IMG/VR virus record: IMGVR_UViG_2740892426_000004
Coordinates: 1-40,253 of that record
Source of the DNA: a virus
Taxonomy: Duplodnaviria > Heunggongvirae > Uroviricota > Caudoviricetes
Direction: 5' to 3' (one strand)
Length of the DNA stretch: 40,253 nucleotides
Part shown: piece by piece, positions 1 to 40,253 of the stretch
How positions within the stretch are numbered: position 1 is the stretch's first letter
Layout: each line of letters opens with the position of its first letter
Made by a program: the position numbers and the translations under genes
The notes under the pieces: generated by a model
The model's database searches: none
Seen by the model: the letters and a program-made list of their open reading frames with translations, nothing else
What the model was told of the DNA's origin: nothing

Positions 1-1248
1 ATGGCACTGAATATTCCATTCAGAAATGCGTACTATCGTTTTGCATCCAGTTACTCATTTCTCTTTTTTATTTCCTGGTCGCTGTGGTGGTCATTATACG
101 CTATTTGGCTGAAAGGACATCTAGGGTTGACAGGGACGGAATTAGGTACACTTTATTCGGTCAACCAGTTTACCAGCATTCTATTTATGATGTTCTACGG
201 CATCGTTCAGGATAAACTCGGTCTGAAGAAACCGCTCATCTGGTGTATGAGTTTCATCTTGGTCTTGACCGGACCGTTTATGATTTACGTTTATGAACCG
301 TTACTGCAAAGCAATTTTTCTGTAGGTTTAATTCTGGGTGCGCTCTTTTTTGGTCTGGGGTATCTGGCGGGATGCGGTTTGCTTGACAGCTTCACCGAAA
401 AAATGGCGCGAAATTTTCATTTCGAATATGGAACAGCGCGCGCCTGGGGATCTTTTGGCTATGCTATTGGCGCATTCTTTGCTGGCATATTTTTTAGTAT
501 CAGTCCCCATATCAACTTCTGGTTGGTCTCTCTATTTGGCGCTGTATTTATGATGATCAACATGCGTTTTAAAGATCAGGAACACCAGTGCGTAGCGGCG
601 GATGTGGGAGGGGTAAAAAAAGAGGATTTTATCGCAGTTTTCAAGGATCGAAACTTCTGGGTTTTCGTCATATTTATTGTGGGGACGTGGTCTTTCTATA
701 ACATTTTTGATCAACAACTCTTTCCTGTCTTTTATGCAGGTTTATTCGAATCACACGATGTAGGAACGCGCCTGTATGGTTATCTCAACTCATTCCAGGT
801 GGTACTCGAAGCGCTGTGCATGGCGATTATTCCTTTCTTTGTGAATCGGGTAGGGCCAAAAAATGCATTACTTATCGGTGTTGTGATTATGGCGTTGCGT
901 ATCCTTTCCTGCGCGCTATTCGTTAACCCCTGGATTATTTCATTAGTGAAGCTGTTACATGCCATTGAGGTTCCACTTTGTGTCATATCCGTCTTCAAAT
1001 ACAGCGTGGCAAATTTTGATAAGCGCCTGTCGTCGACGATCTTTCTGATTGGTTTTCAAATTGCCAGTTCGTTGGGGATTGTGCTGCTTTCAACGCCGAC
1101 TGGGATACTCTTTGACCACGCAGGCTACCAGACGGTTTTTTTCGCAATTTCGGGTATTGTCTGCCTGATGTTGCTATTTGGCATTTTCTTCCTGAGTAAA
1201 AAACGTGAGCAAATAGTGATGGAAACGCCAGTACCTTCAGCAATATAA
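1..1248 (+). CDS. cscB: LacY-family sugar:H+ symporter, sucrose permease CscB-like (host flank)
   Basis: 415-aa ORF starting at pos 1; polytopic membrane protein with LacY-like motifs; recalled near-identity to E. coli CscB; stop TAA 1246-1248. Confidence 0.8.
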   Translation: MALNIPFRNAYYRFASSYSFLFFISWSLWWSLYAIWLKGHLGLTGTELGTLYSVNQFTSILFMMFYGIVQDKLGLKKPLIWCMSFILVLTGPFMIYVYEPLLQSNFSVGLILGALFFGLGYLAGCGLLDSFTEKMARNFHFEYGTARAWGSFGYAIGAFFAGIFFSISPHINFWLVSLFGAVFMMINMRFKDQEHQCVAADVGGVKKEDFIAVFKDRNFWVFVIFIVGTWSFYNIFDQQLFPVFYAGLFESHDVGTRLYGYLNSFQVVLEALCMAIIPFFVNRVGPKNALLIGVVIMALRILSCALFVNPWIISLVKLLHAIEVPLCVISVFKYSVANFDKRLSSTIFLIGFQIASSLGIVLLSTPTGILFDHAGYQTVFFAISGIVCLMLLFGIFFLSKKREQIVMETPVPSAI

Positions 1249-1255
1249 ACGTAAA

Positions 1256-1301
1256 CTTTTTCCGGTTGTTGTCGATAGCTCTATATCCCTCAACCGGAAA
1301 A
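1256..1301 (+). other. inverted repeat downstream of cscB (TTTCCGGTTG ... CAACCGGAAA), possible transcription stop or REP-like element
   Basis: 10-bp perfect inverted repeat with 23-nt loop immediately after cscB stop. Confidence 0.3.
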
Positions 1302-1686
1302 TAATAATACCAAAATGCTTAGCCCTGCTAATAATCGCCTAATCCAAACGCCTCATTCATGTTCTGGTACAGTCGCTCAAATGTACTCCGGATACACGGC
1401 TCGCTGATTTCCAGGGCATTGTCGTAATTCAGCGACCTGTCCCGTGTATCACGGGCCTGCGAATTCATCAAGGAAAGCATTGTGGAGTGAAGTATCAAGT
1501 CACGCCATATTTCGCGATCAGGATTGTGTGTGATGGTTACATCGCCCAGCCCAGGGCTGTTTAGTCATCAGCGTTTTCTGACCGTGTTGAGATTTCAACC
1601 TGTTGCAGGAAAAATGAGTAGATAGGGCAAATGTGCTGCCAAACTTATCTTTTACGGGGTGAAGGTAGATATCGTTTGAAGGGTAT

Positions 1687-1702
1687 CTGGTGTCCCCTGC
1701 AG
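1687..1702 (-). other. putative attR core: displaced tRNA 3' end (minus strand CTGCAGGGGACACCA-G)
   Basis: Minus-strand sequence is a tRNA T-stem 3' half plus acceptor 3' strand ending ACCA, 73 bp beyond the torI stop; matches my recollection of the argW 3' end. Confidence 0.5.
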
Positions 1703-1775
1703 ACATCTACTTGAGGCAGCAGGGGATTGATTGGAATGGTATTTTTTAGATGTGAAAAATATTTTACCCGCTATT

Positions 1776-1976
1776 TTACCCATCGGCGCGGCTTAAGAGC
1801 TTATTTTTGAACTCACAATGGTCACGATATAACCACCTTGCTCGCCCGTGGATAACTTTGGCTTTTGGCAGGTCGCCGGACTTAATCCGGTCATAGATGA
1901 AGGTTTTACCGAAGCCAGTATCGGCCATGATGAATTTCAAATCAACCAGTGAATCAGGCTGTAGTTCGTGTTGCAT
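1776..1976 (-). CDS. torI: AlpA-family excisionase / recombination directionality factor TorI
   Basis: 66-aa ORF MQHELQPDSLVDLKFIMADTGFGKTFIYDRIKSGDLPKAK...; recalled identity to KplE1 TorI; GGAG RBS 9 nt upstream. Confidence 0.85.
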   Translation of the reverse strand: MQHELQPDSLVDLKFIMADTGFGKTFIYDRIKSGDLPKAKVIHGRARWLYRDHCEFKNKLLSRADG

Positions 1977-1985
1977 GAGTGCTAT

Positions 1986-2002
1986 CTCCGAATAGGGAAT
2001 CG
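1986..2002 (-). other. tRNA T-arm-like segment (minus strand TTTGCAGGTTCGATTCC) immediately upstream of torI
   Basis: Contains canonical T-loop GGTTCGATTCC; together with 1687-1702 would reconstitute a complete tRNA T-arm and acceptor 3' end. Confidence 0.45.
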
Positions 2003-2011
2003 AACCTGCAA

Positions 2012-2032
2012 ATCAGGCAATAAAAAAACCGC
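2012..2032 (-). terminator. rho-independent terminator upstream of torI
   Basis: Minus strand CCGCA-TCAA-TGCGG hairpin followed by TTTTTTT. Confidence 0.55.
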
Positions 2033-2099
2033 ATTGATGCGGCAATGGCAGGTCTGGATATCTTGAGAAATGAACAGGCCTCATCGAGTGTGAGGCGGG

Positions 2100-2444
2100 T
2101 TAGTCCTTGCGTAGCTCGCTGATTCTTCTGTAAGTCTCTGGTGCTTTGTTCCCGTACGTCTTCATTTCAGACTTCAACAGAGCAACGAGGGAATCCCATT
2201 CGTTGAGGATTCCTTTGAATGCCGGAACGCGCTTTGCAACCTTGTTGAATGAATCTCTGATTTCTGGAATCTGCTCAACAAGTGCAACGCATCGCCGAAA
2301 GTCTGCTGCGTCATGGGGAGCGCCGAAGTGATGACCATAGATATTCTTTTTCAGTCCACATGCGATTGAGGCAAGAGTTGCGCTACTGATGCCGACATCG
2401 CCAGTTGATTGCCATTTCAAAACCTTCATAGCCAAATCTGACAT
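2100..2444 (-). CDS. hypothetical prophage protein (114 aa)
   Basis: ORF in track 2100..2471; start moved to MSDLAMKV (ATG 2444) because upstream Met lies inside a terminator hairpin; GGAG RBS 7 nt upstream. Confidence 0.5.
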   Translation of the reverse strand: MSDLAMKVLKWQSTGDVGISSATLASIACGLKKNIYGHHFGAPHDAADFRRCVALVEQIPEIRDSFNKVAKRVPAFKGILNEWDSLVALLKSEMKTYGNKAPETYRRISELRKD

Positions 2445-2457
2445 TTCTTGTCTCCAA

Positions 2458-2478
2458 TAAAAAACCGCCATCAGGCGG
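2458..2478 (-). terminator. rho-independent terminator between two small early-left genes
   Basis: Minus strand CCGCC-TGAT-GGCGG hairpin followed by TTTTTTT, then RBS of next gene. Confidence 0.55.
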
Positions 2479-2638
2479 ATTGGTGTTCTTTCAGTTCTTC
2501 AATTCGAATATTGGTTACGTCTGCATGCGCTATCTGCGCCCATATCATCCAGTGGTTATAGCAGTCGTTGATGTCCTCTGCTTCGATAACCCTGTCGAAT
2601 GGCTCTCCATTCCATTCACCTGTGACTCGGAAGTGCAT
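2471..2638 (-). CDS. hypothetical small protein (55 aa)
   Basis: ORF MHFRVTGEWNGEPFDRVIEAEDINDCYNHWMIWAQIAHADVTNIRIEELKEHQSA with GGAG RBS 7 nt upstream; below 60-aa cutoff of ORF track. Confidence 0.4.
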   Translation of the reverse strand: MHFRVTGEWNGEPFDRVIEAEDINDCYNHWMIWAQIAHADVTNIRIEELKEHQSA

Positions 2639-2645
2639 TTATCAT

Positions 2646-2676
2646 CTCCATAAAACAAAACTCGCCGTAGCGAGTT
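2646..2676 (-). terminator. candidate rho-independent terminator
   Basis: Minus strand AACTCGC-TACG-GCGAGTT hairpin followed by TTGTTTTAT. Confidence 0.4.
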
Positions 2677-2756
2677 CAGATAAAAGAAATCCCCGCGAGT
2701 TCGAGGATTGTTATTCATTGCCGATATTCACCTTTATCGCGAACACCTTTACCGGT

Positions 2757-2999
2757 TTATCTCCTTTGCATAGCACGTAATTTTTTCAGATGGTTCTCCT
2801 GTTCTGTTTCAGCCAGGATCTGGTGATATTCTCTGTGATCAATGTGTTCGAATAAATTATTGAATTTTCTGATGCACACTCTTCCAGGATAGCCATCCAT
2901 CCTCTTGAAGAATACTGAGTGATCAGTACTACGAATGATTTTTACTGGATAGCCAGCGCTATCGGTGTATATCTGACCACGTTGAATCAGAGAGAACAT
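2757..2999 (-). CDS. hypothetical prophage protein (80 aa)
   Basis: ORF with ATG at 2999; no recognisable motif. Confidence 0.5.
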   Translation of the reverse strand: MFSLIQRGQIYTDSAGYPVKIIRSTDHSVFFKRMDGYPGRVCIRKFNNLFEHIDHREYHQILAETEQENHLKKLRAMQRR

Positions 3000-3065
3000 T
3001 CGTTTATCCCCAGATAAAAATATAGCAATACCAATTACATAAAATACTTCAGGCCAAGCATCATT

Positions 3066-3707
3066 TCACCCCTGCGGCGGTTCTGGCAGCGGCATCCAGT
3101 GGGTTACACCGTCAATTGGTTCGTCGTCGTCGTACTCCAATGCGGCCATATAGAACCCGTCACGACGAGAATAAGAAATCCCTGACATTACAATGCCATC
3201 CGAAACAACAATAATGTCACCCGTTTCTTCCGGCATTCGCTCACTACAGCTTATCCAACCATCCGGAATTACCGGAGAGTTGCCGGGTTCTTTAATGTGC
3301 AAGCGAGGCTCACCATCTTTTGGCTCAGGCCACTGGCGCTCCATGTTGATCTTCAATTTATCTTCCATAGCAGCGGTAATTTCAGCATCGCTGATGCCAG
3401 CACGGCGCTGTGCATCCCACAACAGGAACTGCATATCAGCCCACTCGCTGAGATCGTCAGGTTCGGCTGCGGCTTCCAGAGCCTCTTTTGAGAGGTGTTT
3501 CAGTGGACCAATGGGGCCAACGCAGCCAAATGTGGAGTCAGACCATTTGGCATGCTCGTGGCGAATCTGTTCGCGTTCCAGCGATGCCAGAGCAATTCGT
3601 GCCAGTTCTTCCGCTTCTTCTGCTGGCAGTACAACGTTGCTACCAGGTCCGTATGTTTCGCGCCACTGCTTGATTGTCAGCAGTCGCTCTTTGGTAATAG
3701 TTGTCAT
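3066..3707 (-). CDS. DUF550/DUF551-like prophage protein (213 aa)
   Basis: C-terminus ...THWMPLPEPPQG resembles DUF551 signature common in enterobacterial prophage early regions; ATGA overlap with upstream gene. Confidence 0.6.
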   Translation of the reverse strand: MTTITKERLLTIKQWRETYGPGSNVVLPAEEAEELARIALASLEREQIRHEHAKWSDSTFGCVGPIGPLKHLSKEALEAAAEPDDLSEWADMQFLLWDAQRRAGISDAEITAAMEDKLKINMERQWPEPKDGEPRLHIKEPGNSPVIPDGWISCSERMPEETGDIIVVSDGIVMSGISYSRRDGFYMAALEYDDDEPIDGVTHWMPLPEPPQG

Positions 3708-4219
3708 GCCGCGTTTCCTTCTTTCTTATTAACAATTACACCGTCATATATTTCATTAAGGTGCCCTCTCAACTCCATGCGCCTTAATGCAGATAACATG
3801 TAATCGCATTCAACCTGCTTATTTCCAGTAAATGGCTTATCGTCAGGATTACCCCAACAGCAATTGCCCTTTGGCCACCCATGTACTTTCCGTACTCTTC
3901 CGTTAACAACGTGAAGTAATCCCCAGCCAGGTGGTAAATCCTCAATTGAAATAATCCCCGGCTCACTAATAAAGAATCGCCAGTCGCCCATTCCAAGAGA
4001 CGGATTTTTACGAAAACGCTTTTTTCTATCTGCCAACAAGTCAGCACGAGAACACTTCGCCTCTATCAGGCATGATGCTGAATTTCTGAATCCCATAGCA
4101 TCTGGCTGTTCTCCGGTACTGGTTACAGCTATAAAGCGGTCATGAAAACAAACCTTGAACCCGTTGCGCTTAAGGAACTTGTACGCAATCTGACAGAGTT
4201 CGCTGTGTGTTAACGCCAT
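3704..4219 (-). CDS. hypothetical protein with PD-(D/E)xK-like motif (putative nuclease, 171 aa)
   Basis: Motif GEQPD...(23 aa)...LIEAKCS; strong AGGAG RBS; function not established. Confidence 0.5.
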   Translation of the reverse strand: MALTHSELCQIAYKFLKRNGFKVCFHDRFIAVTSTGEQPDAMGFRNSASCLIEAKCSRADLLADRKKRFRKNPSLGMGDWRFFISEPGIISIEDLPPGWGLLHVVNGRVRKVHGWPKGNCCWGNPDDKPFTGNKQVECDYMLSALRRMELRGHLNEIYDGVIVNKKEGNAA

Positions 4220-4220
4220 A

Positions 4221-4949
4221 TCACTCTCCTTTCCCCTGAAGCATGGCGTTGCTCCGCTCTATACCATCCAGCGCGATTCGCAGTGCCTGAATTGTGGTAA
4301 TGCTATCGTTTGGGGCTATTCCATATCGCTCGAATACAGCGATATGACCGCGCATAATCTCAGGCGTAAGCTCTTTGTAAGCATAAGCAAGCGACCCTGA
4401 TGCATTATCCGGCACTACCGGCGATGGCTGTTTAGCTTCTAAATCAGCTATTCTGTCAACCACGGCATCGACAGCATCTGAAAAGCCGAACCAGTTGCTC
4501 CACTCCGGCCTGTTACCGGTTGCTGCAAAGTACATATCATCTAAAGCAGACTCAGCATGGTCACGCTCATTGATGAGTTGCTCTTCGCTTTTCTCCAGTT
4601 CAGCAATACGCTTACTTCCATCCGAGATAACACCTTCGTAATACTCACGCTGCTCGTTGAGTTTTGATTTTGCCGACTCCAGTTGTTTTGTTAGTTCCGC
4701 AATACGGCAAACATCGTTGATACGCGTTTCCTCTAATGCGTTGATCTCATCCAGTAGTGCCAAAGCAACCTTTGGATTAAAGGCAGCAATAAATTCAGCG
4801 TTGTTTTTCAGAACGTGTTGCGCAATGGCCTGACTACTTAGTCGGACCTCATAACCACGTGCGCCACGGTGTGGTTTATATGAGTCCCAGTCTCCCCACG
4901 TTGCTTTCTCTGCCGCCTCACGCAGTGCCTGGTAATTAATTTTGGTCAT
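4221..4949 (-). CDS. hypothetical coiled-coil protein, possibly Ead/Ea22-like (242 aa)
   Basis: Long ORF with central heptad-rich region; position and size typical of Ea22-like early-left proteins. Confidence 0.5.
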   Translation of the reverse strand: MTKINYQALREAAEKATWGDWDSYKPHRGARGYEVRLSSQAIAQHVLKNNAEFIAAFNPKVALALLDEINALEETRINDVCRIAELTKQLESAKSKLNEQREYYEGVISDGSKRIAELEKSEEQLINERDHAESALDDMYFAATGNRPEWSNWFGFSDAVDAVVDRIADLEAKQPSPVVPDNASGSLAYAYKELTPEIMRGHIAVFERYGIAPNDSITTIQALRIALDGIERSNAMLQGKGE

Positions 4950-4950
4950 A

Positions 4951-5250
4951 TCACATCACCCTGAAGCCGTTGCATTTACGTAAGAAATCGCAGATATAGC
5001 CCTTCATTTTTTCATGCCAATCTCGATCATTCCCATTGCACCAACCATCAGGTGGAGTCCAGTTTTCTATCAGAGCAGCCATTTTCTTTGCTTTCGCCGG
5101 AGTAGCTGTTGCGGTATCGCAGTAATGACGAGTGTCAACAAACTTATCCATGCCATCGATATCAAGTACGCAAAACCATGTGTGATTCGGCATTTCAACA
5201 GATGGTATTTGTTGCCCACGTCGACGTTTATCAATAAGACATACAGTCAC
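4951..5250 (-). CDS. hypothetical protein (99 aa, GTG start)
   Basis: GTG start with AAGGAGG RBS 6 nt upstream; GTGA overlap with upstream gene. Confidence 0.5.
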   Translation of the reverse strand: MTVCLIDKRRRGQQIPSVEMPNHTWFCVLDIDGMDKFVDTRHYCDTATATPAKAKKMAALIENWTPPDGWCNGNDRDWHEKMKGYICDFLRKCNGFRVM

Positions 5251-5615
5251 TGGTTGCCTCCTTTACGTAGCTCGGCGGCAAAAGCTACTGCGTGATCATG
5301 ATGTTCAAGTGTGTATGCACACTCCGCAAACATCTCCACCCCCTGCGCCCGTACTTCAGCCAGGAAAGCATCGGTGGCTGGGGTTTCCGTGAAGTTGTCC
5401 TCCCAACCGTAGTACTCCTGACGACAGAAGTTATTAAATTCCTTCTCCGACTGTTTAAGCGCCGCATTCTCCGCTGCCAGCGCCGCGCACTTGGCCTCCG
5501 CTTCAGCAAATTTACGCACCAGATATTCAGCGTTTGTTTCGTTAACCTTTAAATCTCGTGGGATGCATTTACCTTTCAGAAATCCATCCATCTCAATTAG
5601 TGACATTTGTTTCAT
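5247..5615 (-). CDS. hypothetical protein (122 aa)
   Basis: Start placed at [12 protein letters not shown] (ATG 5615) giving ATGA overlap with upstream gene stop and GGAG RBS; track ORF 5247..5633. Confidence 0.5.
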
Positions 5616-5776
5616 TTCTTCCCACTCCGCCACATCGCATTCAGATATTTGTTGTCATTAACAGAACCGAAACTCTTTCTCTTAAGCAATTCCTCTCTCG
5701 ATGGCATTGGCTTTACGCGTTGGCGAATAATCATTTCTGCCGGAAGAATGCCGGGATTGTATGCAAGTCCTCTCAT
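5612..5776 (-). CDS. hypothetical small protein (54 aa, start uncertain)
   Basis: Track ORF 5612..5929 overlaps neighbour; start MRGLAYNPG (ATG 5776) has GAGG RBS 8 nt upstream. Confidence 0.4.
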
Positions 5777-5786
5777 GGTAAATTCC

Positions 5787-6083
5787 TCAGTCATTACTGA
5801 TAGCGCCATAGCGTGAGCGGTAATTACGCAGGCGCGGGTCGATATATTCAGGGAAGTGGGTATATGTGGCTTTGCGGAATGGTCGGATTGATGTCTGGTA
5901 AATTCGCTCGCGTTCTTCTTTCTCTGCAAGCCATACGCAGTGGCGAAATTCCTTTTCCTCTTTTGTTTCCTGCGGTAGCGACATTATCCGGTCGTAGTTT
6001 TTCCTGAATTTATCCAGCACCTCCGATACGGAATTGCCGGAACAGCGGTGCGGGTCATCCGCACCATACAGAGGCGCTGGCAT
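5787..6083 (-). CDS. hypothetical protein (98 aa)
   Basis: ORF with AAGGA RBS 8 nt upstream of ATG 6083. Confidence 0.5.
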
Positions 6084-6106
6084 AATTAAATCCTTATTTT
6101 TCTGAA

Positions 6107-6490
6107 TCAGAATGGGATGGAATCGTCGTATACAGGGGTGTTCTGCTGGTTACTACTTTGCTGCTGCGGGCCATTTCCTGAAGCTGCAAATCCAATCTTT
6201 GCATTCAGTAATTCAAGAGTGATTGATTGACCATTTTGCCCCTGATAAACATCAACCCTGATGTTTTCTCCGGTAATTTCCACAATGCCACCTTCAACAA
6301 GAACACTACGGTAGTAATCCGCTTGCGCTCCCGGCTTGGCAAATACAACGGCGCTGTAGTTTGTCCATTCTTTCTTTTTTGTCTGGCGATCGTAATACTG
6401 AACGCCAGCACGGATGTTGAATCCGATATTTTCCCCGGCCTGAAACTCTCTTGCAGGTTTGTTTAGTCTTACAGTAATCGAATGTGCCAT
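6107..6490 (-). CDS. single-stranded DNA-binding protein-like (127 aa)
   Basis: C-terminal acidic tip ...VYDDSIPF typical of SSB; start ATG overlaps erf stop (TAATG); track ORF extends spuriously into erf. Confidence 0.6.
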   Translation of the reverse strand: MAHSITVRLNKPAREFQAGENIGFNIRAGVQYYDRQTKKKEWTNYSAVVFAKPGAQADYYRSVLVEGGIVEITGENIRVDVYQGQNGQSITLELLNAKIGFAASGNGPQQQSSNQQNTPVYDDSIPF

Positions 6491-7095
6491 TAAGCAGTCG
6501 CTCCTTCTAATTCGTCTCGTCTGATGTTGTAAACGTCCTGCGCTTTGTGCTGCTCCGGTGTGCCTTCGAGCATCTTCCACGCTTTGGCGAAAGCCTGTTT
6601 AAGCTCTTCTACGGTGTTTTTCTGCATTGCTGCGTCAGTGAATGCTTTTAGAACCTGTTCAGGTGTAGGTGATGGTTTTGATTGCTTTGCTGCTGCGTTC
6701 TGTTGATGTTTATGCTCGTCTGTATCTGCATCTTTCGCATCATCAATGCCGAACAAACCATTGAGGCAATACTTGCGTGCATAAGAGCTTGTAGCTCCCG
6801 TAACTTGTGCAGAATCCATTCCTTTCTTGCTTTCTTCCTCTCGTGCTAGTGCGGTTGCCGTATGACTGTTTTCGCCATCGGTAATAGTTGCCGTGGCTTT
6901 CACGTAATACCGATCACCAATCAACACAACTTCATCGCTGATTGATAAAAACAGGCCATTAAGCAGCGGCTTAACGCCTTCAAGAATATCTTCGCAGCTT
7001 CTGTATTTATATTTACCGAATGAGTTGTACTGATTCTTTGGCGCGTTCAGATTCTCCTGAATAGCTGCCAGTCTTGCGTAAAATTCTTTGCTCAT
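6490..7095 (-). CDS. erf: Erf-family single-strand annealing recombination protein
   Basis: MSKEFYARLAAIQENLNAPKNQYNSFGKYKYRSCEDILEGVKPLL... recalled high similarity to P22 Erf; start taken at MSKEF (ATG 7095). Confidence 0.85.
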   Translation of the reverse strand: MSKEFYARLAAIQENLNAPKNQYNSFGKYKYRSCEDILEGVKPLLNGLFLSISDEVVLIGDRYYVKATATITDGENSHTATALAREEESKKGMDSAQVTGATSSYARKYCLNGLFGIDDAKDADTDEHKHQQNAAAKQSKPSPTPEQVLKAFTDAAMQKNTVEELKQAFAKAWKMLEGTPEQHKAQDVYNIRRDELEGATA

Positions 7096-7193
7096 ATGAT
7101 TGTTCTCAGAATGGACATGGCCCAAGGAAATAACGCTGATTTAATACTTCTACTCGGGACAAATTAAGGCATACCCGCATTCCTTCGCGGTCG

Positions 7194-7355
7194 CCATTAT
7201 GGCGATACCAGAGAGCTTTCTGGGTGTACATGCGTCTCTGTAACTTGCTCTCCTTCACTGTGGTTGCAAGTGACATGAATATCTCCTTCGTTACCGATTA
7301 ATTCTTTCATCTGACGAATGAATTCTTCGTCTGACCAGTTATCTGTAAAACTCAT
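7194..7355 (-). CDS. hypothetical small protein (53 aa)
   Basis: ORF MSFTDNWSDEEFIRQMKELIGNEGDIHVTCNHSEGEQ... whose ATG overlaps the kil-like stop (ATGA); below track cutoff. Confidence 0.3.
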
Positions 7356-7504
7356 TTCCTGCGATACCATGGAAGGTTGATAGCTGATTTCATCGCTTTA
7401 TTTGCTTCAAGCCACATTTTTGAATCACCAATAAATCGGGCTATTACTGCTTTGTTTTGTGCAGCACGAAGCATCTGGTGATTAATGGCTATTTCATTGC
7501 GCAT
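7352..7504 (-). CDS. kil: Kil-like small protein (host cell-division inhibitor candidate, 50 aa)
   Basis: Small ORF MRNEIAINHQMLRAAQNKAVIARFIGDSKMW... overlapping cIII end as in lambda; FIGD motif recalled from lambda Kil; position in PL operon. Confidence 0.45.
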   Translation of the reverse strand: MRNEIAINHQMLRAAQNKAVIARFIGDSKMWLEANKAMKSAINLPWYRRK

Positions 7505-7623
7505 AACGCCTCCAGTTGTTTCTTTGCTGCTCTGATTAATTGTTTAACTCGGCGTGATAATTCAGATTCGTGCGGGTAGAAAGCGGACATGACGCCGCTA
7601 CCCGCGAGCTGAAAGTGCATCAT
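7489..7623 (-). CDS. cIII: CIII-like protein (FtsH inhibitor family)
   Basis: MMHFQLAGSGVMSAFYPHESELSRRVKQLIRAAKKQLEAL resembles lambda CIII core helix; AAGGAG RBS 6 nt upstream of ATG 7623; track ORF has upstream in-frame extension. Confidence 0.55.
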   Translation of the reverse strand: MMHFQLAGSGVMSAFYPHESELSRRVKQLIRAAKKQLEALCAMK

Positions 7624-7698
7624 GGGTAACTCCTTATATTTGATTGCATAACGAAAATGCCTCTCGTGAAGCATTATTGGTATGCGGTAAAGCCGCGC

Positions 7699-8067
7699 TC
7701 AGGCGGCTTTGATAGTCATATCATCTGAATCAAATATTCCTGATGTATCGATATCGGCAATTCTTATTCCTTCACTACCATCCATTGGAGGCCATCCTTC
7801 CTGACCATTTCCATCATCCCAGTCGAACTCACAAACAACACCATATGCATTTAAGTCTTTCGAAATTGCTATAAGCAGAGCATGTTGCGCCAGCATGATT
7901 AATACAGCATTTAATACAGCGCCGTGTTTATTGAGTCGGTATTCAGAGTCTGACCAGAAATTATTAATCTGGTGAAGTTTTTCCTCTGTCATTACGTCAT
8001 GGTCGATTTCAATTTCTATTGATGCTTTCCAGTCGTAATCAATGATGTATTTTTTGATGTTTGACAT
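7699..8067 (-). CDS. hypothetical early protein, Ea10-like position (122 aa)
   Basis: ORF between ral and cIII, same order and size as lambda ea10. Confidence 0.5.
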   Translation of the reverse strand: MSNIKKYIIDYDWKASIEIEIDHDVMTEEKLHQINNFWSDSEYRLNKHGAVLNAVLIMLAQHALLIAISKDLNAYGVVCEFDWDDGNGQEGWPPMDGSEGIRIADIDTSGIFDSDDMTIKAA

Positions 8068-8249
8068 CTATTCATATCCTCATAGATAAAAAATCGCCCT
8101 CACATTGGAGGGCAAAGAAGATTTCCAATAATCAGAACAAGTCGGCTCCTGTTTAGTTACGAGCGACATTGCTCCGTGTATTCACTCGTTGGAATGAATA
8201 CACAGTGCAGTGTTTATTCTGTTGTTTATGCCAAAAATAAAGGCCACCA

Positions 8250-8450
8250 TCAGGCAGCCTTGTTATTCTGTTTACCAAGTTCTCTGGCAATCATTGCCGT
8301 CGTTCGTATTGCCCATTTATCGACATATTTCCCATCTTCTATTACAGGAAACATTTCTTCAGGCTTAACCATGCATTCCGATTGCAGCTTGCATCCATTG
8401 CATCGTTTGAATTGTCCACACCATTGATTCTTATCAATAGTCGTAGTCAT
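8250..8450 (-). CDS. ral: restriction alleviation protein Ral
   Basis: 66-aa ORF MTTTIDKNQWCGQFKRCNGCKLQSECMVKPEEMF... recalled near-identity to lambda Ral. Confidence 0.85.
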   Translation of the reverse strand: MTTTIDKNQWCGQFKRCNGCKLQSECMVKPEEMFPVIEDGKYVDKWAIRTTAMIARELGKQNNKAA

Positions 8451-8520
8451 ACGGATAGTCCTGGTATTGTTCCATCACATCCTGCGGATGCTCTTCGAAC
8501 TCTTCAAATTCTTCTTCCAT
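8434..8520 (-). CDS. possible small acidic peptide (28 aa)
   Basis: ORF MEEEFEEFEEHPQDVMEQYQDYPYDYDY overlapping ral start, position equivalent to lambda orf28; weak. Confidence 0.25.
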   Translation of the reverse strand: MEEEFEEFEEHPQDVMEQYQDYPYDYDY

Positions 8521-8528
8521 ATATCACC

Positions 8529-8828
8529 TCAAATAAGTGGCTTGCTGCCTAATTTCATTTTCTGGCGACCAACACAAGTCACACCCATTTCACTGCGTGG
8601 CTTGCGGTAGTAAATACGGTTCTGTTTACGCTCGACTTCATCTGCCTTCTTGCAGAGAAGGCTGCCAAGTGATGCTGCTTTGTCTGCTCTGACGCAACCA
8701 GAGAGCTTTAGCGCAATCTTCCGCGCCAGTCGCTGTTCTTTCATTGCCTGTTCACGTTGAGCCTGTCTGCGTGCTCTGCGGCGATTTCTGGCGTTATCGT
8801 CAGCCAGATATGTAATGACTACTGTCAT
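8529..8828 (-). CDS. N-like transcription antitermination protein (P22 gene 24-like)
   Basis: 99-aa ORF with N-terminal arginine-rich motif NARNRRRARRQAQREQ; first gene downstream of PL/nutL; GGAGG RBS. Confidence 0.65.
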   Translation of the reverse strand: MTVVITYLADDNARNRRRARRQAQREQAMKEQRLARKIALKLSGCVRADKAASLGSLLCKKADEVERKQNRIYYRKPRSEMGVTCVGRQKMKLGSKPLI

Positions 8829-8855
8829 GTTGACCTCCGATGATTGACTTTAGCG

Positions 8856-8953
8856 GTGACGTGACGTGACGTGACGTGACGTGACGTGACGTGACGTGAC
8901 GTGACGTGACGTGACGTGACGTGACGTGACGTGACGTGACGGGGGGAGGGAGG
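8856..8953. repeat. perfect pentanucleotide microsatellite (GTGAC)x17 followed by G-rich tract GGGGGGAGGGAGG
   Basis: 85 bp of uninterrupted GTGAC units (8856-8940) then 13-nt G-tract; lies in PL transcript leader between nutL and the N-like start. Confidence 0.95.
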
Positions 8954-9018
8954 TTAACTCCCTGATGCTGTCGCGCTGCTGCACTTCACATCACCCCAAA
9001 GCCAACTACTCTTTGGTT

Positions 9019-9059
9019 CCCGCATTTCGGCGGGACAATCCCATCAATGTTAAAGAGCC
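9019..9059 (-). promoter_or_regulatory. nutL (boxA GGCTCTTTAACA and boxB hairpin CCCGC-CGAAAT-GCGGG)
   Basis: boxA-like and boxB stem-loop on minus strand downstream of PL; identical boxB found at nutR. Confidence 0.7.
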
Positions 9060-9099
9060 TGCCAATCTGTTCCGTTTGGCTACCAGCGTCCTGCTGATG

Positions 9100-9180
9100 A
9101 CTTAAATTTAAGATTTCTTTAATTGGTGGTCAAGGGTGTTTTTGAAGAAAACTTAAATTTTATTGCGAAGCTTAAGTTTT
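9100..9180 (-). promoter_or_regulatory. PL promoter with OL operators (P22 c2-type)
   Basis: Minus strand -35 TTGACC (9133-9128), 17-nt spacer, -10 TAAATT; operator ATTTAAGATTTCTTTAAT (9106-9123) nearly identical to OR site; further ACTTAAA/CTTAAGT half-sites 9151-9177. Confidence 0.6.
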
Positions 9181-9195
9181 GCTTTGATTTTTAAA

Positions 9196-9221
9196 GGAAA
9201 GAAAAAAGGGGCGAATGCCCC
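9196..9221 (-). terminator. rho-independent terminator of repressor gene
   Basis: Minus strand GGGGC-ATTC-GCCCC hairpin followed by TTTTTTCTTT directly after c2 stop. Confidence 0.7.
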
Positions 9222-9872
9222 TTATGGAAGGTTTGCTATTTTTGCATCGACAACTACACCGATGATTTTGCAGTTCCCGTTGATCTCAATCATCGGATAT
9301 TGTGGGTTAAGTGGTTTTAGAAACCTCCTGCCAGCATCAATAACTAACTTCTTGAAAGTTGCCTCGTTTTCTCCTTCGAGCTTTGCCACTACCAGCTTCC
9401 CATTACGAGGTTCTACTTCAGGATCGACGAGTATTATCATCCCTTCAGGGATGCTAAGACCGGCTGGAGCCGTCATCGAATCACCTTTTACGTCCAGCCA
9501 AAACGAATCTTCTGAACAATCTACGGTTGTATCGTACCAGTTATCTATTGCACGCTTATGATATGGCTCTACAGCTTCCATCCAACATCCTGCGCTTACC
9601 CAACTAATTAGAGGATACGAACCTCTTGGATCATGCCTGCTGTGATAGGCAATGTTTGAAAGACTATCTTCTCCTTTCAACAAGTAATCAGGGGAGCACT
9701 GCAAAGCCTTGGCTAAGGCCAATAGGTTTTCGCCATTGGGCTCAGTTTCAGAACGCTCCCATTGGGAAATAGCAACATTAGACACGCCAACCATCTTGCC
9801 AAGGGCAGCCTGCCTAATCTTGAGTTCTTTTCTGCGAGCGCGAATACGCTCACCCATCAGTTGTGTATTCAT
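9222..9872 (-). CDS. c2: C2-type (cI-like) prophage repressor, LexA-like autopeptidase fold
   Basis: 216-aa ORF MNTQLMGERIRARRKELKIRQAALGKMVGVSNVAISQWERSETEPNGENLLAL...; recalled near-identity to P22 C2. Confidence 0.9.
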   Translation of the reverse strand: MNTQLMGERIRARRKELKIRQAALGKMVGVSNVAISQWERSETEPNGENLLALAKALQCSPDYLLKGEDSLSNIAYHSRHDPRGSYPLISWVSAGCWMEAVEPYHKRAIDNWYDTTVDCSEDSFWLDVKGDSMTAPAGLSIPEGMIILVDPEVEPRNGKLVVAKLEGENEATFKKLVIDAGRRFLKPLNPQYPMIEINGNCKIIGVVVDAKIANLP

Positions 9873-9940
9873 AGTTAAGACATCTTAAATAAACTTGACT
9901 TAAGATTCCTTTGATAGATAATTTAAGTGTTCTTTAATTT
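9873..9940. promoter_or_regulatory. OR operators with divergent PRM/PR promoters
   Basis: Operator-like 18-mers AGTTAAGACATCTTAAAT (9873-9890) and ATTTAAGTGTTCTTTAAT (9921-9938); PR -35 TTGACT 9895-9900 and -10 ATAATT 9918-9923. Confidence 0.65.
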
Positions 9941-9952
9941 CGGAGCGAGTCT

Positions 9953-10138
9953 ATGTACAAGAAAGATGTTATCGACCACTTCGGAACCCAGCGTGCGGTA
10001 GCTAAAGCGTTAGGCATTAGCGATGCAGCAGTCTCTCAGTGGAAGGAAGTCATCCCAGAGAAAGACGCCTATCGACTGGAAGTCGTTACAGCTGGCGCCC
10101 TGAAGTATCAAGAAAGTGCTTACCGCAAAGCGGCATAA
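9953..10138 (+). CDS. cro: Cro repressor (P22-type)
   Basis: 61-aa ORF MYKKDVIDHFGTQRAVAKALGISDAAVSQWKEVIPEKDAYRLE... recalled near-identity to P22 Cro; GGAG RBS. Confidence 0.9.
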   Translation: MYKKDVIDHFGTQRAVAKALGISDAAVSQWKEVIPEKDAYRLEVVTAGALKYQESAYRKAA

Positions 10139-10144
10139 GCAAAT

Positions 10145-10188
10145 TGCTCTTTAACAGTCATGGTCCTCATTCCCGCCGAAATGCGGGA
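10145..10188 (+). promoter_or_regulatory. nutR (boxA TGCTCTTTAACA and boxB CCCGC-CGAAAT-GCGGG)
   Basis: Same boxA/boxB elements as nutL, located just downstream of cro. Confidence 0.7.
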
Positions 10189-10246
10189 ATACAACGCGCA
10201 TCAGTTGGTGCGTATAACTTCTTATTTGTTAAGGAAATACTTACAT

Positions 10247-10525
10247 ATGCAACTTACAAGTACTCGCAAGAAAGCGAATGCAATCACAAGCAACATCCTA
10301 AATCGAATTGCTGTACGTGGTCAGCGAAAGGTTGCTGATGCATTAGGGATTAATGAATCGCAAATTTCGCGATGGAAAGACAGCTTTATCCCAAAGATGG
10401 CCATGCTTCTGGCTGTGCTGGAGTGGGGTGTTGAAGACGAGGAATTAGCAGAGCTGGCAAAGAAAGTAGCCATGGTGCTGACAAAAGAAAAGCCTCAAGA
10501 CTGCTGCAACAGTTTTGAGGCCTGA
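10247..10525 (+). CDS. c1: CII-like transcriptional activator (P22 C1-like)
   Basis: MQLTSTRKKANAITSNILNRIAVRGQRKVADALGINESQISRWK... HTH protein after cro/nutR; track ORF begins upstream at 10160. Confidence 0.8.
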   Translation: MQLTSTRKKANAITSNILNRIAVRGQRKVADALGINESQISRWKDSFIPKMAMLLAVLEWGVEDEELAELAKKVAMVLTKEKPQDCCNSFEA

Positions 10526-10559
10526 TGTAGAAAGACTGGATCAATCCACAGGAGTAATT

Positions 10560-10721
10560 ATGACAAAACGTCGTAAGAAATACCAGGAAAAAGAAGAGAT
10601 TCGACACCCTGATTCACCTGAGGGATTAGTGGTAGCCGCAGCAAATAACAGGGCGTTCGCAGAGCGCCTTGTTGGTGTTTACAGACTAGCCAAAGCAGGA
10701 GTGAAACATGGGCGTCGTTAA
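10560..10721 (+). CDS. hypothetical small basic protein (53 aa)
   Basis: MTKRRKKYQEKEEIRHPDSPEGLVVAAANNRAFAERLVGVYRLAKAG... with AGGAG RBS 6 nt upstream; overlaps O start. Confidence 0.45.
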   Translation: MTKRRKKYQEKEEIRHPDSPEGLVVAAANNRAFAERLVGVYRLAKAGVKHGRR

Positions 10722-11529
10722 GTTAGCTGATTACAGGCCTCAACTGGAGGTCGTGGAGCATCGCGTGGCAGATACCGAAGATGGTTTCATGCGCGTTGCT
10801 AACGAGATTACCGACAGTCTGCTGATGGCTGATTTAACTGTCCGGCAGTTGAAGGTGATGCTCGCTATCATGCGCAAGACATACGGATTCAATAAGCCGA
10901 TGGATCGACTCACAAACACGCAGATAGCAGCCATGACAGGTATTCATCACACTCATGTTTGCGCTGCCAAGCGCCAGCTTATTGAGCGTAAATTCCTCAT
11001 TGCTGATGGCGTGAAAATAGGAGTGAACAAGGTGGTTTCTCAGTGGATTAGCCAGGACAGCTTAACATTAGCTAAAACAGCTAATAAAACATTAGCCGAG
11101 TTGGCTAATGGGTATAAGCCAAGTCAGCTAAACACAAAAGACAATATACAAAAGACAATAAATACAAATACCCCCTTACCCCCTAACGGGGGCGGCGATG
11201 GGCAGGTTAAACCTGAACGTCGCAAGGCAGAACGAATCGACTACGAATCCTTCCTGAACGCCTACAACACCGAAGTCGGTGACAGACTTCCACACGCTGT
11301 TGCGGTCAACGAGAAACGAAAACGCCGCCTGAAGAAAATCATCCCACAACTGAAAACGCCAAACGTGGACGGTTTCAGAGCGTATGTCAGGGCGTTTGTG
11401 CACCAGGCCAAGCCGTTTTACTTCGGAGACAACGACACGGGCTGGACGGCTGATTTTGATTACCTGTTGAGGGAAGACTCGTTAACGGGAGTTCGGGAAG
11501 GGAAGTTTGCAGACAGGGGGATTGCATGA
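10708..11529 (+). CDS. replication initiation protein O-like (P22 gene 18-like)
   Basis: 273-aa ORF with replisome-organiser-like N-terminal region; AGGAG RBS; translationally coupled to helicase gene; contains ori-like repeats. Confidence 0.75.
11060..11190. promoter_or_regulatory. candidate origin of replication inside O-like gene
   Basis: Clustered ATTAGC/GCTAAT inverted repeats (11065-11110) followed by A-rich segment with 12-nt direct repeat ACAAAAGACAAT x2. Confidence 0.4.
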
Positions 11530-12902
11530 GACAGGATATCGAAGCGAGCGTTATCGGTGGCCTGCTGATTGGTGGATTAACTCCAACCGCCAGTGACGTT
11601 CTGGCAACGCTTGAGCCGGAAGCGTTTTCAATTCCGCTCTACAGAAAAGCCTTCGAGGTTATCCGCAAGCAGGCGAGAAACAGAAACCTAATCGACGCGC
11701 TGCTGGTTGCCGAGGAGTGCGGAGAGGAGCATTTCACGTCAATCCTGATGACCAGCAAAAACTGCCCGAGTGCCGCAAACCTGAAGGGATATGCCGGAAT
11801 GGTCGCGGATAACTATCACCGCCGTCTGGTGCTGGAAATCATGGATGAAATGCGTGAACCAATTCGGAGCGGAACCATCGACGCATCGAGTCAGGCGATG
11901 GATGAGCTTGTAAAGCGTCTCTCAGCCATCAGAAAGCCCCGTGACGAGGTTAAACCGGTGCGGTTAGGGGAAATCATCACTGACTACACTGACACGCTTG
12001 ACAGGCGTCTGAGGAACGGAGAAGAGTCAGATACCCTGAAGACCGGAATCGAAGAACTTGATGCCATCACCGGAGGGATGAACGCAGAAGACCTTGTGAT
12101 AATCGCTGCTCGTCCTGGTATGGGGAAAACCGAACTGGCGCTGAAGATTGCCGAAGGCGTTGCAAGCCGCGTTATTCCTGGTTCTGACGTCCGGCGCGGA
12201 GTGTTGATTTTCTCGATGGAAATGAGCGCATTGCAGATTGCAGAGCGAAGCATTGCCAACGCCGGGAGGATGCCGGTTAGCGTGCTGCGAAATCCTGCTT
12301 CGATGGATGACGAAGGCTGGGCGCGCGTTGCTAACGGCATGAGTCAGCTTGCAGATTTGGATGTATGGGTAGTCGATGCCTCGCGGTTATCGGTCGAAGA
12401 AATACGCTCAATCGCAGAACGGCACAAACAGGAAAATCCAAACCTGTCACTCATCATGGTGGATTATCTTGGCCTGATTGAGAAGCCGAAAGCAGACCGC
12501 AACGACCTCGCAATTGCTCACATCTCCGGAAGCCTGAAGGCGATGGCGAAAGACCTGAAAACGCCAGTTATCTCCCTGAGTCAGCTTTCGCGCGATGTTG
12601 AGAAGCGACCAAACAAACGCCCGACAAACGCAGATTTGCGTGATTCAGGAAGCATTGAACAGGACGCAGACTCAATCATCATGCTCTATCGGGAAGCAGT
12701 ATATGACGAGAACAGTAGCGCCGCGCCATTTGCTGAAATCATCGTGACGAAAAACCGTTTTGGCTCACTTGGTACGGTTTACCAGCGGTTCTGCAACGGA
12801 CACTTTGTTGCATGTGACCAGGATGAAGCCAGACAGATTTGCACAGCATCAAATGCACCTGCTGCACGTGGCAGACGATATGCACAAGGGGCTGACGTAT
12901 GA
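11526..12902 (+). CDS. replicative DNA helicase, DnaB-like (P22 gene 12-like)
   Basis: 458-aa ORF with Walker [14 protein letters not shown] and DnaB-like helicase motifs. Confidence 0.85.
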
Positions 12903-12927
12903 CCATCTACATCACTGAGCTAATAAC

Positions 12928-12958
12928 AGGCCTGCTGGTAATCGCAGGCCTTTTTATT
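12928..12958 (+). terminator. rho-independent terminator (tR2-like) before nin region
   Basis: AGGCCTGC-TGGTAATC-GCAGGCCT hairpin followed by TTTTATTT. Confidence 0.7.
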
Positions 12959-12975
12959 TGGGGGAGAGGGAAGTC

Positions 12976-13416
12976 ATGAAAAAACTAACCTTTGAAATTC
13001 GATCTCCAGCACATCAGCAAAACGCTATTCACGCGGTACAGCAAATTCTTCCAGACCCAACCAAACCAATCGTAGTAACCATTCAGGAACGCAACCGCAG
13101 CTTAGACCAAAACAGGAAGCTGTGGGCCTGCTTAGGTGACGTCTCTCGTCAGGTTGAATGGCATGGTCGCTGGCTGGATGCAGAAAGCTGGAAGTGTGTG
13201 TTTACCGCAGCATTAAAGCAGCAGGATGTTGTTCCTAACCTTGCCGGGAATGGCTTTGTGGTAATAGGCCAGTCAACCAGCAGGATGCGTGTAAGCGAAT
13301 TTGCGGAGCTATTAGAGCTTATACAGGCATTTGGTACAGAGCGTGGCGTTAAGTGGTCAGACGAAGCGCGACTGGCTCTGGAGTGGAAAGCAAGATGGGG
13401 AGACAGGGCTGCATGA
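12976..13416 (+). CDS. ninB: NinB recombination protein
   Basis: MKKLTFEIRSPAHQQNAIHAVQQILPDPTKPIVVTIQERNRSLDQNRKLWACLGDV... recalled near-identity to lambda NinB; track ORF has 6-codon upstream extension. Confidence 0.9.
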   Translation: MKKLTFEIRSPAHQQNAIHAVQQILPDPTKPIVVTIQERNRSLDQNRKLWACLGDVSRQVEWHGRWLDAESWKCVFTAALKQQDVVPNLAGNGFVVIGQSTSRMRVSEFAELLELIQAFGTERGVKWSDEARLALEWKARWGDRAA

Positions 13417-14285
13417 TAAATGTCGTTAGTTTCTCCGGTGGCAGGACGTCAGCATATTTGCTCTGGCTAATGGAGCAAAAGCGACAGGCAGGTGAAGACG
13501 TGCATTACGTTTTCATGGATACAGGTTGTGAACACCCGATGACATATCGGTTTATCCGCGAAGTTGTGAAGTTCTGGGATATACCGCTCACTGTATTGCA
13601 GGTTGATATCAACCCAGAGCCTGGGCAGCCAAATGGTTATACGGTATGGGAGCCAAAGGATATTCAGACGCGAATGCCTGTTCTGAAGCCATTTATCGAT
13701 ATGGTAAAGAAATATGGCACTCCATACGTCGGCGGCGCGTTCTGCACTGACAGATTAAAACTCGTTCCCTTCACCAAATACTGTGATGACCATTTCGGGC
13801 GAGGGAATTACACCACGTGGATTGGCATCAGAGCTGATGAACCGAAGCGGCTAAAGCCAAAGCCTGGAATCAGATATCTTGCTGAGCTGTCAGACTTTGA
13901 GAAGGAAGATATCCTCGCATGGTGGAAGCAACAACCATTCGATTTGCAAATACCGGAACATCTCGGTAACTGCATATTCTGCATTAAAAAATCAACGCAA
14001 AAAATCGGACTTGCCTGCAAAGATGAGGAGGGATTGCAGCGTGTTTTTAATGAGGTCATCACGGGATCGCATGTGCGTGACGGACATCGGGAAACACCAA
14101 AGGAGATTATGTACCGAGGAAGAATGTCGCTGGATGGTATCGCGAAAATGTATTCAGAAAATGATTATCAAGCCCTGTATCAGGACATGGTACGAGCTAA
14201 AAGATTCGATACCGGCTCTTGTTCTGAGTCATGCGAAATATTTGGAGGGCAGCTTTATTTCGACTTCGGGAGGGAAGCTGCATGA
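13413..14285 (+). CDS. ninC: NinC-like protein (PAPS-reductase-like fold, 290 aa)
   Basis: Starts [15 protein letters not shown] (SGGxxS P-loop-like motif); size matches lambda NinC. Confidence 0.8.
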
Positions 14286-14455
14286 TGCGATGTTATCGGT
14301 GCGGTGAATGCAAAGAAGATAACCGCTTCCGACCAAATCAACCTTACTGGAATCGATGGTGTCTCCGGTGTGAAAGAACACCAACAGGGGTGTTACCACT
14401 ACCGCAGGAAAAGGAGGACGTGTGGCGAGACAGCGACGAAGTATCACCGACATAA
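14282..14455 (+). CDS. ninD: NinD-like zinc-ribbon protein (57 aa)
   Basis: [31 protein letters not shown]... two CxxC pairs; ATGA overlap with ninC stop. Confidence 0.7.
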
Positions 14456-14604
14456 TCTGCGAAAACTGCAAATACCTTCCAACGAAACGCTCCAGAAATA
14501 AACGCAAGCCAATCCAAAAAGAATCTGACGTAAAAACCTTCAATTACACGGCTCACCTGTGGGATATCCGGTGGCTAAGACATCGTGCGAGGAAAACAAG
14601 GTGA
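14422..14604 (+). CDS. ninE: NinE protein
   Basis: 60-aa [54 protein letters not shown]... recalled near-identity to lambda NinE. Confidence 0.85.
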
Positions 14605-14771
14605 TTGACCCAAATCGAAGTTACGAACAAGAAAGCGTCGAGCGGGCTTTAACGTGCGCTAACTGCGGTCAGAAGCTGCATGTGCTGGAAGTTCACGTGT
14701 GTGAGCACTGCTGCGCAGAACTGATGAGCGATCCGAATAGCTCAATGTACGAGGAAGAAGACGATGAGTGA
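14601..14771 (+). CDS. ninF: NinF-like protein (GTG start)
   Basis: [56 protein letters not shown] with GAGGA RBS; track ORF begins upstream. Confidence 0.7.
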
Positions 14772-15033
14772 TTTCTCTGAGCTTATTTCCTTCAAAAAAG
14801 ACAGAGAAGAAATGCGGACTGAATCTGTCTATTACGTTCAACACCGGAATAAACGCTCGGTGCTTGATCAGAATCTGATTATTACCGGAGACCTGGCATT
14901 CAGAACATATAAGGCCAGCATGGAAATGAAGGATTTCCCTAAATGTGGTTCTGAAAGAGAAGCCGCGTTAAAGCTGGCTGAGTGGATGCAGAGAATGGCT
15001 GCTGCAATTGAGAATTACTGGAGTGAACCATAA
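14764..15033 (+). CDS. hypothetical nin-region protein (89 aa)
   Basis: [35 protein letters not shown]...; no recognisable motif. Confidence 0.5.
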   Translation: MSDFSELISFKKDREEMRTESVYYVQHRNKRSVLDQNLIITGDLAFRTYKASMEMKDFPKCGSEREAALKLAEWMQRMAAAIENYWSEP

Positions 15034-15323
15034 TGGCTAACCTACGCAAAGAAGCACGCGGCAGAGAATGCCAGGTACGTATTTACGGCGTATGCAATGG
15101 CAATCCTGAAACTACAGTTCTGGCACATTACCGGATGGCTGGAATTTGCGGAACGGGAATGAAGCCTGACGACCTGATCGGCGCATGGGCTTGTAGCGCG
15201 TGTCACGATGAAATCGACCGACGCACCCATAACCTCGACAACAAAGACGCCAGACTTTACCACCTCGAAGGCGTGATCAGGACGCAGGCGATACTGCTGA
15301 AGGAGGGGAAGATTAAGTCATGA
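15033..15323 (+). CDS. ybcO: DUF1364 putative nuclease, YbcO-like
   Basis: 96-aa ORF MANLRKEARGRECQVRIYGVCNGNPETTVLAH... Cys/His-rich; recalled similarity to DLP12 YbcO. Confidence 0.75.
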   Translation: MANLRKEARGRECQVRIYGVCNGNPETTVLAHYRMAGICGTGMKPDDLIGAWACSACHDEIDRRTHNLDNKDARLYHLEGVIRTQAILLKEGKIKS

Positions 15324-15844
15324 ACGGTAAAAGATATCCAACACAAAAAGAAATCAATGAATTGTATGAATATAATAGCGAAACAGGTTTGTTTATATAC
15401 AAGAGAAGAGAAAGTGTAAGAGAGTGCTGGAATTCAACATATGCCGGTAAGATTGCTGGTTCTATAGATGAAAAAGGATACGTTCGTATATCTGTAAATA
15501 AAAAAGTTTGTCGAGCTCATAGAATCGCATGGATATCCTTTTATGGAAGTGAACCTGATGGGGAAATTGACCACATAAATGGAATTAAAAGTGATAACAG
15601 AATATGCAATTTGCGCGTTGTAGATGATAAACAGAACTCAAGGAACAGAAAAAAGCCTATTAATAATCGCTCTGGAGTAATGGGTGTTGCCTACTATAAG
15701 AAGAATAAAAAGTGGGGCGCATATATAAACAGTGATAATAAAAAGATATTTCTTGGATTATACGATGACATATCTCTAGCCGTTAATGCCAGAAAATTGG
15801 CGGAATCACGATTGGGGTATCACCATAATCATGGGAGAGGATAA
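15320..15844 (+). CDS. HNH homing endonuclease with AP2-type DNA-binding domain
   Basis: HNH motif GEIDHINGIKSDNRICNLRVV; C-terminal AP2-like SGVMGVAYYKKNKKWGAYI; markedly AT-rich relative to flanking nin genes. Confidence 0.8.
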   Translation: MNGKRYPTQKEINELYEYNSETGLFIYKRRESVRECWNSTYAGKIAGSIDEKGYVRISVNKKVCRAHRIAWISFYGSEPDGEIDHINGIKSDNRICNLRVVDDKQNSRNRKKPINNRSGVMGVAYYKKNKKWGAYINSDNKKIFLGLYDDISLAVNARKLAESRLGYHHNHGRG

Positions 15845-16207
15845 ATGGCAGAATACAGATTCACACTTCCGTACCCACCGTCGCTGAATACCTACTGGCG
15901 AAGACGGGGAAGCCAATACTACATCAGCGATAAAGGCCAGAAATACCGAAAAGATGTACAGCAAATAATCCGCCAACTCAAGTTAGACATTTTCACCAAA
16001 TCACGACTCCGCATCAAAGTCATCGCAGACGTTCCAGACTCCCGCCGCCGCGACCTCGACAACATTCTTAAAGGTTTACTCGACTCCCTTATCCATGCCG
16101 GATTTGCGGAAGACGACGAGCAATTCGACGACATTCGTGTAATTCGTGGTGTGAAAGTACCAGGAGGAAGGCTTGGAATAAAAATCACCGAACTGGAGAA
16201 CGTATGA
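15845..16207 (+). CDS. rusA: RusA-family Holliday junction resolvase
   Basis: 120-aa ORF MAEYRFTLPYPPSLNTYWRRRG...RRRDLDNILKGLLDSL...; characteristic RusA motifs. Confidence 0.85.
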   Translation: MAEYRFTLPYPPSLNTYWRRRGSQYYISDKGQKYRKDVQQIIRQLKLDIFTKSRLRIKVIADVPDSRRRDLDNILKGLLDSLIHAGFAEDDEQFDDIRVIRGVKVPGGRLGIKITELENV

Positions 16208-16392
16208 ACGCCACAATTCAAACGATACCAGAGCTTCTTATCCAGACACGAGGCAATCAGACCGAAGTGGCGAGGATGCTTTCCTGCGCAAGAGGAACAG
16301 TGCTCAAGTACAACCGAGACAGCAAAGGCGAGCGTCACGTAATAGTTAACGGCGTCCTGATGGTCAAACAGGGCAAGAGGGGAAGACGATGA
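16204..16392 (+). CDS. ninH: NinH-like protein
   Basis: 62-aa ORF at lambda ninH position; basic C-terminus. Confidence 0.65.
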   Translation: MNATIQTIPELLIQTRGNQTEVARMLSCARGTVLKYNRDSKGERHVIVNGVLMVKQGKRGRR

Positions 16393-16907
16393 GCATAAGA
16401 GAACTAAACCTCACCAAAGAGCAGCACGAGTGGCTGAGTGGCTGGCTTGAACTGTGGGGAGCATGGGTTTATTCAGGTCGTCTGGAAAAGCGCATGAGCA
16501 GCGTAATAGCGAAGTTCATGGAGAGCGTAGAGCCGGGAAGAGTTATGACAAGGCCAATGTGTAATGATGATGATGGAATGTTGATTTCTCAGGTCGTCGA
16601 TTCCGTCATGTGCATTGACAAGAAAGCCTTTGGCATCCTCCTCAGCTACTACGCTCATGGTTCATCTAAGCGAGCAATTGCATCCTACTATCACGCGACT
16701 GCAAAGCCACGCAAGATGTGTGGACGTGGTGGCGAGGGATGGCGAAAACCTTCACTGGCAACCTGTAGAAACGAAATTGACGACATCCTGAAAGCGTCAT
16801 TATTTGTTTTATACCAGCCAATGCAAAATGCTTTCAAAATGCGTAAACGTGTAGAGAAAGTTAAGCATATTGCTGTTAAAAGTCTTGACATGCAATTAGC
16901 CATTTAG
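16389..16907 (+). CDS. late-gene antiterminator Q (P22 gene 23-like)
   Basis: LELWGAW and PMCNDDDGMLI motifs recalled from P22 gp23; lies immediately upstream of candidate PR', tR' and lysis genes. Confidence 0.7.
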   Translation: MSIRELNLTKEQHEWLSGWLELWGAWVYSGRLEKRMSSVIAKFMESVEPGRVMTRPMCNDDDGMLISQVVDSVMCIDKKAFGILLSYYAHGSSKRAIASYYHATAKPRKMCGRGGEGWRKPSLATCRNEIDDILKASLFVLYQPMQNAFKMRKRVEKVKHIAVKSLDMQLAI

Positions 16908-16914
16908 CCATAAT
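16885..16914 (+). promoter_or_regulatory. candidate late promoter PR'
   Basis: -35 TTGACA (16885-16890), 18-nt spacer, -10 CATAAT (16909-16914), overlapping Q 3' end. Confidence 0.45.
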
Positions 16915-16927
16915 TAGAGGGTAAGCT

Positions 16928-16970
16928 GCCGTTAGTGACTCTTAAGTTGCAACGGTGGCTTTTTTTATTT
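16928..16970 (+). terminator. candidate tR' terminator
   Basis: Imperfect hairpin (CCGTT...AACGG) followed by TTTTTTTATTT about 15 nt downstream of the predicted PR' start. Confidence 0.45.
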
Positions 16971-17045
16971 GGGTCAGTCGTATAAAGGTCATTACGGAAG
17001 GCTGTTAACCTTCTTATCGTGGTTCGAGTCCACGCTGTCCCGCCA
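16971..17045 (+). tRNA. tRNA-Asn(GUU)-like, with two stem mismatches
   Basis: 75-nt cloverleaf by manual folding: anticodon arm GAAGG-CTGTTAA-CCTTC, T-arm CGTGG-TTCGAGT-CCACG, 3' end CTGTCCC-G-CCA; one mismatch each in acceptor and D stems. Confidence 0.45.
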
Positions 17046-17050
17046 AACAT

Positions 17051-17126
17051 GCTGGTTTAGCTCCAATGGTAGAGCAGTCGCCTTGTAAGCGAATGGGTGG
17101 CGGTTCAAGTCCGTTAATCAGCACCA
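17051..17126 (+). tRNA. tRNA-Thr(UGU)
   Basis: 76-nt cloverleaf: acceptor GCTGGTT/AATCAGC, D-arm GCTC-CAATGGTA-GAGC, anticodon loop CTTGTAA, T-loop TTCAAGT, A73-CCA. Confidence 0.65.
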
Positions 17127-17368
17127 TAACTGAGCCGTAGCCACTGGTTATCCTGAATTCATCAGTGATAGTTACGCTGCGGCCTTCTACACATGACCTT
17201 CGTGAAAGCGGGTGGCAAGAGGCTGCGCTAACAACCTCATGCCGTTTTGCCCGTGCATATCGGTCACGAACAAATCTGATTACTAAACACAGTAGCCTGG
17301 ATTTGTTCTATCAGTAATCGACCTTATTCCTAATTAAATAGAGCAAATCCCCTTATTGGGGGTAAGAC

Positions 17369-17692
17369 ATGAAGATGCCAGAAAAACATGACCTGTTAGC
17401 CGCCATTCTCGCGGCAAAGGAACAAGGCATCGGGGCAATCCTTGCGTTTGCAATGGCGTACCTTCGCGGCAGATATAATGGCGGTGCGTTTACAAAAACA
17501 GTAATCGACGCAACGATGTGCGCCATTATCGCCTGGTTCATTCGTGACCTTCTCGACTTCGCCGGACTAAGTAGCAATCTCGCTTATATAACGAGCGTGT
17601 TCATCGGCTACATCGGCACTGACTCGATTGGTTCGCTTATCAAACGCTTCGCTGCTAAAAAAGCCGGAGTAGAAGATGGTGGAAATCAATAA
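17369..17692 (+). CDS. S: holin S (class I, dual-start MKM)
   Basis: 107-aa [42 protein letters not shown]... recalled near-identity to lambda S. Confidence 0.9.
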
Positions 17693-18152
17693 TCAACGTA
17701 AGGCGTTCCTCGATATGCTGGCGTGGTCAGAGGGAACTGATAACGGACGTCAGAAAACCAGAAATCATGGTTATGACGTCATTGTAGGCGGAGAGCTATT
17801 CACTGATTACTCCGATCACCCTCGCAAACTTGTCACGCTAAACCCCAAACTCAAATCAACAGCAGCCGGACGTTACCAGCTTCTTTCCCGTTGGTGGGAT
17901 GCTTACCGTAAGCAGCTTGGCCTGAAAGACTTCTCTCCGAAAAGCCAGGACGCTGTGGCATTGCAGCAGATTAAGGAGCGTGGCGCTTTACCGATGATTG
18001 ATCGCGGTGATATCCGTCAGGCAATCGACCGTTGCAGCAATATCTGGGCTTCACTGCCGGGCGCTGGTTATGGTCAGTTCGAGCATAAGGCTGACAGCCT
18101 GATTGCAAAATTCAAAGAAGCGGGCGGAACGGTCAGAGAGATTGAGGTATGA
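17676..18152 (+). CDS. R: endolysin R (lytic transglycosylase)
   Basis: 158-aa [42 protein letters not shown]... recalled near-identity to lambda R. Confidence 0.9.
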
Positions 18153-18586
18153 GCAGAGTCACCGCGATTATCTCCGCTCTGGTTATCTGCATCATCGTCT
18201 GCCTGTCATGGGCTGTTAATCATTACCGTGATAACGCCATCGCCTACAAAGACCAGCGCGATAAAGCCACATCCATCATCGCTGATATGCAGAAGCGTCA
18301 ACGTGATGTAGCAGAACTCGATGCCAGATATACAAAGGAGCTTGCTGATGCTAACGCGACTATCGAAAGTCTCCGTGATGATGTTTCTGCTGGGCGTAAG
18401 CGGCTGCAAGTCGCCGCCTCCTGTGCAAAGTCAAAGACCGGAGCCAGCGGCATGGGCGATGGAGAAAGCCCAAGACTTACAGCAGATGCTGAACTCAATT
18501 ATTACCGTCTCCGAAGTGGAATCGACAAGATAACCGCGCAGGTTAACTACCTGCAGGAATACATCAGGACGCAATGCCTGAAATAA
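18149..18586 (+). CDS. Rz: i-spanin Rz
   Basis: 145-aa [33 protein letters not shown]... N-terminal TM then coiled coil; lambda Rz-like. Confidence 0.85.
18378..18533 (+). CDS. Rz1: o-spanin Rz1 (lipoprotein embedded in +1 frame of Rz)
   Basis: [26 protein letters not shown]... lipobox VSGC and proline-rich region, nested within Rz. Confidence 0.65.
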
Positions 18587-18618
18587 TTTTTTTGCAAATC
18601 ACAAAGTCAATTTAATGA

Positions 18619-18641
18619 GCCTCGCGATGCGGGGCTTTTTG
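18619..18641 (+). terminator. rho-independent terminator after lysis cassette (first of two)
   Basis: GCCTCGC-GAT-GCGGGGC hairpin followed by TTTTT. Confidence 0.55.
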
Positions 18642-18647
18642 CAATAA

Positions 18648-18672
18648 ATGCGTACCGCAACGCATGTTTTTT
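18648..18672 (+). terminator. rho-independent terminator after lysis cassette (second)
   Basis: ATGCGT-ACCGCA-ACGCAT hairpin followed by GTTTTTT. Confidence 0.6.
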
Positions 18673-18787
18673 ACACCGAACCTGCCCCTTTGGAATGGGC
18701 CTTTGAGGATACCAGTTAGTGCTGGCGAGCCTCGGTGGGCTGGTTTCCTATGCGGCAAAGGTTCATTTCAAATGGTAGGTAAACGTT

Positions 18788-19309
18788 ATGAATATCGTGC
18801 CACTTAATTACAAAGGTGAAATTGTCAGTTTCAACACTGATGGTTGGATCAACGTCACAGGTGTTGCTGAGAGATTTGGGAAACGCATTGATAACTGGAT
18901 GCGTTTGGCAGAAACGCTTGAATACGTTCGTGCTTTAGACGAAGCGTTGACCGGGAAAGAATCTCAAATTTTACATCCCTCACAATCGAGGTATGTAAAA
19001 ACCAGCAAGGCACGAAAGGACAGGGGTGGTGGTACGTGGCTACATCCAAAACTTTCAGTTGCATTTGCCCGTTGGTGTGATGCTCGTTTTGCTGTGTGGT
19101 GCGACCTGCACATTGATAGTCTGCTTCGCGGTGAACTGACTGAGCAGCAGAAATATGAGCAAGCATGTCGCATTCGCGATGACCGGAAATCAAAAGCCAG
19201 CAATGGGGCAAGAGAGATGGCTCGCTGGCGATGGGATAAGCCGGTTATTGAAGCAAATGTTGAGTACTGGCGCGAGCAACTGCAGTTGACTCTCGATATC
19301 GCGTGCTGA
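18788..19309 (+). CDS. KilA-N domain protein (173 aa)
   Basis: N-terminal region with KilA-N-like features (GTWLHPKLSVAFARWCDARFAVWCD); AGGTAA RBS. Confidence 0.55.
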   Translation: MNIVPLNYKGEIVSFNTDGWINVTGVAERFGKRIDNWMRLAETLEYVRALDEALTGKESQILHPSQSRYVKTSKARKDRGGGTWLHPKLSVAFARWCDARFAVWCDLHIDSLLRGELTEQQKYEQACRIRDDRKSKASNGAREMARWRWDKPVIEANVEYWREQLQLTLDIAC

Positions 19310-19597
19310 TGGCAAACGCAAAACTGCGTTATCGGAAAAATCAAAGCATTACGAGAACTGAGCAACGGCTATCCATTACAAAGCCCATCTACGGGTGGGC
19401 TTGATAATGAAACCGGAATTTATTCTTGGCAACCAGTTACGGCAGTACCACGAAGCAACCCAAGCCAGTAAGTGGGGAAATAACACCGGCAGCCACTGAA
19501 AGATGAACCTCCTGCCTTATGGCAAAAAAGATTCTTTGTGGTGGCGGACTGATGGAAAGACATCCTAATCAAGCAACCACTCTACAGGGTCATAATT

Positions 19598-19996
19598 ATG
19601 AGCGACCAGCAAATCGAAAAAGAAATCGTTGAGAAAGGCAAAACAGCCCCGCGAATCACTCCTCAGCACATCGAAGACGTGATTAAAAGCGAGCATTACT
19701 TTACTGCTTATGATGGACGTAATGGTGCCATTTCCAGCAACGAATATTGTGGCAGGGAAAAACCAGAAGAAGGCGATCGTGATTTATCACCATTGAAGTT
19801 GCTCACTTTCTGCGTACTGGTGCTGAAGAATGGCTTCACCGTCACCGGAGAGAGTGCCTGTGCAAGCCCGGAAAACTTTGATGCAGAAATTGGTCGGAAG
19901 ATTGCCCGGCAGAATGCTGTAAACAAAATCTGGATGCTCGAAGGTTACTTGCTGAAGCAGTCACTGATTGAAAGCGCGAAAGAGTCATCAGCCTGA
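19598..19996 (+). CDS. conserved hypothetical phage protein upstream of terminase (132 aa)
   Basis: ORF with AGGG RBS; followed by a terminator hairpin. Confidence 0.55.
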   Translation: MSDQQIEKEIVEKGKTAPRITPQHIEDVIKSEHYFTAYDGRNGAISSNEYCGREKPEEGDRDLSPLKLLTFCVLVLKNGFTVTGESACASPENFDAEIGRKIARQNAVNKIWMLEGYLLKQSLIESAKESSA

Positions 19997-20021
19997 AATA
20001 ACAACTAAGTGAGATGAATAT

Positions 20022-20048
20022 GGCAGCACTCAACATGCTGCCTTTTAT
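20022..20048 (+). terminator. rho-independent terminator
   Basis: GGCAGCA-7 nt loop-TGCTGCC hairpin followed by TTTTAT. Confidence 0.55.
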
Positions 20049-20059
20049 CGTTGATTAGT

Positions 20060-20299
20060 TTAACCGCGAGCTTCACGACCGTTTTCGTCTTCAGGCACAC
20101 GGAAACGCCAGTACTTATCTGGCTTAACCCAAACAACACTTTCACCGCTATCAACCCTGAATTTATTAATCACTTTTGTTGATAGCGCTTGGTTGCCATC
20201 CGCATTTTCTTTGAGGTGCTGCTCGTTATGTTGTTTAACGAGATAATCCACAACATCCTGCTGATAAAGGCAACCCTCTGTTGATAAAACGGACATCAT
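20060..20299 (-). CDS. hypothetical protein (79 aa), antisense-oriented moron
   Basis: Minus-strand ORF inside the plus-strand late region. Confidence 0.5.
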   Translation of the reverse strand: MMSVLSTEGCLYQQDVVDYLVKQHNEQHLKENADGNQALSTKVINKFRVDSGESVVWVKPDKYWRFRVPEDENGREARG

Positions 20300-20343
20300 C
20301 CATGATGAAATATCATCAAGAGTTAAGGTTGGTGTGTTTGGGA

Positions 20344-20526
20344 CTATGGCTTTGGGGTAACGCGCTCAAGAGATTCCGGTTTGAAATATCCTTGCTCAAG
20401 CTTCTTGCCAGCAAACCATTGACAAAGAAAAGAGTTACCGTGGGTAGATGAAAATGACCTGATAGTCATGTCAGGTCCGCCTGATTTCAGTTTAACAATG
20501 TCACCTGTTTTAAAGTCATCGTTCAT
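20344..20526 (-). CDS. YodC/DUF2158-like small protein (60 aa)
   Basis: MNDDFKTGDIVKLKSGGPDMTI... resembles YodC-type motif; AAGGAG RBS 7 nt upstream; track ORF has upstream extension. Confidence 0.55.
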   Translation of the reverse strand: MNDDFKTGDIVKLKSGGPDMTIRSFSSTHGNSFLCQWFAGKKLEQGYFKPESLERVTPKP

Positions 20527-20552
20527 AACAATCTCCTTATGGGAAGTAAAAA

Positions 20553-21080
20553 ATGGCACTCACCGACAAACAAGAAATGTTCTGTCGCGAGTACCTCATC
20601 GATTTAAATGCCACGCAAGCGGCTATTCGGGCGGGGTACAGCGCAAAGACAGCTAACCGTACCGCATCCGAAAACCTGTCAAAACCTGATATCAAGTTAA
20701 GAATCTCCGAACTGAAAGCGCAACGCAATGATCTTGTTGGTATTAATGCAGAATATGTACTTAATCGCCTTCTTGAAATCGACCAGATGGATGTGCTCGA
20801 CATTCTCCTGCAAAACGGTGAGTTAAAGCCCATTAAAGACTGGCCTAAGGTATGGCGCACAACGCTATCAGGAATGGATGTTATGGAGATGGTATCCGCA
20901 GATAGTGCCGCACTTCTGAAGAAAATCAAATGGCCTGATAAGGTTAAAAACCTCGAACTTCTTGGTAAGCATGTTTCTGTTCAGGCATTTAAAGAACAAT
21001 CTTCTCACGAGCTAACCGGCAAAGACGGCGGCGCAATCCAGATTGAAACATCACCGATGAGCACTCTATTCGGAAAATGA
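20553..21080 (+). CDS. terminase small subunit
   Basis: 175-aa ORF MALTDKQEMFCREYLIDLNATQAAIRAGYSAKTANRTASENL... typical small-terminase HTH N-terminus; immediately upstream of large terminase. Confidence 0.8.
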   Translation: MALTDKQEMFCREYLIDLNATQAAIRAGYSAKTANRTASENLSKPDIKLRISELKAQRNDLVGINAEYVLNRLLEIDQMDVLDILLQNGELKPIKDWPKVWRTTLSGMDVMEMVSADSAALLKKIKWPDKVKNLELLGKHVSVQAFKEQSSHELTGKDGGAIQIETSPMSTLFGK

Positions 21081-22492
21081 CCTCGATTAATCCTATCTTT
21101 GAACCGTTCATTGAGGCGCATCGCTACAAAGTCGCCAAAGGCGGTCGAGGTAGCGGTAAGTCATGGGCAATTGCGAGGCTGCTTGTTGAGGCGGCGCGTC
21201 GGCAGCCTGTGCGTATTCTCTGCGCTCGTGAACTGCAAAACAGTATCAGCGATTCGGTAATCCGGTTGCTTGAAGACACCATAGAGCGGGAAGGGTATTC
21301 GGCTGAGTTTGAAATTCAGCGTTCAATGATTCGTCATCTCGGAACGAATGCTGAATTCATGTTCTACGGCATAAAAAACAACCCGACGAAGATTAAATCG
21401 CTCGAAGGTATTGATATCTGCTGGGTGGAGGAAGCGGAAGCGGTAACGAAGGAATCATGGGATATCCTGATACCAACCATCCGCAAGCCGTTTTCCGAAA
21501 TATGGGTGAGTTTCAACCCTAAGAACATCCTCGACGATACCTATCAGCGATTCGTCGTAAATCCTCCCGATGATATTTGCCTGCTGACGGTGAACTACAC
21601 CGACAATCCGCACTTTCCTGAAGTTCTCCGTCTGGAGATGGAAGAGTGTAAACGCAGAAATCCGACACTGTATCGTCACATCTGGCTTGGTGAGCCGGTA
21701 AGCGCAAGTGATATGGCAATCATCAAACGTGAATGGCTTGAAGCCGCAACCGATGCGCACAAGAAACTCGGATGGAAAGCGAAAGGCGCGGTTGTTTCTG
21801 CTCATGACCCATCAGATACAGGGCCGGATGCTAAAGGTTATGCATCGCGTCACGGTTCGGTAGTTAAGCGCATTGCCGAAGGTCTGCTGATGGACATCAA
21901 CGAGGGGGCTGACTGGGCTACTTCGCTGGCGATTGAAGACGGTGCTGACCACTACTTGTGGGATGGTGATGGTGTCGGTGCAGGGCTACGCAGACAGACA
22001 ACGGAAGCGTTCTCCGGTAAGAAAATCACCGCCACGATGTTCAAGGGCAGCGAATCGCCATTTGATGAAGATGCACCATATCAGGCTGGAGCATGGGCTG
22101 ATGAAGTCGTACAGGGTGACAACGTTCGCACTATTGGTGATGTGTTCCGCAATAAGCGAGCGCAATTCTATTACGCGCTGGCTGACAGGCTGTATCTGAC
22201 ATATCGGGCGGTTGTTCACGGTGAGTATGTGGACCCCGACGACATGCTGAGTTTCGACAAAGAAGCGATAGGCGAGAAGATGCTGGAGAAGCTGTTTGCA
22301 GAACTGACGCAGATTCAGCGCAAATTCAATAACAACGGGAAGCTGGAGCTAATGACTAAGGTCGAAATGAAGCAGAAGCTCGGTATTCCATCTCCTAACC
22401 TGGCTGATGCGCTGATGATGTGTATGCATTGCCCAGAGTCGGCTGCGCAACCCGACTATTCCAGTTACTCAATTCCTTGTGGTGTAGGTTGA
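21077..22492 (+). CDS. terminase large subunit
   Basis: 471-aa ORF with Walker A GGRGSGKS and nuclease-domain acidic residues. Confidence 0.85.
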   Translation: MTSINPIFEPFIEAHRYKVAKGGRGSGKSWAIARLLVEAARRQPVRILCARELQNSISDSVIRLLEDTIEREGYSAEFEIQRSMIRHLGTNAEFMFYGIKNNPTKIKSLEGIDICWVEEAEAVTKESWDILIPTIRKPFSEIWVSFNPKNILDDTYQRFVVNPPDDICLLTVNYTDNPHFPEVLRLEMEECKRRNPTLYRHIWLGEPVSASDMAIIKREWLEAATDAHKKLGWKAKGAVVSAHDPSDTGPDAKGYASRHGSVVKRIAEGLLMDINEGADWATSLAIEDGADHYLWDGDGVGAGLRRQTTEAFSGKKITATMFKGSESPFDEDAPYQAGAWADEVVQGDNVRTIGDVFRNKRAQFYYALADRLYLTYRAVVHGEYVDPDDMLSFDKEAIGEKMLEKLFAELTQIQRKFNNNGKLELMTKVEMKQKLGIPSPNLADALMMCMHCPESAAQPDYSSYSIPCGVG

Positions 22493-22493
22493 T

Positions 22494-24692
22494 ATGGCAG
22501 AAAAAAAGATGACTGACTGGCATCGCAAGGTGCTGTGCAACTTTGATAATGCCTGGTCAGCAACGCAGGATATGCGTGAGCAGATTATTGAGGCTCAACG
22601 TTTCGTCCGGGTGTCCGGCGCACAGTGGGAAGGCAGCACAAACGCTGGTTACTCATTTGATGAAGGCAGGTTTGAGCATTACCCGCGCTTTGAATTGAAT
22701 AAGATTGCCCGTGAATGTGATCGCATCATTGGCGAGTATCGACAGAATCGCATCAGCGTTAAATTCAGGCCGAAGGACGATAAGGCATCGGAAGCGTTAG
22801 CCGAAAAAATGAACGGCAAATTCCGCGCTGACTATCAGGAAACATCCGGTGGCGAAGCGTGTGATAACGCATTTGATGATGCCGTAACGGGTGGATTCGG
22901 TTGTTTCCGCATGTGTGCCGATTACGAAGATGAAATGGATCCGAGTAACGAGCAGCGACGCATCAGTCTTCTTCCTGTTTACGACCCAGCGACATGCGTC
23001 TTCTTCGATCAGGACAGCAAGCAATATGACCGCTCTGATGCTATGTGGGCTATGGAAATGTTCTCCATGACGCCTAAAGCGTTCGAGGCTGAATACCCTG
23101 ATTCCATCGCGGCAAGCCTTTCTCGTGATGACACTGGCACTCAATATGACTGGTCAACGCCCGATGCCATCTATGTTGGACGCTACTACGAAGTTCGCAT
23201 AGAGAAGGTGAAGCTCACGGCGTGGCGCAACCCTGTTAGCGGAGAAACGGCAATCTATGATGAAGAGCAAATCAAAGATATTGTCGACGAGCTGACCGAT
23301 GGTGCATTCGAACTGATTGGCGAGCGAACGGTGAAGAAGCGCCGCGTTTATTGCGGTCTTCTGTCTGGCGCTGAATGGCTGGAAGAACCGAAGCGTATTC
23401 CGGGTGAACATATTCCTCTCATCCCGGTATATGGGCGTCGATCATTTGTTGATAATCAGGAGCGAATCGAAGGTCACGCAGCAAAAGCGATGGATGCACA
23501 GCGTCTTGAGAACCTGATGGTTTCCATGATTGCAGATAACGCTACTCAGGCGGGCGGTGATGGCATTCCTATCGTGGATGTTGATTTCATTCCCGGTCCA
23601 TTAATGAATCACTGGGCAGAGAGGAATAAGAAAAGACCAGCAGTTCTTCCTATGACCAGCAAGAAGGACAAAAACGGAACGGTCATTTCAGAAGCTCAGG
23701 TTGCTGGCTGGACACCTCCGACACAAATGCCTCCAGCTCTTGCCGGGCTGTTGCAGTACACCGGAACGGCTATTCAGCAAATTACCGGGGCTTCGCAGCT
23801 TGATAACATGCCGAGCAACGTCGCTACCGATACCGTTGATAGTATCTTTAACCGGATGGATACGCAGTCCTATATCTACATGGACAACATGGCTAAATCC
23901 ATGCGCCGCGCTGGCGTTGTGTGGCTTTCTATGGCGCGTGAGGTCTATGGCAGTGATACGCCGATGCGTATCGTTAATGAGGACGGCAGCGATGACGTGG
24001 CGCTGATGACTGGTGAAGTGGTTGACCGTCAGACAGGGCAGGTTATCGCGCTTAACGACCTTTCGCAGGGTAACTATGAAGTGACTGTCGATGTCGGTCA
24101 GTCGTTTGCTACTCGCCGTGATGCAACGGTTAAGTCGTTACTTTCCATGCTGGCACTTATCCCACCAGGAACGCCGAAGCACGACCTTGTATCGTCGATG
24201 ATTCTCGACAATATGGACGGCGAAGGGATGGACGACCTTAAAGAATACAACCGCAATCAGTTGCTTCTGTCTGGAGTTATAAAGCCGAGAACGCCAGAAG
24301 AGCAGCAAATGGTTGAACAGGCGAAACAACAACAGGCCAGTCAGCCAGATCCGGCTATGGTTGCAGCGCAAGGTCAGCTTCTTGCTGGTCAGGCTGAATT
24401 GCAGAAAGCGCAGAACGAACAGGCAGCCATTCAGGTTAAAGCATTCCAGGCACAGACTGATGCTCAGGTTGCAGCGGCAAACGTTGTGAAAATCCTCGCA
24501 TCTGCCGATAGCCAGCAGAAATCTGATATCCGCGAGGCTCTGAAACTGCTCGGACAGTTCCAGCAACAGCAAGGAGATAATGCCCGTGCTGATGCAGAGC
24601 TTGTCCTGAAAAGTCAGGCACAGGGCCATGCGCAGCGCATGGACATCAGCAGCATCCTGCAAAAATCAACTCAGCAACAACCACAGCAGTAA
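22494..24692 (+). CDS. portal protein (P22 gp1-like)
   Basis: 732-aa ORF following terminase; size and Gln-rich C-terminal tail typical of P22-family portal. Confidence 0.85.
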   Translation: MAEKKMTDWHRKVLCNFDNAWSATQDMREQIIEAQRFVRVSGAQWEGSTNAGYSFDEGRFEHYPRFELNKIARECDRIIGEYRQNRISVKFRPKDDKASEALAEKMNGKFRADYQETSGGEACDNAFDDAVTGGFGCFRMCADYEDEMDPSNEQRRISLLPVYDPATCVFFDQDSKQYDRSDAMWAMEMFSMTPKAFEAEYPDSIAASLSRDDTGTQYDWSTPDAIYVGRYYEVRIEKVKLTAWRNPVSGETAIYDEEQIKDIVDELTDGAFELIGERTVKKRRVYCGLLSGAEWLEEPKRIPGEHIPLIPVYGRRSFVDNQERIEGHAAKAMDAQRLENLMVSMIADNATQAGGDGIPIVDVDFIPGPLMNHWAERNKKRPAVLPMTSKKDKNGTVISEAQVAGWTPPTQMPPALAGLLQYTGTAIQQITGASQLDNMPSNVATDTVDSIFNRMDTQSYIYMDNMAKSMRRAGVVWLSMAREVYGSDTPMRIVNEDGSDDVALMTGEVVDRQTGQVIALNDLSQGNYEVTVDVGQSFATRRDATVKSLLSMLALIPPGTPKHDLVSSMILDNMDGEGMDDLKEYNRNQLLLSGVIKPRTPEEQQMVEQAKQQQASQPDPAMVAAQGQLLAGQAELQKAQNEQAAIQVKAFQAQTDAQVAAANVVKILASADSQQKSDIREALKLLGQFQQQQGDNARADAELVLKSQAQGHAQRMDISSILQKSTQQQPQQ

Positions 24693-24782
24693 TTAACCCA
24701 TAACGTGCAATGGCTGTCTTTATGAGGCCTGGCATCCTATTGCCTTCCGATGGGCTGAACATCGAGTAAACAGGGGTAACAA

Positions 24783-25676
24783 ATGGACCAGATGGCAGAA
24801 AACACACCAGAAGTTGAAATCGAAACCGACGCGTCAGAGCAGATTCCTGATGATGTCGAACTGGCTGAAGAAGTCGAAACAGAAGATGGCAGTGAGTCCT
24901 CCGGCAATGATGCAGAGGAAGCTACTGAAACTGATGACGACGAATCAGAACGGGAATTCTACTTTGGTGACGAAAAGCTGGATTCGCCAACCAGCGAAGA
25001 TGGCGCAGAGCATGGACTGGTAAAACACCTGCGCAAGACGATTAAAGAGAAAGACCGTGAGCTGAAAGAGCTGATGCGTCAGTCTCAGAAACCCGTCGAG
25101 CAGCAGCCGGTAATCACTCAACCACCGCGAATGCCAAAACTGGATGATGAGGACATCGGTTTCGATGAAGAAATCTACCAGCAACGCATGGCTAAGTGGG
25201 CGGAGGACAACGGCAAGTACCAGGAGCAAGTACGAGAGCGGAAACGAGAGGAAGAGGCGCGTACCGCAACGCTTCAGCAGAAAGCAGCCAATTACATGCA
25301 TAGAGTAAAAGCACTGAAAGTGGCTGGTTACCAGGATGCAGAGCAGGCTGTACGCGAAGATGTTCCTGTTCACATTCAGGACATGATCCTTCTTGAGTCA
25401 GAGAAGCCGGAAATCGTTGTTCTGGCACTCGGTCGCAACGCTGAACTGCGCAAGCAACTGGCAGAAGCTACCAACCCCGTAGCAATTGGTCGTCTGCTGG
25501 AACGTATCGAATCGAAGGCCAGAATCATGCCAAAAGCAAAAACCACGGCAGCCACAACCCCGACAGTTAAGGGGAGCAACGGCGCAGTAATCAACAACCT
25601 CGACAAACTGAAAGCCAAGGCGCTGGAAAGTGGTGACTGGACGCCGTATTTCGCCGCTAAAAAGGCAAAAAAATAA
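24783..25676 (+). CDS. scaffolding protein (P22 gp8-like)
   Basis: 297-aa highly charged helical protein between portal and coat. Confidence 0.8.
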   Translation: MDQMAENTPEVEIETDASEQIPDDVELAEEVETEDGSESSGNDAEEATETDDDESEREFYFGDEKLDSPTSEDGAEHGLVKHLRKTIKEKDRELKELMRQSQKPVEQQPVITQPPRMPKLDDEDIGFDEEIYQQRMAKWAEDNGKYQEQVRERKREEEARTATLQQKAANYMHRVKALKVAGYQDAEQAVREDVPVHIQDMILLESEKPEIVVLALGRNAELRKQLAEATNPVAIGRLLERIESKARIMPKAKTTAATTPTVKGSNGAVINNLDKLKAKALESGDWTPYFAAKKAKK

Positions 25677-25694
25677 CCTATCGGAGCATTAAGC

Positions 25695-26948
25695 ATGGCT
25701 AACCAATTAGCAAAAGACCTTGAAATCATGTTCGAAAACTACGTTGAAGGCTTTGAGGCCGCCTGCGTAGTTTCCCGTAACGCTAAAAAATTCCGTCCCG
25801 GTGATACAGCAATGCAGCGAGCAGGTGATGTTCTGTATCGTCCGCAGCATTACCACATGAACATTGAGGAAGGCCTCGATCTCAGCAGCAAAACGCCAAC
25901 AGCACTGGTTCAGCGCCTTGTTCCTTCAGTGTTCAAGGAGCCGAAAAACATTCTGTACACTCTGGATGCGCGTGAAATGCGTGACCCGGAACATAAAACT
26001 GAAGCTGGTCGCGCCGCAGGTATGCGCCTTGCTGCACAGATTGACTCTGACCTGATTTCCATGGTTACGCAGCGTGCTACTAACGTGATCACGATGGCTG
26101 ACTCAACCACAGGTTCACAGGGCCGTGATTTGTGGAACTGTGCGGCAGGTATTGATGCCACCATGACGGCGATTGGTGTACCTCAGGGTATCAACCGTCG
26201 CTCTTTCTGGAACCCCTTCAACTACAAAGACCTTGCTGGCGAGCTTGGTCACCGTGCCTATGCTCAGGGCGCAACCCTGACAGCATACGAAAAAGCGCAG
26301 ATCCCTCCGGTTGCGTCCTTCGATAGCTACAAGACCGATATTTCTGGTCGTGTTCCGAAGGGTACAGCAACTTCCCTGACACTGGCGGCTGAACCTGCGC
26401 ACAAGGTTGAAGCGAAAGATGCCAACGATATGCCAGTGGATAACCGACAGGGTACTATTACGGTATCTGCATCTGGTTTGCAGGTTGGCGATGCGTTCAC
26501 CATTGCTGGCGTGAATTCCGTACACCAGATCACCAAAGACACCACCGGGCAGCCGCAGGTATTCCGCGTTCTGGCAGTAAGCGGAACGACAGTAACTATC
26601 TCCCCGAAAATTCTGCCGCCTGACAACGCGGATGTCGCCAGCCGACCATATGCAAACGTTGATGCTAACGCGGCAAATGGTGCAGCAATTACCATTCTCA
26701 ACAAAAATGCCGCACCGGCTAACCTGTTCTGGGCTGATGGTTCTGTTGAGCTGATGTACGGCAAACTGGCGTTCCCGACTGGTCAGGGTCCACAGGTAAT
26801 GACAGCAACCACCGAGCAGGGCGCTACGCTGATCATGTCTTACGCCTTCGACCACATCAAAGGCGTAACCACTGCGCGTTTCACCACTCTGTACGGTTGC
26901 TCTGTACTGGTTCCTGAATATACGGGCATCGTTATTGCCGGGCAGTAA
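25695..26948 (+). CDS. major capsid (coat) protein (P22 gp5-like)
   Basis: 417-aa ORF in coat position, GGAG RBS, followed by strong terminator hairpin. Confidence 0.85.
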   Translation: MANQLAKDLEIMFENYVEGFEAACVVSRNAKKFRPGDTAMQRAGDVLYRPQHYHMNIEEGLDLSSKTPTALVQRLVPSVFKEPKNILYTLDAREMRDPEHKTEAGRAAGMRLAAQIDSDLISMVTQRATNVITMADSTTGSQGRDLWNCAAGIDATMTAIGVPQGINRRSFWNPFNYKDLAGELGHRAYAQGATLTAYEKAQIPPVASFDSYKTDISGRVPKGTATSLTLAAEPAHKVEAKDANDMPVDNRQGTITVSASGLQVGDAFTIAGVNSVHQITKDTTGQPQVFRVLAVSGTTVTISPKILPPDNADVASRPYANVDANAANGAAITILNKNAAPANLFWADGSVELMYGKLAFPTGQGPQVMTATTEQGATLIMSYAFDHIKGVTTARFTTLYGCSVLVPEYTGIVIAGQ

Positions 26949-26954
26949 TTTTAG

Positions 26955-26978
26955 TGGGGCTTCGGCCCCATTTTTATT
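26955..26978 (+). terminator. rho-independent terminator after coat gene
   Basis: GGGGC-TTCG-GCCCC hairpin followed by ATTTTTATT. Confidence 0.75.
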
Positions 26979-26989
26979 GGGAGAAGACA

Positions 26990-27178
26990 ATGGCACGAAC
27001 AATGCTCTATAAGCCTGGCAACATGATCACCTGTGGTCAGTTTGCTGTCGATTACGTCATTGTTGATGACGAAGAAGTTAAATCTCACCTGAAAAAAGGC
27101 TGGGTAAAAACTCCTGAAGAAACCGCAACGAAGCAAAAAGTGGCTAAGGCGGAAGAAGATGGCGAAAACGAAGGGTGA
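26990..27178 (+). CDS. hypothetical small protein (62 aa)
   Basis: MARTMLYKPGNMITCGQFAVDYVIVDDEEVK... GGAG RBS 7 nt upstream; track ORF start lies inside the terminator hairpin. Confidence 0.5.
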   Translation: MARTMLYKPGNMITCGQFAVDYVIVDDEEVKSHLKKGWVKTPEETATKQKVAKAEEDGENEG

Positions 27179-27620
27179 TCTCGTTCTTAAGGCTTTACGA
27201 AAAGCCGGGCTGTATTCCAATGCCACGTTGACAGATGCTGACCCTCAGGCAATTGAAGATGCCATTAATGACCTCGAAGACATGATGGCAGCATGGCAGG
27301 CGAAAGGTATCGAGCTTGGGTATCAGTTTGCTGATACAGAAAACGGCATCATGCCGTTACCTGACGATGATTCGGGTATCCCTGCATGGGCAAATGATGG
27401 CGTCGCTTTGAAACTCGCTGTGCAAGTGTGCATGGATAACGTCATTCAGCCGTCAGACGCTCTCCTTACCGCTGCTGACAGTGCATATCAAACAATCTGT
27501 ATCGCTTTAACCAAAATACCACCACTTGAGCGGCGAAATGACATGCCTCGCGGTAGTGGTAACAAAAGCGCGTTTACGTGGAATCGGTTTTACATCGAGA
27601 AAGATGATCCGAGTACGTGA
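27159..27620 (+). CDS. head completion / tail accessory factor (P22 gp4-like)
   Basis: MAKTKGDLVLKALRKAGLYSNATLTDADPQAIEDAINDLEDMMAAW... recalled similarity to P22 gp4. Confidence 0.75.
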   Translation: MAKTKGDLVLKALRKAGLYSNATLTDADPQAIEDAINDLEDMMAAWQAKGIELGYQFADTENGIMPLPDDDSGIPAWANDGVALKLAVQVCMDNVIQPSDALLTAADSAYQTICIALTKIPPLERRNDMPRGSGNKSAFTWNRFYIEKDDPST

Positions 27621-27629
27621 GGTGAATAA

Positions 27630-29048
27630 ATGCCGATTCAGCAACTTCCGCTCATGAAAGGTGTCGGCAAAGACTTCCGAAATTCCGACTATATCGACTA
27701 TCTGCCAGTGAATATGTTGGCTACACCCAAAGAAATCCTGAACAGCAGCGGATATCTTCGCTCATTCCCGGGCATTGCCAAACGTTCTGATGTGAATGGT
27801 GTATCGCGCGGTGTCGAGTACAACATGGCGCAGAATGCTGTTTATCGCGTGTGTGGTGGCAAACTCTACAAAGGAGAAAGTGAAGTCGGTGATGTTTCCG
27901 GAAGTGGTCGTGTATCAATGGCGCATGGTCGGACATCACAGGCGGTAGGCGTTAACGGGAAACTGGTCGAGTATCGCTATGATGGCACGGTTAAAACCGT
28001 CTCAAACTGGCCTACTGATAGCGGATTCACTCAGTATGAGTTAGGTTCAGTTCGCGACATTACGCGCTTACGTGGGCGTTATGCGTGGTCAAAAGACGGT
28101 ACTGATTCATGGTTTATCACTGACCTTGAAGACGAATCGCATCCTGACCGCTACAGTGCACAATATCGTGCCGAGTCTCAGCCTGACGGCATCATCGGCA
28201 TAGGTACATGGCGAGACTTCATAGTCTGCTTTGGTTCGTCGACGATTGAATATTTCTCCCTGACAGGTGCAACCACCGTTGGTGCCGCTTTGTATGTCGC
28301 ACAGCCATCGCTGATGGTGCAGAAAGGTATTGCCGGGACTTACTGCAAAACGCCATTCGCTGATTCTTATGCGTTCATCAGCAATCCGGCAACAGGTGCG
28401 CCATCTGTATACATCATCGGTTCCGGGCAGGTATCACCAATCGCCAGCGCGAGCATTGAGAAAATCCTCCGCTCCTACACTGCTGATGAACTGGCTGATG
28501 GTGTGATGGAATCGCTGCGATTTGATGCTCATGAGTTGCTGATTATCCACCTTCCGCGCCATGTTCTCGTGTACGACGCATCTTCAAGCGCCAATGGTCC
28601 GCAATGGTGTGTGTTGAAAACTGGCTTGTATGACGATGTGTACCGCGCTATCGACTTCATTTACGAAGGCAATCAGATAACGTGCGGCGATAAGCTGGAA
28701 TCCGTGACCGGGAAATTGCAGTTCGATATCAGCAGCCAGTACGACAAGCAGCAGGAACACCTGCTGTTTACTCCGTTGTTCAAAGCGGATAACGCCAGAG
28801 TTTTCGACCTTGAAGTTGAATCGTCAACTGGAGTTGCGCAGTATGCTGACCGCCTTTTTCTCTCTGCAACCACTGACGGCATCAATTACGGGCGTGAGCA
28901 GATGATTGAGCAGAATGAACCGTTCGTTTACGACAAACGCGTTTTGTGGAAGCGAGTCGGGCGCATCAGGAAAAATGTCGGCTTCAAATTGCGCATTATC
29001 ACGAAGTCACCTGTCACTCTGTCTGGCGCTCAGATAAGGATTGAGTAA
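27630..29048 (+). CDS. tail hub protein (P22 gp10-like)
   Basis: 472-aa ORF, same length and position as P22 gp10. Confidence 0.75.
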
Positions 29049-29749
29049 TGGCTGATTCGAATCTCAATGAGCCGGTAACAATTCAGGCTACACGACTCGA
29101 TACATCAATCCTTCCACGCAATATATTCAGCCAGTCTTACCTGCTGTATGTCATTAATCAGGGGGCTGATGTCGGCGCAATTGCCGGGAAGGCAAATCAG
29201 GCTGGTCAGGGCGCTTACGATGCTCAGGTGAAAAACGATGAACAGGACGTCGAACTGGCAGATCACGATTCAAGAATCACCGCAAACACAAAAGCGATAA
29301 ATCTCCTTGAGGTCAGGTTAACAACTGCCGAAGGGAAGATAGTCGTACTGCGTAGCGATGTTGATTACTTGCTGGATGAGGTTATCGATATTCAGGCGCA
29401 TCTGGTCACTGTTGACAAAAGACTGGATGGCGTAGAAAGCGATGTATCTGACATTAAGAGTAATTACGTATCGAAAACTGTAACCAAATCGCAGTCTCTT
29501 GCGTCACCGCTGGATGTAAAAACATCATATTCAGTTGATGGAATTCAGGTCGTTGGAGCAAGGCAGACCGGATGGACTGCAGCCACAGGTACGCCACTTC
29601 TTGGTTCATTCAACGCTAACCAGTCATACACGGTCGGCACTACGTACACACAATCCGAAGTCGCAGCTCTCGCTACAGGTTTGGAGCAGGCGCGGCAGCG
29701 TATTCTGGCGCTTGAAACGGCACTTAGATTACATGGGCTGATTGACTGA
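29048..29749 (+). CDS. tail needle protein (P22 gp26-like)
   Basis: 233-aa ORF with extended coiled-coil heptads, same length as P22 gp26. Confidence 0.75.
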
Positions 29750-30204
29750 TGATTACATTCAAACCAACGCGAAACATCGACCTGATAGAAGCAGTCGGAA
29801 ATCACCCTGACATTATTGCCGGGAGCAACAACGGTGATGGATACGACTACAAACCTGATTGCCGTTACTTTGAGGTGAACGTGCACGGGCAGTTCGGCGG
29901 CATTGTTTACTATCAGGAGATTCAGCCGCTGACATTCGATTGCCACGCCATGTACCTGCCAGAGATTCGCGGCTTCAGCAAGGAAATCGGGCTGGCGTTC
30001 TGGCGATACATTCTGACTAACACCACCGTTCAGTGCGTCACATCGTTCGCTGCACGCAAATTCCGACACGGGCAGATGTACTGCGCAATGATTGGCCTTA
30101 AGCGTGTAGGAACCATCAAGAAATACTTCAAAGGCGTGGATGACGTGACGTTTTACAGCGCTACACGCGAAGAACTAATCGACTTCCTGAATCACGGGAG
30201 ATAG
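29749..30204 (+). CDS. head/ejection-associated protein (P22 gp14-like position)
   Basis: 151-aa ORF translationally coupled (TGATG) to needle gene. Confidence 0.55.
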   Translation: MITFKPTRNIDLIEAVGNHPDIIAGSNNGDGYDYKPDCRYFEVNVHGQFGGIVYYQEIQPLTFDCHAMYLPEIRGFSKEIGLAFWRYILTNTTVQCVTSFAARKFRHGQMYCAMIGLKRVGTIKKYFKGVDDVTFYSATREELIDFLNHGR

Positions 30205-30206
30205 CC

Positions 30207-30899
30207 ATGTTATATGCATTTAAGCTGGGCAGAAAACTGCGCGGCGAGGAACCTTATTGCCCTGAAAAAGGCGGGAAAGGTGGAGCCGATAAAAGCGCAA
30301 AGTATGCAGCAGAAGCCCAGAAGTATTCCGCAGACCTGCAAAATCAGCAGTTCAACACCATCATGAACAACCTGAAACCGTTTACTCCTCTGGCTGAGAA
30401 GTATGTCGGCAGCCTCGAGAACTTATCGTCTCTGGAGGGGCAAGGTCAGGCGCTTAACCAGTATTACAACTCTCAGCAGTACAAAGACCTTGCTGGTCAG
30501 GCGCGCTATCAGAGTCTGGCGGCAGCGGAAGCAACAGGTGGATTAGGTTCCACCGCAACCAGTAATCAGTTAGCAACAATCGCACCAACGCTTGGTCAGC
30601 AGTGGCTGTCTGGCCAGATGAACAACTACCAGAATCTGGCAAATATTGGTCTTGGCGCTCTTCAGGGGCAGGCAAACGCCGGGCAAACATATGCCAACAA
30701 CATGAGCCAGATTTCACAGCAAAGCGCGGCACTGGCGGCGGCAAACGCTAATAGACCTTCCGGCCTTCAATCTGCAATAGGCGGGGCTGCCTCTGGAGCA
30801 ATTGCTGGAGCACAGCTTGGCAGCATTGTTCCCGGTATTGGTACTGGTATTGGTGCCGCTGTTGGCGGCGGTCTTGGTCTTCTTGGTTCACTGTTTTAA
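30207..30899 (+). CDS. ejection protein (P22 gp7-like)
   Basis: 230-aa ORF with Gln/Ala-rich middle and Gly-rich hydrophobic C-terminus. Confidence 0.7.
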   Translation: MLYAFKLGRKLRGEEPYCPEKGGKGGADKSAKYAAEAQKYSADLQNQQFNTIMNNLKPFTPLAEKYVGSLENLSSLEGQGQALNQYYNSQQYKDLAGQARYQSLAAAEATGGLGSTATSNQLATIAPTLGQQWLSGQMNNYQNLANIGLGALQGQANAGQTYANNMSQISQQSAALAAANANRPSGLQSAIGGAASGAIAGAQLGSIVPGIGTGIGAAVGGGLGLLGSLF

Positions 30900-30909
30900 G
30901 GGTTAATCA

Positions 30910-32259
30910 ATGGCTACGTGGCAACAGGGTATTAATTCTGGTGGTTTTCTGGCTGGCATTGGTGCGCAAAATGAGAATGCGCCAAAAGCAAGCGACATTA
31001 ACGCAACGCTTGGTCTGATCCGCGAAAACAATGAGTTGGCTCGCTCAGGTGCAAATAACGTTGGTCTGACCGCGTTACGTGGTCTGGCTGGAGTTGCTGA
31101 TATTTATAAGCAGGAACAGCAACAGAAAGCGATTAATGCGTTCAATAAGGTTCACGCTGATGCATGGGCTTCTGGTGATCCATCGGGACTATTTAAGTTT
31201 GCCCAGGAAAATCCAGCGTTTGTTGCACAGGCACAACAGGCATTTTCCGGTCTTAATGAGCAGCAACGCAACGATATGGGCGATTTAGCCATGAGGGCTA
31301 ACGTCGCTCTTTCTCAGGGGCCGGAAGCCTACAGTAAATTCATTACTGACAACAAGGATAGGTTAAATCGCGTTGGCGCGAATGCTGACTGGATGATTCA
31401 GACAGGTATTCAGAATCCAGAGCAGCTATCACACATGCTGACTACTATGTCTCTCGGTGCGCTTGGACCAGAAAAGGCGTTTGCTGTTCAGGATAAGATG
31501 GTTGGTCGCCAGCAGGAGCAGCAAAGAATTAACGAAACCATTCGCAATAATGACATGACGAATGCGAGGGCTATTAGGGGGCAGGATCTTTCCTATAAGG
31601 CTCAAATGGCAAGACTGAATCACGACAAGTATGTGTTTAAGCAGTCACAGGCGGCCCTTGAAAGAGCAGGACAACTTCAGGATATGGATGTTTTGTCTCT
31701 TAACTCACAGATAGCAGCGACGGGAATTGATCCGCTAACCGGTAAAGCTGCAACGTCAGCCAGAATGTCTCAGGCTAAGAGATGGCTTGATGGCAACAAT
31801 AATTACAACAATGCGTTGATTACTGGTGAGCGAGGGATAGAGAAAATTGATTCTTTGCTTGGTAAGAAGGAGCTTGAAGGTATCGGTCGCTTCGAAGGAA
31901 GAAATATAGATGGCTTCACAAGTGCTGAAGGGCTTGCAAACCGTAATGCGATAGAAGAATTAAAGTCGGGTGCGTTTGTCCAGAACGTGCAGACTATGCG
32001 AGGTATGGGTAGCCTCTCCAATGCTGAAGGCCAAAAACTGGAAAACCTGATCGCGAAACTCGATATAACACAGCCTGAAGAGGTCGTCAGAAAACAGTTA
32101 TCTGAAATCCGATCGCAATATTCTGTATTTCAAAAGGTTGCAGCAAGGGAGGCTGAATCAATGGGATATAGTTCATCAGGTTATGACACATATGTTAGTG
32201 AGCGAAAATCAGGAAGCGACAGCAATAAGTCCGGTTTCTCGTATATATGGGGTGATTAA
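30910..32259 (+). CDS. ejection protein (P22 gp20-like)
   Basis: 449-aa ORF in conserved gene order. Confidence 0.7.
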
Positions 32260-34427
32260 TGGCTAAAGCATGGAAAGATGTTATCGCTTCTCCACAGTAT
32301 CAGGCGTTAACTGAAAAACAGAAAGCACAGGCTCAAGCGCAATATTTTGATGAGGTTGTTGCCCCTAAGGCTGGTGACAAATGGGCTGAAGCAAGAGATC
32401 AGTTTTATGCAGCATACCCTCCGCCTCAGCAGCAGAAAAAAGAACCATCATTGATGCAACAAGCTGGTGATTGGCTCACAGGTGGTCAAAGTGCAGGGCA
32501 AATTGCTGAACAGGCTGGTCGTGGTCTGGTAAACATACCATTTGACGTATTGCAGGGTGGCGCAAGTCTGATTAATGCAATCAGCCAGGGGCTTGGTGGC
32601 CCCAAGGTTTTGGATGATGTTTATCGCCCTGTCGATCGACCGACAGACCGTTGGGCGCAAGCCGGTGAAACATTTGGTGGGTATCTCCTGCCAATTGGCA
32701 CAGCGGCAAAAGCTGCTGGAGCGACAGCAAAGCTCGCAGGAGACATCGGTTCCGCAGGAAACATGATTGCAGGTTCTCTTGCTGATGCTGCAAATCAGGA
32801 GGGCGACTTTGCACAAAATGCTGCCATTAACGGTGGTATCAATATTGGTGCTCAGGGGATACTTTCTGGGGCTGGAAGGATCTTAACCTCTAAATCACCT
32901 CAAGTTCTTGGTGGCGGGGCAATAAATTCCGCTGCTGATGTTTCGAAAATGGCAAAGTCTGGTACAGGAAGAGAGATTATTGCCAGACAGTCAGCTAATG
33001 TGTCAGACGAAATAGCAAAAGCAGCAGATACTGCTGGAATAGATATCAACGCATTAACTCCTGGCATGAGATCAGGTAGTCGTGGTCTTGCTCAGGCGGA
33101 GGGGATTCTGGCGTCAAAGCCCGGAATTACACAGGATGCACACACCAAAGCATTCAGTGAAATAGAGTCGAAATTTAACTCAGCATTGGATGAGTTTGGG
33201 GCTGAAGCAGGAACTGCATCAGAAAAAAGTGCAGCCATAAAACAAAGGGTTTTGGCAAGTATTGATAAAATGAAAAATTCAGAAAAGGCCGCATGGGATA
33301 GCGTCCGCTCCACGATGCCTGACGCAAAGGCCAGAATGTCAAACCTGAACGCTACAATTCAGGGTGATATTTTGGCTGGCATGCCGCTAACTCCTGAGAT
33401 GAAACAATTCGCATCTGCTTATGCTAAAACTGGTAAAAAAGGAATCACGTTTGATGCCATGAAGGCATGGCGAAGTAAACTTGCTGACGCAGAGCAGAAG
33501 TATATAAGGTCTGGTGAGGCAAATACGGCAAGGCGCATGGCTGAGCTTCGTGATGCAGCAACGGAAGATATGCGCATAATGGCTCAAAATGGCGGTTTTC
33601 TTGATGACTGGCAAAAAGCTAATGATCTGTCAAAGGCAAGATTTACAGCACAAGAACAGGCTGAAGCAGCGTTTGGTAGAGACCTTGCAACTGATCAGTT
33701 GGTAACTGATGGATCTAAGGCGTTACAGGGTTCAGCAAAAAGTGGAACAGGTCAGTTCCATAAAATAATAAGCGCCCTACCTGAGTCGGAACGCGCGCCA
33801 GCAATTGCATCAATATTACAAGATGCAATGTCGCAAGGGGTACGCGGAGGTAAGTCTGAAGAGGCTGGAATTAAGCATATCGCGACTATTCTTACCCCAC
33901 AAAACGTGAAGGCAATTAGTCGATATTCTCCAGAACTTGGCAGGATTACAAGTTCATACGGAGAACTTGCACGAGCAGCAACAAAGCCACTTCGATATGT
34001 TGAACAGACAGGGCGATCTATGCCAGCCATTAGCACTCTTGAGAATGGCCTTCATCCAGTTTTAGAGAGCGCATTGTCTGGCGCTTTTAGAACTACTGGC
34101 ACTATCGCAGGGTTCTCTGGAGGAGGCGTTATTGGAGCAATAGCGGGTGGCGCTGCAGGTGGGGCAATTGATGCAATGGCAAAAGGAGCGATAGCGAAAT
34201 TATCCGCAACTAGAAGCGGTCGTTACGCTATTGAAAAGGCTGTTCAAGAGGCAACAAAGGCAGTTAAGGTTGGGGCAAGTGATGGTGCATTAGCGGCGGC
34301 GGAACGCAGATTTATGGCAAATAAGGCCGCCGTAAAAGCAATACGCGAGGCACTAGGAAACGAAGAGTTCCAGCGTTTAGCAAGAGCTGGAATTGTGGCA
34401 TCGCTAAGCGGAATGGCACAGGAGTAA
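32259..34427 (+). CDS. ejection protein (P22 gp16-like)
   Basis: 722-aa Ala/Gly-rich ORF, last gene of ejection cluster. Confidence 0.7.
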
Positions 34428-34757
34428 TTAGTCATCCATGGATGGATTGAGCTTATCTCGTGTTGATGTGGCAATTTTCCCAACATTTTTCAACCAAGAT
34501 TTTAAGAAGGATATGTCGTCCTTAATATCATGAATATCCTCATTCTTTATACGATCAACCTTATCCTCTAAGCTCTCTATAGAACGCTCAATGCTAGACA
34601 GAGAGATTTTTAAGTCCCCTTGCTCACGTTCCAGTGAGGATTTGAGAGCACAATATTCGTTTTCTAGAATTCCTATTTTTTTTGATAGAGAGTGCATTCG
34701 ATACTCATACACCAAACCAGAAACGACTAATGCAGCCAACAGAAACCATTCAAGCAC
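34428..34757 (-). CDS. hypothetical membrane-anchored coiled-coil protein (110 aa, GTG start)
   Basis: AAGGAGG RBS 5 nt before GTG; N-terminal hydrophobic helix LEWFLLAALVVSGLVYEY then heptad-rich region; abuts gp16-like stop convergently. Confidence 0.5.
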   Translation of the reverse strand: MLEWFLLAALVVSGLVYEYRMHSLSKKIGILENEYCALKSSLEREQGDLKISLSSIERSIESLEDKVDRIKNEDIHDIKDDISFLKSWLKNVGKIATSTRDKLNPSMDD

Positions 34758-34787
34758 ACCAACCTCCTTAGTTTTGAGCAGGATACC

Positions 34788-35153
34788 ATGAAAAAAGTTA
34801 ACATTGGAAACGTACCAAAGATGCTCGTTCCGCTCTTTGAGAGCGGTACAATTGTGTTTTGTAGAGACTTTCCAGAATGGCAACGCCTGCATCAAAAACT
34901 TGGTGTGGACGTGCAGGACTCGGATGCCAACGGAGCGTCTCATACAATGAGCAGCGAGAATGGTGTTTTGCATGTGATAGGCGTGTTCAATGGCAAACTA
35001 TCTACTATTGCCCATGAGTGCGCTCACATGGCATTCGATATCTGCTCAAGGGTCGGTGTTGATGTTGAACCAGGAAGAGCCAACGAGACTTACTGCTACT
35101 TAATGAGCAGGCTTGTTGAGTTCTGCGAGCGACATATCAAAAAGCCGGAGTGA
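34788..35153 (+). CDS. hypothetical small protein with HExxH motif (121 aa), putative minimal zinc metallopeptidase-like
   Basis: Motif STIAHECAHMAFD; AGGA RBS; divergent from 34428-34757 with 30-bp spacer. Confidence 0.5.
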   Translation: MKKVNIGNVPKMLVPLFESGTIVFCRDFPEWQRLHQKLGVDVQDSDANGASHTMSSENGVLHVIGVFNGKLSTIAHECAHMAFDICSRVGVDVEPGRANETYCYLMSRLVEFCERHIKKPE

Positions 35154-35166
35154 CCCGGCTTGATTA

Positions 35167-35346
35167 TTACTTTTTGCTGTCTGGAGTTCGCTTATCTAAT
35201 ACCCAGCCATGACCTGGCTTTGTTGTTGGTGGAAGCCTTTCGTTGTCCTTGACGGTGGCAAAATTGTCTTTCTTACCGCCGCGCGGGCCAACTTCTTGGT
35301 ATATTCCGCCGTTTTTTCCTGTGTTTTCACCTGGTTTTTTCGCCAT
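35167..35346 (-). CDS. YjzC-like small protein (59 aa)
   Basis: MAKKPGENTGKNGGIYQEVGPRGGKKDNFATVKDNERLPPTTKPGHGWVLDKRTPDSKK; GAGG RBS 7 nt upstream. Confidence 0.5.
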   Translation of the reverse strand: MAKKPGENTGKNGGIYQEVGPRGGKKDNFATVKDNERLPPTTKPGHGWVLDKRTPDSKK

Positions 35347-35445
35347 GATATACCTCAACATACACCCGTTATTGGGCGATTAAATATTGATCTCATTTTA
35401 TAAGTAGTCAATATGGCCCAGGTAAATGCAAAAATTAACCTACCG

Positions 35446-35697
35446 TCAGGTGGGTTTTTTGTACAAATCCTTCAGCGTATCAAACACCATCTTCTTAACA
35501 AGGTCGGACTGCTCATCAGCGATGCGTTCCGCATCGTCTCAATAGCCTGAAATTTTGGATGGCTTTGATACAGCATCAGTCACTATCTGAACTAATTCTG
35601 AATTAAGAGAGCGGCCATTGGATTTGGCTCGCTGTTTTAGTTTTTCCTTTAATTCGTAAGATAGCCGCAGATTAAATTGCGGGTCATCTCTTCCCAT
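35446..35697 (-). pseudogene. mnt: mnt (Mnt ribbon-helix-helix repressor) interrupted by in-frame TGA at codon 53
   Basis: MGRDDPQFNLRLSYELKEKLKQRAKSNGRSLNSELVQIVTDAVSKPSKISGY-stop(TGA 35539-35541)-DDAERIADEQSDLVKKMVFDTLKDLYKKPT; both halves match recalled P22 Mnt; uninterrupted part 35539-35697. Confidence 0.7.
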
Positions 35698-35760
35698 TCT
35701 TGATGCCTCGCTTTTGTGAGTGGATCGGCATCTTATTATCTGCTGGTTGCATCCTCAATA

Positions 35761-35775
35761 AGATCACGGTGGTCT
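35761..35775. promoter_or_regulatory. Mnt operator-like near-palindrome AGATCACGGTGGTCT
   Basis: Resembles recalled P22 Omnt core (AGGTCCACGGTGGACCT), located upstream of mnt. Confidence 0.45.
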
Positions 35776-35974
35776 TGTTGTATGATTGATAATGTTTCAC
35801 TGCAGCCACACTGCGGCGATTCCTTGTATTTGGAGCAAATTAAATGACAGATATTATAAATAGGAATTGTTATTTAATAATGTTTGAAAATAAAAATCAT
35901 GGACGATAGGAATAAAGGTAGTACTTGTTTTTATTTTTGTAAGTGACGCATTAAGCGCATAAATAATATGCCTG

Positions 35975-36003
35975 TTGATCAAGATTCTTGAGTATTGTAA
36001 AAT
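35975..36003 (+). promoter_or_regulatory. candidate sigma70 promoter upstream of tailspike
   Basis: -35 TTGATC, 17-nt spacer, -10 TAAAAT in AT-rich region. Confidence 0.35.
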
Positions 36004-36127
36004 AATCGTTTTGTTCATGTTGCATGGTTTTTAAATGAATAGAAGGTTATTTTTCAAAACAATTGCATCTTTGTCTGCAGTCATTCCGTTTTCTTCAATA
36101 TCTAAATCTTCAAACAGGATGACTAAT

Positions 36128-38713
36128 ATGCCTGATATAACCCCAAATGTTGTGATAGGTATGCCATCGCAACTCTTCACAATGGCTAGCTCTTTTAAAA
36201 CCGTAGCAAATGGAAAAATTTATATCGGTAAGATTGACACAGATCCGGTAAATCCAGAAAACCAGATTCCAGTATATCTGGAACGAGAAGATGGTACTTA
36301 TGTTCAGGTGCCACAGCCAATCGTTATCAATGCTGCTGGATACCCGGTATACAACGGACAGATTTCCAAATTCGTTACCGTGCAAGGCCATTCTATGGCT
36401 GTTTACGATGCATATGGTACGCAGCAGTTCTATTTTCCGAATGTGCTTAAGTACGATCCAGACCAATTAAGACAACAATTAGAAGACCCGGAAGGTGCTA
36501 AAAAATATCATGAATTGCAGATGTCTCGGTGGCGTGATGACGCTGACCCTCGCGGATGGGGAGCAAAAGGTGATGGCATCACCGATGACACATTATCTTT
36601 TCAAGAGTTAGAAAAACAAATCACAGGAAGGATTGTTGATCTAAGGGGTAATACATATATAACAGATCAAGTTTTTGATGGAAATAAGTATATAAATGGC
36701 TATTTTCGCACAGAGAATCGATTACTGCCAGATGCTGATTTTACTGAAAAAAGAATACAAACTATAAAAAAGGGGATGTATACAGGTTTCAGACCTTCTA
36801 CTCCTAATCATGTTAAGTCAGGGTTGCGACTGGCAACAATTAAAAATACTGTCATACAGGGTGCTGTTCTTGATTATTATGACAGTGTTCTTTATTGCTT
36901 GGTAAATGTGAGTGGCAGCGTTAGTTCTGGTGACGAAGTTAATAAAGTTGTTGCTTATAATTGGTTTGGGAATGAAGAGTTAACTCCTCTTTGGGAGACT
37001 AAAGGTAGTAGAGAATTAGGACATCAATGTCTTGGTTTAACCATAGGGCGCGTTGGTTTTCGTAACACAAGAGGCCAGTTACAGATATGGGGGTTAGCTG
37101 GCACAGCTAAAGGAGAGGATCGCGCAAAGTATATCACCAGATTCACCCCTACTGATGGTGGTGAAATTGAACCAGAGTTTTTTCTCATATGGGAAGATGG
37201 TTACGAGAATCAGGTAAATGTTTTATGCACCGACCCTATGAGTCGATGGCTGATTACTACAGCAAAACGTTATGTTGGCCCTGGTGAGAGCCCATCAACA
37301 CCAGATCAAATTCGCTATTATGTAAAAGTATTTGATACCAGCAAATTTATTAACCCGCAGGCGTACAATTACGATTATCGTAATGAAGCAACTTTTGAAT
37401 TTGAAATTGCCGATTTTGTGAGGGATATGCAAACAGTTGCGTGTGACGGTACTGCTATTTATTTTTGTCAGGCTGGATCTGCATATTCTTCAACCAGAAA
37501 ATATTTGCATCAGTACACACTTGATGGTGTTTATCTTGGGGTGCAGCAAATACAGGCAGGTGCAGGAAGAGCCTATGAAATAGCAGATCCAAATGATACC
37601 GGAACGCCAGATGTTAGCAATCTTACATATGAACCAGAAGCAATGTTTTTCCGTATGATTGCAGGTGGGTATGACCTTGTAATGGGGAATACAAATGGCA
37701 TACCAGATGGTGATAGTGGGCGAGAAACTACATTTTACACATTAATGCCACAACAGGTAATGCATGTAAAAACAACATCAAGAAATCAGCCTGGTATTAT
37801 CATTGATTCAACCCATGATATTGTCACTAACTCTGGTTTGTTAAGCCTTGGTAAAATTATGCCTGGTGGTGAAGTCATAGAGCAGGCAAACCTTGATGAC
37901 AAAGGATTCACTGTTTCGAGGGCAACAACACAAGCCGCCCGTTATGATGCAAAGAATAGGTTACGGAATGTAACTTTTCATGTTAGTGAAAAAGGTGATA
38001 CCGGTATTTATGACTTTACCAATGCTCAATGGATATTTAAATCTCCCTTATCAACATCTTCATATTCGTATATCGGTCAGTCAGCGGAGGTTAATGGCTA
38101 TATAAGTGCTAATAAAGATAATACGTCATCATGTGGGACATCATCTAAACGGTGGACGCAAGTATATGCAACTAATGGGGCAATAAATACTTCAGACCAG
38201 ACATTGAAAACAAAGCCACTGACAGTAGAGCAACTTTCAGAAATCATGGAGGTGGATCAGGATGCAATTCTTGACGCATGGGGTGACGTAAATATTATCG
38301 TTTACCAGTGGTTGTCCGATATTAAGGCTAAAGGTTCGGATACTGCTCGTTGGCATTTCGGAGCAATTGCACAGCAGGTAAGAGATGCGTTTCTTGCAAA
38401 GGGGATAGATGGAACAAGATTTGGCTTGCTATGTCATGATAAATGGGATGATGAGTACCAACCTGTAATGGCACAGCGCAAGGTGTCATTTATAGCTAAA
38501 TCCCCTGAAGGAGAAGACATCGTTCGCGAATACTTTGAAGAATACGATACTGGTGACACGGAACTGGTTGTACATGCTGGTGAGCGTTGGGGATTGCGTC
38601 CAGATGAATGTTTGTGGTTGGAGGCTGCATTCCAGCGAAGAAGGTGTGAACGCATTGAGTCTCGTTTAACAGAGCTTGAATTGATAATTAAAAAAGCAAA
38701 AGAGATAGAGTAG
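36128..38713 (+). CDS. tailspike protein: P22-type head-binding domain, GDG-motif central domain, C-terminal intramolecular-chaperone-like domain
   Basis: From [43 protein letters not shown] (recalled P22 gp9 N-terminus); AGGA RBS 9 nt upstream; central [11 protein letters not shown] motif; C-terminal ~170 aa from NTSDQTLK resemble S74-type chaperone domain; track ORF starts in frame at 36035 without RBS. Confidence 0.8.
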
Positions 38714-39001
38714 ATGGATAAAACCCCAATTCATCACGCACTTTGCGCTGTGGTCGCACAGGTACTGGTTGGTCTTTTTACCGGAAACTGGGCTTACGGT
38801 GCGATAGCCGGTTGTACGTTCTTCATTGCTCGTGAACACACCCAGGCAGAATATCGCTGGATTGAAATGTTCGGGCATGGCAAGCGAATGAATATGCCGT
38901 GGTGGGGCGGTTTTGATCCACGTGCATGGGATGTGGCAAGCCTGATGGATTTTTCTTTCCCAATTATCGGATGCTTATTGGTATGGATTCTTGCATCGTA
39001 G
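38714..39001 (+). CDS. hypothetical small membrane protein (95 aa)
   Basis: Two hydrophobic segments; start immediately follows tailspike stop. Confidence 0.45.
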   Translation: MDKTPIHHALCAVVAQVLVGLFTGNWAYGAIAGCTFFIAREHTQAEYRWIEMFGHGKRMNMPWWGGFDPRAWDVASLMDFSFPIIGCLLVWILAS

Positions 39002-39037
39002 CGAACACATAATTACCGATGAAACAAAACTGAGACA

Positions 39038-39071
39038 CACAAAGCTTTGCACTGGATTGCAAGGCTTTGTG
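39038..39071. other. inverted repeat between convergent genes (CACAAAGC ... GCTTTGTG)
   Basis: 8-bp perfect inverted repeat with 18-nt loop containing a nested TTGCA/TGCAA repeat. Confidence 0.35.
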
Positions 39072-39095
39072 CTATCCGATGGTGTTTAAGTTTCC

Positions 39096-40253
39096 TCACT
39101 CCGCCTTTTCATCAAGCCAGTCCGCCCACCACTGCATCATTTCTCTGCGCTTATCGAGATACTGAGCGTGGTTGTAAATCCCGCGTACAGATCCGCCGTT
39201 GGCATGTGCCAGTTGCACTTCAATAGCGTCAGCAGGCCATTCGTGCTCGTTCATAATCGTGCTGAATTCATGCCTGAATCCGTGACCGCTTTCCAGACCT
39301 TCATAGCCGATTTGTTTGATCACAAGCAATACCGCGTTCTCGCAGATTGGCTTCTTCTTATCGTTGCGCCCGGCAAAAACAAACTCTGAGACTGGTTTGG
39401 TGATTGAGCTTAGCGTAGTGAGAAGTTCAACCACCTGGTCTGACATCGGGACCACATGAATTTTGCGTCCCTTCATCACACTGGCGTCGATGGTGATAAT
39501 CCTGTTTTCAAAATCGACGTTCTTCCATAGCATGGAACGAAGCTCTTTTGTTCTTAGGGCTGTGTAGCGTAAAACTTTGGTCGCAATGAGCGATACGATA
39601 CTTCCTGAAAATGTTGCAAGTGCTTTGTTGAATGCCGGGATCTGGTCTGCAGGAAGAAACGGGAAGTTCTTCTTGCGGTATCCCTTCATGGCGTCAGCAA
39701 GGTCAGGTGCCGGGTTATATTTAGCCCTACCAGTGACAATAGCGTAACGGAAAACCTCGCCGCATCTTCTGCGTGCTTTGTTGGCTCGCTCCATTGCGCC
39801 GCGATCTTCAAATCTGCGGATTACTTCCAGCAGTTGCATCGGCTCAATATCCTGAATCTCAAGACCGCCGATGATGGGTAAAATGTCGTCATCAAACATT
39901 TTGGCAAGTTCATTTGCATAGCCTACTGACCAGACTTGCTTCTTGTGCTCGTACCATTCCTTGTAAATGGCGCTAAAGGAATTGTTGTTAGACGAAGCCT
40001 TTTTCGCTTTTACCGGATCGATGCCAACCGAGATGTCTTTCCTCGCGGTCCATGCTTTATCCCTTGCCTCCTGCAAAGTCATAAGCGGATATTTTCCAAC
40101 GGTCAGGATTTTCTCCTTACCGTCAATCTTGTAGCGAAGCTGCCATACCTTTTTCCCTGATACAGGGACATAAAGGTACAGGCCATTACCATCGAGTAGG
40201 CGGTATGGTTTTTCTTTCGGCTTTGCTGCTTCAATCTGCTTAACGGTGAGCAT
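39096..40253 (-). CDS. intS: P4-type tyrosine integrase IntS (KplE1/CPS-53 family)
   Basis: 385-aa ORF MLTVKQIEAAKPKEKPYRLLDGNGLYLYVPVSGKKVWQLRYKIDGKEKILTVGKYPL... recalled near-identity to E. coli IntS; start codon at the last three bases of the window. Confidence 0.85.
   Translation of the reverse strand: MLTVKQIEAAKPKEKPYRLLDGNGLYLYVPVSGKKVWQLRYKIDGKEKILTVGKYPLMTLQEARDKAWTARKDISVGIDPVKAKKASSNNNSFSAIYKEWYEHKKQVWSVGYANELAKMFDDDILPIIGGLEIQDIEPMQLLEVIRRFEDRGAMERANKARRRCGEVFRYAIVTGRAKYNPAPDLADAMKGYRKKNFPFLPADQIPAFNKALATFSGSIVSLIATKVLRYTALRTKELRSMLWKNVDFENRIITIDASVMKGRKIHVVPMSDQVVELLTTLSSITKPVSEFVFAGRNDKKKPICENAVLLVIKQIGYEGLESGHGFRHEFSTIMNEHEWPADAIEVQLAHANGGSVRGIYNHAQYLDKRREMMQWWADWLDEKAE

Follow-up and report, generated by a model that had tools for sequence, protein, structure and literature searches.

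The attR end of the prophage

The window (the whole stretch of 40,253 bp of viral DNA that was analysed, IMG/VR record IMGVR_UViG_2740892426_000004) holds the attR end of a prophage of the KplE1/HK620/Sf6 type that is integrated in argW (Table 1). The genes for the recombination directionality factor (RDF) and the integrase lie at opposite ends of the prophage and flank attP in the phage, a layout shared with KplE1 and HK620. Because the window ends at the ATG of intS, attL and argW are outside it. The argW references were the empty argW-csc site of ECONIH2 and the attL of K-12, the latter taken in place of the window's own.

This type of module is known from KplE1 (CPS-53), HK620, Sf6, CUS-3 and Kapi1 through the work of Panis, Ansaldi and colleagues (PMC2951348, PMC3509656, PMC8787464). 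The window has the same 15–16-bp core and the same P arm, its TorI is 98% and its IntS 99% identical, and the module itself is without differences. The prophage is a full-length member of the family that sits beside csc and not beside dsdC.

Table 1. Features at the attR end of the prophage and at its far end (positions in the window; a minus sign marks the minus strand)
Feature	Position	Strand	Basis or remark
Bacterial flank, argW 3' end to cscB	1249..1687		100% identical to ECONIH2 empty site
DUF4942 fragment ORF in bacterial flank	1534-1328	-	
attR core identity block CTGCAGGGGACACCA (argW nt 61-75)	1688..1702	-	Exact single match; homology breakpoints
Putative B' half-site GACACCA	1694-1688	-	Inverted-repeat model
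Putative 7-bp overlap TGCAGGG	1701-1695	-	Inverted repeat GRTGTM-N7-GACACC, conserved across lineages
Putative phage C-type core half-site GATGTC	1703..1708	-	Reverse complement of B' = GGTGTC
P arm, 73 bp	1703..1775	-	Layout identical in K-12 attR
IHF-like AATCAATCCCCTG	within P arm 1703..1775	-	
Left arm of 8-bp inverted repeat (I8)	1726-1719	-	Repeat search
Two GGGTAAAATA arm-type repeats (direct repeat D2; also written TATTTTACCC)	1781-1760	-	Overlap torI stop codon
torI, 66-aa excisionase / RDF	1776..1976	-	ORF; 98% identical to annotated TorI/HkaC
Shine-Dalgarno GGAG of torI	1986..1989	-	Within conserved GGAGATA
T-loop box TTGCAGGTTCGATTCC	1996..2011	-	Core GTTCGATTCC = 2005-1996, conserved C at 1995
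TTGCCTGATTTGC, HK620-annotated cII-binding site	2008..2020	-	TTGC-N5-TTGC
Intrinsic-terminator-like hairpin GCCGCATCAATGCGG, T run after	2021..2043	-	Left edge of conserved recombination module
intS integrase, far prophage end	39096..40253	-	99% identical to CUS-3 and Sf6 integrases

The breakpoint of homology with empty argW sites lies exactly at 1702, and that with the K-12 KplE1 attR at 1688. The identity block between these two breakpoints is an ordinary attR core duplication, as the initial annotation had expected, and its ends coincide with both of them. Within the core, the crossover would take place in the overlap TGCAGGG, with inverted half-sites on either side. A table of cores from different lineages supports this model: g341c-clade phages and EhrS_49 have a perfect 6+6 inverted repeat (GGTGTC-TGCAGGG-GACACC), and the core of an Edwardsiella prophage reads GGCGTA-TGCAGGG-AACGCC. 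The gene torI adjoins attR and reads towards the core, an arrangement that belongs to the definition of the module, and in 13 lineages (the window and 12 others) the RDF stop codon always lies 74 nt from the overlap. IntS arm-type sites contain TAAA (PMC2951348), and the P arm of the window has the TAAA-containing GGGTAAAA repeats of the KplE1/HK620/Sf6 module. On the other side of torI, upstream contexts that are otherwise unlike converge at the T run of the terminator-like hairpin, and BLAST matches to phages begin at query position 68 or 79.

Two pieces of argW on either side of torI

Read directly from the minus strand, positions 2011-1996 give TTGCAGGTTCGATTCC, which is argW nt 46-61. We call this proximal piece the T-loop box; with one more leading T it runs from 2012 to 1996. 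The distal piece, CTGCAGGGGACACCA, corresponds to argW nt 61-75 and is followed by G1687. C61 is common to both pieces, and jointly they make up exactly argW nt 46-75. Between them lie 293 bp, made up of a 19-nt leader, the 201 nt of torI and the 73 nt of the P arm, so the box is found 19 nt 5' of the torI start codon, immediately before its Shine-Dalgarno sequence. Several of these values had been given before. The initial annotation was right that both pieces match argW, which they do exactly in the ECONIH2 and K-12 attL references, and it placed the distal piece at 1702-1687, which is where it is found. The string that it gave for the proximal piece is real as well, but the coordinates 2002-1986 were 10 nt off (the true position still falls inside 1687-2036), and of its two distances the 73 bp are correct while the 284 bp between the pieces are not.

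A chance match to the tRNA can be rejected: even with 2 mismatches allowed, the 16-mer of the box has an expected count of 0.03 in the window; for any exact 16-mer of a 75-nt tRNA, hand arithmetic gives about 1e-3 occurrences per 2 x 40 kb; and the box lies less than 300 bp from the argW att core. The two pieces are fragments and not a tRNA gene, because ARAGORN over the window found no tRNA at either of them (only tRNA-Asn and tRNA-Thr at 16971-17126), and Rfam on 1500-2200 returned nothing tRNA-like even at E<=10.

Conservation of the box

The T-loop box is part of the phage recombination module and not a product of the history of this strain. The K-12 KplE1 attR has the identical sequence, and so do the genome records of the phages HK620 and Sf6 and a close E. 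coli relative. All 80 of the IMG/VR viral contigs retrieved with TorI have it, either exactly or with a single substitution, and they place it behind several unlike upstream sequences. Even among near-identical E. coli prophages the box has variants that differ by one base.

Further afield, the core of the box, GTTCGATTCC(C), is found 16-25 nt before the RDF start codon in many IntS/TorI modules that target argW. Such modules, with unrelated flanks, occur in Escherichia, Salmonella, Citrobacter, Pantoea, Serratia, Edwardsiella and Erwinia. A scan of one genome per species gave the box in 11 of the 22 loci for which upstream sequence was available, in Escherichia, Citrobacter, Pantoea, Serratia and Edwardsiella, again with unrelated left flanks. 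A word-indexed protein search added nothing, as it yielded only RDFs that were at least 59% identical. More distant RDFs have it too: in a second clade, whose g341c-like RDFs share about 47% identity with TorI, the box is present in 36 of 47 distinct upstream regions, Erwinia phage phiEt88 carries it in front of an RDF 39% identical to TorI, and Erwinia phage Midgardsormr38 has two copies in tandem. When IMG/VR was searched with the pattern GTTCGATTCCC-N3-8-GGAGAT, a TorI-family ORF followed directly in 110 of the 120 matches, and the remaining 10 stood in a T-arm-like context (for example GGGTTCGATTCCC) and are taken to be tRNA genes, judging by that context. Relatives of IntS with less than 40% identity (Yersinia YeP6, Pseudomonas VW-6S, Stenotrophomonas S1, Klebsiella ST101phi6.3 and F116-like phages), considered as a way to extend the comparison to other tRNA targets, lack the RDF-attP-int layout.

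The part that is deeply conserved is the right-hand 10-11 nt, GTTCGATTCC(C), in at least 7 genera of Enterobacterales; beyond about -6 to +1 the information content is at background level. Around this constant piece all else varies: the DNA on either side, the RDF (as low as 39% identical), the motif that the RDF binds and the arm-site motif of the integrase. The target is constant as well, as the T-loop of Proteus argW likewise reads GGTTCGATTCC. About half of the species-level lineages have lost the box or had it deleted, so that it is dispensable; Dryocola and some g341c-clade phages lack it (TTGCCTGG followed by AGATAA), as do Chronis and EhrS_49. In our view the box is very probably a conserved and functional element borne by the phage, and probably derived from the tRNA.

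Alternative explanations

A first alternative is that the box is a promoter or host-factor element, either the spacer or core of a cII-activated pI promoter or a site for a host protein, with a likeness to the tRNA that was inherited and has no bearing on its function. In HK620 a "promoter, phage integration" is annotated with a cII site, TTGCCTGATTTGC, that overlaps the box, pI is also annotated in Sf6, and a cII homologue is encoded at 10265-10492 of the window. Transcripts from the annotated promoter would begin without the torI Shine-Dalgarno sequence and so would give Int without the RDF, following the logic of lambda, while a host factor would account for the constancy of the box across phage specificities. 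However, the TTGC repeats at 2020-2008 are spaced by N5 and not by the N6 of lambda, they read TTAC in K-12, and they are absent in the other genera that carry the box. The spacer of a cII-dependent promoter is also not expected to be conserved. A sigma-70 promoter was rejected, as nothing resembling one was found in 1600-2200. Taken together, we regard this explanation as unlikely.

The box could also be one half of a split tRNA end. In this case an ancestral attP would have carried contiguous argW nt 46-75, and a block containing torI would have been inserted at nt 61 later. The two pieces are indeed contiguous in tRNA coordinates, with an overlap of 1 nt, and the attP of tRNA-integrating elements often has long 3' tRNA segments. 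Phage epsilon34, for example, has 43 bp of argU (PMC2629481). Against this, the supposed insert would hold the P arm, with its arm-type and IHF-like sites, and the C half-site, all of which are needed beside the core, and the spacing is an invariant 74 nt. Among phages with IntS-like integrases, no relative was found that has the contiguous form (TTGCAGGTTCGATTCCTGCAGGGGACACCA) and the RDF gene elsewhere. Furthermore, in most relatives TTCGAT is kept in the same register just left of the overlap, and the T-loop is thus present twice. Outside the E. coli lineage, the second copy is seen in most relatives as a degenerate T-loop, TTCGATGTA, beside the core. In Serratia, for instance, the core reads GTTCGATGTA followed by TGCAGGG where the tRNA has GTTCGATTCC followed by TGCAGGG, and in the E. 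coli lineage little of this copy is left in the core-adjacent sequence AGTAGATGTC. Since most relatives keep a degenerate T-loop beside the core, the box looks like an additional T-loop copy rather than half of a split, and we give the split a small probability. It had been proposed that attP carries tRNA homology interrupted by the excisionase gene; the homology is phage-borne, as that proposal held, but "interrupted" fits poorly with a P arm in the gap and two T-loops in most relatives. It is worth noting that the box resembles the 5' coding region of torI (GCCTGATT...GGTT) in the E. coli lineage only, with p about 0.004. We treated this as chance, because the resemblance is absent in 11 other lineages, and rejected a partial duplicate of torI.

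Another explanation is autoregulation of torI, with TorI bound to the box as an RDF site (GTTCG). The TorI sites in attL are GTTCG, GATCG and GTCCG (PMC2951348). GTTCG is present in the box, the longer GGTTCG is found both there and in site I4 (TGGTTCGC), and a place just 5' of torI suits an operator. A covariation test speaks to this. RDFs with a GKTFIY helix go together with 4-6 GTTCG-type sites in the P' arm, and those with an (A/S)KYFY helix with ATTACC, GTTACC or GTAACC there and no GTTCG; arm sites alternate between GGGTAAA and GGGCATA, and the box is the same in all classes. Of the five lineages with the (A/S)KYFY helix, four have the exact GTTCGATTCCC box and it is degenerate in the fifth (L188). 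The conservation also runs over 10-11 nt including ATTCC(C), past the 8 bp of an RDF site, and known RDF sites are degenerate where the box is not. Since the box stays the same when RDF-site or arm-site specificity changes, an operator for TorI is improbable.

A fourth possibility is an element that acts as RNA in the torI leader, either a mimic of the T-arm or a hairpin that hides the Shine-Dalgarno sequence (UUCC:GGAG). The UUCC of the box is able to pair with GGAG in 7-9 of 9 lineages, but the hairpin from RNAalifold has just 4 bp at -1 kcal/mol without compensatory changes, sequence inspection shows that the flanks could not form a T-stem in any lineage, and Rfam is empty. On these grounds a conserved RNA structure or T-arm mimic was rejected, and we hold an RNA-level role of any kind to be very improbable.

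The weakest explanation is that the box is a tRNA remnant of serial argW integrations in this strain, or of tandem prophages and a later deletion. It has on its side a DUF4942 fragment in the bacterial flank and the description of argW-dsdC/csc as a hypervariable island hot spot (as cited in PMC8787464), but it is barely credible for a box that occurs in seven genera and does not differ between K-12 and the phage records of HK620 and Sf6. The earlier suggestion that successive integrations at argW had used different crossover points fails for the same reason, as the box is identical in K-12 KplE1, HK620 and Sf6 and recurs in the 80 TorI contigs. A strain-specific scar was ruled out, since attP of free phage (HK620, Sf6) and the K-12 prophage both have the box. 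With the hybrid junction as query, argW fused to torI via the box was found in 0 of 5,426 complete E. coli genomes; a torI-only scar from recombination of the argW T-arm with the box was rejected on the same count.

A possible integrase half-site in front of torI

The homology of the box to the tRNA ends at TTCC, which in argW stands directly before TGCAGGG, the putative overlap. Because the homology stops where that overlap begins, the box can be read as the left (B) half-site of attB: on the TGCAGGG model it would match exactly what adjoins the overlap on the bacterial side of attB. Our preferred reading as a whole, to which we give chances a little above even, is that of a phage-borne, probably tRNA-derived box that would be retained by selection as a DNA site in the torI control region; its best candidate role is that of a core-type (B-like) regulatory site for IntS. 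Its most likely reader would be the core-binding and catalytic part of IntS, because this is the only component of the module that has a constant specificity wherever the box occurs. A host factor or RNA polymerase would likewise be constant across modules, and the absence of the box from about half of the species-level lineages and its one-base variants in near-identical E. coli prophages also speak against this reading.

Taken by itself, the proposal that the box is a site for IntS is less likely to be right than wrong. The C half-sites of g341c-clade phages (TTAGGTGTC) are unlike the box, and recognition of GTTCGATTCC by IntS is therefore suggested solely by the need of the enzyme to act on attB. 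B-type sites are usually weak binders by themselves. If IntS does read the box, its occupancy there would be tied to how the excisionase gene is expressed. In one possible form IntS would bridge the box and the arm-type sites just 3' of torI, so that torI is silent in lysogens; the N-terminal domain of IntS would possibly sit on those downstream sites, with the 200-bp gene looped out. The more specific version, in which the box is a decoy or regulatory copy of the argW left half-site, bound by the core and catalytic domains, and the amount of IntS gates RDF expression, is more doubtful, with perhaps somewhat less than one chance in four. The distances from box to core are 294 and 314 bp (28.0 and 29.9 helical turns), but these come from two independent classes only and the phasing is thus uninformative. 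Also against a role of the box, a 135-bp attR that starts at the torI end, and so is without it, supports excision in vitro (PMC3509656).

Relation to known systems

Elements that integrate in tRNA genes reportedly duplicate a 3' tRNA segment at their att sites, as Reiter in 1989 and Williams in 2002 are said to have described. The distal piece is exactly such a case, and argW stays intact after integration because the phage supplies nt 61-75. The box, by contrast, is a second, non-adjacent segment (nt 46-61) on the phage side, about 290 bp from the crossover, and it plays no part in restoring the tRNA.

The core would have the anatomy known from lambda, with its C, C', B and B' sites and heterobivalent integrase: 6-bp inverted half-sites, a 7-bp overlap, distant arm-type sites and an IHF-like site in between. 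Lambda is not known to have an isolated copy of its attB half-site elsewhere in the phage, whereas here a lone B-type half-site would stand before the RDF gene. A second parallel concerns pI and cII, which in lambda give int without xis. HK620 and Sf6 annotate a predicted cII-dependent promoter at the position of the box; pI of lambda lies inside xis, and a start inside the torI leader would similarly exclude translation of the RDF. The likeness is limited, as the TTGC repeats are N5 apart and are not conserved along with the box.

Negative autoregulation of intS, which works through sites that overlap att, is a precedent in the same module for sites of recombination proteins that double as transcriptional operators (PMC2951348). 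There, IntS arm-type sites and TorI sites are located at PintS in attL, while the box lies at torI and is core-type-like. Published maps of attR begin at the torI end (the 135-bp attR of PMC3509656), and PtorI has been termed "non-characterized" (PMC2951348). A search of the searchable literature found no mention of a tRNA-identical box 5' of torI.

What the box may mean for directionality control

The box may be a previously undescribed control site of torI, the gene whose silence in lysogens and activation at excision the regulatory model for KplE1 and HK620 leaves to be explained. It is a concrete candidate that would be cheap to test, because it sits at the torI Shine-Dalgarno sequence, is identical to the target tRNA, and survives the turnover of RDFs, binding sites and arm sites. 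If it is read by the integrase, a core-type (attB-like) half-site could be reused as an operator, and this would be relevant both for the control of directionality and for the engineering of IntS-type integration tools. If the half-site gates the RDF, this would be a newly recognised layer of directionality control in which half of attB serves as an operator. Even if the box has no function, it would still mark this module and the position of strand exchange.

Layout of the attR end

Read on the minus strand, the attR end carries two tRNA-like strings on either side of torI, the gene for the excisionase or recombination directionality factor (RDF), just as the initial annotation described. The proximal string, called the box below, had been placed 10 nt from its true position, and the gap between the two is 293 bp (19 + 201 + 73) rather than 284. 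ARAGORN found no tRNA in the torI/attR region. As the window stops exactly at the ATG of the integrase gene intS, attL and argW lie outside it.

Features of the attR end, in window coordinates and in the order read on the minus strand
Feature	Position	Strand
Terminator-like hairpin and T run	2043-2021	minus
ATTGCCTGAT	between T run and box	minus
Proximal piece (box), TTGCAGGTTCGATTCC	2011-1996	minus
CTATTC-GGAGATA-GCACTC	between box and torI	minus
torI, 66 aa	1976-1776	minus
73-bp spacer	between torI and core	minus
Distal piece, CTGCAGGGGACACCA	1702-1688	minus
Bacterial DNA leading into cscB (1248-1)	beyond distal piece	minus

Several other features were recorded. Directly upstream of the box lies an element of 88 nt that contains two hairpins and a terminator (2022-2096, minus). 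Its Rfam match to isrK is weak and sub-threshold (14 bits, where the gathering score is 50). HK022, HK97 and mEp235 share the element at 91-97% identity, and it is therefore common among lambdoids. A 43-aa ORF covering the P arm and core (1652-1783, minus), the equivalent of HK620 hkaB and Sf6 gene 17, is probably not a real gene, since integration cuts it. The prophage also holds a tRNA-Asn(GTT) and tRNA-Thr(TGT) pair at 16971-17126 (+), likewise reported for the Salmonella P22-like prophage Scho1 (PMC2629481); in Kapi1, two unnamed tRNAs are described as preceding the lysis module (PMC8787464).

Comparison with argW and empty sites

Partial BLAST matches of window positions 2110-1250 among 5,426 complete E. 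coli genomes fall into two classes: empty argW-csc sites, matching leftwards from 1702 (for example ECONIH2, 100%), and KplE1-type attR regions, including those of K-12 derivatives, where the match extends down to 1688. From the alignment and K-12 attL, argW reads ...GGGCTAATTGCAGGTTCGATTCCTGCAGGGGACACCA, so that both strings do match argW, the box corresponding to nt 46-61 and the distal piece to nt 61-75. The latter is the 16-nt core already described for this prophage family, CTGCAGGGGACACCAT (PMC2951348; Kapi1, PMC8787464). None of the 5,426 E. coli genomes carries the junction expected if the argW T-arm had recombined with the box.

Between cscB and the 3' end of argW, the bacterial flank contains a DUF4942-domain fragment ORF (1328-1534, minus), probably a remnant of an older argW island, because it is annotated in empty argW-csc sites too. 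Just upstream of argW, around the likely -10 box, TAGCGGGTATACT (about 520-535 in L002 and 409-421 in L323, two retrieved sequences) is identical at 11 of 13 positions to the phage arm-type site TAGCGGGTAAAAT (window 1769-1757). This may be chance, as arm sites look like -10 boxes, or attL may have an arm-like site on its bacterial side.

Conservation and loss of the box

ATTTGCAGGTTCGATTCCCTATTCGGAGATAGCACTCATG is unchanged in K-12 KplE1 attR, a close E. coli relative, HK620 and Sf6. The 80 IMG/VR loci retrieved with TorI (58 distinct upstream sequences) all have the box, with occasional single substitutions, and their several unrelated upstream gene contexts converge at the terminator T run, ~20 nt upstream of it. 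Phage BLAST gives a left boundary agreeing with this point, where the Sf6 record annotates a 'boundary sequence'. Since the box is part of the phage-borne module, kept in K-12, HK620, Sf6 and all these loci, the suggestion that it arose by serial integrations in this strain is excluded.

A scan of one genome per species gave 22 loci with sequence upstream, and in 11 of them (C)CAGGTTCGATTCC stands 16-25 nt before the RDF start codon. These 11, whose left flanks are unrelated, come from Escherichia, Citrobacter, Pantoea sp., P. stewartii, Serratia fonticola, Edwardsiella and two misassigned MAGs. In a second RDF clade, typified by Salmonella phage g341c and ~47% identical to TorI, 36 of the 47 distinct upstream regions contain the box, with left-hand variants (CAA, CAG, CCT, TCA) and invariant GTTCGATTCCC. 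The box takes the form TAGGTTCGATTCCC in Erwinia phage phiEt88 (RDF 39% identical to TorI); Erwinia phage Midgardsormr38 has two tandem copies 16 nt apart, CAGGTTCGATTCCCGT-CAGGTTCGATTCCCAC (L006 1789-1820), directly upstream of the RDF Shine-Dalgarno sequence. Scanning IMG/VR for GTTCGATTCCC-N3-8-GGAGAT gave 120 matches, 110 directly followed by a TorI-family ORF; the remaining 10 have the sequence context of tRNA T-arms, and we take them to be tRNA genes. The consensus of 18 flank-distinct representatives is TTCCAGGTTCGATTCCC against TTGCAGGTTCGATTCCT in the tRNA, with information content at background beyond about -6 and +1; this set was partly fetched by the box pattern itself, and only the protein-based counts are unbiased.

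Several lineages have lost the box or show a clean deletion of it. It is absent from Dryocola and some g341c-clade phages, which read TTGCCTGG joined to AGATAA, from Klebsiella phage Chronis, in which the gene upstream and the RDF gene overlap, and from Erwinia phage EhrS_49. It is worth adding that the RDF CDS annotated as g341c gene 19 (L009 1822-2085) starts 60 nt too far upstream and runs through the box; judged by alignment to its homologues, the likely start is an internal ATG at 1882.

Core anatomy and a putative half-site

The RDF stop codon stands at a constant distance from the core, 74 nt for the TorI clade and 91 nt for that of g341c. The junction consists of G(A/G)(T/C)GT(C/A), TGCAGGG and GACACC in succession. 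Its two hexamers repeat one another in inverted orientation, perfectly so in g341c-type phages and EhrS_49 (GGTGTC/GACACC), and in Edwardsiella (GGCGTA/AACGCC) C replaces T at the equal position in both arms. Tyrosine recombinases classically have this layout, and we therefore infer a 7-bp overlap of TGCAGGG, whose position on the left edge of the block shared by attP and attB is the one that an overlap must have. Immediately 5' of it argW reads ...CAGGTTCGATTCC, exactly the box, and the identity stops at the boundary, TTCC being followed by T in the tRNA against a conserved C in the box. Given that overlap, the box would be a copy of the left (B) half-site of attB, as it equals argW up to the boundary and no further.

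It had also been proposed that attP carries tRNA homology interrupted by torI. The homology is indeed phage-borne, but most relatives keep TTCGAT at the equivalent register adjoining the overlap (in Serratia, GTTCGATGTA followed by TGCAGGG), and in these lineages the T-loop appears to be present twice, not split, which argues against insertion of torI into a contiguous tRNA end. The E. coli lineage is degenerate there (AGTAGATGTC, 5/10 positions matching the tRNA).

A perfect 8-bp inverted repeat, TCCCCTGC ... GCAGGGGA (1719-1726 / 1693-1700, 18 nt between arms), has its left arm in the P arm and its right arm in the core in all lineages examined. The left arm tracks the tRNA (Edwardsiella CCCTGCA/TGCAGGGA, one G fewer). 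The repeat may be an additional integrase site or a torI 3' UTR hairpin.

What might read the box

In attP contexts with the integrase gene downstream, RDF recognition helix, P'-arm repeats, arm-type motif and box were compared. RDFs with G(F/M)GKTFIY go with 4-6 GTTCG-type repeats in the P' arm; those with GFT(A/S)KYFY, phiEt88 included, lack GTTCG and go with ATTACC/GTTACC/GTAACC repeats. The arm-site motif differs between the two integrase clades, being GGGTAAA in one and GGGCATA in the other. Every RDF/arm class that possesses a box has it as GTTCGATTCCC. RDF sites thus follow the RDF and arm sites the integrase N-domain, and the box follows neither; what is constant wherever it occurs is the core and target tRNA (Proteus argW also has GGTTCGATTCC). 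This leaves two candidate readers, the core-binding/catalytic domains of the integrase or a host component. The integrase domains seem preferable, because the conserved block is as long as a recombinase half-site and placed like one, and because recombination sites already double as operators in this module (PintS, PMC2951348). A TorI operator is an obvious idea, since the published TorI sites are GTTCG, GATCG and GTCCG (PMC2951348, in which IntS arm sites contain TAAA) and the box contains GTTCG, but it is unlikely, as the box does not follow the RDF. A 135-bp attR starting at the torI end suffices for excision in vitro, so the box is dispensable there (PMC3509656).

In the HK620 and Sf6 records this position is annotated as a predicted integration promoter that depends on cII, the cII site being TTGCCTGATTTGC, and the prophage in the window encodes a cII homologue (10265-10492, +; 55% identity over 76 aa to a lambda cII sequence). 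Against this, the repeats are spaced N5, not N6, K-12 has TTAC in them, and other box-keeping genera lack them. No sigma-70-type promoter was detectable in 1600-2200. An RNA-level role is unsupported, the sole candidate structure being a 4-bp UUCC:GGAG hairpin without covariation.

The left box region, GCCTGATTTGCAGGTT(C)GATT (2018-2003), resembles torI codons 6-12, GCCTGATTCACTGGTTGATT (1959-1944), in the E. coli lineage only (shuffle p ~0.004); absent in 11 other lineages, this is treated as chance.

Relation to known systems

The argW recombination module is well known, as are its core and layout, and PtorI has been termed non-characterised (PMC2951348). The papers searched on KplE1, HK620-related phages and Kapi1 make no mention of a tRNA-identical element upstream of torI. 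We rate the box as a probably undescribed conserved feature, a putative attB-type half-site standing alone, within a system of familiar kind.

Follow-up and report, generated by a model that had tools for sequence, protein, structure and literature searches.

Gene content and integrity of the element

The window (the whole 40,253-nucleotide stretch of DNA that was analysed) starts with a host flank (positions 1-1712) showing 100% identity with many E. coli genomes annotated with cscB or an oligosaccharide MFS transporter (csc locus), and carries 38.6 kb of prophage, from the att core to the window end (Table 1). CUS-3, Kapi1, HK620, Sf6, P22 and lambda were used as functional phages to gauge gene length, and per-gene tblastn found 24 of 24 core lambdoid and P22-type genes full-length and without frameshifts. 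Lengths were the same as in the functional phages for the early, regulatory and lysis genes (int, torI, c2, cro, N, P, Q, S, R and Rz), as well as for the morphogenesis genes (TerL, portal, scaffold, coat, gp4, gp10, gp26, gp14, gp7, gp20 and gp16). The original prediction of an apparently complete genome of about 38.6 kb is borne out by these lengths, and alignment with the reference phages revealed no overlooked frameshift in the essential genes. Taken as a whole, that prediction was partly confirmed as an observation and partly supported as an interpretation.

Table 1. Features of the window with their positions, strands and supporting matches.
Feature	Position	Strand	Evidence
cscB, sucrose/oligosaccharide MFS permease (host flank, outside prophage)	1..1248	+	Pfam LacY_symp E=3e-192
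att core, attR-type junction, duplicates argW 3' end	1689..1703	.	TGGTGTCCCCTGCAG
torI, recombination directionality factor (RDF, excisionase)	1776..1976	-	65/66 aa identical to K-12 TorI
Early-left accessory (ea) block	2100..5929	-	Pfam and PHROGs matches
ea: PHROG 1229 protein	within 2100..5929	-	
ea: lambda orf homologue	2471-2638	-	
ea: DUF4222	2757-2999	-	
ea: dATP/dGTP pyrophosphohydrolase-DUF551	3066-3707	-	
ea: 171-aa ORF	3704-4219	-	
ea: Ead/Ea22-like	4221-4949	-	
ea: DUF7739	4951-5250	-	
ea: 128-aa ORF; DUF2737 protein	after DUF7739, within 2100..5929	-	
abc2, anti-RecBCD	5787..6083	-	91% to P22 Abc2, 98% to CUS-3 hkaJ
Small SSB-like protein, 127 aa	6107..6490	-	PHROG 44 "single strand DNA binding protein" E=3e-27
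erf, ssDNA-annealing recombinase	6490..7125	-	Pfam ERF E=2e-44; 98% CUS-3 Erf, 75% P22 Erf
kil	7352-7504	-	100% to CUS-3/Sf6/Kapi1 kil
cIII-like	7489-7674	-	100% to Kapi1 CIII; PHROG 550
ea10	7699-8067	-	97% to lambda Ea10; Pfam DUF2528
ral	8250-8450	-	98% to lambda Ral
N-like antiterminator, CUS-3/HK620 type	8529..8828	-	96% to CUS-3 N; PHROG 271 E=1e-35
Perfect (GTGAC)x17.2 microsatellite, N leader	8856..8941	.	TRF, 100% matches, score 172
immC	9222..10138		
c2 repressor	9222-9872	-	93% to P22 C2, 99% to Kapi1
OR operators	9873-9952	.	nearly identical to P22 OR1-3
cro	9953-10138	+	95% to P22 Cro
cII/c1-like activator ORF, probable start ~10247	10160..10525	+	91% HK620 cII, 82% P22 c1
O-like initiator	10708-11529	+	Pfam Phage_rep_O
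ori-like iterons, then AT-rich repeat (inside O gene)	11064-11168		
DnaB-type helicase	11526-12902	+	99% to CUS-3
lambda-type ninB, C, D, E, F	12958-14771	+	92-99% to lambda NinB-F
PHROG 1258 ORF, nin region	14764-15033	+	
hkbD	15033-15323	+	96-100% to CUS-3/HK620 (range for hkbD, rusA, ninH)
HNH_3 endonuclease	15320-15844	+	HNH_3 E=1e-16
rusA	15845-16207	+	as hkbD
ninH	16204-16392	+	as hkbD
Q antiterminator, phage 21/Sf6 type	16389..16907	+	97% to Sf6 gp59 and CUS-3 Q; Pfam Phage_antitermQ
tRNA-Asn(GTT) and tRNA-Thr(TGT)	16971..17126	+	ARAGORN, Rfam
Lysis cassette: S holin, R endolysin, Rz, embedded Rz1 (~18348-18533)	17369..18586	+	
KilA-N, between lysis and packaging	18788-19309	+	Pfam; region 98.7% to HK544
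Sf6 gp66-like, between lysis and packaging	19598-19996	+	Pfam
DUF6953, between lysis and packaging	20060-20299	-	Pfam
TerS, ES2-type	20553-21080	+	Pfam Terminase_2
TerL, Sf6-type	21077-22492	+	100% to CUS-3/Kapi1/Sf6
Head module, CUS-3/Kapi1 type	22494..27178	+	
Portal	within 22494..27178	+	97-98% to CUS-3/Kapi1
Scaffold	24783-25676	+	88-89% to CUS-3/Kapi1
Coat	25695-26948	+	95-99% to CUS-3/Kapi1
Small ORF, head module	26954-27178	+	
Tail machine/ejection: gp4, gp10, gp26 needle, gp14, gp7, gp20, gp16	27159..34427	+	94-100% to CUS-3 and/or HK620
Degenerate sieA/immI region	34428..35697	.	98.8% to HK620 33285-34360; 92% to P22 13828-14770
sieA/immI: hkcB-like	34428-34757	-	
sieA/immI: hkcC	34788-35153	+	
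sieA/immI: orf59a-like	35167-35361	-	
mnt pseudogene	35449-35697	-	in-frame TGA, codon 53 of 83; ORF 35539-35697
Relic P22-type tailspike start, then 266-bp AT-rich insert	35845..36127	+	ATGACAGATATT; blastn boundaries
Tailspike, 861 aa	36128..38713	+	Pfam Head_binding E=5e-61, Peptidase_S74 E=4e-10
95-aa ORF	38714..39001	+	PHROG 1443 E=6e-55, family without assigned function
intS, tyrosine integrase	39096..40253	-	383/385 identical to K-12 IntS; ATG = window end

Mosaic composition of the modules

The ea genes were of mixed Kapi1, CUS-3, Sf6, HK620 and lambda origins (per-gene tblastn), and PADLOC returned no matches. Of the Erf-SSB module proposed originally, Erf was upheld by its Pfam family and the partner by PHROG 44, by its C-terminal tip DDSIPF and by a 92% match to a CUS-3 hypothetical protein, whereas this partner matched neither Pfam SSB nor any other Pfam family and showed no similarity to Sf6 SSB. 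The lambda type attributed to ral, cIII and kil held for ral, but the cIII product yielded no BLASTP alignment with lambda CIII, and Kil matched lambda Kil at 57% over only 30 aa. The N-like protein had no match to P22 gp24.

The immunity region was P22-type as expected, since the C2 and Cro matches were accompanied by an OR about 97/100 nt identical to that of P22, and by an OL at 88%. The O-like initiator matched CUS-3 at 95% in its C-terminal half and P22 gp18 at 50% over the whole protein. The predicted lambda-type nin genes were recovered as ninB to ninF; an HNH endonuclease gene is inserted within the nin region. Q, taken beforehand for a P22-type gene, proved to be of the phage 21 type, with no similarity to P22 gp23 or to lambda Q, and is followed by a tRNA-Asn/Thr pair that is likewise annotated downstream of Q in Sf6 and Kapi1. 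In the lysis cassette, described as lambda-type, S and R fitted this description (99% to lambda), whereas Rz and Rz1 were P22/Sf6-type (92-94%), with identities to lambda of 60% and 41%, respectively.

The morphogenesis genes had been called P22/Sf6-like, which agrees with the P22-type tail and ejection genes and the Sf6-type TerL, but not with the CUS-3/Kapi1-type portal, scaffold and coat or the ES2-type TerS. Gene lengths in the head module equalled those of CUS-3, and the coat protein was only 29% identical to that of P22 and had no match in Sf6. TerS was 77-78% identical to the TerS of Cronobacter ES2 and Erwinia Midgardsormr38, except for the last ~30 aa, which were Sf6-type (73% to Sf6 gp1); none of the characterised P22-like phages used as references had a TerS of this type, and the TerS-TerL junction was also present in 11 complete E. 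coli genomes. The tail and ejection genes had the same lengths as their CUS-3 and/or HK620 orthologues. Downstream of them, mnt is disrupted, as noticed originally; arc, ant and sieA were sought and all were absent, and because arc and ant are missing, mnt is a harmless relic and its disruption is moot. HK620 retains mnt/ant remnants only, and in Sf6 the interval from gene 16 to the tailspike has no immI gene annotated. The region of the relic tailspike start and insert was the same in two other E. coli prophages.

Six reference phages and the K-12 KplE1 region together covered 79% of the element at ≥90% DNA identity, and matches to CUS-3, Kapi1, phiv205-1 and HK620, at 94-96% identity, extended over 46-71% of the two halves used as queries. 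Among complete E. coli genomes and phage records, none gave a contiguous match exceeding 80% of either queried end, so that the element has no directly characterised twin. The strongly mosaic character predicted for it was evident from per-gene matches spread over several phages, and, judging by these comparisons, modules that are each known from phages at 90-100% identity are combined in a new way in this genome. An assembly chimera of at least two co-resident lambdoid prophages, which would make the mosaicism and the long microsatellite artefactual, is extremely improbable. Several lambdoid prophages with common segments are frequent in E. coli genomes, and the lack of a contiguous match would fit such an origin, as would a perfect 17-copy repeat unprecedented for its context; however, the canonical P22-like gene order is unbroken, with a single copy per function and a plausible genome size, the module junctions fall at known mosaic boundaries (e.g. 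the terS end and the tailspike head-binding domain), and several of them were found independently in other genomes. Positions 1689-40253 very probably represent the genome of a P22-like (genus Lederbergvirus) temperate podovirus, integrated by an IntS-type tyrosine integrase in the argW 3' end of an E. coli strain with a csc sucrose locus. The prophage appears to be complete, of the CUS-3/Kapi1/HK620 type and ordinary for P22-like phages.

The argW recombination module and KplE1

The att core is the reverse-complemented argW 3' end and is the same as K-12 attR/pawZ; alignments of the Kapi1 phage record start at position 1688, and the attR arm was identical to K-12 at 84/87 positions. The torI and intS genes were those known from KplE1, as predicted, TorI being also 98% identical to Sf6 gp18, HK620 HkaC and the Kapi1 excisionase. 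Their bracketing of the genome was seen on the torI side only, because the window extends no further than the int ATG, leaving attL and argW beyond it; in strain H1827/12 a tRNA-Arg gene is located 162 bp past the same int gene, and roughly 175 bp of the int-proximal att arm plus the core would continue past the window end. The placement of the genes for integrase and RDF at opposite ends was also correct and is not new here, given that a KplE1-type recombination module in which int is uncoupled from RDF, the two lying at opposite ends of the prophage, has been published as common to HK620, Sf6, CUS-3 and numerous argW prophages (PMC2951348, PMC3509656). Kapi1 has been published as a temperate phage integrated at argW. 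In the phage genome, attP presumably separates int from the RDF gene, so that integration would leave intS beside argW and carry torI to the opposite end.

Alignment with the KplE1 region was limited to int, torI and the att arm, which make up 4.3% of the element, and beyond the recombination module the sole trace of KplE1 was a 34-aa yfdS stretch resembling one ea-region ORF. A relationship with KplE1 therefore holds for these parts, whereas the rest of KplE1 (the yfdG-I gtr genes and the tfaS/yfdK tail-fibre genes) had no counterpart in the element. The 97-99% identity of TorI, IntS and the att arm, together with the yfdS stretch, could suggest that the element is an ancestral, undecayed KplE1 and KplE1 its deletion derivative. 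Homology would then extend across the whole element, but the aligned portion is small, the unmatched KplE1 genes are not P22-like tail genes, and the recombination module is known to move among many argW phages, making this descent very improbable. The data point to an origin of the KplE1 non-recombination genes in a different phage type.

Predicted life cycle and inducibility

From the gene content, the integrity of the genes, the module origins and the att junction, all observed directly, we infer a life cycle of the standard lambdoid/P22 kind, each functional step of which is put forward as a prediction, inducibility included. The prophage would be kept silent by the P22-immunity C2 repressor bound to OL/OR, until RecA-stimulated autocleavage of C2 derepressed PL and PR; antitermination by the N-type and then the phage-21-type Q protein would turn on the early and then the late genes, and TorI and IntS would excise the prophage. 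Early functions would comprise recombination by Erf, the SSB-like protein and Abc2, and replication by O and the DnaB-type helicase. TerS/TerL would package DNA by a headful mechanism into a CUS-3-type capsid, to which a P22-type tail machine with the 861-aa tailspike would be added for recognition of a surface polysaccharide, and cells would be lysed by lambda-type S/R with Rz/Rz1.

The N leader contains an unusual, non-coding 86-bp (GTGAC)17 tract. About 500 related E. coli loci had 1-2 GTGAC copies, the 17 copies being unique among them, and scans of three large collections did not yield the 17-copy repeat either. The tract was predicted to fold into a hairpin of -48.5 kcal/mol immediately upstream of the N ribosome-binding site, and might impair N translation and leave an element with intact ORFs functionally defective, persisting as a cryptic, non-inducible prophage. 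A chimeric TerS or a rebuilt tailspike 5' end that does not work, or damage to attL, which lies outside the window, could have the same effect; the 266-bp insert lies between the ancestral tailspike start and the gene body, and strain H1827/12 carries the same right end within an obviously decayed prophage. Nevertheless, the core ORFs are all full-length, the repeat is non-coding, the TerS-TerL junction is kept in other genomes, and the tailspike still has a good start signal, AGGA-N8-ATG, in a cassette 99% conserved in many prophages; a cryptic state is accordingly considered unlikely, and inducibility of the prophage is plausible.

The tailspike is a portable cassette combining a P22-type head-binding domain, a putative central receptor-binding domain and a C-terminal Peptidase_S74 intramolecular chaperone. 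Its PDB matches were confined to the two ends, and the central domain has no characterised relative. In L008 and L009 the tailspike is given by PGAP as a 2586-nt gene, and the 95-aa ORF, annotated as hypothetical downstream of the same tailspike in both, travels with it.

Integrity and boundaries of the prophage

Judging from its gene content, the element that runs from position 1689 to the end of the window is very probably a full-length, apparently intact mosaic prophage of the P22-like group (Lederbergvirus), for which inducibility is plausible. Twenty-four core genes (int, torI, c2, cro, cII, N, O, P, Q, S, R, Rz, Rz1, those for TerL, portal, scaffold and coat, and gp4, gp10, gp26, gp14, gp7, gp20 and gp16) were compared with their annotated orthologues in functional phages; all 24 were exactly as long as their counterparts, and no frameshift or truncation was found among them. 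The lambdoid early region was present in order, from PL-N...cIII-kil-recombination through repressor/cro, cII, O/P, nin and Q to lysis. Modules were assigned by per-gene tblastn together with Pfam and PHROGs, which revealed mixed phage origins gene by gene and, with the full-length core genes, bore out the apparently complete and strongly mosaic genome of the original prediction. That prediction was largely right in what it had observed in the sequence and partly supported in its interpretation.

The best phage records were CUS-3, Kapi1, phiv205-1, vB_EcoP-611R6 and HK620. CUS-3 alone aligned with 67% of the element at 93% identity, and CUS-3, Kapi1, HK620, Sf6, P22 and lambda, together with the region of KplE1 (the defective prophage of E. 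coli K-12 at argW), covered 79% of it at a nucleotide identity of at least 90%. Neither the 50,697 phage records nor the 5,426 complete genomes of E. coli that were searched contained an identical prophage; the best contiguous coverage by a single phage record reached 71% of a queried stretch, and none of the 5,426 complete genomes held at least 80% of the left-end 4 kb. The element is a new mosaic combination within a very well-known kind.

The host is a csc-positive E. coli, since positions 1-1712 were 100% identical with many complete E. coli chromosomes. The left boundary had been placed at 1687, correct to within two bases, because the att core starts at 1689 and the alignments with the Kapi1 phage record start at 1688. 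This core matches the attR/pawZ core of K-12 KplE1 (its argW-side form is CCTGCAGGGGACACCA), and the 87 bp from the core to the end of torI share 84/87 positions with the K-12 attR arm. The window closes on the ATG of the integrase gene, and the int-proximal att arm, attL and argW lie beyond it; of the predicted bracketing by torI and intS, the left torI/att junction was therefore seen, but the right junction falls outside the window. In E. coli H1827/12, which has the same right end, a tRNA-Arg gene lies 162 bp beyond int, so the complete prophage would measure about 38.7 kb, within the 38.3-41.7 kb range of HK620, Sf6, Kapi1, CUS-3 and P22.

Coordinates and main attributes of the features located in the window
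Feature	Position	Strand	Remarks
CscB sucrose permease gene (host)	1-1248		Pfam LacY_symp, E=3e-192
att core TGGTGTCCCCTGCAG	1689-1703		15 nt; reverse complement of the argW tRNA 3' end
torI	1776-1976	minus	product 65/66 identical to K-12 TorI
(GTGAC)17.2 microsatellite	8856-8941		perfect repeat (TRF) in the 5' leader of the N antiterminator gene
HNH_3 endonuclease gene	15320-15844		free-standing; exactly between hkbD and rusA
DUF6953 gene	20060-20299	opposite to TerS	just upstream of TerS
TerS gene	20553-21080		Terminase_2; 77-78% amino acid identity to TerS of Cronobacter ES2 and Erwinia Midgardsormr38
Relic P22-type tailspike start ATGACAGATATT	35845-36127		about 6 codons, then a 266-bp AT-rich insert
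Tailspike gene	ATG at 36128; cassette with ORF to 39001		861 aa; PGAP start; AGGA eight bases upstream
int (intS)	39096-40253		product 383/385 identical to K-12 IntS

Kinship with KplE1 and with the argW phages

The element had been described as a full-length relative of KplE1, which holds for int, torI and att but not for the other gene content. The K-12 KplE1 region aligned by blastn with only 4.3% of the element, the sole further trace was a 34-aa stretch of yfdS, and the other KplE1 genes, namely yfdG-I (gtr-like), the tail-fibre genes tfaS/yfdK and the rest of yfdK-T, had no counterpart; the kinship is thus confined to the recombination module. The two elements share nearly identical IntS and TorI (see table), the att core, the attR arm, the argW site and the placement of int and the excisionase (RDF) gene at opposite ends, whereas KplE1 is a 10-kb remnant without immunity, replication, lysis or P22-like structural genes. 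The predicted separation of the int and RDF genes was confirmed by their positions and by the annotation order of HK620 (int, attP core, hkaC, the last equivalent to TorI), from which it follows that int and torI land at opposite prophage ends. This arrangement is already published: the KplE1-type recombination module is common to HK620, Sf6, CUS-3 and many argW prophages, and all of these elements uncouple the transcription of integrase from that of the RDF (Panis et al.; PMC2951348, PMC3509656). Kapi1 is likewise a described temperate phage that integrates at argW, and the link through IntS/TorI between KplE1 and full-length phages is known in the literature since 2007-2012.

In the per-gene tblastn, both TorI and IntS were 98-99% identical in Sf6, HK620 and Kapi1, and int only in CUS-3. 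The CUS-3 record (CP000711, 40002-40207) holds no torI/RDF gene, its attR core standing directly after the homologue of the window ORF 2471-2638, yet the literature counts CUS-3 among the phages with the KplE1 module. Just upstream of torI, the intergenic stretch 1999-2094 gave a 32-aa tblastn match that is 53% identical to P22 Xis at its N-terminal end and may be left over from a past exchange of int/xis modules. In H1827/12 (locus L008, 2022-8777) the same tailspike-ORF-intS right end was found at argW in a decayed prophage with a truncated gp16 joined to an unrelated integrase fragment, an example of how a phage of this type can decay into a KplE1-like remnant.

CUS-3, a prophage of E. coli K1 RS218 at argW, was the best overall match and has the same integrase, P22-type repressor/cro, helicase, phage-21-type Q, TerL, portal-scaffold-coat type, most tail/ejection genes, Erf, SSB-like protein and abc2; its tailspike likewise ends in an endosialidase-type chaperone. 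What sets CUS-3 apart is its K1 endosialidase tailspike, phase-variable neuO, ant and a pair of mnt genes, all absent from the element, which in turn carries lambda-type ninB-F, an ES2-type TerS, a different N-terminal half of O and a tRNA pair. A reading of the element as a K1-specific CUS-3 variant was rejected because the endosialidase core and neuO are absent: the tailspike lacks the CUS-3 endosialidase catalytic domain, it has no neuO region, a 95-aa ORF being all that lies between tailspike and int, and TRF found no heptanucleotide repeat. Kapi1 (MT813197, from argW of E. coli MP1) shares the att/torI end, the integrase, the tRNA-Asn/Thr pair, repressor (99%), coat (99%), portal (98%) and TerL (100%), but differs in its RecT recombinase, Q, needle knob, gp20, gp16, tailspike and arc/ant immI region.

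HK620 and Sf6, both P22-like and argW-integrating, have the same recombination-module layout (int, attP, hkaC/gp18, the equivalent of TorI). The tail/ejection genes of HK620 are 94-99% identical to those of the element and it carries the same mnt/ant remnants; in Sf6, Q, the tRNAs, the lysis genes and gp66 are 97-100% identical. Both differ from the element in the immunity region (of its own type in HK620, 434-like in Sf6), head genes (Sf6-type), recombination genes, tailspikes and conversion genes (wzy-like in HK620, oac in Sf6). P22 shares the genome architecture, C2 (93%), Cro (95%), a nearly identical OR, gp10, gp14, gp7, Rz/Rz1 and abc2 (91-93%), Erf (75%) and the mnt/orf59a region (92% nucleotide identity), but differs in int/xis, attachment site, N (gp24), Q (gp23), TerS/TerL, the portal/scaffold/coat type and the tailspike body, and its gtrABC, sieA, sieB, arc and ant are absent from the element. 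None of the conversion genes sought (sieA, sieB, gtrABC, oac, wzy-like, neuO) was found in the element.

Module assignments and predicted life cycle

The predicted P22-type immunity region was confirmed, with C2 at 93% and Cro at 95% identity, about 3 of 100 positions of OR differing from P22, and OL at 88%. The cII gene is HK620-type (91%), and N is CUS-3/HK620-type and did not match P22 gp24. The early-left accessory genes are of mixed Kapi1, CUS-3, Sf6, HK620 and lambda origins. Of the ral/cIII/kil set, predicted to be lambda-type, this stood for ral, which like ea10 is a lambda allele (97-98%), but not for cIII, identical to the Kapi1 allele and giving no BLASTP alignment with lambda CIII, nor for kil, identical to the alleles of Sf6, CUS-3 and Kapi1 and only 57% identical to lambda Kil over 30 aa. 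The Erf half of the supposed Erf-SSB module is sound (Pfam ERF; 98% to CUS-3, 75% to P22). Abc2 is 91% identical to P22 Abc2, and the 127-aa protein encoded between it and Erf matched PHROG 44 (SSB) and ends in DDSIPF, but had no Pfam SSB match and no similarity to the SSB of Sf6.

O is chimeric, its C-terminal half being 95% identical to CUS-3 and the whole protein 50% identical to P22 gp18, and the DnaB-type helicase is 99% identical to CUS-3. The middle of the O gene contains an AT-rich repeat and a pair of adjoining 22-nt palindromic iterons; only these are reported, because a degenerate palindrome pattern, used to look for more ori iterons, performed no better than chance. Lambda-type nin genes were found as predicted (ninB, C, D, E and F, 92-99% to lambda), together with hkbD, rusA and ninH alleles of HK620/CUS-3. 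Since hkbD and rusA abut directly in CUS-3, HK620 and Kapi1, the HNH_3 gene between them resembles an insertion of a free-standing homing endonuclease; an HNH gene that lies upstream of the tailspike gene in Kapi1 shares 38% identity with it. The assignment of Q to the P22 type was wrong, because Q shows no similarity to P22 gp23 or lambda Q (no tblastn match; BLASTP E=4.8) and matches the Q of Sf6 and CUS-3, which is of the phage-21 type, at 97% identity. Downstream comes a tRNA-Asn/Thr pair, as in Sf6 and Kapi1, beyond which Rfam at the gathering threshold gave nothing. The lysis genes S and R are lambda-type as proposed (99%), but Rz/Rz1 are of the P22/Sf6 type (92-94%, against 60% for Rz and 41% for Rz1 in lambda). 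PADLOC defence models gave nothing meaningful for the accessory ORFs, apart from one KilA-N match (E=1e-5) that had no significant stretch.

For the morphogenesis genes, predicted to be P22/Sf6-like, the tail/ejection set is indeed P22-type, but the head is of the CUS-3/Kapi1 type and TerS of the ES2 type. TerS resembles Sf6 gp1 only over its last 30 aa or so, TerL is 100% identical to CUS-3, Kapi1 and Sf6, and the junction between the two origins, at about 21005, was also present in 11 complete E. coli genomes. The portal, scaffold and coat proteins belong to the CUS-3/Kapi1 type; the coat is 95-99% identical to these phages and 29% to P22, with no match to Sf6. Downstream of the terminase-portal-scaffold-coat genes, gp4, gp10, gp26, gp14, gp7, gp20 and gp16 (27159-34427) are syntenic and full-length, 94-100% identical to CUS-3 and/or HK620 and 92-100% to their P22, HK620 or CUS-3 orthologues.

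Homology suggests that the usual P22/lambdoid life cycle is the most likely one for the element. Repression by C2 at the P22-type operators would keep the prophage silent, and SOS-induced cleavage of the repressor would set off the lytic programme, in which antitermination by N and then by the phage-21-type Q would turn on the early and then the late genes. The genome would leave argW through the action of IntS and TorI and be replicated by O together with the DnaB-type helicase, and TerS/TerL would package it by the headful into a CUS-3-type capsid; the P22-type tail and a putative polysaccharide-degrading tailspike would serve adsorption, and the S/R/Rz/Rz1 cassette would lyse the cell. The result adds another P22-like mosaic prophage to a site, argW, that is already heavily used, here in a csc-positive E. 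coli, and has little import beyond annotation, where it corrects the assignments of Q, cIII, Rz, the head-module type and TerS. If inducible, the prophage would provide a natural full-length context for IntS/TorI regulation, a role already filled by Kapi1, HK620 and Sf6, and could supply an uncharacterised putative tailspike depolymerase.

The N-leader repeat, the mnt relic and the tailspike cassette

The perfect GTGAC repeat in the N leader could have grown by genuine slippage or could be an error of assembly. HK620 has one copy, two copies were seen in both of the closest complete E. coli genomes inspected, and all 40 matches listed have lengths equivalent to 1-2 copies; at least three copies in the same context were encountered zero times in scans of IMG/VR, GTDB representative genomes and JGI metagenomes. 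As RNA, the (GTGAC)17 tract is predicted to form a long, imperfectly paired hairpin (-48.5 kcal/mol, z = -4.6). A far-reaching and very unlikely reading takes the tract for a true contingency repeat that is prone to slippage; a long quasi-double-stranded (GUCAC)n hairpin in the mRNA would then lie beside the N ribosome-binding site, and changes in length would tune N translation or RNase III processing, altering the lysis-lysogeny decision or induction frequency, which would vary between clonal descendants of this prophage.

The sole clear pseudogene is mnt, in which P22 Mnt aligns over 83/83 residues with 72% identity and codon 53 is TGA (CGC in P22). The original prediction had singled it out as a disrupted essential gene; the in-frame stop is there, but the gene is not essential here, with no arc or ant of the P22, CUS-3 or Kapi1 type in the element and the region 98.8% identical to a HK620 segment annotated by its authors as mnt/ant remnants. 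HK620 and Sf6 are recorded as complete phage genomes, the former with only these remnants and the latter with no immI gene annotated from gene 16 to the tailspike. The mnt gene is, on this comparison, a harmless relic.

Conserved late-operon sequence precedes the relic tailspike codons at 35845. The insert that follows them was near-identical (1-2 substitutions) in two other E. coli prophages, and its lack of variation among the genomes compared left no coding signal to be read from it. An ATG at 36035, upstream and in frame, was rejected as the likely start of the tailspike gene, since the Shine-Dalgarno spacing and PGAP, which starts the identical gene at the equivalent position in two other genomes, favour 36128; the twin-arginine-like peptide (21 letters) that it would add is probably not translated.

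The N-terminus of the tailspike is a head-binding domain of the P22 gp9 type (Pfam Head_binding, E=5e-61; PDB matches to the Sf6, P22 and HK620 tailspikes, E=1e-42 to 1e-58), its central region of about 520 aa had no relative in PDB or among the phage records, and its C-terminus is a Peptidase_S74 intramolecular chaperone, as in endosialidases; the match to CUS-3 covers only the N-terminal 22% of its length. The 95-aa ORF (PHROG 1443) travels with the tailspike gene. The cassette that holds both (35797-39156) recurred with 98.8-99.3% identity in P22-like prophages of other E. coli strains that occupy other chromosomal sites, such as the one adjoining dacD in strain AST19, and behaves as a putative portable host-range module.

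Follow-up and report, generated by a model that had tools for sequence, protein, structure and literature searches.

Predicted terminator hairpins ahead of orf55, orf114 and torI in the early-left operon of a lambdoid prophage, with counterparts in lambda, 434 and HK022

The sequence analysed here, referred to as the window, is the whole 40,253-nucleotide stretch of IMG/VR virus record IMGVR_UViG_2740892426_000004. Its minus strand carries, in leftward order, the small genes orf55 and orf114 and the excisionase gene torI (Table 1). In all likelihood, it is here that the pL operon of a P22-like prophage has its distal end; the prophage looks intact, is integrated at argW and is equipped with a recombination module of the KplE1/HK620 type. 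The exact prophage was not found among the complete E. coli genomes searched, where the best match had 82% coverage at about 96% identity. ORF55 and ORF114 had no match in Pfam, PDB-sequence or PADLOC searches, and the orf55 product has been suggested, as a speculation, to be perhaps T7 Gp2-like (PMC8614690). A scan of genome contigs with ORF114 returned three loci, all at least 96% identical. The orf55-orf114 segment sits between the ea genes and xis in lambda, 434, HK022 and many Stx phages.

Table 1. Features of the leftward operon and the N/nut system, in window coordinates (d, discriminant score; dG in kcal/mol).
Feature	Position	Strand	Remarks
torI, excisionase (recombination directionality factor), KplE1/HK620-type module	1776..1976	-	PMC3509656, PMC2951348
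t'I-type hairpin + U7	2021..2043	-	d = 17.5
Hairpin GCCUCA-CACUCGA-UGAGGC	2078..2096	-	dG -8.7; 3 nt past orf114 stop
orf114	2100..2444	-	PHROG 1229, E 2.7e-51; homologue of 434 ORF114
orf55-stop hairpin + U6	2459..2478	-	d = 31
orf55	2471..2638	-	PHROG 676, E 1.2e-38; homologue of lambda orf55/lambdap35 and 434 ORF55
Hairpin tL4b + U-tract	2648..2677	-	d = 15.7
Hairpin tL4a (AAUCCUCG-AACUCG-CGGGGAUU)	2688..2709	-	dG -9.7, z -3.7
Two promoter-proximal terminator-like hairpins (8259-8242, 8115-8094)	8094..8261	-	d = 15.2 and 22.4
N-like antiterminator gene	8529..8828	-	PHROG 271, E 1.4e-35; 69% identical to phage 21 N
nutL: boxA GCTCTTTAACA + boxB hairpin CCCGCCGAAATGCGGG	9019..9058	-	3' of pL-like promoter
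pL-like promoter	9133-9105	-	start of leftward operon
nutR: boxA + boxB same as nutL	10146..10187	+	just 3' of cro-like gene

On the minus strand, GC-rich hairpins with U-tracts lie just 5' of the ribosome binding sites (RBS) of orf55, orf114 and torI, all three co-directional with the early-left genes. Their stems comprise 5-8 bp, of which 4-5 are G-C, their folding energies are -8.2 to -11.9 kcal/mol, and in each a U-rich tract adjoins the stem (U6, U7 or UUUUGUUUU). The hairpin before orf55, tL4b (2677-2658), has a CUCGC/GCGAG stem that extends to 8 bp, a UACG loop and a dG of -11.9; beyond its tail, UUUUGUUUUAU, orf55 has its GGAG at 2649-2646 and its ATG at 2638. Before orf114 stands the orf55-stop hairpin (2478-2465; CCGCC-UGAU-GGCGG, dG -9.6), the loop of which holds the UGA stop codon of orf55; after it come the U6 run and then, for orf114, GGAG at 2455-2452 and ATG at 2444. 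The t'I-type hairpin (2043-2028; GCCGCA-UCAA-UGCGGU, dG -8.2, fold z only -1.6) runs into U7, and torI has its GGAG at 1989-1986 and its ATG at 1976. The first-pass annotation had listed these three hairpins and placed one at 2458-2478, which is right, and one at 2646-2676, which is essentially right; its third, at 2012-2032, is off by about 11 nt and spans just the 3' arm, the U-tract and bases downstream of the t'I-type hairpin. It had missed two more. One is tL4a (2709-2688), the first of a tandem pair with tL4b, which scores below 0 owing to its weak tail (UCUUUUAUC at 2687-2679). The other, at 2096-2078, has a poor U-tract (CUGUUCAUUU), is also present in K-12 KplE1, and its role is uncertain.

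Sites were scored with a d'Aubenton-Carafa-type discriminant, those above 0 being taken as qualifying. In the whole 40-kb window 12 sites on both strands qualified, the three hairpins before the small genes among them, and the orf55-stop hairpin ranked second best. Three qualifying sites fall in the 709 nt from 2012 to 2720, while every one of 200 dinucleotide-preserving shuffles contained none. Over the entire early-left operon, five qualifying sites were observed against a shuffle mean of 0.03, and a looser terminator scan gave 19 sites where 7.4 +/- 3.2 were expected. The clustering of terminator-like hairpins thus exceeds chance. The earlier view that terminator-like hairpins with U-tracts precede the three small genes is borne out, with a corrected position for the third, and we regard these hairpins as genuine terminator-like signals.

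These hairpins are already known elements. HK022 and 434 share 93-97% identity with the orf55-orf114 segment, the orf55 part of which also aligns closely with lambda (29059-29419). The hairpins are identical to, or one to two bases apart from, the tL4 and t'I elements annotated in these phages, and the gene order around them agrees as well, since they are in the distal pL operon, flank orf55 and orf114, and lie 5' of the excisionase gene. By sequence, tL4a is the orthologue of the 'tL4 terminator' of HK022 (X51962), of 't-L4' of 434 (M60848) and of the predicted t3_lambda; it is this hairpin, at 2709-2688, to which the GenBank label tL4 actually belongs. Its partner tL4b matches the predicted t4_lambda with one stem base different (G.U for A-U). 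Like the tL4 of HK022 and 434 and t3/t4 of lambda, the tandem pair lies 5' of orf55; the gene 5' of the pair is a DUF4222 gene here and ea8.5 in lambda. The first stem has G.U in the window where 434 has A-U, and the second has A-U where lambda, 434 and HK022 have G.U. The orf55-stop hairpin corresponds to the predicted t5_lambda, and the t'I-type hairpin to t'-I of 434 (M60848 and OL657226, the latter citing PMID 6305007). The names tL4 and t'I were given by the depositors of the GenBank records, and the lambda copies are given as predicted terminators t3, t4 and t5 in a 2014 paper (PMC4195576, Table 4). A search of one literature library for tL4, tL2 and tL3 found nothing.

Both t'I of 434 and t5 of lambda stand immediately 5' of the excisionase gene, as the t'I-type hairpin does here. 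In lambda, it is t5, the equivalent of our hairpin 2478-2465, that fills the t'I position, directly 5' of pI and xis. By contrast, the gene 3' of the t'I-type hairpin is torI, a KplE1/HK620-type excisionase gene unrelated to lambda xis. In place of the CII-dependent pI of lambda and 434 there is a torI leader with a 16-nt argW-like string; in the prophage, moreover, no int gene lies downstream.

The operon begins at a pL-like promoter and is provided with an N-like gene and nut sites. The boxA+boxB pattern occurs in two exact copies in the window, where none would be expected, and nutL lies where phage 21 (OL657228) has its annotated nutL and boxA-L. The pL promoter, OL operators and boxA are nearly identical in phage 21 and in this prophage. 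Both the arginine-rich N-terminal motif of N and boxB differ, while the rest of N is conserved, and a (GTCAC)17 repeat is inserted here between nutL and N. The Pfam N_peptide match of the N-like protein fell below the cut-off (19.5 versus 27.9 bits). A change in both the N motif and boxB, with boxA, pL and the rest of N kept, is the pattern expected of a working specificity pair, and it suggests that the two form a pair of different specificity from that of phage 21. N is needed for the expression of genes distal to terminators (PMC7084815), and in lambda xis and int are transcribed from pL by way of N antitermination (PMC2951348). Given a matching N-type system and nut sites in the expected places, the textbook would have these genes rely on readthrough from pL mediated by N.

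We consider it highly probable that the orf55-orf114 segment carries intrinsic terminators of its own, as predicted for tL4a/tL4b, the orf55-stop hairpin and the t'I-type hairpin. In the most likely mechanism, polymerase that had not been modified at nutL would stop, at least partly, at these distal hairpins and at the two stronger sites nearer pL, which sit between ral and the DUF2528 gene. Once the prophage is induced, N would bind boxB and render the elongation complex resistant to terminators. The small genes and torI would then be read from pL, so that excisionase would be made only in the lytic programme. In lambda, the mRNA of genes past a predicted terminator between exo and xis is lower even in lytic growth (PMC4195576), so that polymerase may not pass these sites completely even when N is present. 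The first-pass annotation held that the hairpins make the distal genes strictly dependent on N-mediated antitermination, or on unrecognised local promoters. The terminator anatomy, the leftward pL operon, the N-like gene, the nut sites and the lack of a competing promoter in the scans described below all speak for N-dependence, but 'strictly' overstates the case: sequence cannot prove it, as stems of only 5-8 bp and -8 to -12 kcal/mol may let some polymerase through. Moreover, the two stronger terminators nearer pL would already impose N-dependence on everything downstream, so that the distal hairpins would add insulation rather than dependence.

Comparison with about 165 related loci indicates that the same stretches are also places of gene exchange. 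Across this set, orf55 and orf114 are present or absent independently of each other, and the points where homology breaks off are concentrated at window positions 2636-2641, 2462, 2098, 2066, 2047 and 2023. The junctions fall in a hairpin 3' arm, a U-tract or an RBS, and hybrid joints lie inside common strings such as GCGGTTTTTTATTG and TTTTAT(T)GGAGA. A hairpin scoring above 0 was found within 90 nt 5' of torI at 108 of 120 loci and within 60 nt 5' of orf114 at 100 of 103; the corresponding figure for lambda-type xis is an artefact, since the anchor cut off the tail, and is disregarded. Depending on the locus, torI has the t'I or the orf55-stop hairpin before it, and orf114 the orf55-stop hairpin or tL4b. 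Among 116 instances of tL4b there were 12 variants, and some loci carry unrelated hairpins in the tL4a position, before the same U-tail. Covariation in the t'I and orf55-stop hairpins was not significant, with one compensatory pair each and the observed value reached in 69-169 of 500 shuffles; the homologues are too similar for covariation to be telling. As orf55 and orf114 have been gained or lost at stretches of hairpin, U-tract and RBS, the terminators double as module boundaries, which is a known idea. More tentatively, and with slightly less than even confidence, we propose that hairpin, U-tract and RBS are the actual crossover substrates for insertion and deletion of orf55 and orf114, and that they could also join this cargo to unrelated excisionase modules (lambda xis or torI). 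The situation resembles the boundary or linker sequences and morons of lambdoid mosaicism in that single small genes lie between short conserved strings and are independently present. It differs in that the linker is here the terminator itself, and in that a moron in the strict sense has its own promoter and terminator, whereas no cassette-specific promoter was found in the scan of 7300-1977.

The same observations could be taken to mean that the hairpins are chiefly recombination linkers, at which homologous or microhomology exchange at gene ends shuffles one-gene cassettes, termination being incidental or weak. The clustered breakpoints, the independent presence of orf55 and orf114 and the joints in common strings are what such a role predicts, and a feature named 'boundary sequence' is found at another place in this type of phage, in the record of CUS-3. 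It would nevertheless leave unexplained why a GC-rich hairpin with a U-run is found on the transcribed strand only, and why unrelated sequences in the same position again form a hairpin with a U-tail. We regard a chiefly linker role as possible, with the balance against it; it is compatible with termination rather than exclusive of it.

It is unlikely that the hairpins serve mainly to stabilise the long pL transcript or direct its processing. In that role they would shield 3' ends or mark off processed segments, and the relative mRNA levels of the small genes would follow from this rather than from stopping the polymerase. The hairpin at 2096-2078 would suit such a role: it lacks a U-tract, most variants preserve its stem but differ in the loop, and a place right after a stop codon fits a 3'-end protector. 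Against this, the 6-7 consecutive U or UUUUGUUUU directly past the stem of the three hairpins before orf55, orf114 and torI is a termination signature that stability would not need. An Rfam scan of the whole window matched two tRNAs only, with no family over the hairpins or the nut sites.

We give still less credence to local promoters, such as a CII-dependent pI-like promoter after the t'I hairpin, driving torI and the cargo while the terminators only insulate. The earlier annotation had allowed for unrecognised promoters of this kind, and there are grounds for looking: 434 and lambda have a CII site and pI directly 3' of the equivalent hairpin, a similar string (TTGCCTGATTTGC) survives in the torI leader, and CII- and CIII-like genes are present in the prophage. 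The spacing in the torI leader is TTGC-N5-TTGC rather than N6, which fails the CII-site pattern, and no TTGY-N6-TTGY site was found 5' of torI. A consensus scan of the minus strand from 7300 to 1977 (torI) gave no sigma-70-like promoter, although such a scan can miss weak or activator-dependent ones. A CII-activated excisionase would in any case oppose lysogenisation, and intS has its own promoter in this module (PMC2951348). Finally, chance inverted repeats in AT-rich intergenic DNA, to which the short stems and the t'I fold z might point, are effectively refuted by the discriminant scan and the shuffles, and all the hairpins are intergenic, occur on the transcribed strand and have conserved counterparts in lambda, 434 and HK022.

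Read as terminators, the hairpins are ordinary and near-identical to the copies in lambda, 434 and HK022, and they have little importance beyond annotation. Their cassette junctions illustrate lambdoid mosaic assembly and could guide the annotation of orf55 and orf114 boundaries, the boundary-sequence idea itself being old. If the crossover proposal is true, promoter-less gene cassettes of lambdoid phages would have terminators as their portable 'attachment' ends. What the locus adds is that an argW-integrated P22-like prophage with a torI/intS module keeps lambda-style terminators before its excisionase gene. This arrangement fits the view that excisionase output is coupled to the lytic transcript antiterminated by N, and excision with it.

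The three hairpins that the first-pass annotation placed upstream of the small early-left genes orf55, orf114 and torI are real. Its coordinates hold for the first two, hairpin 1 (tL4b) and hairpin 2 (the orf55-stop hairpin), but the third pair, 2012-2032, spans only the 3' arm and downstream bases of hairpin 3 (t'I). Hairpin 1 is followed by UUUUGUUUUAU, GGAG and the orf55 ATG at 2638. Hairpin 2, whose loop contains the orf55 stop codon, is followed by U6, GGAG and the orf114 ATG at 2444, and hairpin 3 by U7 and, past a leader of 32 nt, by GGAG and the torI ATG (1976). All early-left genes are on the minus strand of a P22-like prophage (nearest phage relatives Kapi1, N7, CUS-3 and similar) lying between cscB and the integrase gene. 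Its att core agrees with that published for KplE1 (PMC2951348). It also carries two tRNA genes, Asn(GTT) and Thr(TGT), on the plus strand at 16971-17126, 5 nt apart.

Features of the prophage and its early-left operon (d, terminator score)
Feature	Coordinates	Strand	Details
cscB	1-1248	+	sucrose permease gene; first gene of window
att core CTGCAGGGGACACCA	1702-1688		matches argW 3' end
torI	1776-1976	-	excisionase of KplE1/HK620/Sf6 recombination module (PMC3509656); prophage left end
hairpin 3 (t'I)	2043-2028	-	GCCGCA-UCAA-UGCGGU, -8.2 kcal/mol
additional hairpin	2096-2078	-	3 nt past orf114 stop; without good U-tract; absent from first pass
hairpin 2 (orf55-stop)	2478-2465	-	CCGCC-UGAU-GGCGG, -9.6 kcal/mol
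hairpin 1 (tL4b)	2677-2658	-	at most 8 bp, UACG loop, -11.9 kcal/mol
tL4a hairpin	2709-2688	-	-9.7 kcal/mol, tail UCUUUUAUC; tandem with hairpin 1; absent from first pass
proximal terminator pair	8259-8242, 8115-8094	-	after ral; d = 15 and 22
N-like gene	8529-8828	-	99-residue product; N-like PHROG family, E 1.4e-35
nutL (boxA + boxB)	9019-9058	-	between pL and N
pL-like promoter	9133-9105	-	start of early-left genes; after cI-like repressor gene
cI-like repressor gene	9222-9872
nutR (boxA + boxB)	10146-10187	+	directly past cro-like gene
integrase gene, start	39096-40253	-	other end of window

Terminator prediction used a d'Aubenton-Carafa-type discriminant, d, which is approximate since it was computed with current energy parameters. 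The three hairpins (d = 15.7, 31 and 17.5, respectively) are among only 12 sites with d > 0 in the whole window. No such site appeared in 200 dinucleotide-preserving shuffles of 2012-2720, and the entire early-left operon holds five against a shuffle mean of 0.03, so that a chance origin is excluded. Related loci were gathered as well, comprising 80 viral and three genome loci that carry ORF114, 80 that carry TorI, plus reference records. Of 120 loci with torI, 108 (37 of 44 distinct upstream sequences) have a hairpin with d > 0 in the 90 nt before the gene; for orf114, where the interval was 60 nt, the figure is 100 of 103 (26 of 29), the two sets sharing contigs. One pair of the t'I stem occurs as C-G, U.G (14 loci) or U-A (one locus); in the orf55-stop stem G-C is replaced by U-A in one locus (L023) and by a G.A mismatch in 434. 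Stem covariation was not significant, since 69-169 of 500 shuffle controls scored at least as high as the real stems; the test has little power because proteins in the gathered loci are 96-100% identical.

In a phage record search, window 2023-2764 was 93-97% identical to HK022, 434 and many Stx/lambdoid phages. The 434 record M60848 labels ORF55, ORF114 and the terminators t-L4 and t'-I, the HK022 record X51962 labels a tL4 terminator, and a recent 434 genome (OL657226) annotates a terminator before xis, citing PMID 6305007. Mapped through alignment, t'-I corresponds to 2043-2028 and tL4 to 2709-2688, the hairpin that the first pass had missed. Lambda has the same tandem pair, then orf55 (lambdap35, 29118-29285) and the orf55-stop hairpin, which there directly precedes pI/xis; orf114 is absent from lambda. 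The lambda copies are the ARNold-predicted terminators t3 (...AATCCTCGCA CT CGCGGGGATTTATTTTATCTG), t4 (...CTGAACTCGC TACG GCGGGTTTTGTTTTATG) and t5 (...GCCGCCTGATGGCGGTTTTTTCTTGCGTG) of Bloch et al., 2014 (PMC4195576, Table 4). Each reported hairpin is therefore the orthologue of an element that earlier work had predicted or annotated as a terminator, and the elements were thus known before from lambda, 434 and HK022. As for the cargo genes, orf55 (PHROG 676) and orf114 (PHROG 1229) belong to families with no assigned function, their products gave no Pfam, PDB-sequence or PADLOC match, and lambda Orf55 has been likened, speculatively, to T7 Gp2 in a modelling paper (PMC8614690).

The N-like product shares 69% identity with phage 21 N and matches Pfam N_peptide below threshold. 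Two copies of the boxA-boxB pattern GCTCTTTAACA-N-CCCGCCGAAATGCGGG, and no more, lie in the window, where none is expected by chance; their positions match the annotated phage 21 boxA-L and nutL. While boxA, pL, the operators (OL) and the C-terminal two thirds of N are near-identical to phage 21, the arginine-rich motif of N (NARNRRRARRQAQREQ versus TAKSRYKARRAELIAERR) and boxB (CCCGCCGAAATGCGGG versus CTCAACCTAACCGTTGAG) both differ. N is a hybrid of phage 21 N in which the motif and its matching boxB look to have been swapped as a specificity module, with the appearance of a working, co-adapted pair. N-dependent readthrough of the terminators is, on this pattern, a well-founded inference. 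The N leader, from nutL to the start codon, also contains a perfect pentanucleotide microsatellite, (GTCAC)17 (8856-8941, minus strand), which yields a spurious ORF reading SRHVT repeats; phage 21 has a single GCGTCATGC there. A change in its length could alter N expression.

Terminators of the early-left operon fall into two clusters, the proximal pair and a distal group at orf55, orf114 and torI. By textbook lambda logic (PMC7084815, PMC2951348), all genes past the proximal pair would already require antitermination, and the distal hairpins would add insulation before each small gene, most relevantly before the excisionase gene. No sigma-70-like promoter was found on the minus strand between 7300 and torI, and a search for the CII-type pattern TTGY-N6-TTGY ahead of torI was likewise negative; TTGC-N5-TTGC in the torI leader is like the lambda/434 pI CII site except that its spacing is wrong. 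The first pass held expression of the distal genes to be strictly dependent on N antitermination or on unrecognised local promoters. As the standard lambda model, N dependence is probably right in outline, but strictness cannot be claimed, given the short stems and the finding that lambda mRNA past a predicted exo-xis terminator is lower even during lytic growth (PMC4195576).

Compared with the CII-binding pI region TTGCGTGTAATTGCGG of lambda, 434 and HK022, the torI leader string TTGCCTGATTTGCAGG (2014-2027) is similar but has a spacing of N5 instead of N6. Hybrid joints fall inside this leader string in some loci, which suggests that it is an exchange point of lambda-xis and torI modules. 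A 16-mer, TTGCAGGTTCGATTCC (1996-2011, minus strand), located after the t'I hairpin and before the torI ribosome-binding site, reproduces exactly the stretch of tRNA-Arg argW, in the variable loop and T-arm, that directly adjoins the att core TGCAGGGGACACCA on its 5' side. About 293 bp of prophage, including torI, separate the 16-mer from the core (1688-1702), and the torI segment looks as though it interrupts a 30-nt copy of the argW 3' half. K-12 KplE1 keeps the 16-mer, and so do the examined torI loci save for rare single-base variants; it shares TGCAGG with the core and so could be an additional integrase-binding site. Upstream of torI, the defective KplE1/CPS-53 prophage (K-12 MG1655 2476180-2476310) carries a GCCTCACACTCGATGAGGC hairpin and a degenerate t'I, GCCGTCATAGAGCGT; these are recognizable as remnants of the 3' flank of orf114, the gene itself being gone.

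The mosaicism of the related loci says more than their covariation: homology breakpoints concentrate at window 2636-2641, 2462, 2098, 2066, 2047 and 2023. About half of the loci have the orf55-stop hairpin upstream of orf114, and the other half have tL4b directly, without orf55; torI is preceded either by t'I or, without orf114, directly by orf55 and its stop hairpin. Alternative downstream genes bring their own hairpin and U-run, some loci have unrelated GC-rich hairpins at the tL4a position before the same UUUCUUUUAUCUGA tail, and joints fall in strings such as GCGGTTTTTTATTG and TTTTAT(T)GGAGA, which the 3' arms and tails of the hairpins have in common. Many related phages (loci such as L011, L024 and L050) retain only the last 16 orf55 codons and the orf55-stop hairpin, joined at window-equivalent 2518 to unrelated AT-rich sequence upstream; there the 3' end and terminator travel together while the gene body is replaced. 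From the mosaic pattern, the terminators behave like the termini of small gene cassettes that lack promoters. This secondary reading can stand alongside the main one, termination, and agrees with the long-standing boundary-sequence idea for lambdoid mosaicism.

Follow-up and report, generated by a model that had tools for sequence, protein, structure and literature searches.

A CUS-3-like prophage of Escherichia coli carries 17 uninterrupted copies of the pentanucleotide GTGAC in the 5′ leader of its N-like antiterminator gene. The shared stem architecture and arm homology of this leader and its relatives identify the microsatellite as an expansion of two GUCAC units in the upper 3′ arm of a leader hairpin. 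We consider it probable that the tract is a real, lineage-specific slipped-strand expansion that is tolerated, structurally buffered and probably length-unstable, i.e., a near-neutral variable-number tandem repeat (VNTR) and not an evolved regulatory device.

The window, meaning the whole 40,253-nucleotide stretch of IMG/VR record IMGVR_UViG_2740892426_000004 analyzed here, is 100% identical over positions 1-18828 to contig JSVK01000001.1 (GCA_001651725.1), which also has 17 copies. This assembly is among those of eight clinical uropathogenic E. coli isolates, which were made with SOAPdenovo from HiSeq 2000 reads (PMC4850163). The element is a CUS-3-like, P22-type K1 prophage; 57% of the window's first 25 kb matches CUS-3, at 96% identity. 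It looks complete, with genes for the repressor, replication, lysis, head, endosialidase tailspike and integrase. Its flank and right-hand genes are:

1-1248, host sucrose permease gene cscB, left flank
36035-38713, tailspike gene, encoding a P22 head-binding domain and endosialidase domains
39096-40253, integrase gene, right end of the prophage

The combination of head-binding and endosialidase domains suggests that the tailspike is specific for the K1 capsule, like that of CUS-3. In the late-regulatory region of the prophage, genes for tRNA-Asn (GTT) and tRNA-Thr (TGT) lie adjacent to each other at 16971-17126.

Reading the sequence directly places the 17 GTGAC units at window positions 8856-8940, followed by GGGGGGAGGGAGG at 8941-8953. 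Tandem Repeats Finder reported an array at 8856-8941 with a period of 5, 17.2 copies, 100% matches and a score of 172, by far the strongest in the window. The perfect 17-copy tract described by an earlier sequence-only reading was thereby confirmed by two routes. All 16 occurrences of the decamer GTGACGTGAC in the window fall inside the tract, whereas 0.08 are expected from shuffled sequences. As is typical of a VNTR, the tract consists of identical short units arranged head to tail, here 17 perfect units of 5 nt. Read in the sense of the transcript, it is entered from a run of C into the GTCAC units and left from the GTCAC units into CGCTAAAGTC. The early-left region around it contains the following features:

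8250..8450, minus strand, ral, an early-left gene
8529..8828, minus strand, N-like antiterminator gene, 99 aa, 69% identity to phage 21 N (E 4e-47)
8834..8838, minus strand, Shine-Dalgarno sequence GGAGG of the N-like gene, with 5 nt between it and the ATG and 7 nt between it and the leader stem base
8856..8940, minus strand, microsatellite, (GTGAC)17 on the plus strand and (GUCAC)17 in the RNA of the PL leader
9018..9058, minus strand, nutL, with boxA GCUCUUUAAC at 9049-9058 and the boxB hairpin UCCCGCCGAAAUGCGGGA at 9018-9035
9098..9133, minus strand, PL-like promoter, with -35 element TTGACC at 9133-9128, a 17-nt spacer and -10 element TAAATT at 9110-9105
9222..9872, minus strand, gene for a cI/C2-like LexA-family repressor of 216 aa (HTH_3 and Peptidase_S24), bounding the PL region
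9953..10138, cro, in the lambdoid early region

The assignment of these control sites draws on both internal repetition and comparison with phage 21. The boxA GCTCTTTAAC and boxB TCCCGCCGAAATGCGGGA of nutL are repeated identically as nutR downstream of cro (10146-10188, plus strand), and a boxA consensus followed by a boxB hairpin is found after both PL and PR. The nutL region aligns nearly base for base to the annotated boxA-L, nutL and pL start of phage 21, with compensatory changes in boxB; from this alignment, the PL start probably lies near 9098. The C-terminal two-thirds of the N-like protein are nearly identical to phage 21 N, whereas the arginine-rich N-terminus differs, and its match to PF25694 (N_peptide) is weak and below the cut-off. 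The repeat is located in the 5′ leader approximately 160 nt downstream of the predicted PL start, with 27 nt (8829-8855) between it and the ATG of the N-like gene. Both the annotation and the phage 21 alignment bear out the proposal that the tract is part of the PL transcript, where it follows nutL and precedes the N-like start codon by 27 nt.

The repeat falls outside any open reading frame in use and outside the -35/-10 spacer, meaning that gain or loss of units toggles neither a reading frame nor promoter spacing. Two coding interpretations were rejected. The product of a 44-codon upstream open reading frame across the repeat (8850..8984, minus strand) matches no gene on record, and its frame and length shift with the length of the C-run in relatives (18, 19, 27 and 36 codons). 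An N-terminal, in-frame extension of N across the tract is ruled out by an in-frame TAA stop codon 24 nt upstream of the ATG. A search of Rfam with both strands of window positions 8859-8939 returned only sub-threshold chance matches to the plant miRNA precursor MIR4371 (24 bits versus a gathering score of 110), which are explained by the ability of the repeat to form a long, imperfect hairpin. No description of this repeat was found in the literature or Rfam.

Folding of the two-copy, 17-copy and lambda leaders gave the same architecture in each case, namely the boxB hairpin followed by one long stem-loop, the base of which ends a few nucleotides before the Shine-Dalgarno sequence (7 nt before the GGAGG here). 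In the window, this stem-loop is made up of:

8982..9003, minus strand, 5′ arm of the leader stem, RNA GGCUUUGGGGUGAUGUGAAGUG, homologous to lambda GGCUUUGGGGUGUGUG (+81..+96)
8846..8865, minus strand, 3′ arm of the leader stem, RNA ...GUCACGUCAC-C-GCUAAAGUC, comprising the last two repeat units and the unique stem base
8941..8962, minus strand, apical part of the stem-loop, consisting of the G6-A-GGG-A-GG tract and a small hairpin; in the RNA, GGGAG-UUAAC-CUCCC precedes U and a run of six C

Comparative analysis shows that the stem is conserved. Across an alignment of seven diverse leaders, including that of phage 21, all 20 stem pairs are standard in every sequence; three of the pairs show double compensatory changes and seven show one-sided changes. 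When the partner columns were slid as a control, pairing fell to 30-45%. With boxB and the long stem tested together, seven pairs had changed on both sides (three of them in the long stem) compared to a shuffle mean of 1.2. Phage 611R6 retains the stem even though its upper-stem sequence is unrelated, with GAUUGGAUG paired with CAUCCAAUC. The apical part of the hairpin in that phage is larger and unrelated, and it bears the annotation 'repetitive proline-rich cell wall protein 2', which probably reflects a false gene call within the structured leader RNA.

Lambda folds to the same stem through homologous arms, GGCUUUGGGGUGUGUG (+81..+96) and CACACACCACCAAAGCU (+186..+202). In both systems, the stem-loop follows nutL, ends a few nucleotides before the Shine-Dalgarno sequence and forms a helix of approximately 20 bp with a bulge, in which GGCUUUGGGGUG... 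is paired with ...CACC(N)C(C/U)AAAG(C/U). They differ in the 3′ arm, which contains 17 GUCAC units in the window, two in its relatives and CACACAC in lambda, and in the predicted side hairpin of approximately 70 nt that the window allele adds. The lambda hairpin homologous to the window stem is presumably the RNase III processing site; an RNase III processing hairpin of the lambda N leader was reportedly described by Steege in 1987, Kameyama in 1991 and Wilson in 1997 and 2002. Cutting of the lambda hairpin by RNase III frees N translation from the autorepression that depends on nutL. Translation of N is repressed by N and the Nus factors bound at nutL, and the leader in between is highly structured (PMC5725501); lambda N is positively regulated by RNase III (PMC9032294).

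CUS-3 and related P22-like (Lederbergvirus) K1 prophages have the same nutL, stem base, N start and endosialidase tailspike as the window. In contrast, the CUS-3 leader contains one GTCAC unit, another apical sequence and an insertion of approximately 200 nt ('bsq5') between the hairpin and the N Shine-Dalgarno sequence. An insertion of this size at this position occurs in some leaders and holds a 129-aa open reading frame on the opposite strand, with no Pfam match on record; it looks like a moron-like insertion.

The G-tract beside the repeat, which had been treated as part of the novelty, turned out to be common to two-copy relatives and of variable length among them. Same-type leaders have two GTGAC units followed by GGGGG(n)AGGGAGGTTAACTCCC, and on this comparison the G-tract is an ancestral feature of the leader allele. 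The homopolymer at 8941-8946 (G on the plus strand, C in the RNA) is 5, 6, 7 or 8 nt long in near-identical two-copy leaders. One variant is without the interrupting U, and one low-quality contig has runs of approximately 16. This length variation represents either a second slippage-prone site in the apex of the hairpin or recurrent sequencing error. A G-quadruplex or other special role for the tract was discarded, since the transcript bears the C-rich complement and the tract is both common to the two-copy relatives and variable.

We surveyed public sequence collections for the copy number of the repeat. Among 5,426 complete E. coli genomes, 911 had a match and the maximum at this locus was approximately two copies. 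Four or more copies occurred anywhere in only six of 2.9 million IMG/VR contigs (maximum six), none of them at the locus, and JGI metagenomes yielded no match at the locus. Approximately 20 related leaders have exactly two copies. These include E. coli 4114, Z0117 and S87, as well as CUVM3 with a degenerate second unit; further two-copy leaders are found in nine IMG/VR contigs and in several NCBI/ENA contigs encoding an identical N protein. An allele with one unit is commoner, occurring in N7, CUS-3 and most E. coli. Alleles of three to five copies at the locus were not found in the complete E. coli genomes, IMG/VR, the related leaders or the JGI metagenomes. Judged from the identical flanks, two copies are the ancestral state. 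The repressor and the 56-aa neighbor protein are too common (8,843 and 10,741 blocks, respectively) to serve for tracing further expanded alleles.

Long GTGAC arrays do occur outside this group. A scan of GTDB species representatives for (GTGAC)5 matched at least 120 loci, of which at least seven have 15 or more copies among the matches listed. The 80 titles listed are mostly from Actinomycetota and other high-GC taxa, with no Enterobacterales among them. The rarity claimed for the tract is upheld at this locus, where more than two copies were seen in none of the 5,426 complete E. coli genomes, IMG/VR or the JGI metagenomes.

A second expanded allele was found in run SRR9913915 (Logan contig 12). 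Upstream of the tract, 1443 nt match the window without a single mismatch, and identity to window positions 7105-19408 is 99.8%. The left arm and integrase differ from those of the window, whereas the immunity region is identical. An HNH endonuclease gene (15327-15865; open reading frame 15320..15844, 174 aa, HNH_3), which lies between the ybcO-like and rusA genes of the window, is precisely missing from this otherwise 99.8% identical prophage; this presence/absence polymorphism is typical of a mobile homing endonuclease. The different left arm and integrase and the missing HNH gene indicate that SRR9913915 represents another strain and another prophage mosaic. The 1443 nt of identical flank in both expanded carriers is consistent with a single expansion event, from which both alleles look to descend.

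The contig displays six units, which we read as at least six. All 31-mers in Logan contigs are distinct and none occurs twice (PMC12424806), hence six units are a lower bound: C(GTCAC)6 is 31 nt long, equal to the k of this assembly, and six is the most units it can represent. For the same reason, we dropped the interpretation of these six units as an intermediate allele. Length differences at the locus (2, at least 6 and 17 copies) fall on near-identical flanks as gaps of exact multiples of 5 nt, i.e., as whole units, which fits the expectation of slipped-strand length change. Since nearly all relatives have exactly two copies, the tract is not a contingency locus that varies across the population.

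This second carrier also bears on whether the tract could have been made by an assembler or gap closer in a genome that truly has two copies or unrelated sequence. The source is a 2016 HiSeq 2000/SOAPdenovo draft. Periodic tracts that exceed k give rise to cycles in de Bruijn graphs, and the copy numbers reported for them can be wrong. However, a two-copy locus (10 nt) is unable to create such a cycle, and SRR9913915, assembled with different software, has at this site a stretch of 31 nt that is purely periodic. An artefact should be absent from independent data; instead, this independent run of another strain contains the maximal tract that its assembly can represent. The assembly artefact raised in the sequence-only reading is largely refuted on this basis, and a purely artefactual origin appears very unlikely. 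The doubt touches only the exact number 17, which could be off in this draft, and not the expansion itself.

We used RNA and DNA folding to examine how copy number relates to leader structure. The unit is quasi-palindromic, as GTCAC and its complement GTGAC differ at the middle base only. Alone, (GUCAC)17 folds into 4-bp ACGU helices between single C-C mismatches (-33.8 kcal/mol, z -7.3), and each strand of the repeat also folds as DNA (-20.7 and -29.4 kcal/mol). In partition-function calculations of leaders with n = 2 to 25 units, the probability of the basal stem (0.99) and the mean unpaired probability of the Shine-Dalgarno sequence (0.40) were both unchanged. Pairing between the 5′ arm and the last repeat unit has a probability of 0.999 at n = 2, 6 and 17. 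In the minimum free energy fold of the 17-copy leader, the surplus units are placed in a side hairpin of the apical multiloop. With respect to how expression might depend on repeat number, equilibrium folding thus predicts the same Shine-Dalgarno accessibility and the same basal helix throughout.

The resulting leader length also lies within the range seen in viable phages. The distance from boxA to the ATG is 238 nt here, compared to 156 nt in N7, 158 nt in phage 21, 243 nt in 611R6 and 362 nt in CUS-3, all isolated or inducible phages. Given the unchanged basal stem and Shine-Dalgarno accessibility from n = 2 to 25 and a leader length in the natural range, we argue that the insertion is structurally buffered, with the helix of approximately 20-21 bp and the ribosome-binding site predicted to remain unchanged at equilibrium; folding in the course of transcription could differ. 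The suggestion that the tract simply changes the spacing between nutL and N is not sustained, as the tract lies inside one arm of a hairpin whose base joins the nutL-proximal and Shine-Dalgarno-proximal ends.

The favored slippage model would account for these observations as follows. Slippage would have enlarged a direct repeat, (GTCAC)2, within the 3′ arm of the stem to roughly 17 units. The quasi-palindromic unit would let either DNA strand fold back. Fold-back of this kind is accepted to promote slippage during replication, and the folding of both strands makes this a plausible route of expansion. The expansion would be tolerated because every unit is equivalent: the 5′ arm would still take the last two beside the unique stem base, rebuilding the same helix next to the Shine-Dalgarno sequence, and the surplus units would be accommodated as one more side hairpin of the apical multiloop. 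Cleavage by RNase III at this site, should it occur as in lambda, would strip the surplus repeats from the mature N mRNA. Continued instability may be expected, as E. coli VNTR alleles of more than 13 units have higher mutation rates, reaching 1.8e-3 per generation (PMC3777172).

Such mutability is also an argument for a different interpretation, in which the tract is a contingency or rheostat locus. Gains and losses of 5 nt would alter leader structure, RNase III processing or the geometry between nutL and the Shine-Dalgarno sequence, with the result that N, induction or the lysis-lysogeny decision vary stochastically between cells. The tract is long and perfectly pure, lies within the single leader element through which N translation is known to be controlled in lambda, and is expanded in two distinct mosaics of the prophage. 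Mutation rates of long E. coli VNTR alleles are 1e-4 to 1e-3 per generation. The long allele, 17 units in the window, could owe its occurrence in two mosaics to selection for it or to its maintenance. Moreover, co-transcriptional folding might make copy number matter despite invariant equilibrium folding: during transcription, pairing of the 5′ arm with the earliest units could trap a topology that breaks the continuous helix. We nevertheless regard this interpretation as unlikely. The tract is outside any open reading frame and the -35/-10 spacer, the predicted basal helix and Shine-Dalgarno accessibility are identical from n = 2 to 25, approximately 20 related leaders have exactly two copies with none of three to five found, natural leaders of 156 to 362 nt are tolerated, and the 1443-nt flank identical in both carriers is consistent with one event. 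The many segregating length alleles expected of a contingency locus are replaced here by two expanded carriers only. A stochastic switch on induction, as the sequence-only reading had envisaged, accordingly finds no support in the absence of a dependent frame or promoter spacer, the invariant folding and the near-uniform two copies of the relatives. The more specific proposal that the GUCAC array is a hypermutable module in the RNase III/nutL hairpin, with unit changes tuning N synthesis through co-transcriptional folding or processing and giving lysogen populations heritable, reversible heterogeneity in the induction of this K1-specific prophage, is likewise unlikely.

The rarity of the allele could alternatively mean that it is a mildly or strongly deleterious lesion, in which the 75-nt insertion and its DNA and RNA hairpins lower N expression and leave the prophage poorly inducible ('grounded'). 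The insertion lies in a regulatory hairpin that is otherwise conserved at every pair, and the transcript is C-rich and G-poor, with the C-run followed by units that are 40% C. Possible routes to such a defect include disturbed RNase III processing, a C-rich Rho-loading region, and stalling of replication or transcription. A lesion of this kind seems improbable in a prophage that otherwise looks complete, whose allele persists in two different mosaics and whose key helix and Shine-Dalgarno sequence are predicted to be unaltered; CUS-3 and 611R6 are viable with even longer leaders. It is highly improbable that the repeat is a new functional element, such as an array of protein sites or a double-stranded RNA acting as a decoy for RNase III or some other factor. 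The 17 evenly spaced identical sites and the long imperfect duplex would suit such a role, but no E. coli or phage factor with a 5-nt periodic GTGAC or GUCAC site was identified, Rfam gave no real match and the array is missing from nearly all relatives.

The tract is best placed by comparison with established repeat systems, as a known kind of element (a bacterial VNTR or microsatellite) and a new instance of it in an unusual and well-defined place. The VNTR loci used in multilocus VNTR analysis (MLVA) of E. coli mostly have units of 6-7 bp and are polymorphic across the population. The present tract resembles loci such as O157-10 in its perfect head-to-tail short units and whole-unit allele differences, whereas it differs in having a 5-bp unit, a location in a phage regulatory RNA hairpin and two known carriers only. 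With the simple sequence repeat (SSR) contingency loci of Haemophilus and Neisseria, it shares a long, pure, short-unit repeat near a regulatory gene and the expectation of slipped-strand mispairing. In those loci, tetra- and pentanucleotide repeats toggle the reading frame or the -35/-10 spacing and many alleles occur per population. Here, in contrast, the repeat lies in a 5′ leader with no dependent frame or spacer, and its predicted structure is independent of copy number.

The tract carries a practical warning for repeat surveys. As it is longer than the k values usual in assemblers, draft and Logan assemblies give it an unreliable or capped length. As a general trap, copy numbers taken from Logan-type contigs are lower bounds.

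If the expansion is merely tolerated, it would be a natural experiment in which a lambdoid N-leader hairpin absorbs a repetitive 75-nt insertion in one arm with its key helix kept. The repeat might then also serve as a high-resolution VNTR marker with which to track this prophage lineage among uropathogenic and K1 E. coli. We know of no earlier case of SSR-driven tuning of a phage antitermination switch. Should copy number affect N synthesis, this locus would be the first such case known to us, and would provide a ready-made allelic series for the contributions of leader geometry, RNase III and nutL-bound N to N translation.

Follow-up and report, generated by a model that had tools for sequence, protein, structure and literature searches.

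The locus examined here raises the question of how a gene for an HNH endonuclease came to lie between ybcO and rusA in the nin region of a lambdoid prophage, and whether it is a mobile element in its own right, inert cargo or a gene enlisted by the phage. The window, by which we mean the whole stretch of 40,253 nucleotides that was analysed, holds a CUS-3-like P22-type prophage as the host element of this insert, and CUS-3, the nearest overall relative of that prophage, does not carry it. An initial annotation made from the sequence had placed a 174-aa ORF between a ybcO-like gene and rusA, and the ORF is found exactly there, on the plus strand and with an ATG start:

15033 to 15323, plus strand: ybcO (DUF1364, putative nuclease), the upstream flank (Pfam YbcO, 1.8e-44).
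15320 to 15844, plus strand: candidate homing endonuclease ORF, intact, 174 aa, GC 0.349.
15845 to 16207, plus strand: rusA (Holliday-junction resolvase), the downstream flank (Pfam RusA, 2.4e-16).

By Pfam assignment, the genes leading up to the endonuclease ORF are ninB, a PAPS-reductase-like gene, ninF, an 89-aa ORF and ybcO, and those 3' of it are rusA, ninH and Q, in that order. The succession ybcO-rusA-ninH is characteristic of lambdoid phages of the HK97/HK022/HK620/CUS-3 type, and in lambda itself the corresponding slot is occupied by ninG/rap. The interruption of gene order proposed in the initial annotation is borne out by 75 insert-free phage records, but the order is properly termed lambdoid-collinear rather than lambda-collinear. 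A windowed GC calculation also upheld the AT-richness that had been claimed for the ORF relative to its neighbours (ybcO, 0.529; rusA, 0.479): its GC3 is 0.286, the whole-window GC is 0.470, and the GC of the ORF (z = -3.1) is matched or undercut in just 0.8% of all 525-nt windows.

Several further features of the window were recorded alongside. The slot between ninB and ninE/ninF (13353-14285) is a variable cargo position, filled here by the PAPS-reductase-family gene and in other prophages by an N6-adenine methyltransferase, a cytosine methyltransferase or ninX. Genes for tRNA-Asn (GTT) and tRNA-Thr (TGT) lie at 16971-17126, between Q and the holin, and are also found in some of the other prophages examined. 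A second and larger low-GC stretch (35354-37800, GC down to 0.33) lies in ORF 36035..38713, the gene for a tailspike of 892 aa. This protein combines a P22 head-binding N-terminus with an endosialidase N-terminal extension and also has an S74 chaperone domain, which makes it a CUS-3-like, probably K1-capsule-specific receptor module of foreign composition. At the left edge, outside the prophage core, positions 1-1248 encode a LacY-family sugar symporter (Pfam LacY_symp, 2.8e-192); in the 'phage' record vB_EcoP-611R6 the match starts at window base 1 and a 'sucrose transport protein' is annotated, so that this record may include host-derived DNA or the symporter gene may travel with the prophage.

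The identity of the encoded protein rests on two regions, an N-terminal catalytic core and a C-terminal module:

15512 to 15643, plus strand: HNH_3 catalytic domain, residues 65-108 (Pfam HNH_3, I-HmuI alignments, family-invariant columns).
15668 to 15814, plus strand: AP2-type DNA-binding domain, residues ~117-165, three strands and a helix (family profile and fold).

The HNH assignment is confirmed, with a Pfam HNH_3 score of 60.7 bits against a cut-off of 24.8 bits (E 1e-16) and a match to PHROG_99, 'HNH endonuclease', at 4e-63. The best solved relative by sequence is I-HmuI, the homing endonuclease of SPO1, whose match strengthens from E 0.0096 with the single sequence to 7e-6 with a profile of the 43-member aligned family (the window protein and 42 relatives), and to which the fold is also similar. 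Residues D84, H85, N97 and N106 align with D74, H75, N87 and N96 of I-HmuI, its catalytic and metal-binding residues; across the 43 family members the first three are invariant and N106 is at least 90% conserved. The C-terminal AP2 domain that had been proposed is likewise supported. The window protein by itself has no match to Pfam AP2 (PF00847) at E<=0.01, and 28 of the 43 aligned family members do match it (best 2e-10), the family profile recovers the AP2 domains of WRI1 (5.5e-9) and TEM1 (5.5e-5), and the AlphaFold model (pLDDT 94.2, pTM 0.81) shows three strands followed by a helix at its C-terminal end, with the three-stranded antiparallel sheet packed on the C-terminal helix as in the AP2 fold. 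The window protein is, then, an I-HmuI-like HNH core with AP2 as its C-terminal DNA-binding module. NCBIfam contains no family for it, and the sole PADLOC match is to a 'homing endonuclease' model at 1.6e-5; a defence-system reading was dropped because that model is generic.

How the gene sits between its neighbours becomes clear when the junctions of insert-free relatives are aligned, as the initial annotation had suggested, an exercise that defines the insertion site at the level of codons:

15320 to 15326, plus strand: ATGAACG, the start and first codons common to the endonuclease gene and ancestral rusA (sequence and alignments).
15326 to 15850, plus strand: net inserted segment of 525 nt, in frame between codons 2 and 3 of ancestral rusA (alignments and in-silico deletion).
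15833 to 15847, plus strand: GGGAGAGG, comprising a Shine-Dalgarno-like sequence, the endonuclease TAA stop and the new rusA ATG (read from the sequence).

Removing the insert in silico restores a gapless empty junction, with a boundary ambiguity of 1 nt (one G). At the upstream side the TGA of ybcO overlaps the ATG of the endonuclease gene (ATGA), just as the rusA start overlaps the ybcO stop (ATGA) in the empty relatives vB_EcoP-611R6, mEp235 and HK620; as read from the junction sequence, the translational coupling of rusA to ybcO is inherited by the endonuclease through this ATGA-coupled start. At the downstream side the GGGAGAGG segment is identical across 16 viral contigs, and the new start of rusA (ATG-GCA) is brought by the end of the insert; the RusA N-terminus reads MAEYRFT with the insert and MNEYQFV without it. 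Because the insert supplies a stop, a ribosome-binding site and a new rusA ATG, the early-right (nin) operon remains intact and expression of rusA should be preserved. The nin genes are known to be packed tightly through ATGA overlaps (PMC8022706), an organisation that the insert keeps, and a low cost to the carrier would therefore be expected.

A scan of the plus strand near the gene found no promoter or terminator of its own above shuffled expectation; the idea of an autonomous expression cassette was rejected on this result, which also makes it probable that lysogens do not express the gene. On the minus strand, a sigma-70-like match (TTAACG, an 18-nt spacer and TATAAT; 10/12) lies within the endonuclease gene at 15757-15786, and is probably a by-product of AT-richness, because the regional count of such matches is no higher than in shuffled sequence.

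Is the gene a regular resident of this junction? The initial annotation had named its presence at the same site in all lambda-like nin regions, with a base composition like that of its surroundings, as the observation that would speak against its reading, and the opposite distribution was found. The insert occurs in 33 of 5426 complete E. coli genomes, at >=99% identity and always chromosomal and at the same site, and about 900 of the same genomes (~17%), all potential targets, have the empty junction; occupancy is thus ~3.5% of junctions, with ~96% of E. coli junctions lacking the gene. None of the 75 phage records with ~97% flank identity contains it, the flanks matching there as two abutting pieces, and searching 50,697 phage records with the insert by megablast gave no match, protein-level relatives in that set having <60% identity. 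In IMG/VR, 17 contigs carry the insert at >=99% identity, and the exact protein is present on 620 contigs, every one of them named Escherichia. A scan of one genome per species returned a single match, a 41% relative in a Kiritimatiellae MAG, so the representative E. coli genome is evidently without the insert. One copy, in E. coli 1008S19 (locus L006, 2248-2945), is truncated, its first 87 nt, ybcO and the whole upstream replication/nin segment being missing, with an IS1A just upstream of the remaining endonuclease fragment.

Outside this tight Escherichia cluster, identity falls to 55% or below, the exception being a 96-aa Symbiopectobacterium fragment at 75%. When IMG/VR was searched for more diverged orthologues whose right junction is intact, no match fell in the range from 52% to 99% identity, and phage homologues at 35-48% identity number in the thousands and are annotated as HNH or homing endonucleases. 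The Symbiopectobacterium fragment, the nearest relative outside E. coli, belongs to an orthologue with 73% nucleotide identity on a contig where ybcO (82% amino acid identity) ends in the same ATGA overlap, from which the orthologue begins with ATGAATGGC and reads 'MNGKNYPTQKE…'. It too is AT-rich (GC 0.40 vs 0.57 for ybcO), and it has decayed, a ~170-nt insertion breaking the gene and a repeat element truncating it. The insertion and the inverted-repeat element (L036, 615-790 and 960-1080) are both bordered by GGCTTTGTTGAATAAAT, which has the look of a small repeat or MITE-type element. As this orthologue lies at the ybcO junction, and as ybcO, rusA and nin genes are absent from the surroundings of all 66 distant relatives examined, this lineage alone tracks the ybcO junction. 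A search of the literature for a description of this particular insert found none.

If the insert had arrived once and descended with its flanks, insert and flanks would share one history, and the filled loci point elsewhere. The filled prophages differ in repressor, in replication module (DnaB-type or toprim-type) and in terminase, and show four different genes upstream of ybcO and three Q types. Among the 23 fully analysable filled loci there are 22 distinct ybcO-insert-rusA haplotypes, all with identical junctions. A site-by-site table of nine filled and eight empty ybcO-linked loci, plus two reference loci, contains no insert-specific SNP in ybcO, and allele blocks of ybcO are common to filled and empty loci, including insert-free phages. 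The mean pairwise difference is 0.007 in the insert compared with 0.039 in ybcO and 0.030 in rusA, making the insert 4-5 times less diverse than its surroundings. Eleven pairs of loci have no difference in 525 insert positions and up to 19 in 287 positions of ybcO and 20 in 327 of rusA; flank divergence in these identical-insert pairs is 4-7%, with the nearest mismatches 2 nt upstream of the ATG and at +45 in rusA. Constraint at the protein level cannot account for the low diversity of the insert, since the flank differences are largely silent. Judged by these alignments, the insert is younger than its host alleles and has been transferred between them; its recent spread has taken it into Escherichia lambdoid prophages that had diverged beforehand, in each case into the same site. 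Of its 13 segregating sites, nine are synonymous and four non-synonymous, and all ORFs examined are intact, a pattern that suggests purifying selection on the endonuclease protein, now or recently.

The flank beside the insertion point carries a further difference between filled and empty alleles:

15856 to 15865, plus strand: 10-nt substitution cluster, C AGA TT C ACA in filled and T CAG TT T GTG in empty alleles (haplotype table, reconstruction, genome-wide counts).

This change, from TCAGTTTGTG in empty to CAGATTCACA in filled alleles, corresponds to rusA nt 12-21, lies 6-15 nt downstream of the insertion point and goes with the change of the RusA N-terminus from MNEYQFV to MAEYRFT. The cluster accompanies the insert at every ybcO-linked junction examined; in a genome-wide E. 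coli count the full-length variant rusA 5' end is confined to the 33 filled genomes, and it was found in no sequenced phage. Two insert-free genomes have a similar 'MNEYRFT' rusA 5' end, located downstream of an ant gene instead of ybcO. Because a similar allele thus exists without the insert, the cluster may be an imported allele fragment and not a selected immunity change, and on the same ground we gave up the claim that the variant arose by immunity selection. We regard it as a candidate target-site or immunity determinant, a co-conversion tract or a remnant of an allele that housed the gene earlier; on the strength of its linkage, it most likely marks the recognition region. Position 21 also varies among empty alleles. 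Other rusA positions were rejected as insert-specific, 4-6 being the insert itself and 27 and 33 varying in empty alleles.

Taken together, these data favour, with a probability of roughly 0.8, a free-standing homing endonuclease gene of the HNH_3 (I-HmuI-like) plus AP2 type at the ybcO-rusA junction, and the best reading of the comparisons is that it is active or was so recently. Three properties expected of such elements are found together: presence or absence at one precise site, an age below that of the flanks with horizontal movement into diverged alleles, and filled/empty sequence differences near the insertion point, here the 10-nt cluster with its candidate role in immunity. The 'free-standing selfish homing endonuclease' of the initial annotation is thereby supported in silico by the one-site polymorphism, the identical junctions in different prophage backgrounds, the low insert diversity, the intact ORFs with their conserved catalytic residues and the linked rusA cluster. 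In the mechanism that we propose, the gene would be expressed from the early-right (nin) operon during lytic growth, and by analogy with I-HmuI the N-terminal sheet and the AP2 domain of the protein would together contact ~20-30 bp at the empty junction, the likely site being the opening ~25 nt of rusA in its common 'MNEYQFV' form. Nicking or cutting of this site would be the task of the HNH residues D84/H85/N97/N106, and phage and host recombination would then mend the break with the filled allele as template, in co-infection or upon superinfection of a lysogen. The 10-nt rusA variant would then either shield filled alleles from re-cutting or represent an obligatorily co-converted tract.

Given how freely lambdoid phages recombine, ordinary homologous exchange in the conserved ybcO/rusA flanks could move the insert without nuclease activity, and the gene might accordingly be a nuclease gene inserted once, irrelevant now or only formerly active, and shuffled by ordinary recombination. 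Linkage does decay within a few nucleotides across the region, whether an allele is filled or empty, the mosaicism of nin regions is high (this comparison; PMC8022706), and occupancy is low (33 vs ~900). Such passive carriage is nevertheless improbable given the intact ORFs, the synonymous bias of the SNPs and the conserved catalytic residues, as well as the orthologue at the same site in another genus and the compact substitution cluster directly beside the insertion point. Insert diversity is also far below that of the flanks, synonymous sites included, which indicates that the insert spread faster than the flanks coalesce.

Two further readings give the nuclease a use to its carrier, and we consider both very improbable. 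The position of the gene between two predicted or known nucleases with which it is co-transcribed, and the existence of domesticated HNH proteins in HK97-like phages (PMC10448857), would suit a domesticated phage function, for instance as a partner of YbcO and RusA in recombination or replication, or as a packaging protein comparable to the HNH associated with the HK97 terminase. Yet the gene is missing from all 75 phages with near-identical flanks, CUS-3 among them, and from ~96% of E. coli junctions, its foreign base composition speaks against a long-resident function, and the terminase is not adjacent, its large subunit being encoded at 21077..22492; the suggestion in the initial annotation that the gene had been co-opted by the phage accordingly finds no support. 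I-HmuI and I-HmuII mediate competition between SPO1 and SP82, and the nuclease could similarly serve as a weapon that cuts empty-site lambdoid rivals (marker exclusion), a role that overlaps with homing. Membership of the I-HmuI family, a potential target in ~17% of E. coli genomes and the generic PADLOC hit would agree with this, but with no promoter of its own detected, expression in lysogens is unlikely, and partner genes of a defence system are absent.

Further HNH genes were noted in the nin regions of other filled prophages (L011, 7949-8455; L015, 1432-1938 and 14-625), one of them splitting ninF (WP_001244575.1) and another upstream of ninB. These two belong to the same HNH_3-AP2 family, with 38-39% identity to the window protein, and the nin region may be a hotspot for HNH-AP2 elements. 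In one filled prophage a gene of the GIY-YIG nuclease family is annotated just after the lysis genes (L014, 6471-6525) and may be another homing-endonuclease-like element. A more ambitious and decidedly tentative proposal joins these points: that active homing occurs among temperate lambdoid phages of E. coli, with the first ~25 nt of the common rusA as site and 'RFT' as natural immunity allele, that at least two HNH-AP2 paralogues have nin sites of their own (inside ninF and upstream of ninB), and that endonuclease-triggered conversion helps to create sharp mosaic boundaries.

Homing by free-standing endonucleases has been worked out mainly in virulent phages (T4, SPO1, ICP1), and the present candidate sits in the best-understood group of temperate phages. 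E. coli, a host in which cleavage assays and phage crosses are easy to do, supplies a natural panel: ~900 sites are empty, dozens are filled, and one rusA variant is a candidate for immunity. If active, the gene would offer a simple test of whether nuclease-driven gene conversion contributes to lambdoid mosaic boundaries, together with a new site-specific nuclease that has an AP2 recognition module; if inactive, it would be merely another annotated prophage 'HNH endonuclease'.

HNH-AP2 free-standing homing endonucleases are already known as a class, and what is distinctive here is a clean population-genomic signature in model temperate phages. With I-HmuI of the Bacillus phage SPO1 (PDB 1u3e) the window protein shares ~26% identity; I-HmuI, however, is the product of a group I intron and has a helix-turn-helix domain at its C-terminus, whereas the window gene is free-standing and its product ends in AP2. 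The HNH-AP2 endonucleases of cyanobacteria, protists and phages have the same N-terminal HNH and C-terminal AP2, an architecture that PMC10448857, citing earlier work (its reference 45), treats as an already recognised homing endonuclease family, and Pfam HNH_3 and AP2 are both matched by 28 of the 43 aligned members of the family studied here; from these, the window lineage is distinguished by a candidate target of its own, the ybcO-rusA junction of lambdoid prophages. The HK97 gp74-like, terminase-associated HNH proteins are a poor match, as ~5 kb separate the window gene, in the nin region, from the terminase genes downstream of it, and relatives lack it. The seg and mob genes of T4-type phages resemble the window gene in being inserted between other genes and not within introns or inteins ('intronless homing'), and they share with it presence/absence polymorphism between close relatives, flank differences beside the insertion point and expression from a host operon. 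They differ in their carrier, a virulent phage as opposed to a temperate lambdoid prophage, and in their enzymes, Seg being GIY-YIG and Mob an HNH with a zinc finger and not AP2 (PMC10448857). Finally, IPA-HNH of the Vibrio phage ICP1 (Barth et al. 2023, PMC10448857) combines, as the window protein does, an HNH with a C-terminal AP2, and its genes stand, like the window gene, at boundaries of inter-phage genetic exchange; by its published description the IPA-HNH HNH is too divergent for Pfam HNH_3, which the window protein matches strongly, and this sets the two apart.

Follow-up and report, generated by a model that had tools for sequence, protein, structure and literature searches.

Why does a tRNA-Asn(GUU) gene always accompany a tRNA-Thr(UGU) gene in the late leader of certain lambdoid phages, and what do the two genes do there? 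We examined this question in a 40,253-nt stretch of phage DNA, called the window throughout. ARAGORN accepted exactly two tRNA structures in the whole window, Asn(gtt) and Thr(tgt), and Rfam model RF00005 matched both with E-values far beyond chance (2e-9 for Asn and 4e-10 for Thr, whole window, both strands). The original prediction had placed both genes at the positions given in Table 1, and the two programs returned identical coordinates. Against a gathering score of 29 bits for RF00005, the Asn gene at 55.3 bits reached nearly twice the threshold. With a score above threshold and an independent finder in agreement, both genes qualify as bacterial elongator tRNAs. An Rfam search of positions 16800-17420 (E <= 1) found no RNA family beyond these two.

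The universal tRNA nucleotides (U8, A14, G18-G19, U33, a purine at 37, G53-T54-Ψ55-C56 and A58) are present in both genes, and from sequence and cmscan alignment each has A37, the TΨC-loop sequence GGTTCRA and a 3' CCA in the DNA. tRNA-Asn has the anticodon arm GAAGG-CUGUUAA-CCUUC, discriminator G73 and a variable loop of 4 nt, and its minimum-free-energy fold is the cloverleaf. One mismatch each in its acceptor and D stems had been predicted, and cmscan recovered them, marking the U·U pairs 4:69 and 13:22 as non-standard. tRNA-Thr, with the anticodon arm GUCGC-CUUGUAA-GCGAA, had been described as canonical; it is a real tRNA-Thr gene, but has one non-standard pair, a G27·A43 mismatch at the top of the anticodon stem, besides three G·U pairs. 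The identity elements of E. coli AsnRS and ThrRS are well established. All are there in the phage genes (G34, U35, U36 and G73 for Asn; G1-C72, C2-G71, G35 and U36 for Thr), so that the host synthetases should charge both tRNAs.

The surrounding features identify a late leader of lambdoid type. The 3' end of the Q gene, whose homologue is annotated as Q in Sf6 and HK75, overlaps PR', and the PR' sequence is identical to the annotated PR' of the same two phages. The tR' hairpin has a minimum free energy of -20.2 kcal/mol (z = -5.4), and 0 of 200 shuffled sequences folded equally well. A simple terminator scan missed it because the loop exceeds the scan's loop-size rule, and folding was needed. 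This terminator overlaps the annotated qut region; its homologue is the annotated tR' in Sf6 and HK75 and the short leader 'aRNA' in phage 21, and the same sequence carries PR', qut and tR' labels in the Sf6, HK75 and phage 21 records. tRNA-Asn starts 4 nt after the U-run of tR'. The holin gene lies 242 nt past the tRNA pair, and the leader between them, which has no Rfam match, runs to the Met-Lys-Met dual start of holin S, the first late gene (S107/S105 in the Sf6 annotation). A promoter scan for a separate promoter of the tRNAs found none upstream except PR'. The PR' match, the folded hairpin and the PF05106 domain thus agree with the original placement of the tRNAs directly after PR'/tR' and before the holin gene. 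That this is a usual cargo site is likewise borne out, as the same pair is annotated there in phage 21, Sf6, SfI, BTP1 and others.

Table 1. Positions of the late-leader features and of the Gp33 homologue in the window.
Feature	Position	Strand	Details
Late antiterminator Q gene, phage-21-type	16389..16907	+	PF06530 Phage_antitermQ, E = 1.5e-25
Late promoter PR'	16885..16914	+	TTGACA, 18-nt spacer, CATAAT; 11/12 consensus matches
tR' intrinsic terminator	16923..16966	+	hairpin 16923-16961, GC-rich core 16925-16959, U7 16960-16966
tRNA-Asn(GUU)	16971..17045	+	75 nt, CCA encoded; ARAGORN, Rfam 55.3 bits
Spacer AACAT between tRNA-Asn and tRNA-Thr	17046..17050	+	5 nt, read from sequence
tRNA-Thr(UGU)	17051..17126	+	76 nt, CCA encoded; ARAGORN, Rfam 58.1 bits
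Non-coding late leader, common to lambda-type phages	17127..17368	+	aligns with HK75 and Sf6
Lambda-family holin/antiholin S	17369..17692	+	PF05106, E = 2.4e-30
HK75/HK446 Gp33 homologue	7197..7370	-	tblastn 90% identity over 52/56 aa

The pair is an already known phage-21-type late-leader cassette. It is annotated in phage 21, Sf6, SfI, BTP1, relatives of HK446 and RefSeq E. coli prophages, and occurs in 369 of 5,426 E. coli genomes, where PGAP annotates tRNA-Asn + tRNA-Thr. Identity to phage 21, Sf6, SfI, BTP1 and HK446 is 97-99% (98.8% over 171 nt for phage 21 and Sf6). The tRNA-Asn gene is identical in phage 21, HK446, phage L and JLK-2012. The sole differences of tRNA-Thr from tRNAThr21 (compared in the form given in the phage 21 GenBank records) and from the HK446 tRNA are A49G and C68U, which lie outside the anticodon arm and each convert a Watson-Crick pair to G·U; this variant was found in 1 of 58 related loci and also in E. 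coli strain A3. An exact 39-mer of the Asn gene occurred in genome contigs of 4 species representatives only, a count that says little about breadth. Recent capture from the host was rejected as an origin: the Thr gene has diverged clearly from thrU, and between the Asn gene and asnT only generic tRNA positions agree. In the literature, the SfI paper credits phage 21 with the pair, citing a 1991 paper for it, and Owen et al. (2020) place the BTP1 lytic operon directly after 'the two tRNA genes', which are set aside when highly expressed genes are listed.

We favour, with a probability of about three in four, the reading that the phage-21-type late cassette supplies two functional elongator tRNAs, tRNA-Thr as ACA decoder and as a stand-in resistant to the OLD tRNase of P2, and tRNA-Asn most likely as a replacement of the same kind. 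PR' would fire constitutively and halt at tR', 4 nt before the first tRNA, so that the tRNAs would be made mainly when Q permits read-through. They would then be excised from the long late transcript, with RNase P acting at the 5' ends and host endo- and exonucleases trimming at the encoded CCA ends, and tRNA-Thr(UGU) would decode ACA and replace host thrU.

For tRNA-Thr, this reading draws on published experiments with its nearest relatives, in which tRNAThr21 and HK446 tRNA-Thr rescued both ACA decoding and phage plating (PMC12445682; bioRxiv 10.64898/2026.07.10.737580). Protection against P2-OLD has been reported for tRNAThr21, which withstands cleavage in vitro owing to C28U/G42A and a shorter stem (NAR 2025, PMC12445682), and HK446 Thr(UGU) is a strong counter-defence (bioRxiv 10.64898/2026.07.10.737580). 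Phages gained no rescue from OLD when E. coli thrU was expressed, but they did with the phage Thr tRNAs, indicating that sequence matters and not dose alone. The anticodon arm of the window's tRNA-Thr is identical to those of tRNAThr21 and HK446. It shows the sequence features of the OLD-resistant tRNAThr21 class (PMC12445682), namely C28U/G42A, no paired CNG at 28-30/40-42 and a stem shortened by G27·A43, and has G39 instead of U39. We predict by analogy that it is a nuclease-resistant stand-in for thrU. The original prediction did not foresee this published counter-defence role of the Thr gene.

Also encoded in the window is a homologue of Gp33, which has been reported to trigger P2 OLD tRNase (bioRxiv 10.64898/2026.07.10.737580). 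The homologue belongs to the Erf-SSB-Abc2 recombination locus (5787-7095), outside the cassette, and matches Oad2, an anti-OLD protein, only within the first 36 aa of Oad2. In the same preprint (bioRxiv 10.64898/2026.07.10.737580), one Thr tRNA rescued OLD toxicity partly and gave no rescue for lambda, and HK446 additionally has a protein inhibitor. Late-operon tRNAs, made only after Q acts, may arrive late relative to OLD activation by early genes.

We then ask whether codon usage could account for the pair. ACA makes up 31% of Thr codons in the phage and 11% in 100 kb of E. coli K-12 (Fisher p = 3e-25), a 2.56-fold enrichment that ranks seventh among 61 codons; late genes contain 17.3 ACA per 1000 codons, and 31 of the 70 Thr codons in the tailspike are ACA. 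E. coli has a single gene, thrU, for ACA and four copies of tRNA-Asn, the former favouring and the latter counting against the view that both phage tRNAs purely compensate for codon usage (ACA and AAU/AAC) and have no anti-nuclease role. Comparing these codons with host usage had been proposed along with the original prediction, and the outcome is divided: the case for ACA is supported, but that for AAC and AAU, at 0.98 and 1.54 times host usage, is not, leaving Asn without usable bias. The SfI paper reported the same ACA bias (17.3% vs 7.1%), and its authors likewise found none for Asn. According to the phage L paper, 24 of 25 Asn codons in the coat gene are AAC, a point in favour of compensation, and the window's coat gene has 17 AAC and 3 AAT. 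However, the most enriched codons, AGG (9.0 times), AGA (8.6), AUA (3.5) and CGA (2.9), get no phage tRNA, and the failure of thrU against OLD where phage Thr tRNAs worked does not fit a matter of codon supply. We consider compensation on its own a possible but rather unlikely explanation of both genes.

In the reading we favour, tRNA-Asn(GUU) most likely plays the same host-tRNA replacement role as tRNA-Thr. Both OLD and PARIS AriB have host tRNA-Asn(GUU) as a secondary target: OLD cuts it more slowly than thrU, and AriB, which requires U39 for cleavage, acts on the tRNAs Lys(UUU), Thr(UGU) and Asn(GUU) (PMC11464382, PMC12409363). The window's tRNA-Asn has C39, U41 and no CNG motif, and host asnT has U39 and a paired CGG/CCG. 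At the AriB determinant U36AAUC|A41, the window's tRNA-Thr and tRNA-Asn read UAAGC|G and UAACC|U (UAAUC|A and UAAUC|C in the host), so that both carry substitutions in this determinant, especially at U39 (PMC12409363). About 15/16 of random stems lack a paired CNG and about 3/4 have a non-U at 39; because chance frequencies are this high, the argument from sequence for Asn resistance is weak. A homologue from a Klebsiella phage has a paired CNG (CAG/CUG). As to PARIS, T5 tRNA-Lys is 'required but not sufficient' for its bypass (PMC11464382), and ARAGORN found no tRNA-Lys(UUU), and so no resistant tRNA-Lys, in the window; the pair alone could therefore not defeat characterised PARIS. We put forward as a tentative idea, with the odds against it, that tRNA-Asn may be no codon supply but the partner of tRNA-Thr in a two-tRNA counter-defence kit against OLD and AriB, and that the position just past tR', where the lambdoid late transcript begins, may be a hot-spot for exchange of RNA cargo such as tRNAs, tRNA-like modules and a hammerhead-like ribozyme. 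If true, the cassette would replace the thrU and asn tRNAs cut by Toprim tRNases of P2 prophages and P4-type satellites, the classic antagonists of lambdoid phages.

The slot itself varies in content among related phages. Among 120 loci sharing the downstream leader, 63 carry the tRNA pair and 57 carry structured modules of ~150-290 nt. In other lambdoids the same slot is filled by unrelated structured-RNA modules, including a hammerhead-like motif. Some of the modules have a tRNA-like multi-arm fold with a T arm, and a hammerhead-ribozyme-like core occurs in the slot at 12 IMG/VR loci and, with a variant closing stem, at one more. The hammerhead match scores 24.7 bits, below the Rfam gathering score of 34, and literature searches for a published hammerhead in a lambdoid late leader gave nothing relevant. 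In the HK75-type replacement element, ARAGORN found no tRNA or tmRNA in default, intron or tmRNA mode; weak calls appeared at a relaxed threshold only, besides a partial Rfam tmRNA match of 20 bits. Since tRNAs and hammerheads are both cleavage substrates, this interchangeability would suit a scheme in which tRNA processing serves above all to cut the PR'-qut-tR' leader off the ~22-kb late mRNA, decoding being a by-product. We hold such RNA punctuation to be improbable: it is purely inferential, its hammerhead is sub-threshold, and conservation of anticodons and identity elements together with the published Thr rescue show that decoding is selected.

Conservation also bears on the state of the Asn gene, for which the original prediction had left three options: a functional divergent tRNA, a decaying copy or a tRNA-like regulatory element. 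Among 41 distinct loci, nucleotide diversity (pi) was 0.0089 for Asn, 0.0127 for Thr and 0.037 for the adjacent non-coding leader, so that Asn varies least within the region and is ~4 times less diverse than that leader; purifying selection evidently acts on both tRNA genes. Compensatory changes were found in Thr (G5-C68 to U5-A68, 3 loci) and in Asn (A12-U23 to G12-C23, 1 locus). At spacer position 17048, 28 of 58 related loci have C and the other 30 have T. That the Asn gene is a decaying copy, or a regulatory or processing element and no working tRNA, could be argued from its U4·U69 and U13·U22 pairs, its short variable loop, the absence of any codon-usage rationale for Asn and the fate of tRNAs in this slot in sister lineages, where they do decay or get replaced; the Thr gene is decayed or rearranged in phage L/ST64T and JLK-2012. 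We judge it very improbable. Of 58 loci, 55 retain the U4·U69 mismatch, as does the Klebsiella-phage homologue, which is 85% identical and in which neighbouring pairs covary, three in all. The score of 55 bits, ARAGORN acceptance, the complete set of AsnRS identity elements (GUU anticodon and G73), the encoded CCA, the cloverleaf fold and the lowest diversity of the region favour the functional divergent tRNA. The marks of a pseudogene, a sub-threshold score, lost identity elements and relaxed substitution, are not seen in Asn, and the same evidence leaves both the decaying copy and the regulatory element unsupported.

Least probable of all is that the tRNAs serve the lysogen by making up for a host tRNA gene broken on prophage integration. 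Relatives such as HK446 and phage L do integrate in tRNA genes, for example thrW, but thrW is Thr(CGU), and the anticodons GUU and UGU are unlike those of the usual att tRNAs. Although this role has been suggested for HK446 (bioRxiv 10.64898/2026.07.10.737580), we rejected it, as the strong terminator 4 nt upstream of the genes blocks transcription from PR' in lysogens, the target tRNA is normally reconstituted by attP, phages differing in integrase and integration site (HK446, Sf6, CUS-3-like) share the cassette, and the P22 thrW attP core was not found in the window.

Taken by itself the pair is ordinary: dozens of GenBank phage records annotate it, and the NCBI pipeline has done so for hundreds of E. 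coli prophages. It matters for its context: tRNA-Thr belongs to the tRNAThr21/HK446 class, shown in 2025-2026 to neutralise P2 OLD tRNase, and by that membership the prophage probably has, beside the Gp33 trigger, a working element of counter-defence in the contest between phage and prophage.

Among known systems, phage 21 and Sf6 match the window in the whole order of Q, PR', tR', tRNA-Asn(GUU), 5-nt spacer, tRNA-Thr(UGU), leader and holin, and SPN9CC and Kapi1 are further carriers of the cassette besides these two, SfI, BTP1 and HK446. HK446 differs in that its cassette is joined to Q/PR'/tR' of lambda type and not of 21 type. Phage P1, another temperate enterobacterial phage, has trnA (Asn GUU) and trnT (Thr UGU) with the same anticodons, order and adjacency (2-nt spacer), but its pair lies in the C1-controlled ban region. 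P1 Thr is ~80% identical to the window's Thr, with compensatory stem changes, and P1 Asn aligns with the window's Asn at generic tRNA positions only; P1 Thr retains a CUG/CAG motif and P1 Asn retains UAAUC|A, both lacking from the window's tRNAs. Stx-phage 933W carries ileZ-argN-argO (rare codons AUA, AGA and AGG) between PR'/tR' and stx. The two phages thus share tRNA cargo in the same lambdoid late-leader site and expression with the late operon; however, the 933W specificities fit codon compensation better, and the window leaves those most enriched codons uncovered. Thr(UGU) variants of virulent phages (T4, T5, Bas32/33 and tRNAThr6), which resist P2 OLD tRNase according to the two papers on OLD (PMC12445682; bioRxiv 10.64898/2026.07.10.737580), share the UGU anticodon, the loss of the paired CNG and a mismatch-shortened stem, and T5 Thr also has G39. 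Those genes belong to large tRNA arrays with their own promoters in virulent phages, whereas the window has a two-gene cassette behind a Q-controlled terminator in a temperate phage. Finally, the window covers two of the three AriB specificities of the T5 Lys/Thr/Asn trio (PMC11464382, PMC12409363), with a changed position 41 and with a non-U at 39 as in the AriB-resistant T5 tRNAs, but it is without tRNA-Lys(UUU), the prime AriB target, and its sequences are unrelated to the T5 tRNAs.

An ARAGORN search of the whole window returned exactly two tRNA genes, both on the + strand, with boundaries that agreed to the base with those of the original prediction. The Rfam tRNA model accepted both structures well above its gathering score of 29 (E-values were computed for the 40-kb window, both strands), and a permissive Rfam search of 16800-17420 returned no RNA family besides the two tRNAs. 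In the cmscan alignment the non-standard pairs of the Asn gene are U4·U69 and U13·U22, which are the single acceptor-stem and D-stem mismatches that had been noticed by eye. The call of a tRNA-Thr(UGU) also stood, but its description as canonical did not, as a non-standard G27·A43 pair marked by cmscan had been overlooked. Terminal CCA is encoded in both genes. AsnRS relies on GUU and G73 as identity elements and ThrRS on G1-C72, C2-G71, G35 and U36; each set is found in the corresponding gene.

Features of the window, with related loci that carry a hammerhead-like core
Feature	Position	Strand	Details
LacY-family sugar symporter	1-1248	+	left edge; PF01306, 639 bits
Early-left operon	5247-7370	-	HK75/HK446-type recombination locus
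ORF sharing its start with Oad2	5247-5615	-
Abc2 anti-RecBCD	5787-6083	-
SSB-like gene	6107-6490	-
Erf	6490-7095	-	near Gp33 homologue
Gp33 homologue	7197-7370	-	90% identical
nin-region ORF	15320-15844	+	174 aa
Phage-21-type Q gene	16389-16907		upstream of tRNAs; PF06530
Promoter TTGACA-18-CATAAT	16885-16914		near-consensus; inside Q gene 3' end
tR' hairpin	starts ~7 nt 3' of -10 hexamer		39 nt; -20.2 kcal/mol, z = -5.4
U7 run of tR'	16960-16966		directly after hairpin
tRNA-Asn(gtt)	16971-17045	+	ARAGORN; Rfam 55.3 bits, E = 2e-9
tRNA-Thr(tgt)	17051-17126	+	ARAGORN; Rfam 58.1 bits, E = 4e-10
Conserved non-coding leader	17127-17368		242 nt; downstream of tRNAs, up to holin
Lambda-type dual-start holin	from 17369		then endolysin, Rz
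Tailspike	36035-38713	+	endosialidase-type domains
Tyrosine integrase	39096-40253	-	right edge
Hammerhead-like core (relatives)			L125, L089, L141, L142, L144, L147, L148, L150, L152-L154, L157; variant L158

The closest record to the window, a P22-like (Lederbergvirus) prophage of E. coli, is CUS-3, and the window's tailspike domains are as in the K1-specific CUS-3. The symporter is probably host flank. Judged by its translation alone, the nin-region ORF may encode a homing endonuclease of the HNH type (motif IDHINGIKSDNRICNLRVV). Synteny bears out the predicted placement of the tRNA pair directly after PR'/tR' and before the holin gene, and many phage records annotate the pair at the same spot. 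The Sf6 and HK75 records label the identical upstream sequence PR', qut and tR', and that of phage 21 lists it as a short leader RNA; only 4 nt lie between the U-run and the start of tRNA-Asn. Judged from this position behind tR', the tRNAs would be synthesized within the late transcript in a Q-dependent manner and then processed by the host. The phage L authors describe as unknown whether the tRNAs are cut out of late mRNA or transcribed from a promoter of their own. BTP1 is 96.6% identical to the window across the region; its lytic operon was placed directly 3' of its two tRNA genes, and 'the two tRNA genes' were left out when highly expressed prophage genes were listed from RNA-seq (Owen et al. 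2020).

The tRNA pair is an already known feature. A 521-nt query around the genes matched 181 phage records, many of which annotate tRNA-Asn and tRNA-Thr here, among them Sf6 (as 'similar to phage 21'), SfI, BTP1, SPN9CC and Kapi1. The SfI paper reports a tandem GUU/UGU pair downstream of Q and cites it in Sf6, ST64T, PS3 and phage 21, the last with a 1991 reference. The pair, as annotated by PGAP, is also present in 369 of 5,426 complete E. coli genomes. Identical Asn genes occur in the window, phage 21, HK446, phage L and JLK-2012. In the Thr gene, the only differences from phage 21 and HK446 are two transitions, A49G and C68U (window 17099 and 17118), each changing a Watson-Crick pair to G·U. 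G49/U68 is unique to the window among 58 related loci; these changes recur in E. coli strain A3, a 100% match, and are therefore not sequencing errors. HK446 is said to encode a single tRNA (bioRxiv 10.64898/2026.07.10.737580), and its GenBank record annotates neither gene; ARAGORN finds a tRNA-Asn gene (L131, 607-681) besides the Thr gene. Exact copies of an Asn 39-mer on short contigs binned to Segatella copri and Collinsella MAGs (L163 and L165, genome_contigs) most probably represent enterobacterial phage DNA that was binned in error.

Using a 20-mer common to the downstream leader, we collected 119 IMG/VR loci. Nucleotide diversity, computed over the 41 distinct loci whose leader is homologous, was 0.0089 in the Asn gene and 0.0127 in the Thr gene, compared with 0.037 in the adjacent non-coding leader. 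Compensatory changes were found in both genes (G5-C68 to U5-A68 in Thr, three loci; A12-U23 to G12-C23 in Asn, one locus). A Klebsiella-phage Asn gene, 85% identical, has three covarying stem pairs and retains U4·U69, a mismatch present in 55 of the 58 loci. Given this low diversity, the compensatory pairs, the conserved mismatch and the intact AsnRS elements, the Asn gene is a conserved, divergent and probably functional tRNA, the reading that the original prediction had listed beside a decaying copy; decay does not fit its diversity or its compensatory changes. The gene that degenerates in other lineages is the second one, Thr, not Asn. In phage L/ST64T (L004, 887-958) it survives as a degenerate 72-nt copy that the annotation names tRNA-Leu(UAA), and in JLK-2012 (L007, 1087-1240) it is a chimera whose first 26 nt are phage-21-type Thr and whose other 50 nt resemble thrU, the host tRNA-Thr(UGU) gene; ARAGORN rejects both. 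Downstream of the JLK-2012 chimera come tRNA-Gly(UCC) and P1-like tciA/tciB, in that order. Recent capture from a host gene was rejected for both Asn and Thr by comparison with host tRNA genes.

Among 120 loci with the shared leader, 57 lack tRNAs, and the slot right after tR' (corresponding to window 16967-17127) is filled by ~150-290 nt of other, modular non-coding sequence; the phage lambda type is one of these. Replacement loci include HK75 (L002, about 1121-1325), L013, L019, L029, L058 and others. In module A, a conserved stem, GCACAACAGGTAAGAGCA ... TGCTCTTTCCGTTGTG, closes a long hairpin whose apical part can be any of at least five unrelated sequences. A 9-bp helix of GUUGUG(G/C/A)UG paired with C(G/A)(C/G/U)CACAAC closes module B, the closing pair covarying between types; at least four unrelated interiors are known for this module, and a CCA-like CCCA (ACCCA) follows the helix at its end. 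Neither module is represented in Rfam. The HK75-type module B (L002, about 1205-1325) adopts a tRNA-like multi-arm fold with a D-like arm and a T arm, GCCGG-UUCGAUU-CCGGC. It has only a partial tmRNA match in Rfam (20 bits); ARAGORN makes no tRNA call at default settings and, at a relaxed threshold, a 'tRNA-Ala with a 38-nt intron'. One module A insert (L125, 10476-10522) contains a complete hammerhead-like core, CUGACGAG-UCC-N5-GGAC-GAAAC-GC..GC-GUC, flanked on both sides by GCGCGC as stem I. The Rfam Hammerhead_1 model gives it 24.7 bits, short of the gathering score of 34. Twelve IMG/VR loci carry the core in this slot, and one more has it with a variant closing stem; the core lies 3' of three different tR' types. 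A search of the literature library used here for these late-leader modules or the hammerhead found no description, and the window contains neither module nor the hammerhead-like core. The comparison with relatives, in which other modules fill the same slot, makes clear that several RNA cargos, the tRNA pair among them, are interchangeable at the head of the lambdoid late operon. Interest in the cassette is modest, except for this variable slot and the putative role of the Asn partner.

Codon supply was compared with one greedy ORF caller, run both on the window and on a 100-kb stretch of E. coli K-12. ACA is enriched (15.5 versus 6.0 per 1000 codons, phage versus host; 31% versus 11% of Thr codons, p = 3e-25); of the Asn codons, AAC is unchanged (0.98 times the host level) and AAU modestly enriched (1.54 times). 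Thus codon compensation fits the Thr gene but not the Asn gene, a conclusion that the SfI authors shared. ACA ranks 7th of 61 codons in enrichment, and the top ones, AGG, AGA, AUA and CGA, have no matching phage tRNA.

Defence nucleases may offer a role for both genes. Host tRNA-Asn(GUU) is a slower substrate of OLD, the P2 prophage tRNase. AriB, the PARIS nuclease, mainly targets Lys(UUU) and Thr(UGU), with Asn(GUU) as a secondary target (PMC11464382, PMC12409363), cutting between positions 40 and 41 beside U36AAU, and changing U39 to A abolishes cleavage (PMC12409363). Host asnT carries U39 together with paired CGG/CCG, in contrast to the phage Asn gene, where C39 and U41 occur without a CNG motif; the phage Thr gene has G39 and G41. 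Asn(GUU) and Thr(UGU) are also paired in P1, a Klebsiella phage and JLK-2012, whose third tRNA, Gly(UCC), is a reported OLD target (bioRxiv 10.64898/2026.07.10.737580). The relevance of Asn to OLD and AriB, the lack of these motifs in the phage copies and the recurrent pairing suggest that Asn and Thr may form a two-tRNA replacement kit. However, a random stem would by default also lack CNG and U39, CNG pairs are retained in the Klebsiella-phage Asn and P1 Thr, and the window has no Lys tRNA. All three AriB-resistant tRNAs of T5 have a non-U at position 39, as do both tRNAs of the window.

For Thr genes of other phages, counter-defence against OLD has been reported. Phage Thr(UGU) tRNAs rescue cells; 'phage 21 ... 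tRNAThr21 also protected', and its transcripts resist cleavage, a resistance ascribed to C28U/G42A and a shortened stem (PMC12445682). HK446 Thr(UGU) gives strong counter-defence, which extra host thrU fails to provide, and Gp33 is reported to be enough to trigger OLD (bioRxiv 10.64898/2026.07.10.737580). With a Gp33 homologue, only the first 36 residues in common with the anti-OLD protein Oad2, and an identical anticodon arm, the window phage is plausibly an OLD-triggering phage that would depend on its tRNA. This arm, GUCGC-CUUGUAA-GCGAA with U28, A42 and G27·A43, is identical over its whole length to those of both tRNAThr21 and HK446.

Follow-up and report, generated by a model that had tools for sequence, protein, structure and literature searches.

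The hkcB and hkcC genes of a P22-family Escherichia coli prophage: separately exchanged accessory genes, one encoding a predicted minimal zincin

In the prophage analysed here, two divergent genes stand directly behind gene 16, one encoding a protein with a membrane anchor and a long helix and the other a small protein with an HExxH motif. The initial annotation could place neither in a phage family and proposed that the two form an undescribed defence system. We therefore asked what these genes are, whether they belong together, and what each of them may do. The window examined is the whole 40,253-nucleotide stretch of a Caudoviricetes virus (IMG/VR record IMGVR_UViG_2740892426_000004).

Identity of the locus and exchange of its genes

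Comparison of a 1,251-bp region of the window with phage HK620 revealed 98.2% nucleotide identity with the same gene order and orientation, which identifies the two ORFs, by sequence match, as the HK620 genes hkcB and hkcC (GenBank AF335538, where the genes are labelled hkcB, hkcC and HkcD). The pair is thus not undescribed: both genes were named in HK620 in 2001, and their products fall into PHROG families 5962 (HkcB) and 1365 (HkcC), each labelled as being of unknown function. HkcB shares 97–98% identity with its HK620 counterpart, and HkcC is 100% identical to the HkcC of both HK620 and P22. Both ORFs are genes and not chance reading frames, as indicated by the homologues found, the purifying selection on HkcB, and the motif that is invariant throughout the HkcC family. 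The features of the locus are listed in the table.

Table. Features at the hkcB–hkcC locus (positions in the window)
Feature	Position	Strand	Description
gene 16	32259..34427	+	DNA-ejection protein, 722 aa, long HK620/epsilon34/CUS-3 type
hkcB	34428..34757	-	GTG start at 34757-34755; 109 aa; N-terminal membrane anchor, long helix, conserved C-terminal tip; in the sieA slot
start-codon-to-start-codon spacer	34755..34790		holds both RBSs: AAGGAGG (leftward gene) and AGGA (hkcC)
hkcC	34788..35153	+	121 aa; predicted stand-alone minimal zincin-like protein; HExxH at 76-80, E100
region equivalent to annotated P22 PsieA	34788..34818	-	inside the first hkcC codons; would drive hkcB leftward
hairpin at the hkcC/orf59a junction	35142..35161		G+C-rich; bidirectional terminator tORF59A / t mnt; found by terminator scan
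orf59a (hkcD)	35167..35346	-	59 aa, basic, Gly-rich, YjzC-like; convergent with hkcC
orf59a promoter	35383..35411	-	sigma-70-type, TTGACT-17-AATATT; followed by a small stem-loop, then the RBS
mnt homologue	35446..35697	-	Arc/Mnt ribbon-helix-helix repressor; nonsense codon at 35539-35541; 52 aa instead of 83 aa

The initial annotation viewed the two genes as accessory cargo standing where P22 carries sieA, mnt, arc and ant. The first part agrees with the published description of the variable region from gene 16 to the tailspike gene as the 'ant moron', which counts hkcC and 59a among its genes of unknown function (PMC2629481). The second part needs correction: P22 has a gene for the identical HkcC, placed between sieA and mnt, as well as orf59a, and the window keeps orf59a and an mnt homologue (Pfam Arc, 8e-21; the region aligns to P22 mnt). 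Relative to P22, sieA alone is swapped, for hkcB, and arc and ant are absent. The window differs from HK620 in its tailspike, which is endosialidase-like, and in mnt, of which HK620 has only a remnant; the E. coli F11 prophage has an intact mnt copy, whereas translation of the window copy meets an in-frame stop. Overall, the window prophage is nearer to CUS-3 than to HK620 and represents a different mosaic. The locus probably forms the left portion of the accessory region already known as the 'ant moron' or immI, here in a mosaic HK620/CUS-3-like P22-family E. coli prophage, and is composed of three independently exchangeable cassettes.

Exchange of these cassettes can be followed at the spacer. 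The 30 bp between the two genes (34758-34787, as annotated) lie within the longer stretch that runs from start codon to start codon. In E. coli genomes, matches to the locus are interrupted at the two start codons (query positions 328 and 361), and in many genomes only this spacer stretch of about 34 bp is shared with the query. Judged from these breakpoints, the spacer serves as a conserved boundary at which cassettes are exchanged, and with both RBSs inside it offers a clear example of a boundary permitting independent exchange of cargo on either side. A match to at least part of hkcB, hkcC and orf59a was seen in 330 of 5,426 E. coli genomes, and only 33 of these contain all three genes. Phage and prophage genomes repeat this pattern: hkcB lies without a neighbouring hkcC in epsilon34, CUS-3 and E. 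coli TW14425, and hkcC without hkcB in P22, DETEC-E601 and one further locus (L016). Likewise, 49 of the 52 phage records with hkcC at ≥95% identity are P22-like Salmonella phages free of hkcB, in which hkcC lies beside sieA wherever the record carries annotation. Other occupants of the sieA slot include a Rap1a-like gene, a gene for a 75-aa protein, and a ClpP-like gene plus hkcB. The comparison thus points to hkcB and hkcC as independently swapped cassettes and not as a two-gene system.

On the gene 16 side, the stop codon of hkcB abuts that of gene 16 with zero spacer (34427/34428), as originally noted. The window gp16 is 70% identical to epsilon34 gp13, and only its N-terminal ~146 aa align with P22 gp16; the HK620 gp16 and its CUS-3 homologue share 77% identity. 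The long gp16 type and the stop-to-stop abutment were found together in all five hkcB loci examined (HK620, epsilon34, CUS-3, TW14425 and locus L017). The idea that hkcB is a partner required by the long gp16 was rejected, because the E. coli F11 prophage retains the long gp16 after loss of hkcB by deletion, which also marks hkcB as dispensable. The linkage of hkcB to gene 16 could be mere adjacency.

Pairing of hkcC with orf59a

Comparison of loci in unrelated genomic contexts suggested that the conserved partner of hkcC is orf59a and not hkcB. The two genes are found together in nine of ten loci, some of them in tail operons of siphoviruses from Klebsiella and Rosenbergiella, and in the phage collection each gene has 52 records at ≥95% identity. 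Orf59a of the window is 98–100% identical to the P22 protein and 76–86% identical to those of siphovirus prophages; it belongs to PHROG 3202, and its match to Pfam YjzC (E = 0.0017) falls short of the cut-off. The hairpin at the junction of the two genes is annotated in HK620 and P22, and the same AAGCCGG...CCGGCTT recurs in two other loci (L013 and L014). In the late operons of podoviruses and siphoviruses alike, the hkcC/orf59a block behaves like a moron.

The two members differ in the conservation of their promoters. The orf59a promoter was flagged by scans in the window and in three further loci (L011, L013 and L014), and its -35 TGA and its AATATT are invariant in seven of seven aligned upstream regions from unrelated genomic contexts. 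For hkcC, no conserved promoter was found upstream across contexts, where the sequences are unrelated. A promoter-like site lies inside hkcB (34642-34670, 10/12 matches), and such sites are no commoner than in shuffled sequence. In every temperate context examined, hkcC is oriented with the late operon. Its orientation and the absence of a conserved promoter suggest late expression; HkcC would be a Zn-dependent endopeptidase made from antiterminated late transcripts. Orf59a, transcribed antisense to the late operon, would be made in the lysogen. The substrate of HkcC may be a host or a phage protein; speculatively, the foremost guesses are counter-defence and elimination of a lysogeny-phase protein.

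This asymmetry in promoter conservation invites a stronger reading, in which hkcC and orf59a work as one functional unit that switches with the lysis–lysogeny state: Orf59a would be made in the lysogen from its own promoter, and late HkcC would cleave or neutralise Orf59a or its effect and so spare the late development of the phage itself, following a self-immunity logic. The convergent arrangement with a shared hairpin, kept in podovirus and siphovirus late operons alike, and the equal numbers of phage records agree with such a toggle. However, distant HkcC homologues (35–40% identity) occur without orf59a in ST64T, L, epsilon34 and mEp021, and one of the ten loci has hkcC without orf59a. Conversely, Clostridium phage phiCT9441A carries a YjzC-like gene antisense in its head operon, and a search for a zincin beside it found none. 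Co-transfer may also reflect a single composite moron. Taken together, we regard a toggled pair as unlikely, though with a real chance of being right, and retain the plainer view of hkcC and orf59a as conserved neighbours.

HkcB in the sieA slot

Analysis of hkcB supported most of its initial description. The minus-strand ORF and its GTG start stand, with AAGGAGG at 34769-34763, 5 nt upstream of the GTG; its 110 codons include the stop, however, and the product has 109 aa instead of the 110 first given. An N-terminal hydrophobic segment (residues ~2–17) followed by a long helix was borne out by hydropathy and charge analysis and by AF2, which models one helix spanning residues 2–103 (pLDDT 85). 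The conserved C-terminal tip comprises W88...D109. The C-terminal 45 codons are under purifying selection, with 11 synonymous versus 14 non-synonymous changes, compared with 12 versus 40 in the remaining codons. Pfam and NCBIfam scans gave no significant match for HkcB, and its profile retrieved only generic coiled coils (GCN4, keratin and vimentin) from the PDB.

Homology with P22 starts exactly at the GTG shared by hkcB and sieA, and the sieA ORF is precisely replaced by hkcB from the start codon through to the end of gene 16; hkcB therefore inherits the RBS of sieA and its annotated PsieA promoter. The P22-pbi record places 'P sieA' at 13861-13891, with hkcC starting at 13861, and the window is ~99% identical there; the equivalent site of the window was not flagged by the promoter consensus scan. 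The primer used to delete sieA from P22, which ends ...AAGGAGGTTGGTGTG, shows that sieA uses this start and RBS too, and transcription from the sieA promoter occurs in lysogens and is strong in carrier cells (PMC4697819). Compared with SieA by position, HkcB is encoded leftward between gene 16 and gene 9, with the start codon, RBS and annotated promoter of sieA; this likeness is one of position only. BLASTP of HkcB against P22 SieA returned no alignment.

Because sieA is replaced base for base at the start codon, superinfection exclusion is a reasonable guess for HkcB, and by analogy with SieA we consider it a plausible superinfection-exclusion protein. The initial annotation had assigned such a role to hkcB and hkcC as one module; the proposal is reasonable for HkcB and fails for the module, since the two genes assort independently. 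HkcB would be made in lysogens and carrier cells and would act at the inner membrane, either excluding superinfection or blocking injection by P22-like phages, as an analogue and not a homologue of SieA. Charge analysis by the positive-inside rule places the rod on the cytoplasmic side, which makes exclusion by blocking a periplasmic conduit less intuitive, although the topology is uncertain.

An alternative is that HkcB acts on the membrane in lysis or regulation, as a holin, antiholin or spanin-like component would, or that it is a small membrane toxin or an effector of abortive infection. Its single membrane anchor and coiled coil would suit such a part, as would its place at the end of leftward operons with a PIN-domain protein in TW14425 and CUS-3, and it weakly and non-significantly matches an Rz-like spanin PHROG and the XhlA and Rz1-like models. 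All of these matches, however, lie at coiled-coil noise (E about 0.04 and above), and hkcB is distant from the lysis cassette, antisense to the late operon, and placed behind the lysogen-active sieA promoter and RBS. A lysis or toxin role is accordingly rather improbable, and exclusion remains our preferred reading of HkcB. Since hkcB stands in for sieA precisely from the start codon on, HkcB becomes a candidate for a second exclusion protein, one without kinship to SieA, in those P22-like phages with ejection proteins that evade SieA in part.

A bolder combination of these ideas can be drawn, to which we give only a small chance. Here hkcC/orf59a would be a new kind of pair gated by the life cycle and moving between the late operons of podoviruses and siphoviruses: Orf59a, made in the lysogen from its antisense promoter, would perform a defence or host-modulating function, and the zincin, produced only once the antiterminated late operon of the phage itself fires, would cancel this function by proteolysis. 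Independently, HkcB would be an exclusion protein of new structure, a single helix fitted to the HK620/CUS-3-type gp16 injection conduit that partly escapes SieA.

HkcC as a predicted zincin and comparison with known systems

Analysis of HkcC and its relatives indicated that the HExxH motif noted initially in the 121-aa plus-strand ORF (AHECAHMAF; H76, E77 and H80) is genuine. At 50% identity, the ~120-aa proteins of this family fall into at least 551 clusters. Across 82 family sequences, whose columns are on average 29% identical, invariance is confined to four positions: H76, E77, H80 and E100. E100 follows H80 by 20 residues and is the first residue of a predicted helix. The AF2 model (pLDDT 83, pTM 0.80) contains strands at residues 11–13, 21–25, 52–56 and 59–65 and helices at 28–37, 74–88 (bearing the HExxH) and 100–116. 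Its topology agrees with the zincin-like MPTase core described as a sheet, an N-terminal helix, an HExxH helix and a Glu helix (PMC5512222). The sequence and the model thus display the marks of the zincin superfamily, with HExxH on a helix, Glu on the next helix, and a sheet and an N-terminal helix in front.

Profile searches gave weak matches that point in one direction. Pfam SprT-like (PF10263) matched 24 of the 82 family members at E ≤ 1 (best 1e-4), and HkcC itself had no PF10263 match at E ≤ 1, lying under every threshold; nor did it have a significant match in the NCBIfam scan. The family profile retrieved from the PDB sequences only the HExxH regions of astacin and myroilysin, at E ~0.4. 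Fold neighbours of HkcC in BFVD include proteins named SprT-like, PolyVal metallopeptidase and metalloprotease, and Pfam scans of the longer family members gave no informative fusions. These matches weakly suggest a kinship of HkcC with the zincins. Based on the model, HkcC is predicted to be a stand-alone minimal zincin-like (gluzincin-type) domain, and with this fold it probably works as a zinc peptidase, translated from late transcripts.

HkcC may instead not be a peptidase, the HExxH/E site serving another metal-dependent or a structural role, or the protein being an inactive zincin-fold binder. The protein is very small, it has no significant match to any solved peptidase, and its substrate-binding elements are not assessable from a predicted model. 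Against this, the only four residues that never vary in the family coincide with the catalytic base and three metal ligands of gluzincins, its predicted topology agrees with the zincin core, and stand-alone catalytic zincins of similar size, the 'minigluzincins', are established. A non-peptidase HkcC therefore has only a slim chance, and we keep to the zinc peptidase as the probable reading.

In the initial annotation, the HExxH protein was suggested to act on a repressor, and the comparison with ImmA/IrrE (M78) proteins is natural, as these are also small HExxH proteins of mobile elements that cleave phage or ICE repressors. However, Pfam M78 matched neither HkcC nor its 82 relatives, and BFVD matches of HkcC to proteins named IrrE were at noise level (probabilities 0.16-0.44). 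None of the genes flanking hkcC (orf59a and either hkcB or sieA) is an HTH gene. In addition, homologues of HkcC are present in strictly lytic phages, an observation that speaks against repressor cleavage or exclusion as a function specific to lysogeny.

It is highly improbable that hkcB and hkcC cooperate as a divergent pair in superinfection exclusion or abortive infection, with a repressor or a host component as the target of the HExxH protein: although the genes are divergent neighbours 30 bp apart in an accessory hot spot and the arrangement recurs in HK620, phage 611R6 and the 33 E. coli genomes, either gene is commoner without the other, the breakpoints fall exactly at the start codons, hkcC is partnered with sieA in P22, its homologues occur in lytic Autographiviridae and N4-like phages, there is no significant PADLOC match, and a P22 shotgun-library screen for P22 resistance yielded only gtrABC, sieA and c2, without the hkcC region (PMC4697819). 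In the defence scan, neither protein matched a PADLOC-DB defence model: HkcC had no match, and HkcB matched only DpdH (E = 0.0018, 16 bits) over its hydrophobic and coiled-coil stretch. A literature search for functional studies of hkcB or hkcC, phage zincin anti-defence proteins, and YjzC found none.

These results do not overturn current understanding, and their practical value lies in better annotation. P22 is among the best-studied phages, and its hkcC and orf59a genes, between sieA and mnt, have been without an assigned function for more than 20 years. HkcC would be the founding example of a large family (at least 551 clusters) absent from Pfam and a candidate minimal phage protease, and its invariant gluzincin catalytic set gives a concrete hypothesis, open to mutational testing (E77A).

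The comparison with known systems separates the parts of the locus. Like the HK97 gp15 exclusion moron and the P22-like 'ant moron', the genes studied here belong to accessory sets with their own promoter and terminator amid late genes, variable among close relatives; the hkcC/orf59a block differs from gp15-type morons in that the conserved promoter serves only the antisense member, orf59a. P22 SieA resembles HkcB in being a membrane protein whose gene lies directly after gene 16, the product of which is the inferred SieA target. SieA, however, has 162–164 aa, three transmembrane helices (three to four in types A–C) and a cytoplasmic FxRYPxEAxxFNK motif, whereas HkcB has 109 aa, one anchor helix and a long rod, and lacks this motif. 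HkcC resembles the zincin-like MPTase domains of phage and plasmid polyvalent proteins and the SprT-like family in its HExxH helix, the Glu on the next helix, and the small sheet and helix in front. SprT/Spartan-type enzymes use His and not Glu as the third ligand and have extra Zn-ribbon or DNA-binding parts. The polyvalent-protein domains sit in large injected proteins, whereas HkcC stands alone at ~120 aa.

Counterparts of hkcB and hkcC in HK620 and P22

The 1,251-bp region shows 98.2% identity to coliphage HK620, whose annotation labels the two ORFs hkcB and hkcC ("unknown") and places after them a possible HkcD, a bidirectional terminator, and mnt and ant remnants. The sequence features described in the initial annotation are all present: the two ORFs, the GTG start with its AAGGAGG, the 30-bp gap between the start codons, the HExxH motif, and the abutment of the hkcB stop codon on that of the gene 16 homologue (34427/34428). 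The hkcB ORF stands as delimited, but it encodes 109 aa rather than the proposed 110 aa. hkcB is a genuine gene, as indicated by the synonymous excess in the conserved last 45 codons of its homologues (11 synonymous versus 14 non-synonymous, against 12 versus 40 in the remainder), and hkcC is likewise genuine as one of a large family in which a motif is invariant. Neither HkcB nor HkcC significantly matched Pfam, NCBIfam, or PADLOC models, both are assigned to PHROG families of function unknown, and no published function for either gene was found in the literature searched.

Rightward from the hkcB start codon, the window is 99.3% identical to P22, in which HkcC, encoded between sieA and mnt and unannotated in several records, is 100% identical and orf59a, the same gene as hkcD, is also present. 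In the epsilon34 genome paper (PMC2629481), hkcC and 59a are counted among the P22 genes that lie in the variable "ant moron" and have no known function, and epsilon34 itself is noted to carry an hkcB homologue. The two genes, earlier taken as undescribed, are thus already named, and their hot spot is already described. They were also placed where P22 carries sieA, mnt, arc, and ant; this premise holds for sieA alone, which hkcB replaces, because P22 has the identical HkcC and also orf59a, and the window keeps a mnt homologue with a nonsense codon, arc and ant being missing. The product of this homologue (a Mnt-like, Arc-family repressor) would be 52 aa, whereas the E. coli F11 prophage has an intact copy, 97% identical, of 83 aa, and the region looks like a decaying immI remnant, since arc and ant are absent. 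In the tailspike ORF, the mechanical start adds a 28-residue leader, and the true start is probably the Met at 36119, where the P22-type head-binding domain begins. The combination of Head_binding, an endosialidase N-terminal extension, and a C-terminal Peptidase_S74 chaperone domain makes this tailspike unlike that of HK620.

Coordinates of features in the window and in compared loci
Feature	Sequence	Location	Strand	Remarks
hkcB	window	34428-34757	minus	GTG start 34757-34755; AAGGAGG 34769-34763, 5 nt before start; 109 aa
Spacer	window	34755-34790		~34 bp
hkcC	window	34788-35153	plus	121 aa; contains AHECAHMAF
orf59a (hkcD)	window	35167-35346	minus	YjzC-like, 59 aa; convergent with hkcC
Region upstream of orf59a	window	35347-35411	minus	includes the stem-loop GCCCAATAACGGG
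mnt homologue	window	35446-35697	minus	in-frame nonsense codon 53, stop at 35539-35541
Tailspike ORF	window	36035-38713	plus	mechanical start 36035
Gene 16	HK620 (L001)	1060-3225
Gene 16	CUS-3 (L006)	3325-5481
sieA-slot leftward operon	TW14425 (L018)	2958-4216		PIN-domain protein
sieA-slot leftward operon	L016	209-562		Rap1a-like immunity-fold protein
sieA-slot leftward operon	L017	4349-4885		ClpP-like protease
Zn_ribbon_3/DUF2545-matching gene	L011	9771-10136
Zn_ribbon_3/DUF2545-matching gene	L013	6710-7072
Zn_ribbon_3/DUF2545-matching gene	L014	5664-6218
Zn_ribbon_3/DUF2545-matching gene	L015	4568-4936

Assortment of hkcB and hkcC around the shared spacer

The proposal that hkcB and hkcC form a two-gene defence module is not supported, given their independent assortment in phages and E. 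coli genomes. Within the phage collection, hkcB is confined to five members (HK620, 611R6, epsilon34, CUS-3, and SEN22); its divergent neighbour in epsilon34 is an unrelated 139-aa gene, while in CUS-3 and E. coli TW14425 it is the final gene of a leftward operon, ordered Arc, Arc, a hypothetical gene, a PIN-domain gene, and hkcB in TW14425. At an identity of at least 95%, hkcC was found in 52 phage records, nearly all from hkcB-free P22-like Salmonella phages, and it adjoins sieA in those that are annotated. The sieA slot of other prophages holds a Rap1a-like gene, a 75-aa gene, or a ClpP-like gene together with hkcB, and appears to gather varied conflict-type cargo.

Some part of hkcB, hkcC, and orf59a was matched in 330 of 5,426 complete E. 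coli genomes, with all three present in only 33. Matches that are partial break off at query positions 328 and 361, and these coincide exactly with the two start codons. Many E. coli genomes have in common only the spacer (96-100% identity), which holds the ribosome-binding sites of both genes, with neither hkcB nor hkcC. Because of the breakpoints at both start codons and the spacer-only genomes, the spacer behaves as a conserved boundary with the cargo on each side exchanged independently, and it appears to be widespread among P22-like prophages. The hkcB/sieA locus provides a clean example of cassette exchange precise to the start codon.

HkcC as a predicted minimal zincin and its pairing with orf59a

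A profile search against 1.84 billion cluster representatives (cut-off E 1e-3 or better) identified 551 HkcC relatives, most of them, among the matches listed, stand-alone proteins of 100-140 aa. The HExxH motif is family-invariant: H76, E77, H80, and E100 are the only invariant columns in an 82-member alignment with a mean column identity of 29%. The AlphaFold model (pLDDT 83, pTM 0.80) consists of four strands and a helix, followed by helix 74-88, carrying HExxH, and helix 100-116, starting at E100. This predicted topology is that of the zincin-like metallopeptidase core, with a sheet and N-terminal helix, an HExxH helix, and a Glu-ligand helix (PMC5512222). Foldseek found no match to the model in the PDB, and the family profile matched PDB sequences weakly (E ~0.4). 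Among predicted viral structures, 17 matched at E <1e-3. They belong to numerous phages, both lytic and temperate, and one is named SprT-like; weaker matches were named SprT-like, PolyVal metallopeptidase, or metalloprotease, and Pfam SprT-like weakly matched 24 of the 82 family members. We therefore regard HkcC as a predicted gluzincin-type domain, minimal and stand-alone, best filed as a new stand-alone addition to the zincin superfamily because it shows the superfamily motif and predicted fold yet misses every curated family threshold. HkcC is probably an active zinc endopeptidase, its catalysis and still more its substrate being putative, and this P22 gene, long unexplained, thereby gains a protease hypothesis that can be tested.

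Of 10 loci that encode a close HkcC (59-100% identity), 9 have an opposite-strand gene of 59 codons 4-15 bp after hkcC, with a product 76-100% identical to Orf59a. Four paired loci are siphovirus prophages or contigs, Klebsiella oxytoca and Rosenbergiella among them. Here the pair is flanked by the tail-tube/chaperone genes on one side and the tape-measure gene on the other, and hkcC is oriented with the late genes. The G+C-rich hairpin separating the two genes is conserved, and the upstream promoter of orf59a (TTGACN-17-AATATT) is kept in 7 of 7 aligned contexts; sequences 5' of hkcC are unrelated among contexts, with a terminator directly before hkcC in two cases. In ST64T, L, epsilon34, and mEp021, the genes for less similar HkcC homologues (35-40% identity) have the lysis genes on one side and the small terminase gene on the other; they too are oriented with the late genes, without orf59a. 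No zincin was found near the antisense YjzC-like gene of a Clostridium phage head operon. Within the enterobacterial module, then, the pairing is real, though it is universal for neither family. Since hkcC invariably runs in the direction of the late genes and lacks a conserved promoter, late production by antiterminated read-through would be the most economical reading, and homologues in Autographiviridae and N4-like phages argue against a lysogeny-tied role.

A short stem-loop lies between the orf59a promoter and its ribosome-binding site. Comparison of the window with six other loci (L002, L011, and L013-L016) revealed that the stem sequence varies by locus with pairing seemingly kept (GCCG...CGGC, GCTCA...TGAGC), and the element may be a 5'-UTR element or an operator. 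The siphovirus prophages bearing the module also encode close by, at varying positions, a protein of 120-184 aa that weakly matches Zn_ribbon_3/DUF2545, another uncharacterised passenger of that tail-operon hot spot.

HkcB in the sieA slot

The AlphaFold model of HkcB (pLDDT 85) is one unbroken helix spanning residues 2-103, with residues ~2-17 hydrophobic and the positive charges R20, K26, and K27 after this anchor, tentatively placing the rod in the cytoplasm by the positive-inside rule. The family is small, with a variable anchor and rod and strongly conserved last ~25 residues (WLxNVGxIATSTRDKLNxSMDD). Searches revealed no similarity to SieA and nothing beyond coiled coils in the PDB. Homology of the window (or HK620) to P22 starts exactly at the shared GTG, indicating that hkcB replaces the sieA ORF and retains its AAGGAGG and the annotated PsieA. 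A published sieA-deletion primer confirms the sieA GTG start, and the sieA promoter is active in lysogens, strongly so in carrier cells (PMC4697819). Each hkcB locus examined abuts a long gene 16 of the HK620/epsilon34/CUS-3 type, and E. coli F11 has the long type without hkcB.

Against both of the SieA types tested, the ejection proteins of HK620 show partial escape, which was assigned to gp16 on the basis of only 26% identity between the HK620 and CUS-3 proteins (PMC10883804); this value is discrepant with the 77% identity of the GenBank gene 16 products in our analysis.

The chances that HkcB has an exclusion role analogous to that of SieA are roughly even; this role is favoured by the sieA-slot position and promoter and the adjacency to long gp16, with position as the strongest clue, over a membrane function in lysis or regulation and over action as a membrane toxin or in abortive infection. 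HkcB is a candidate second exclusion protein, resembling SieA solely in genomic position and membrane association.
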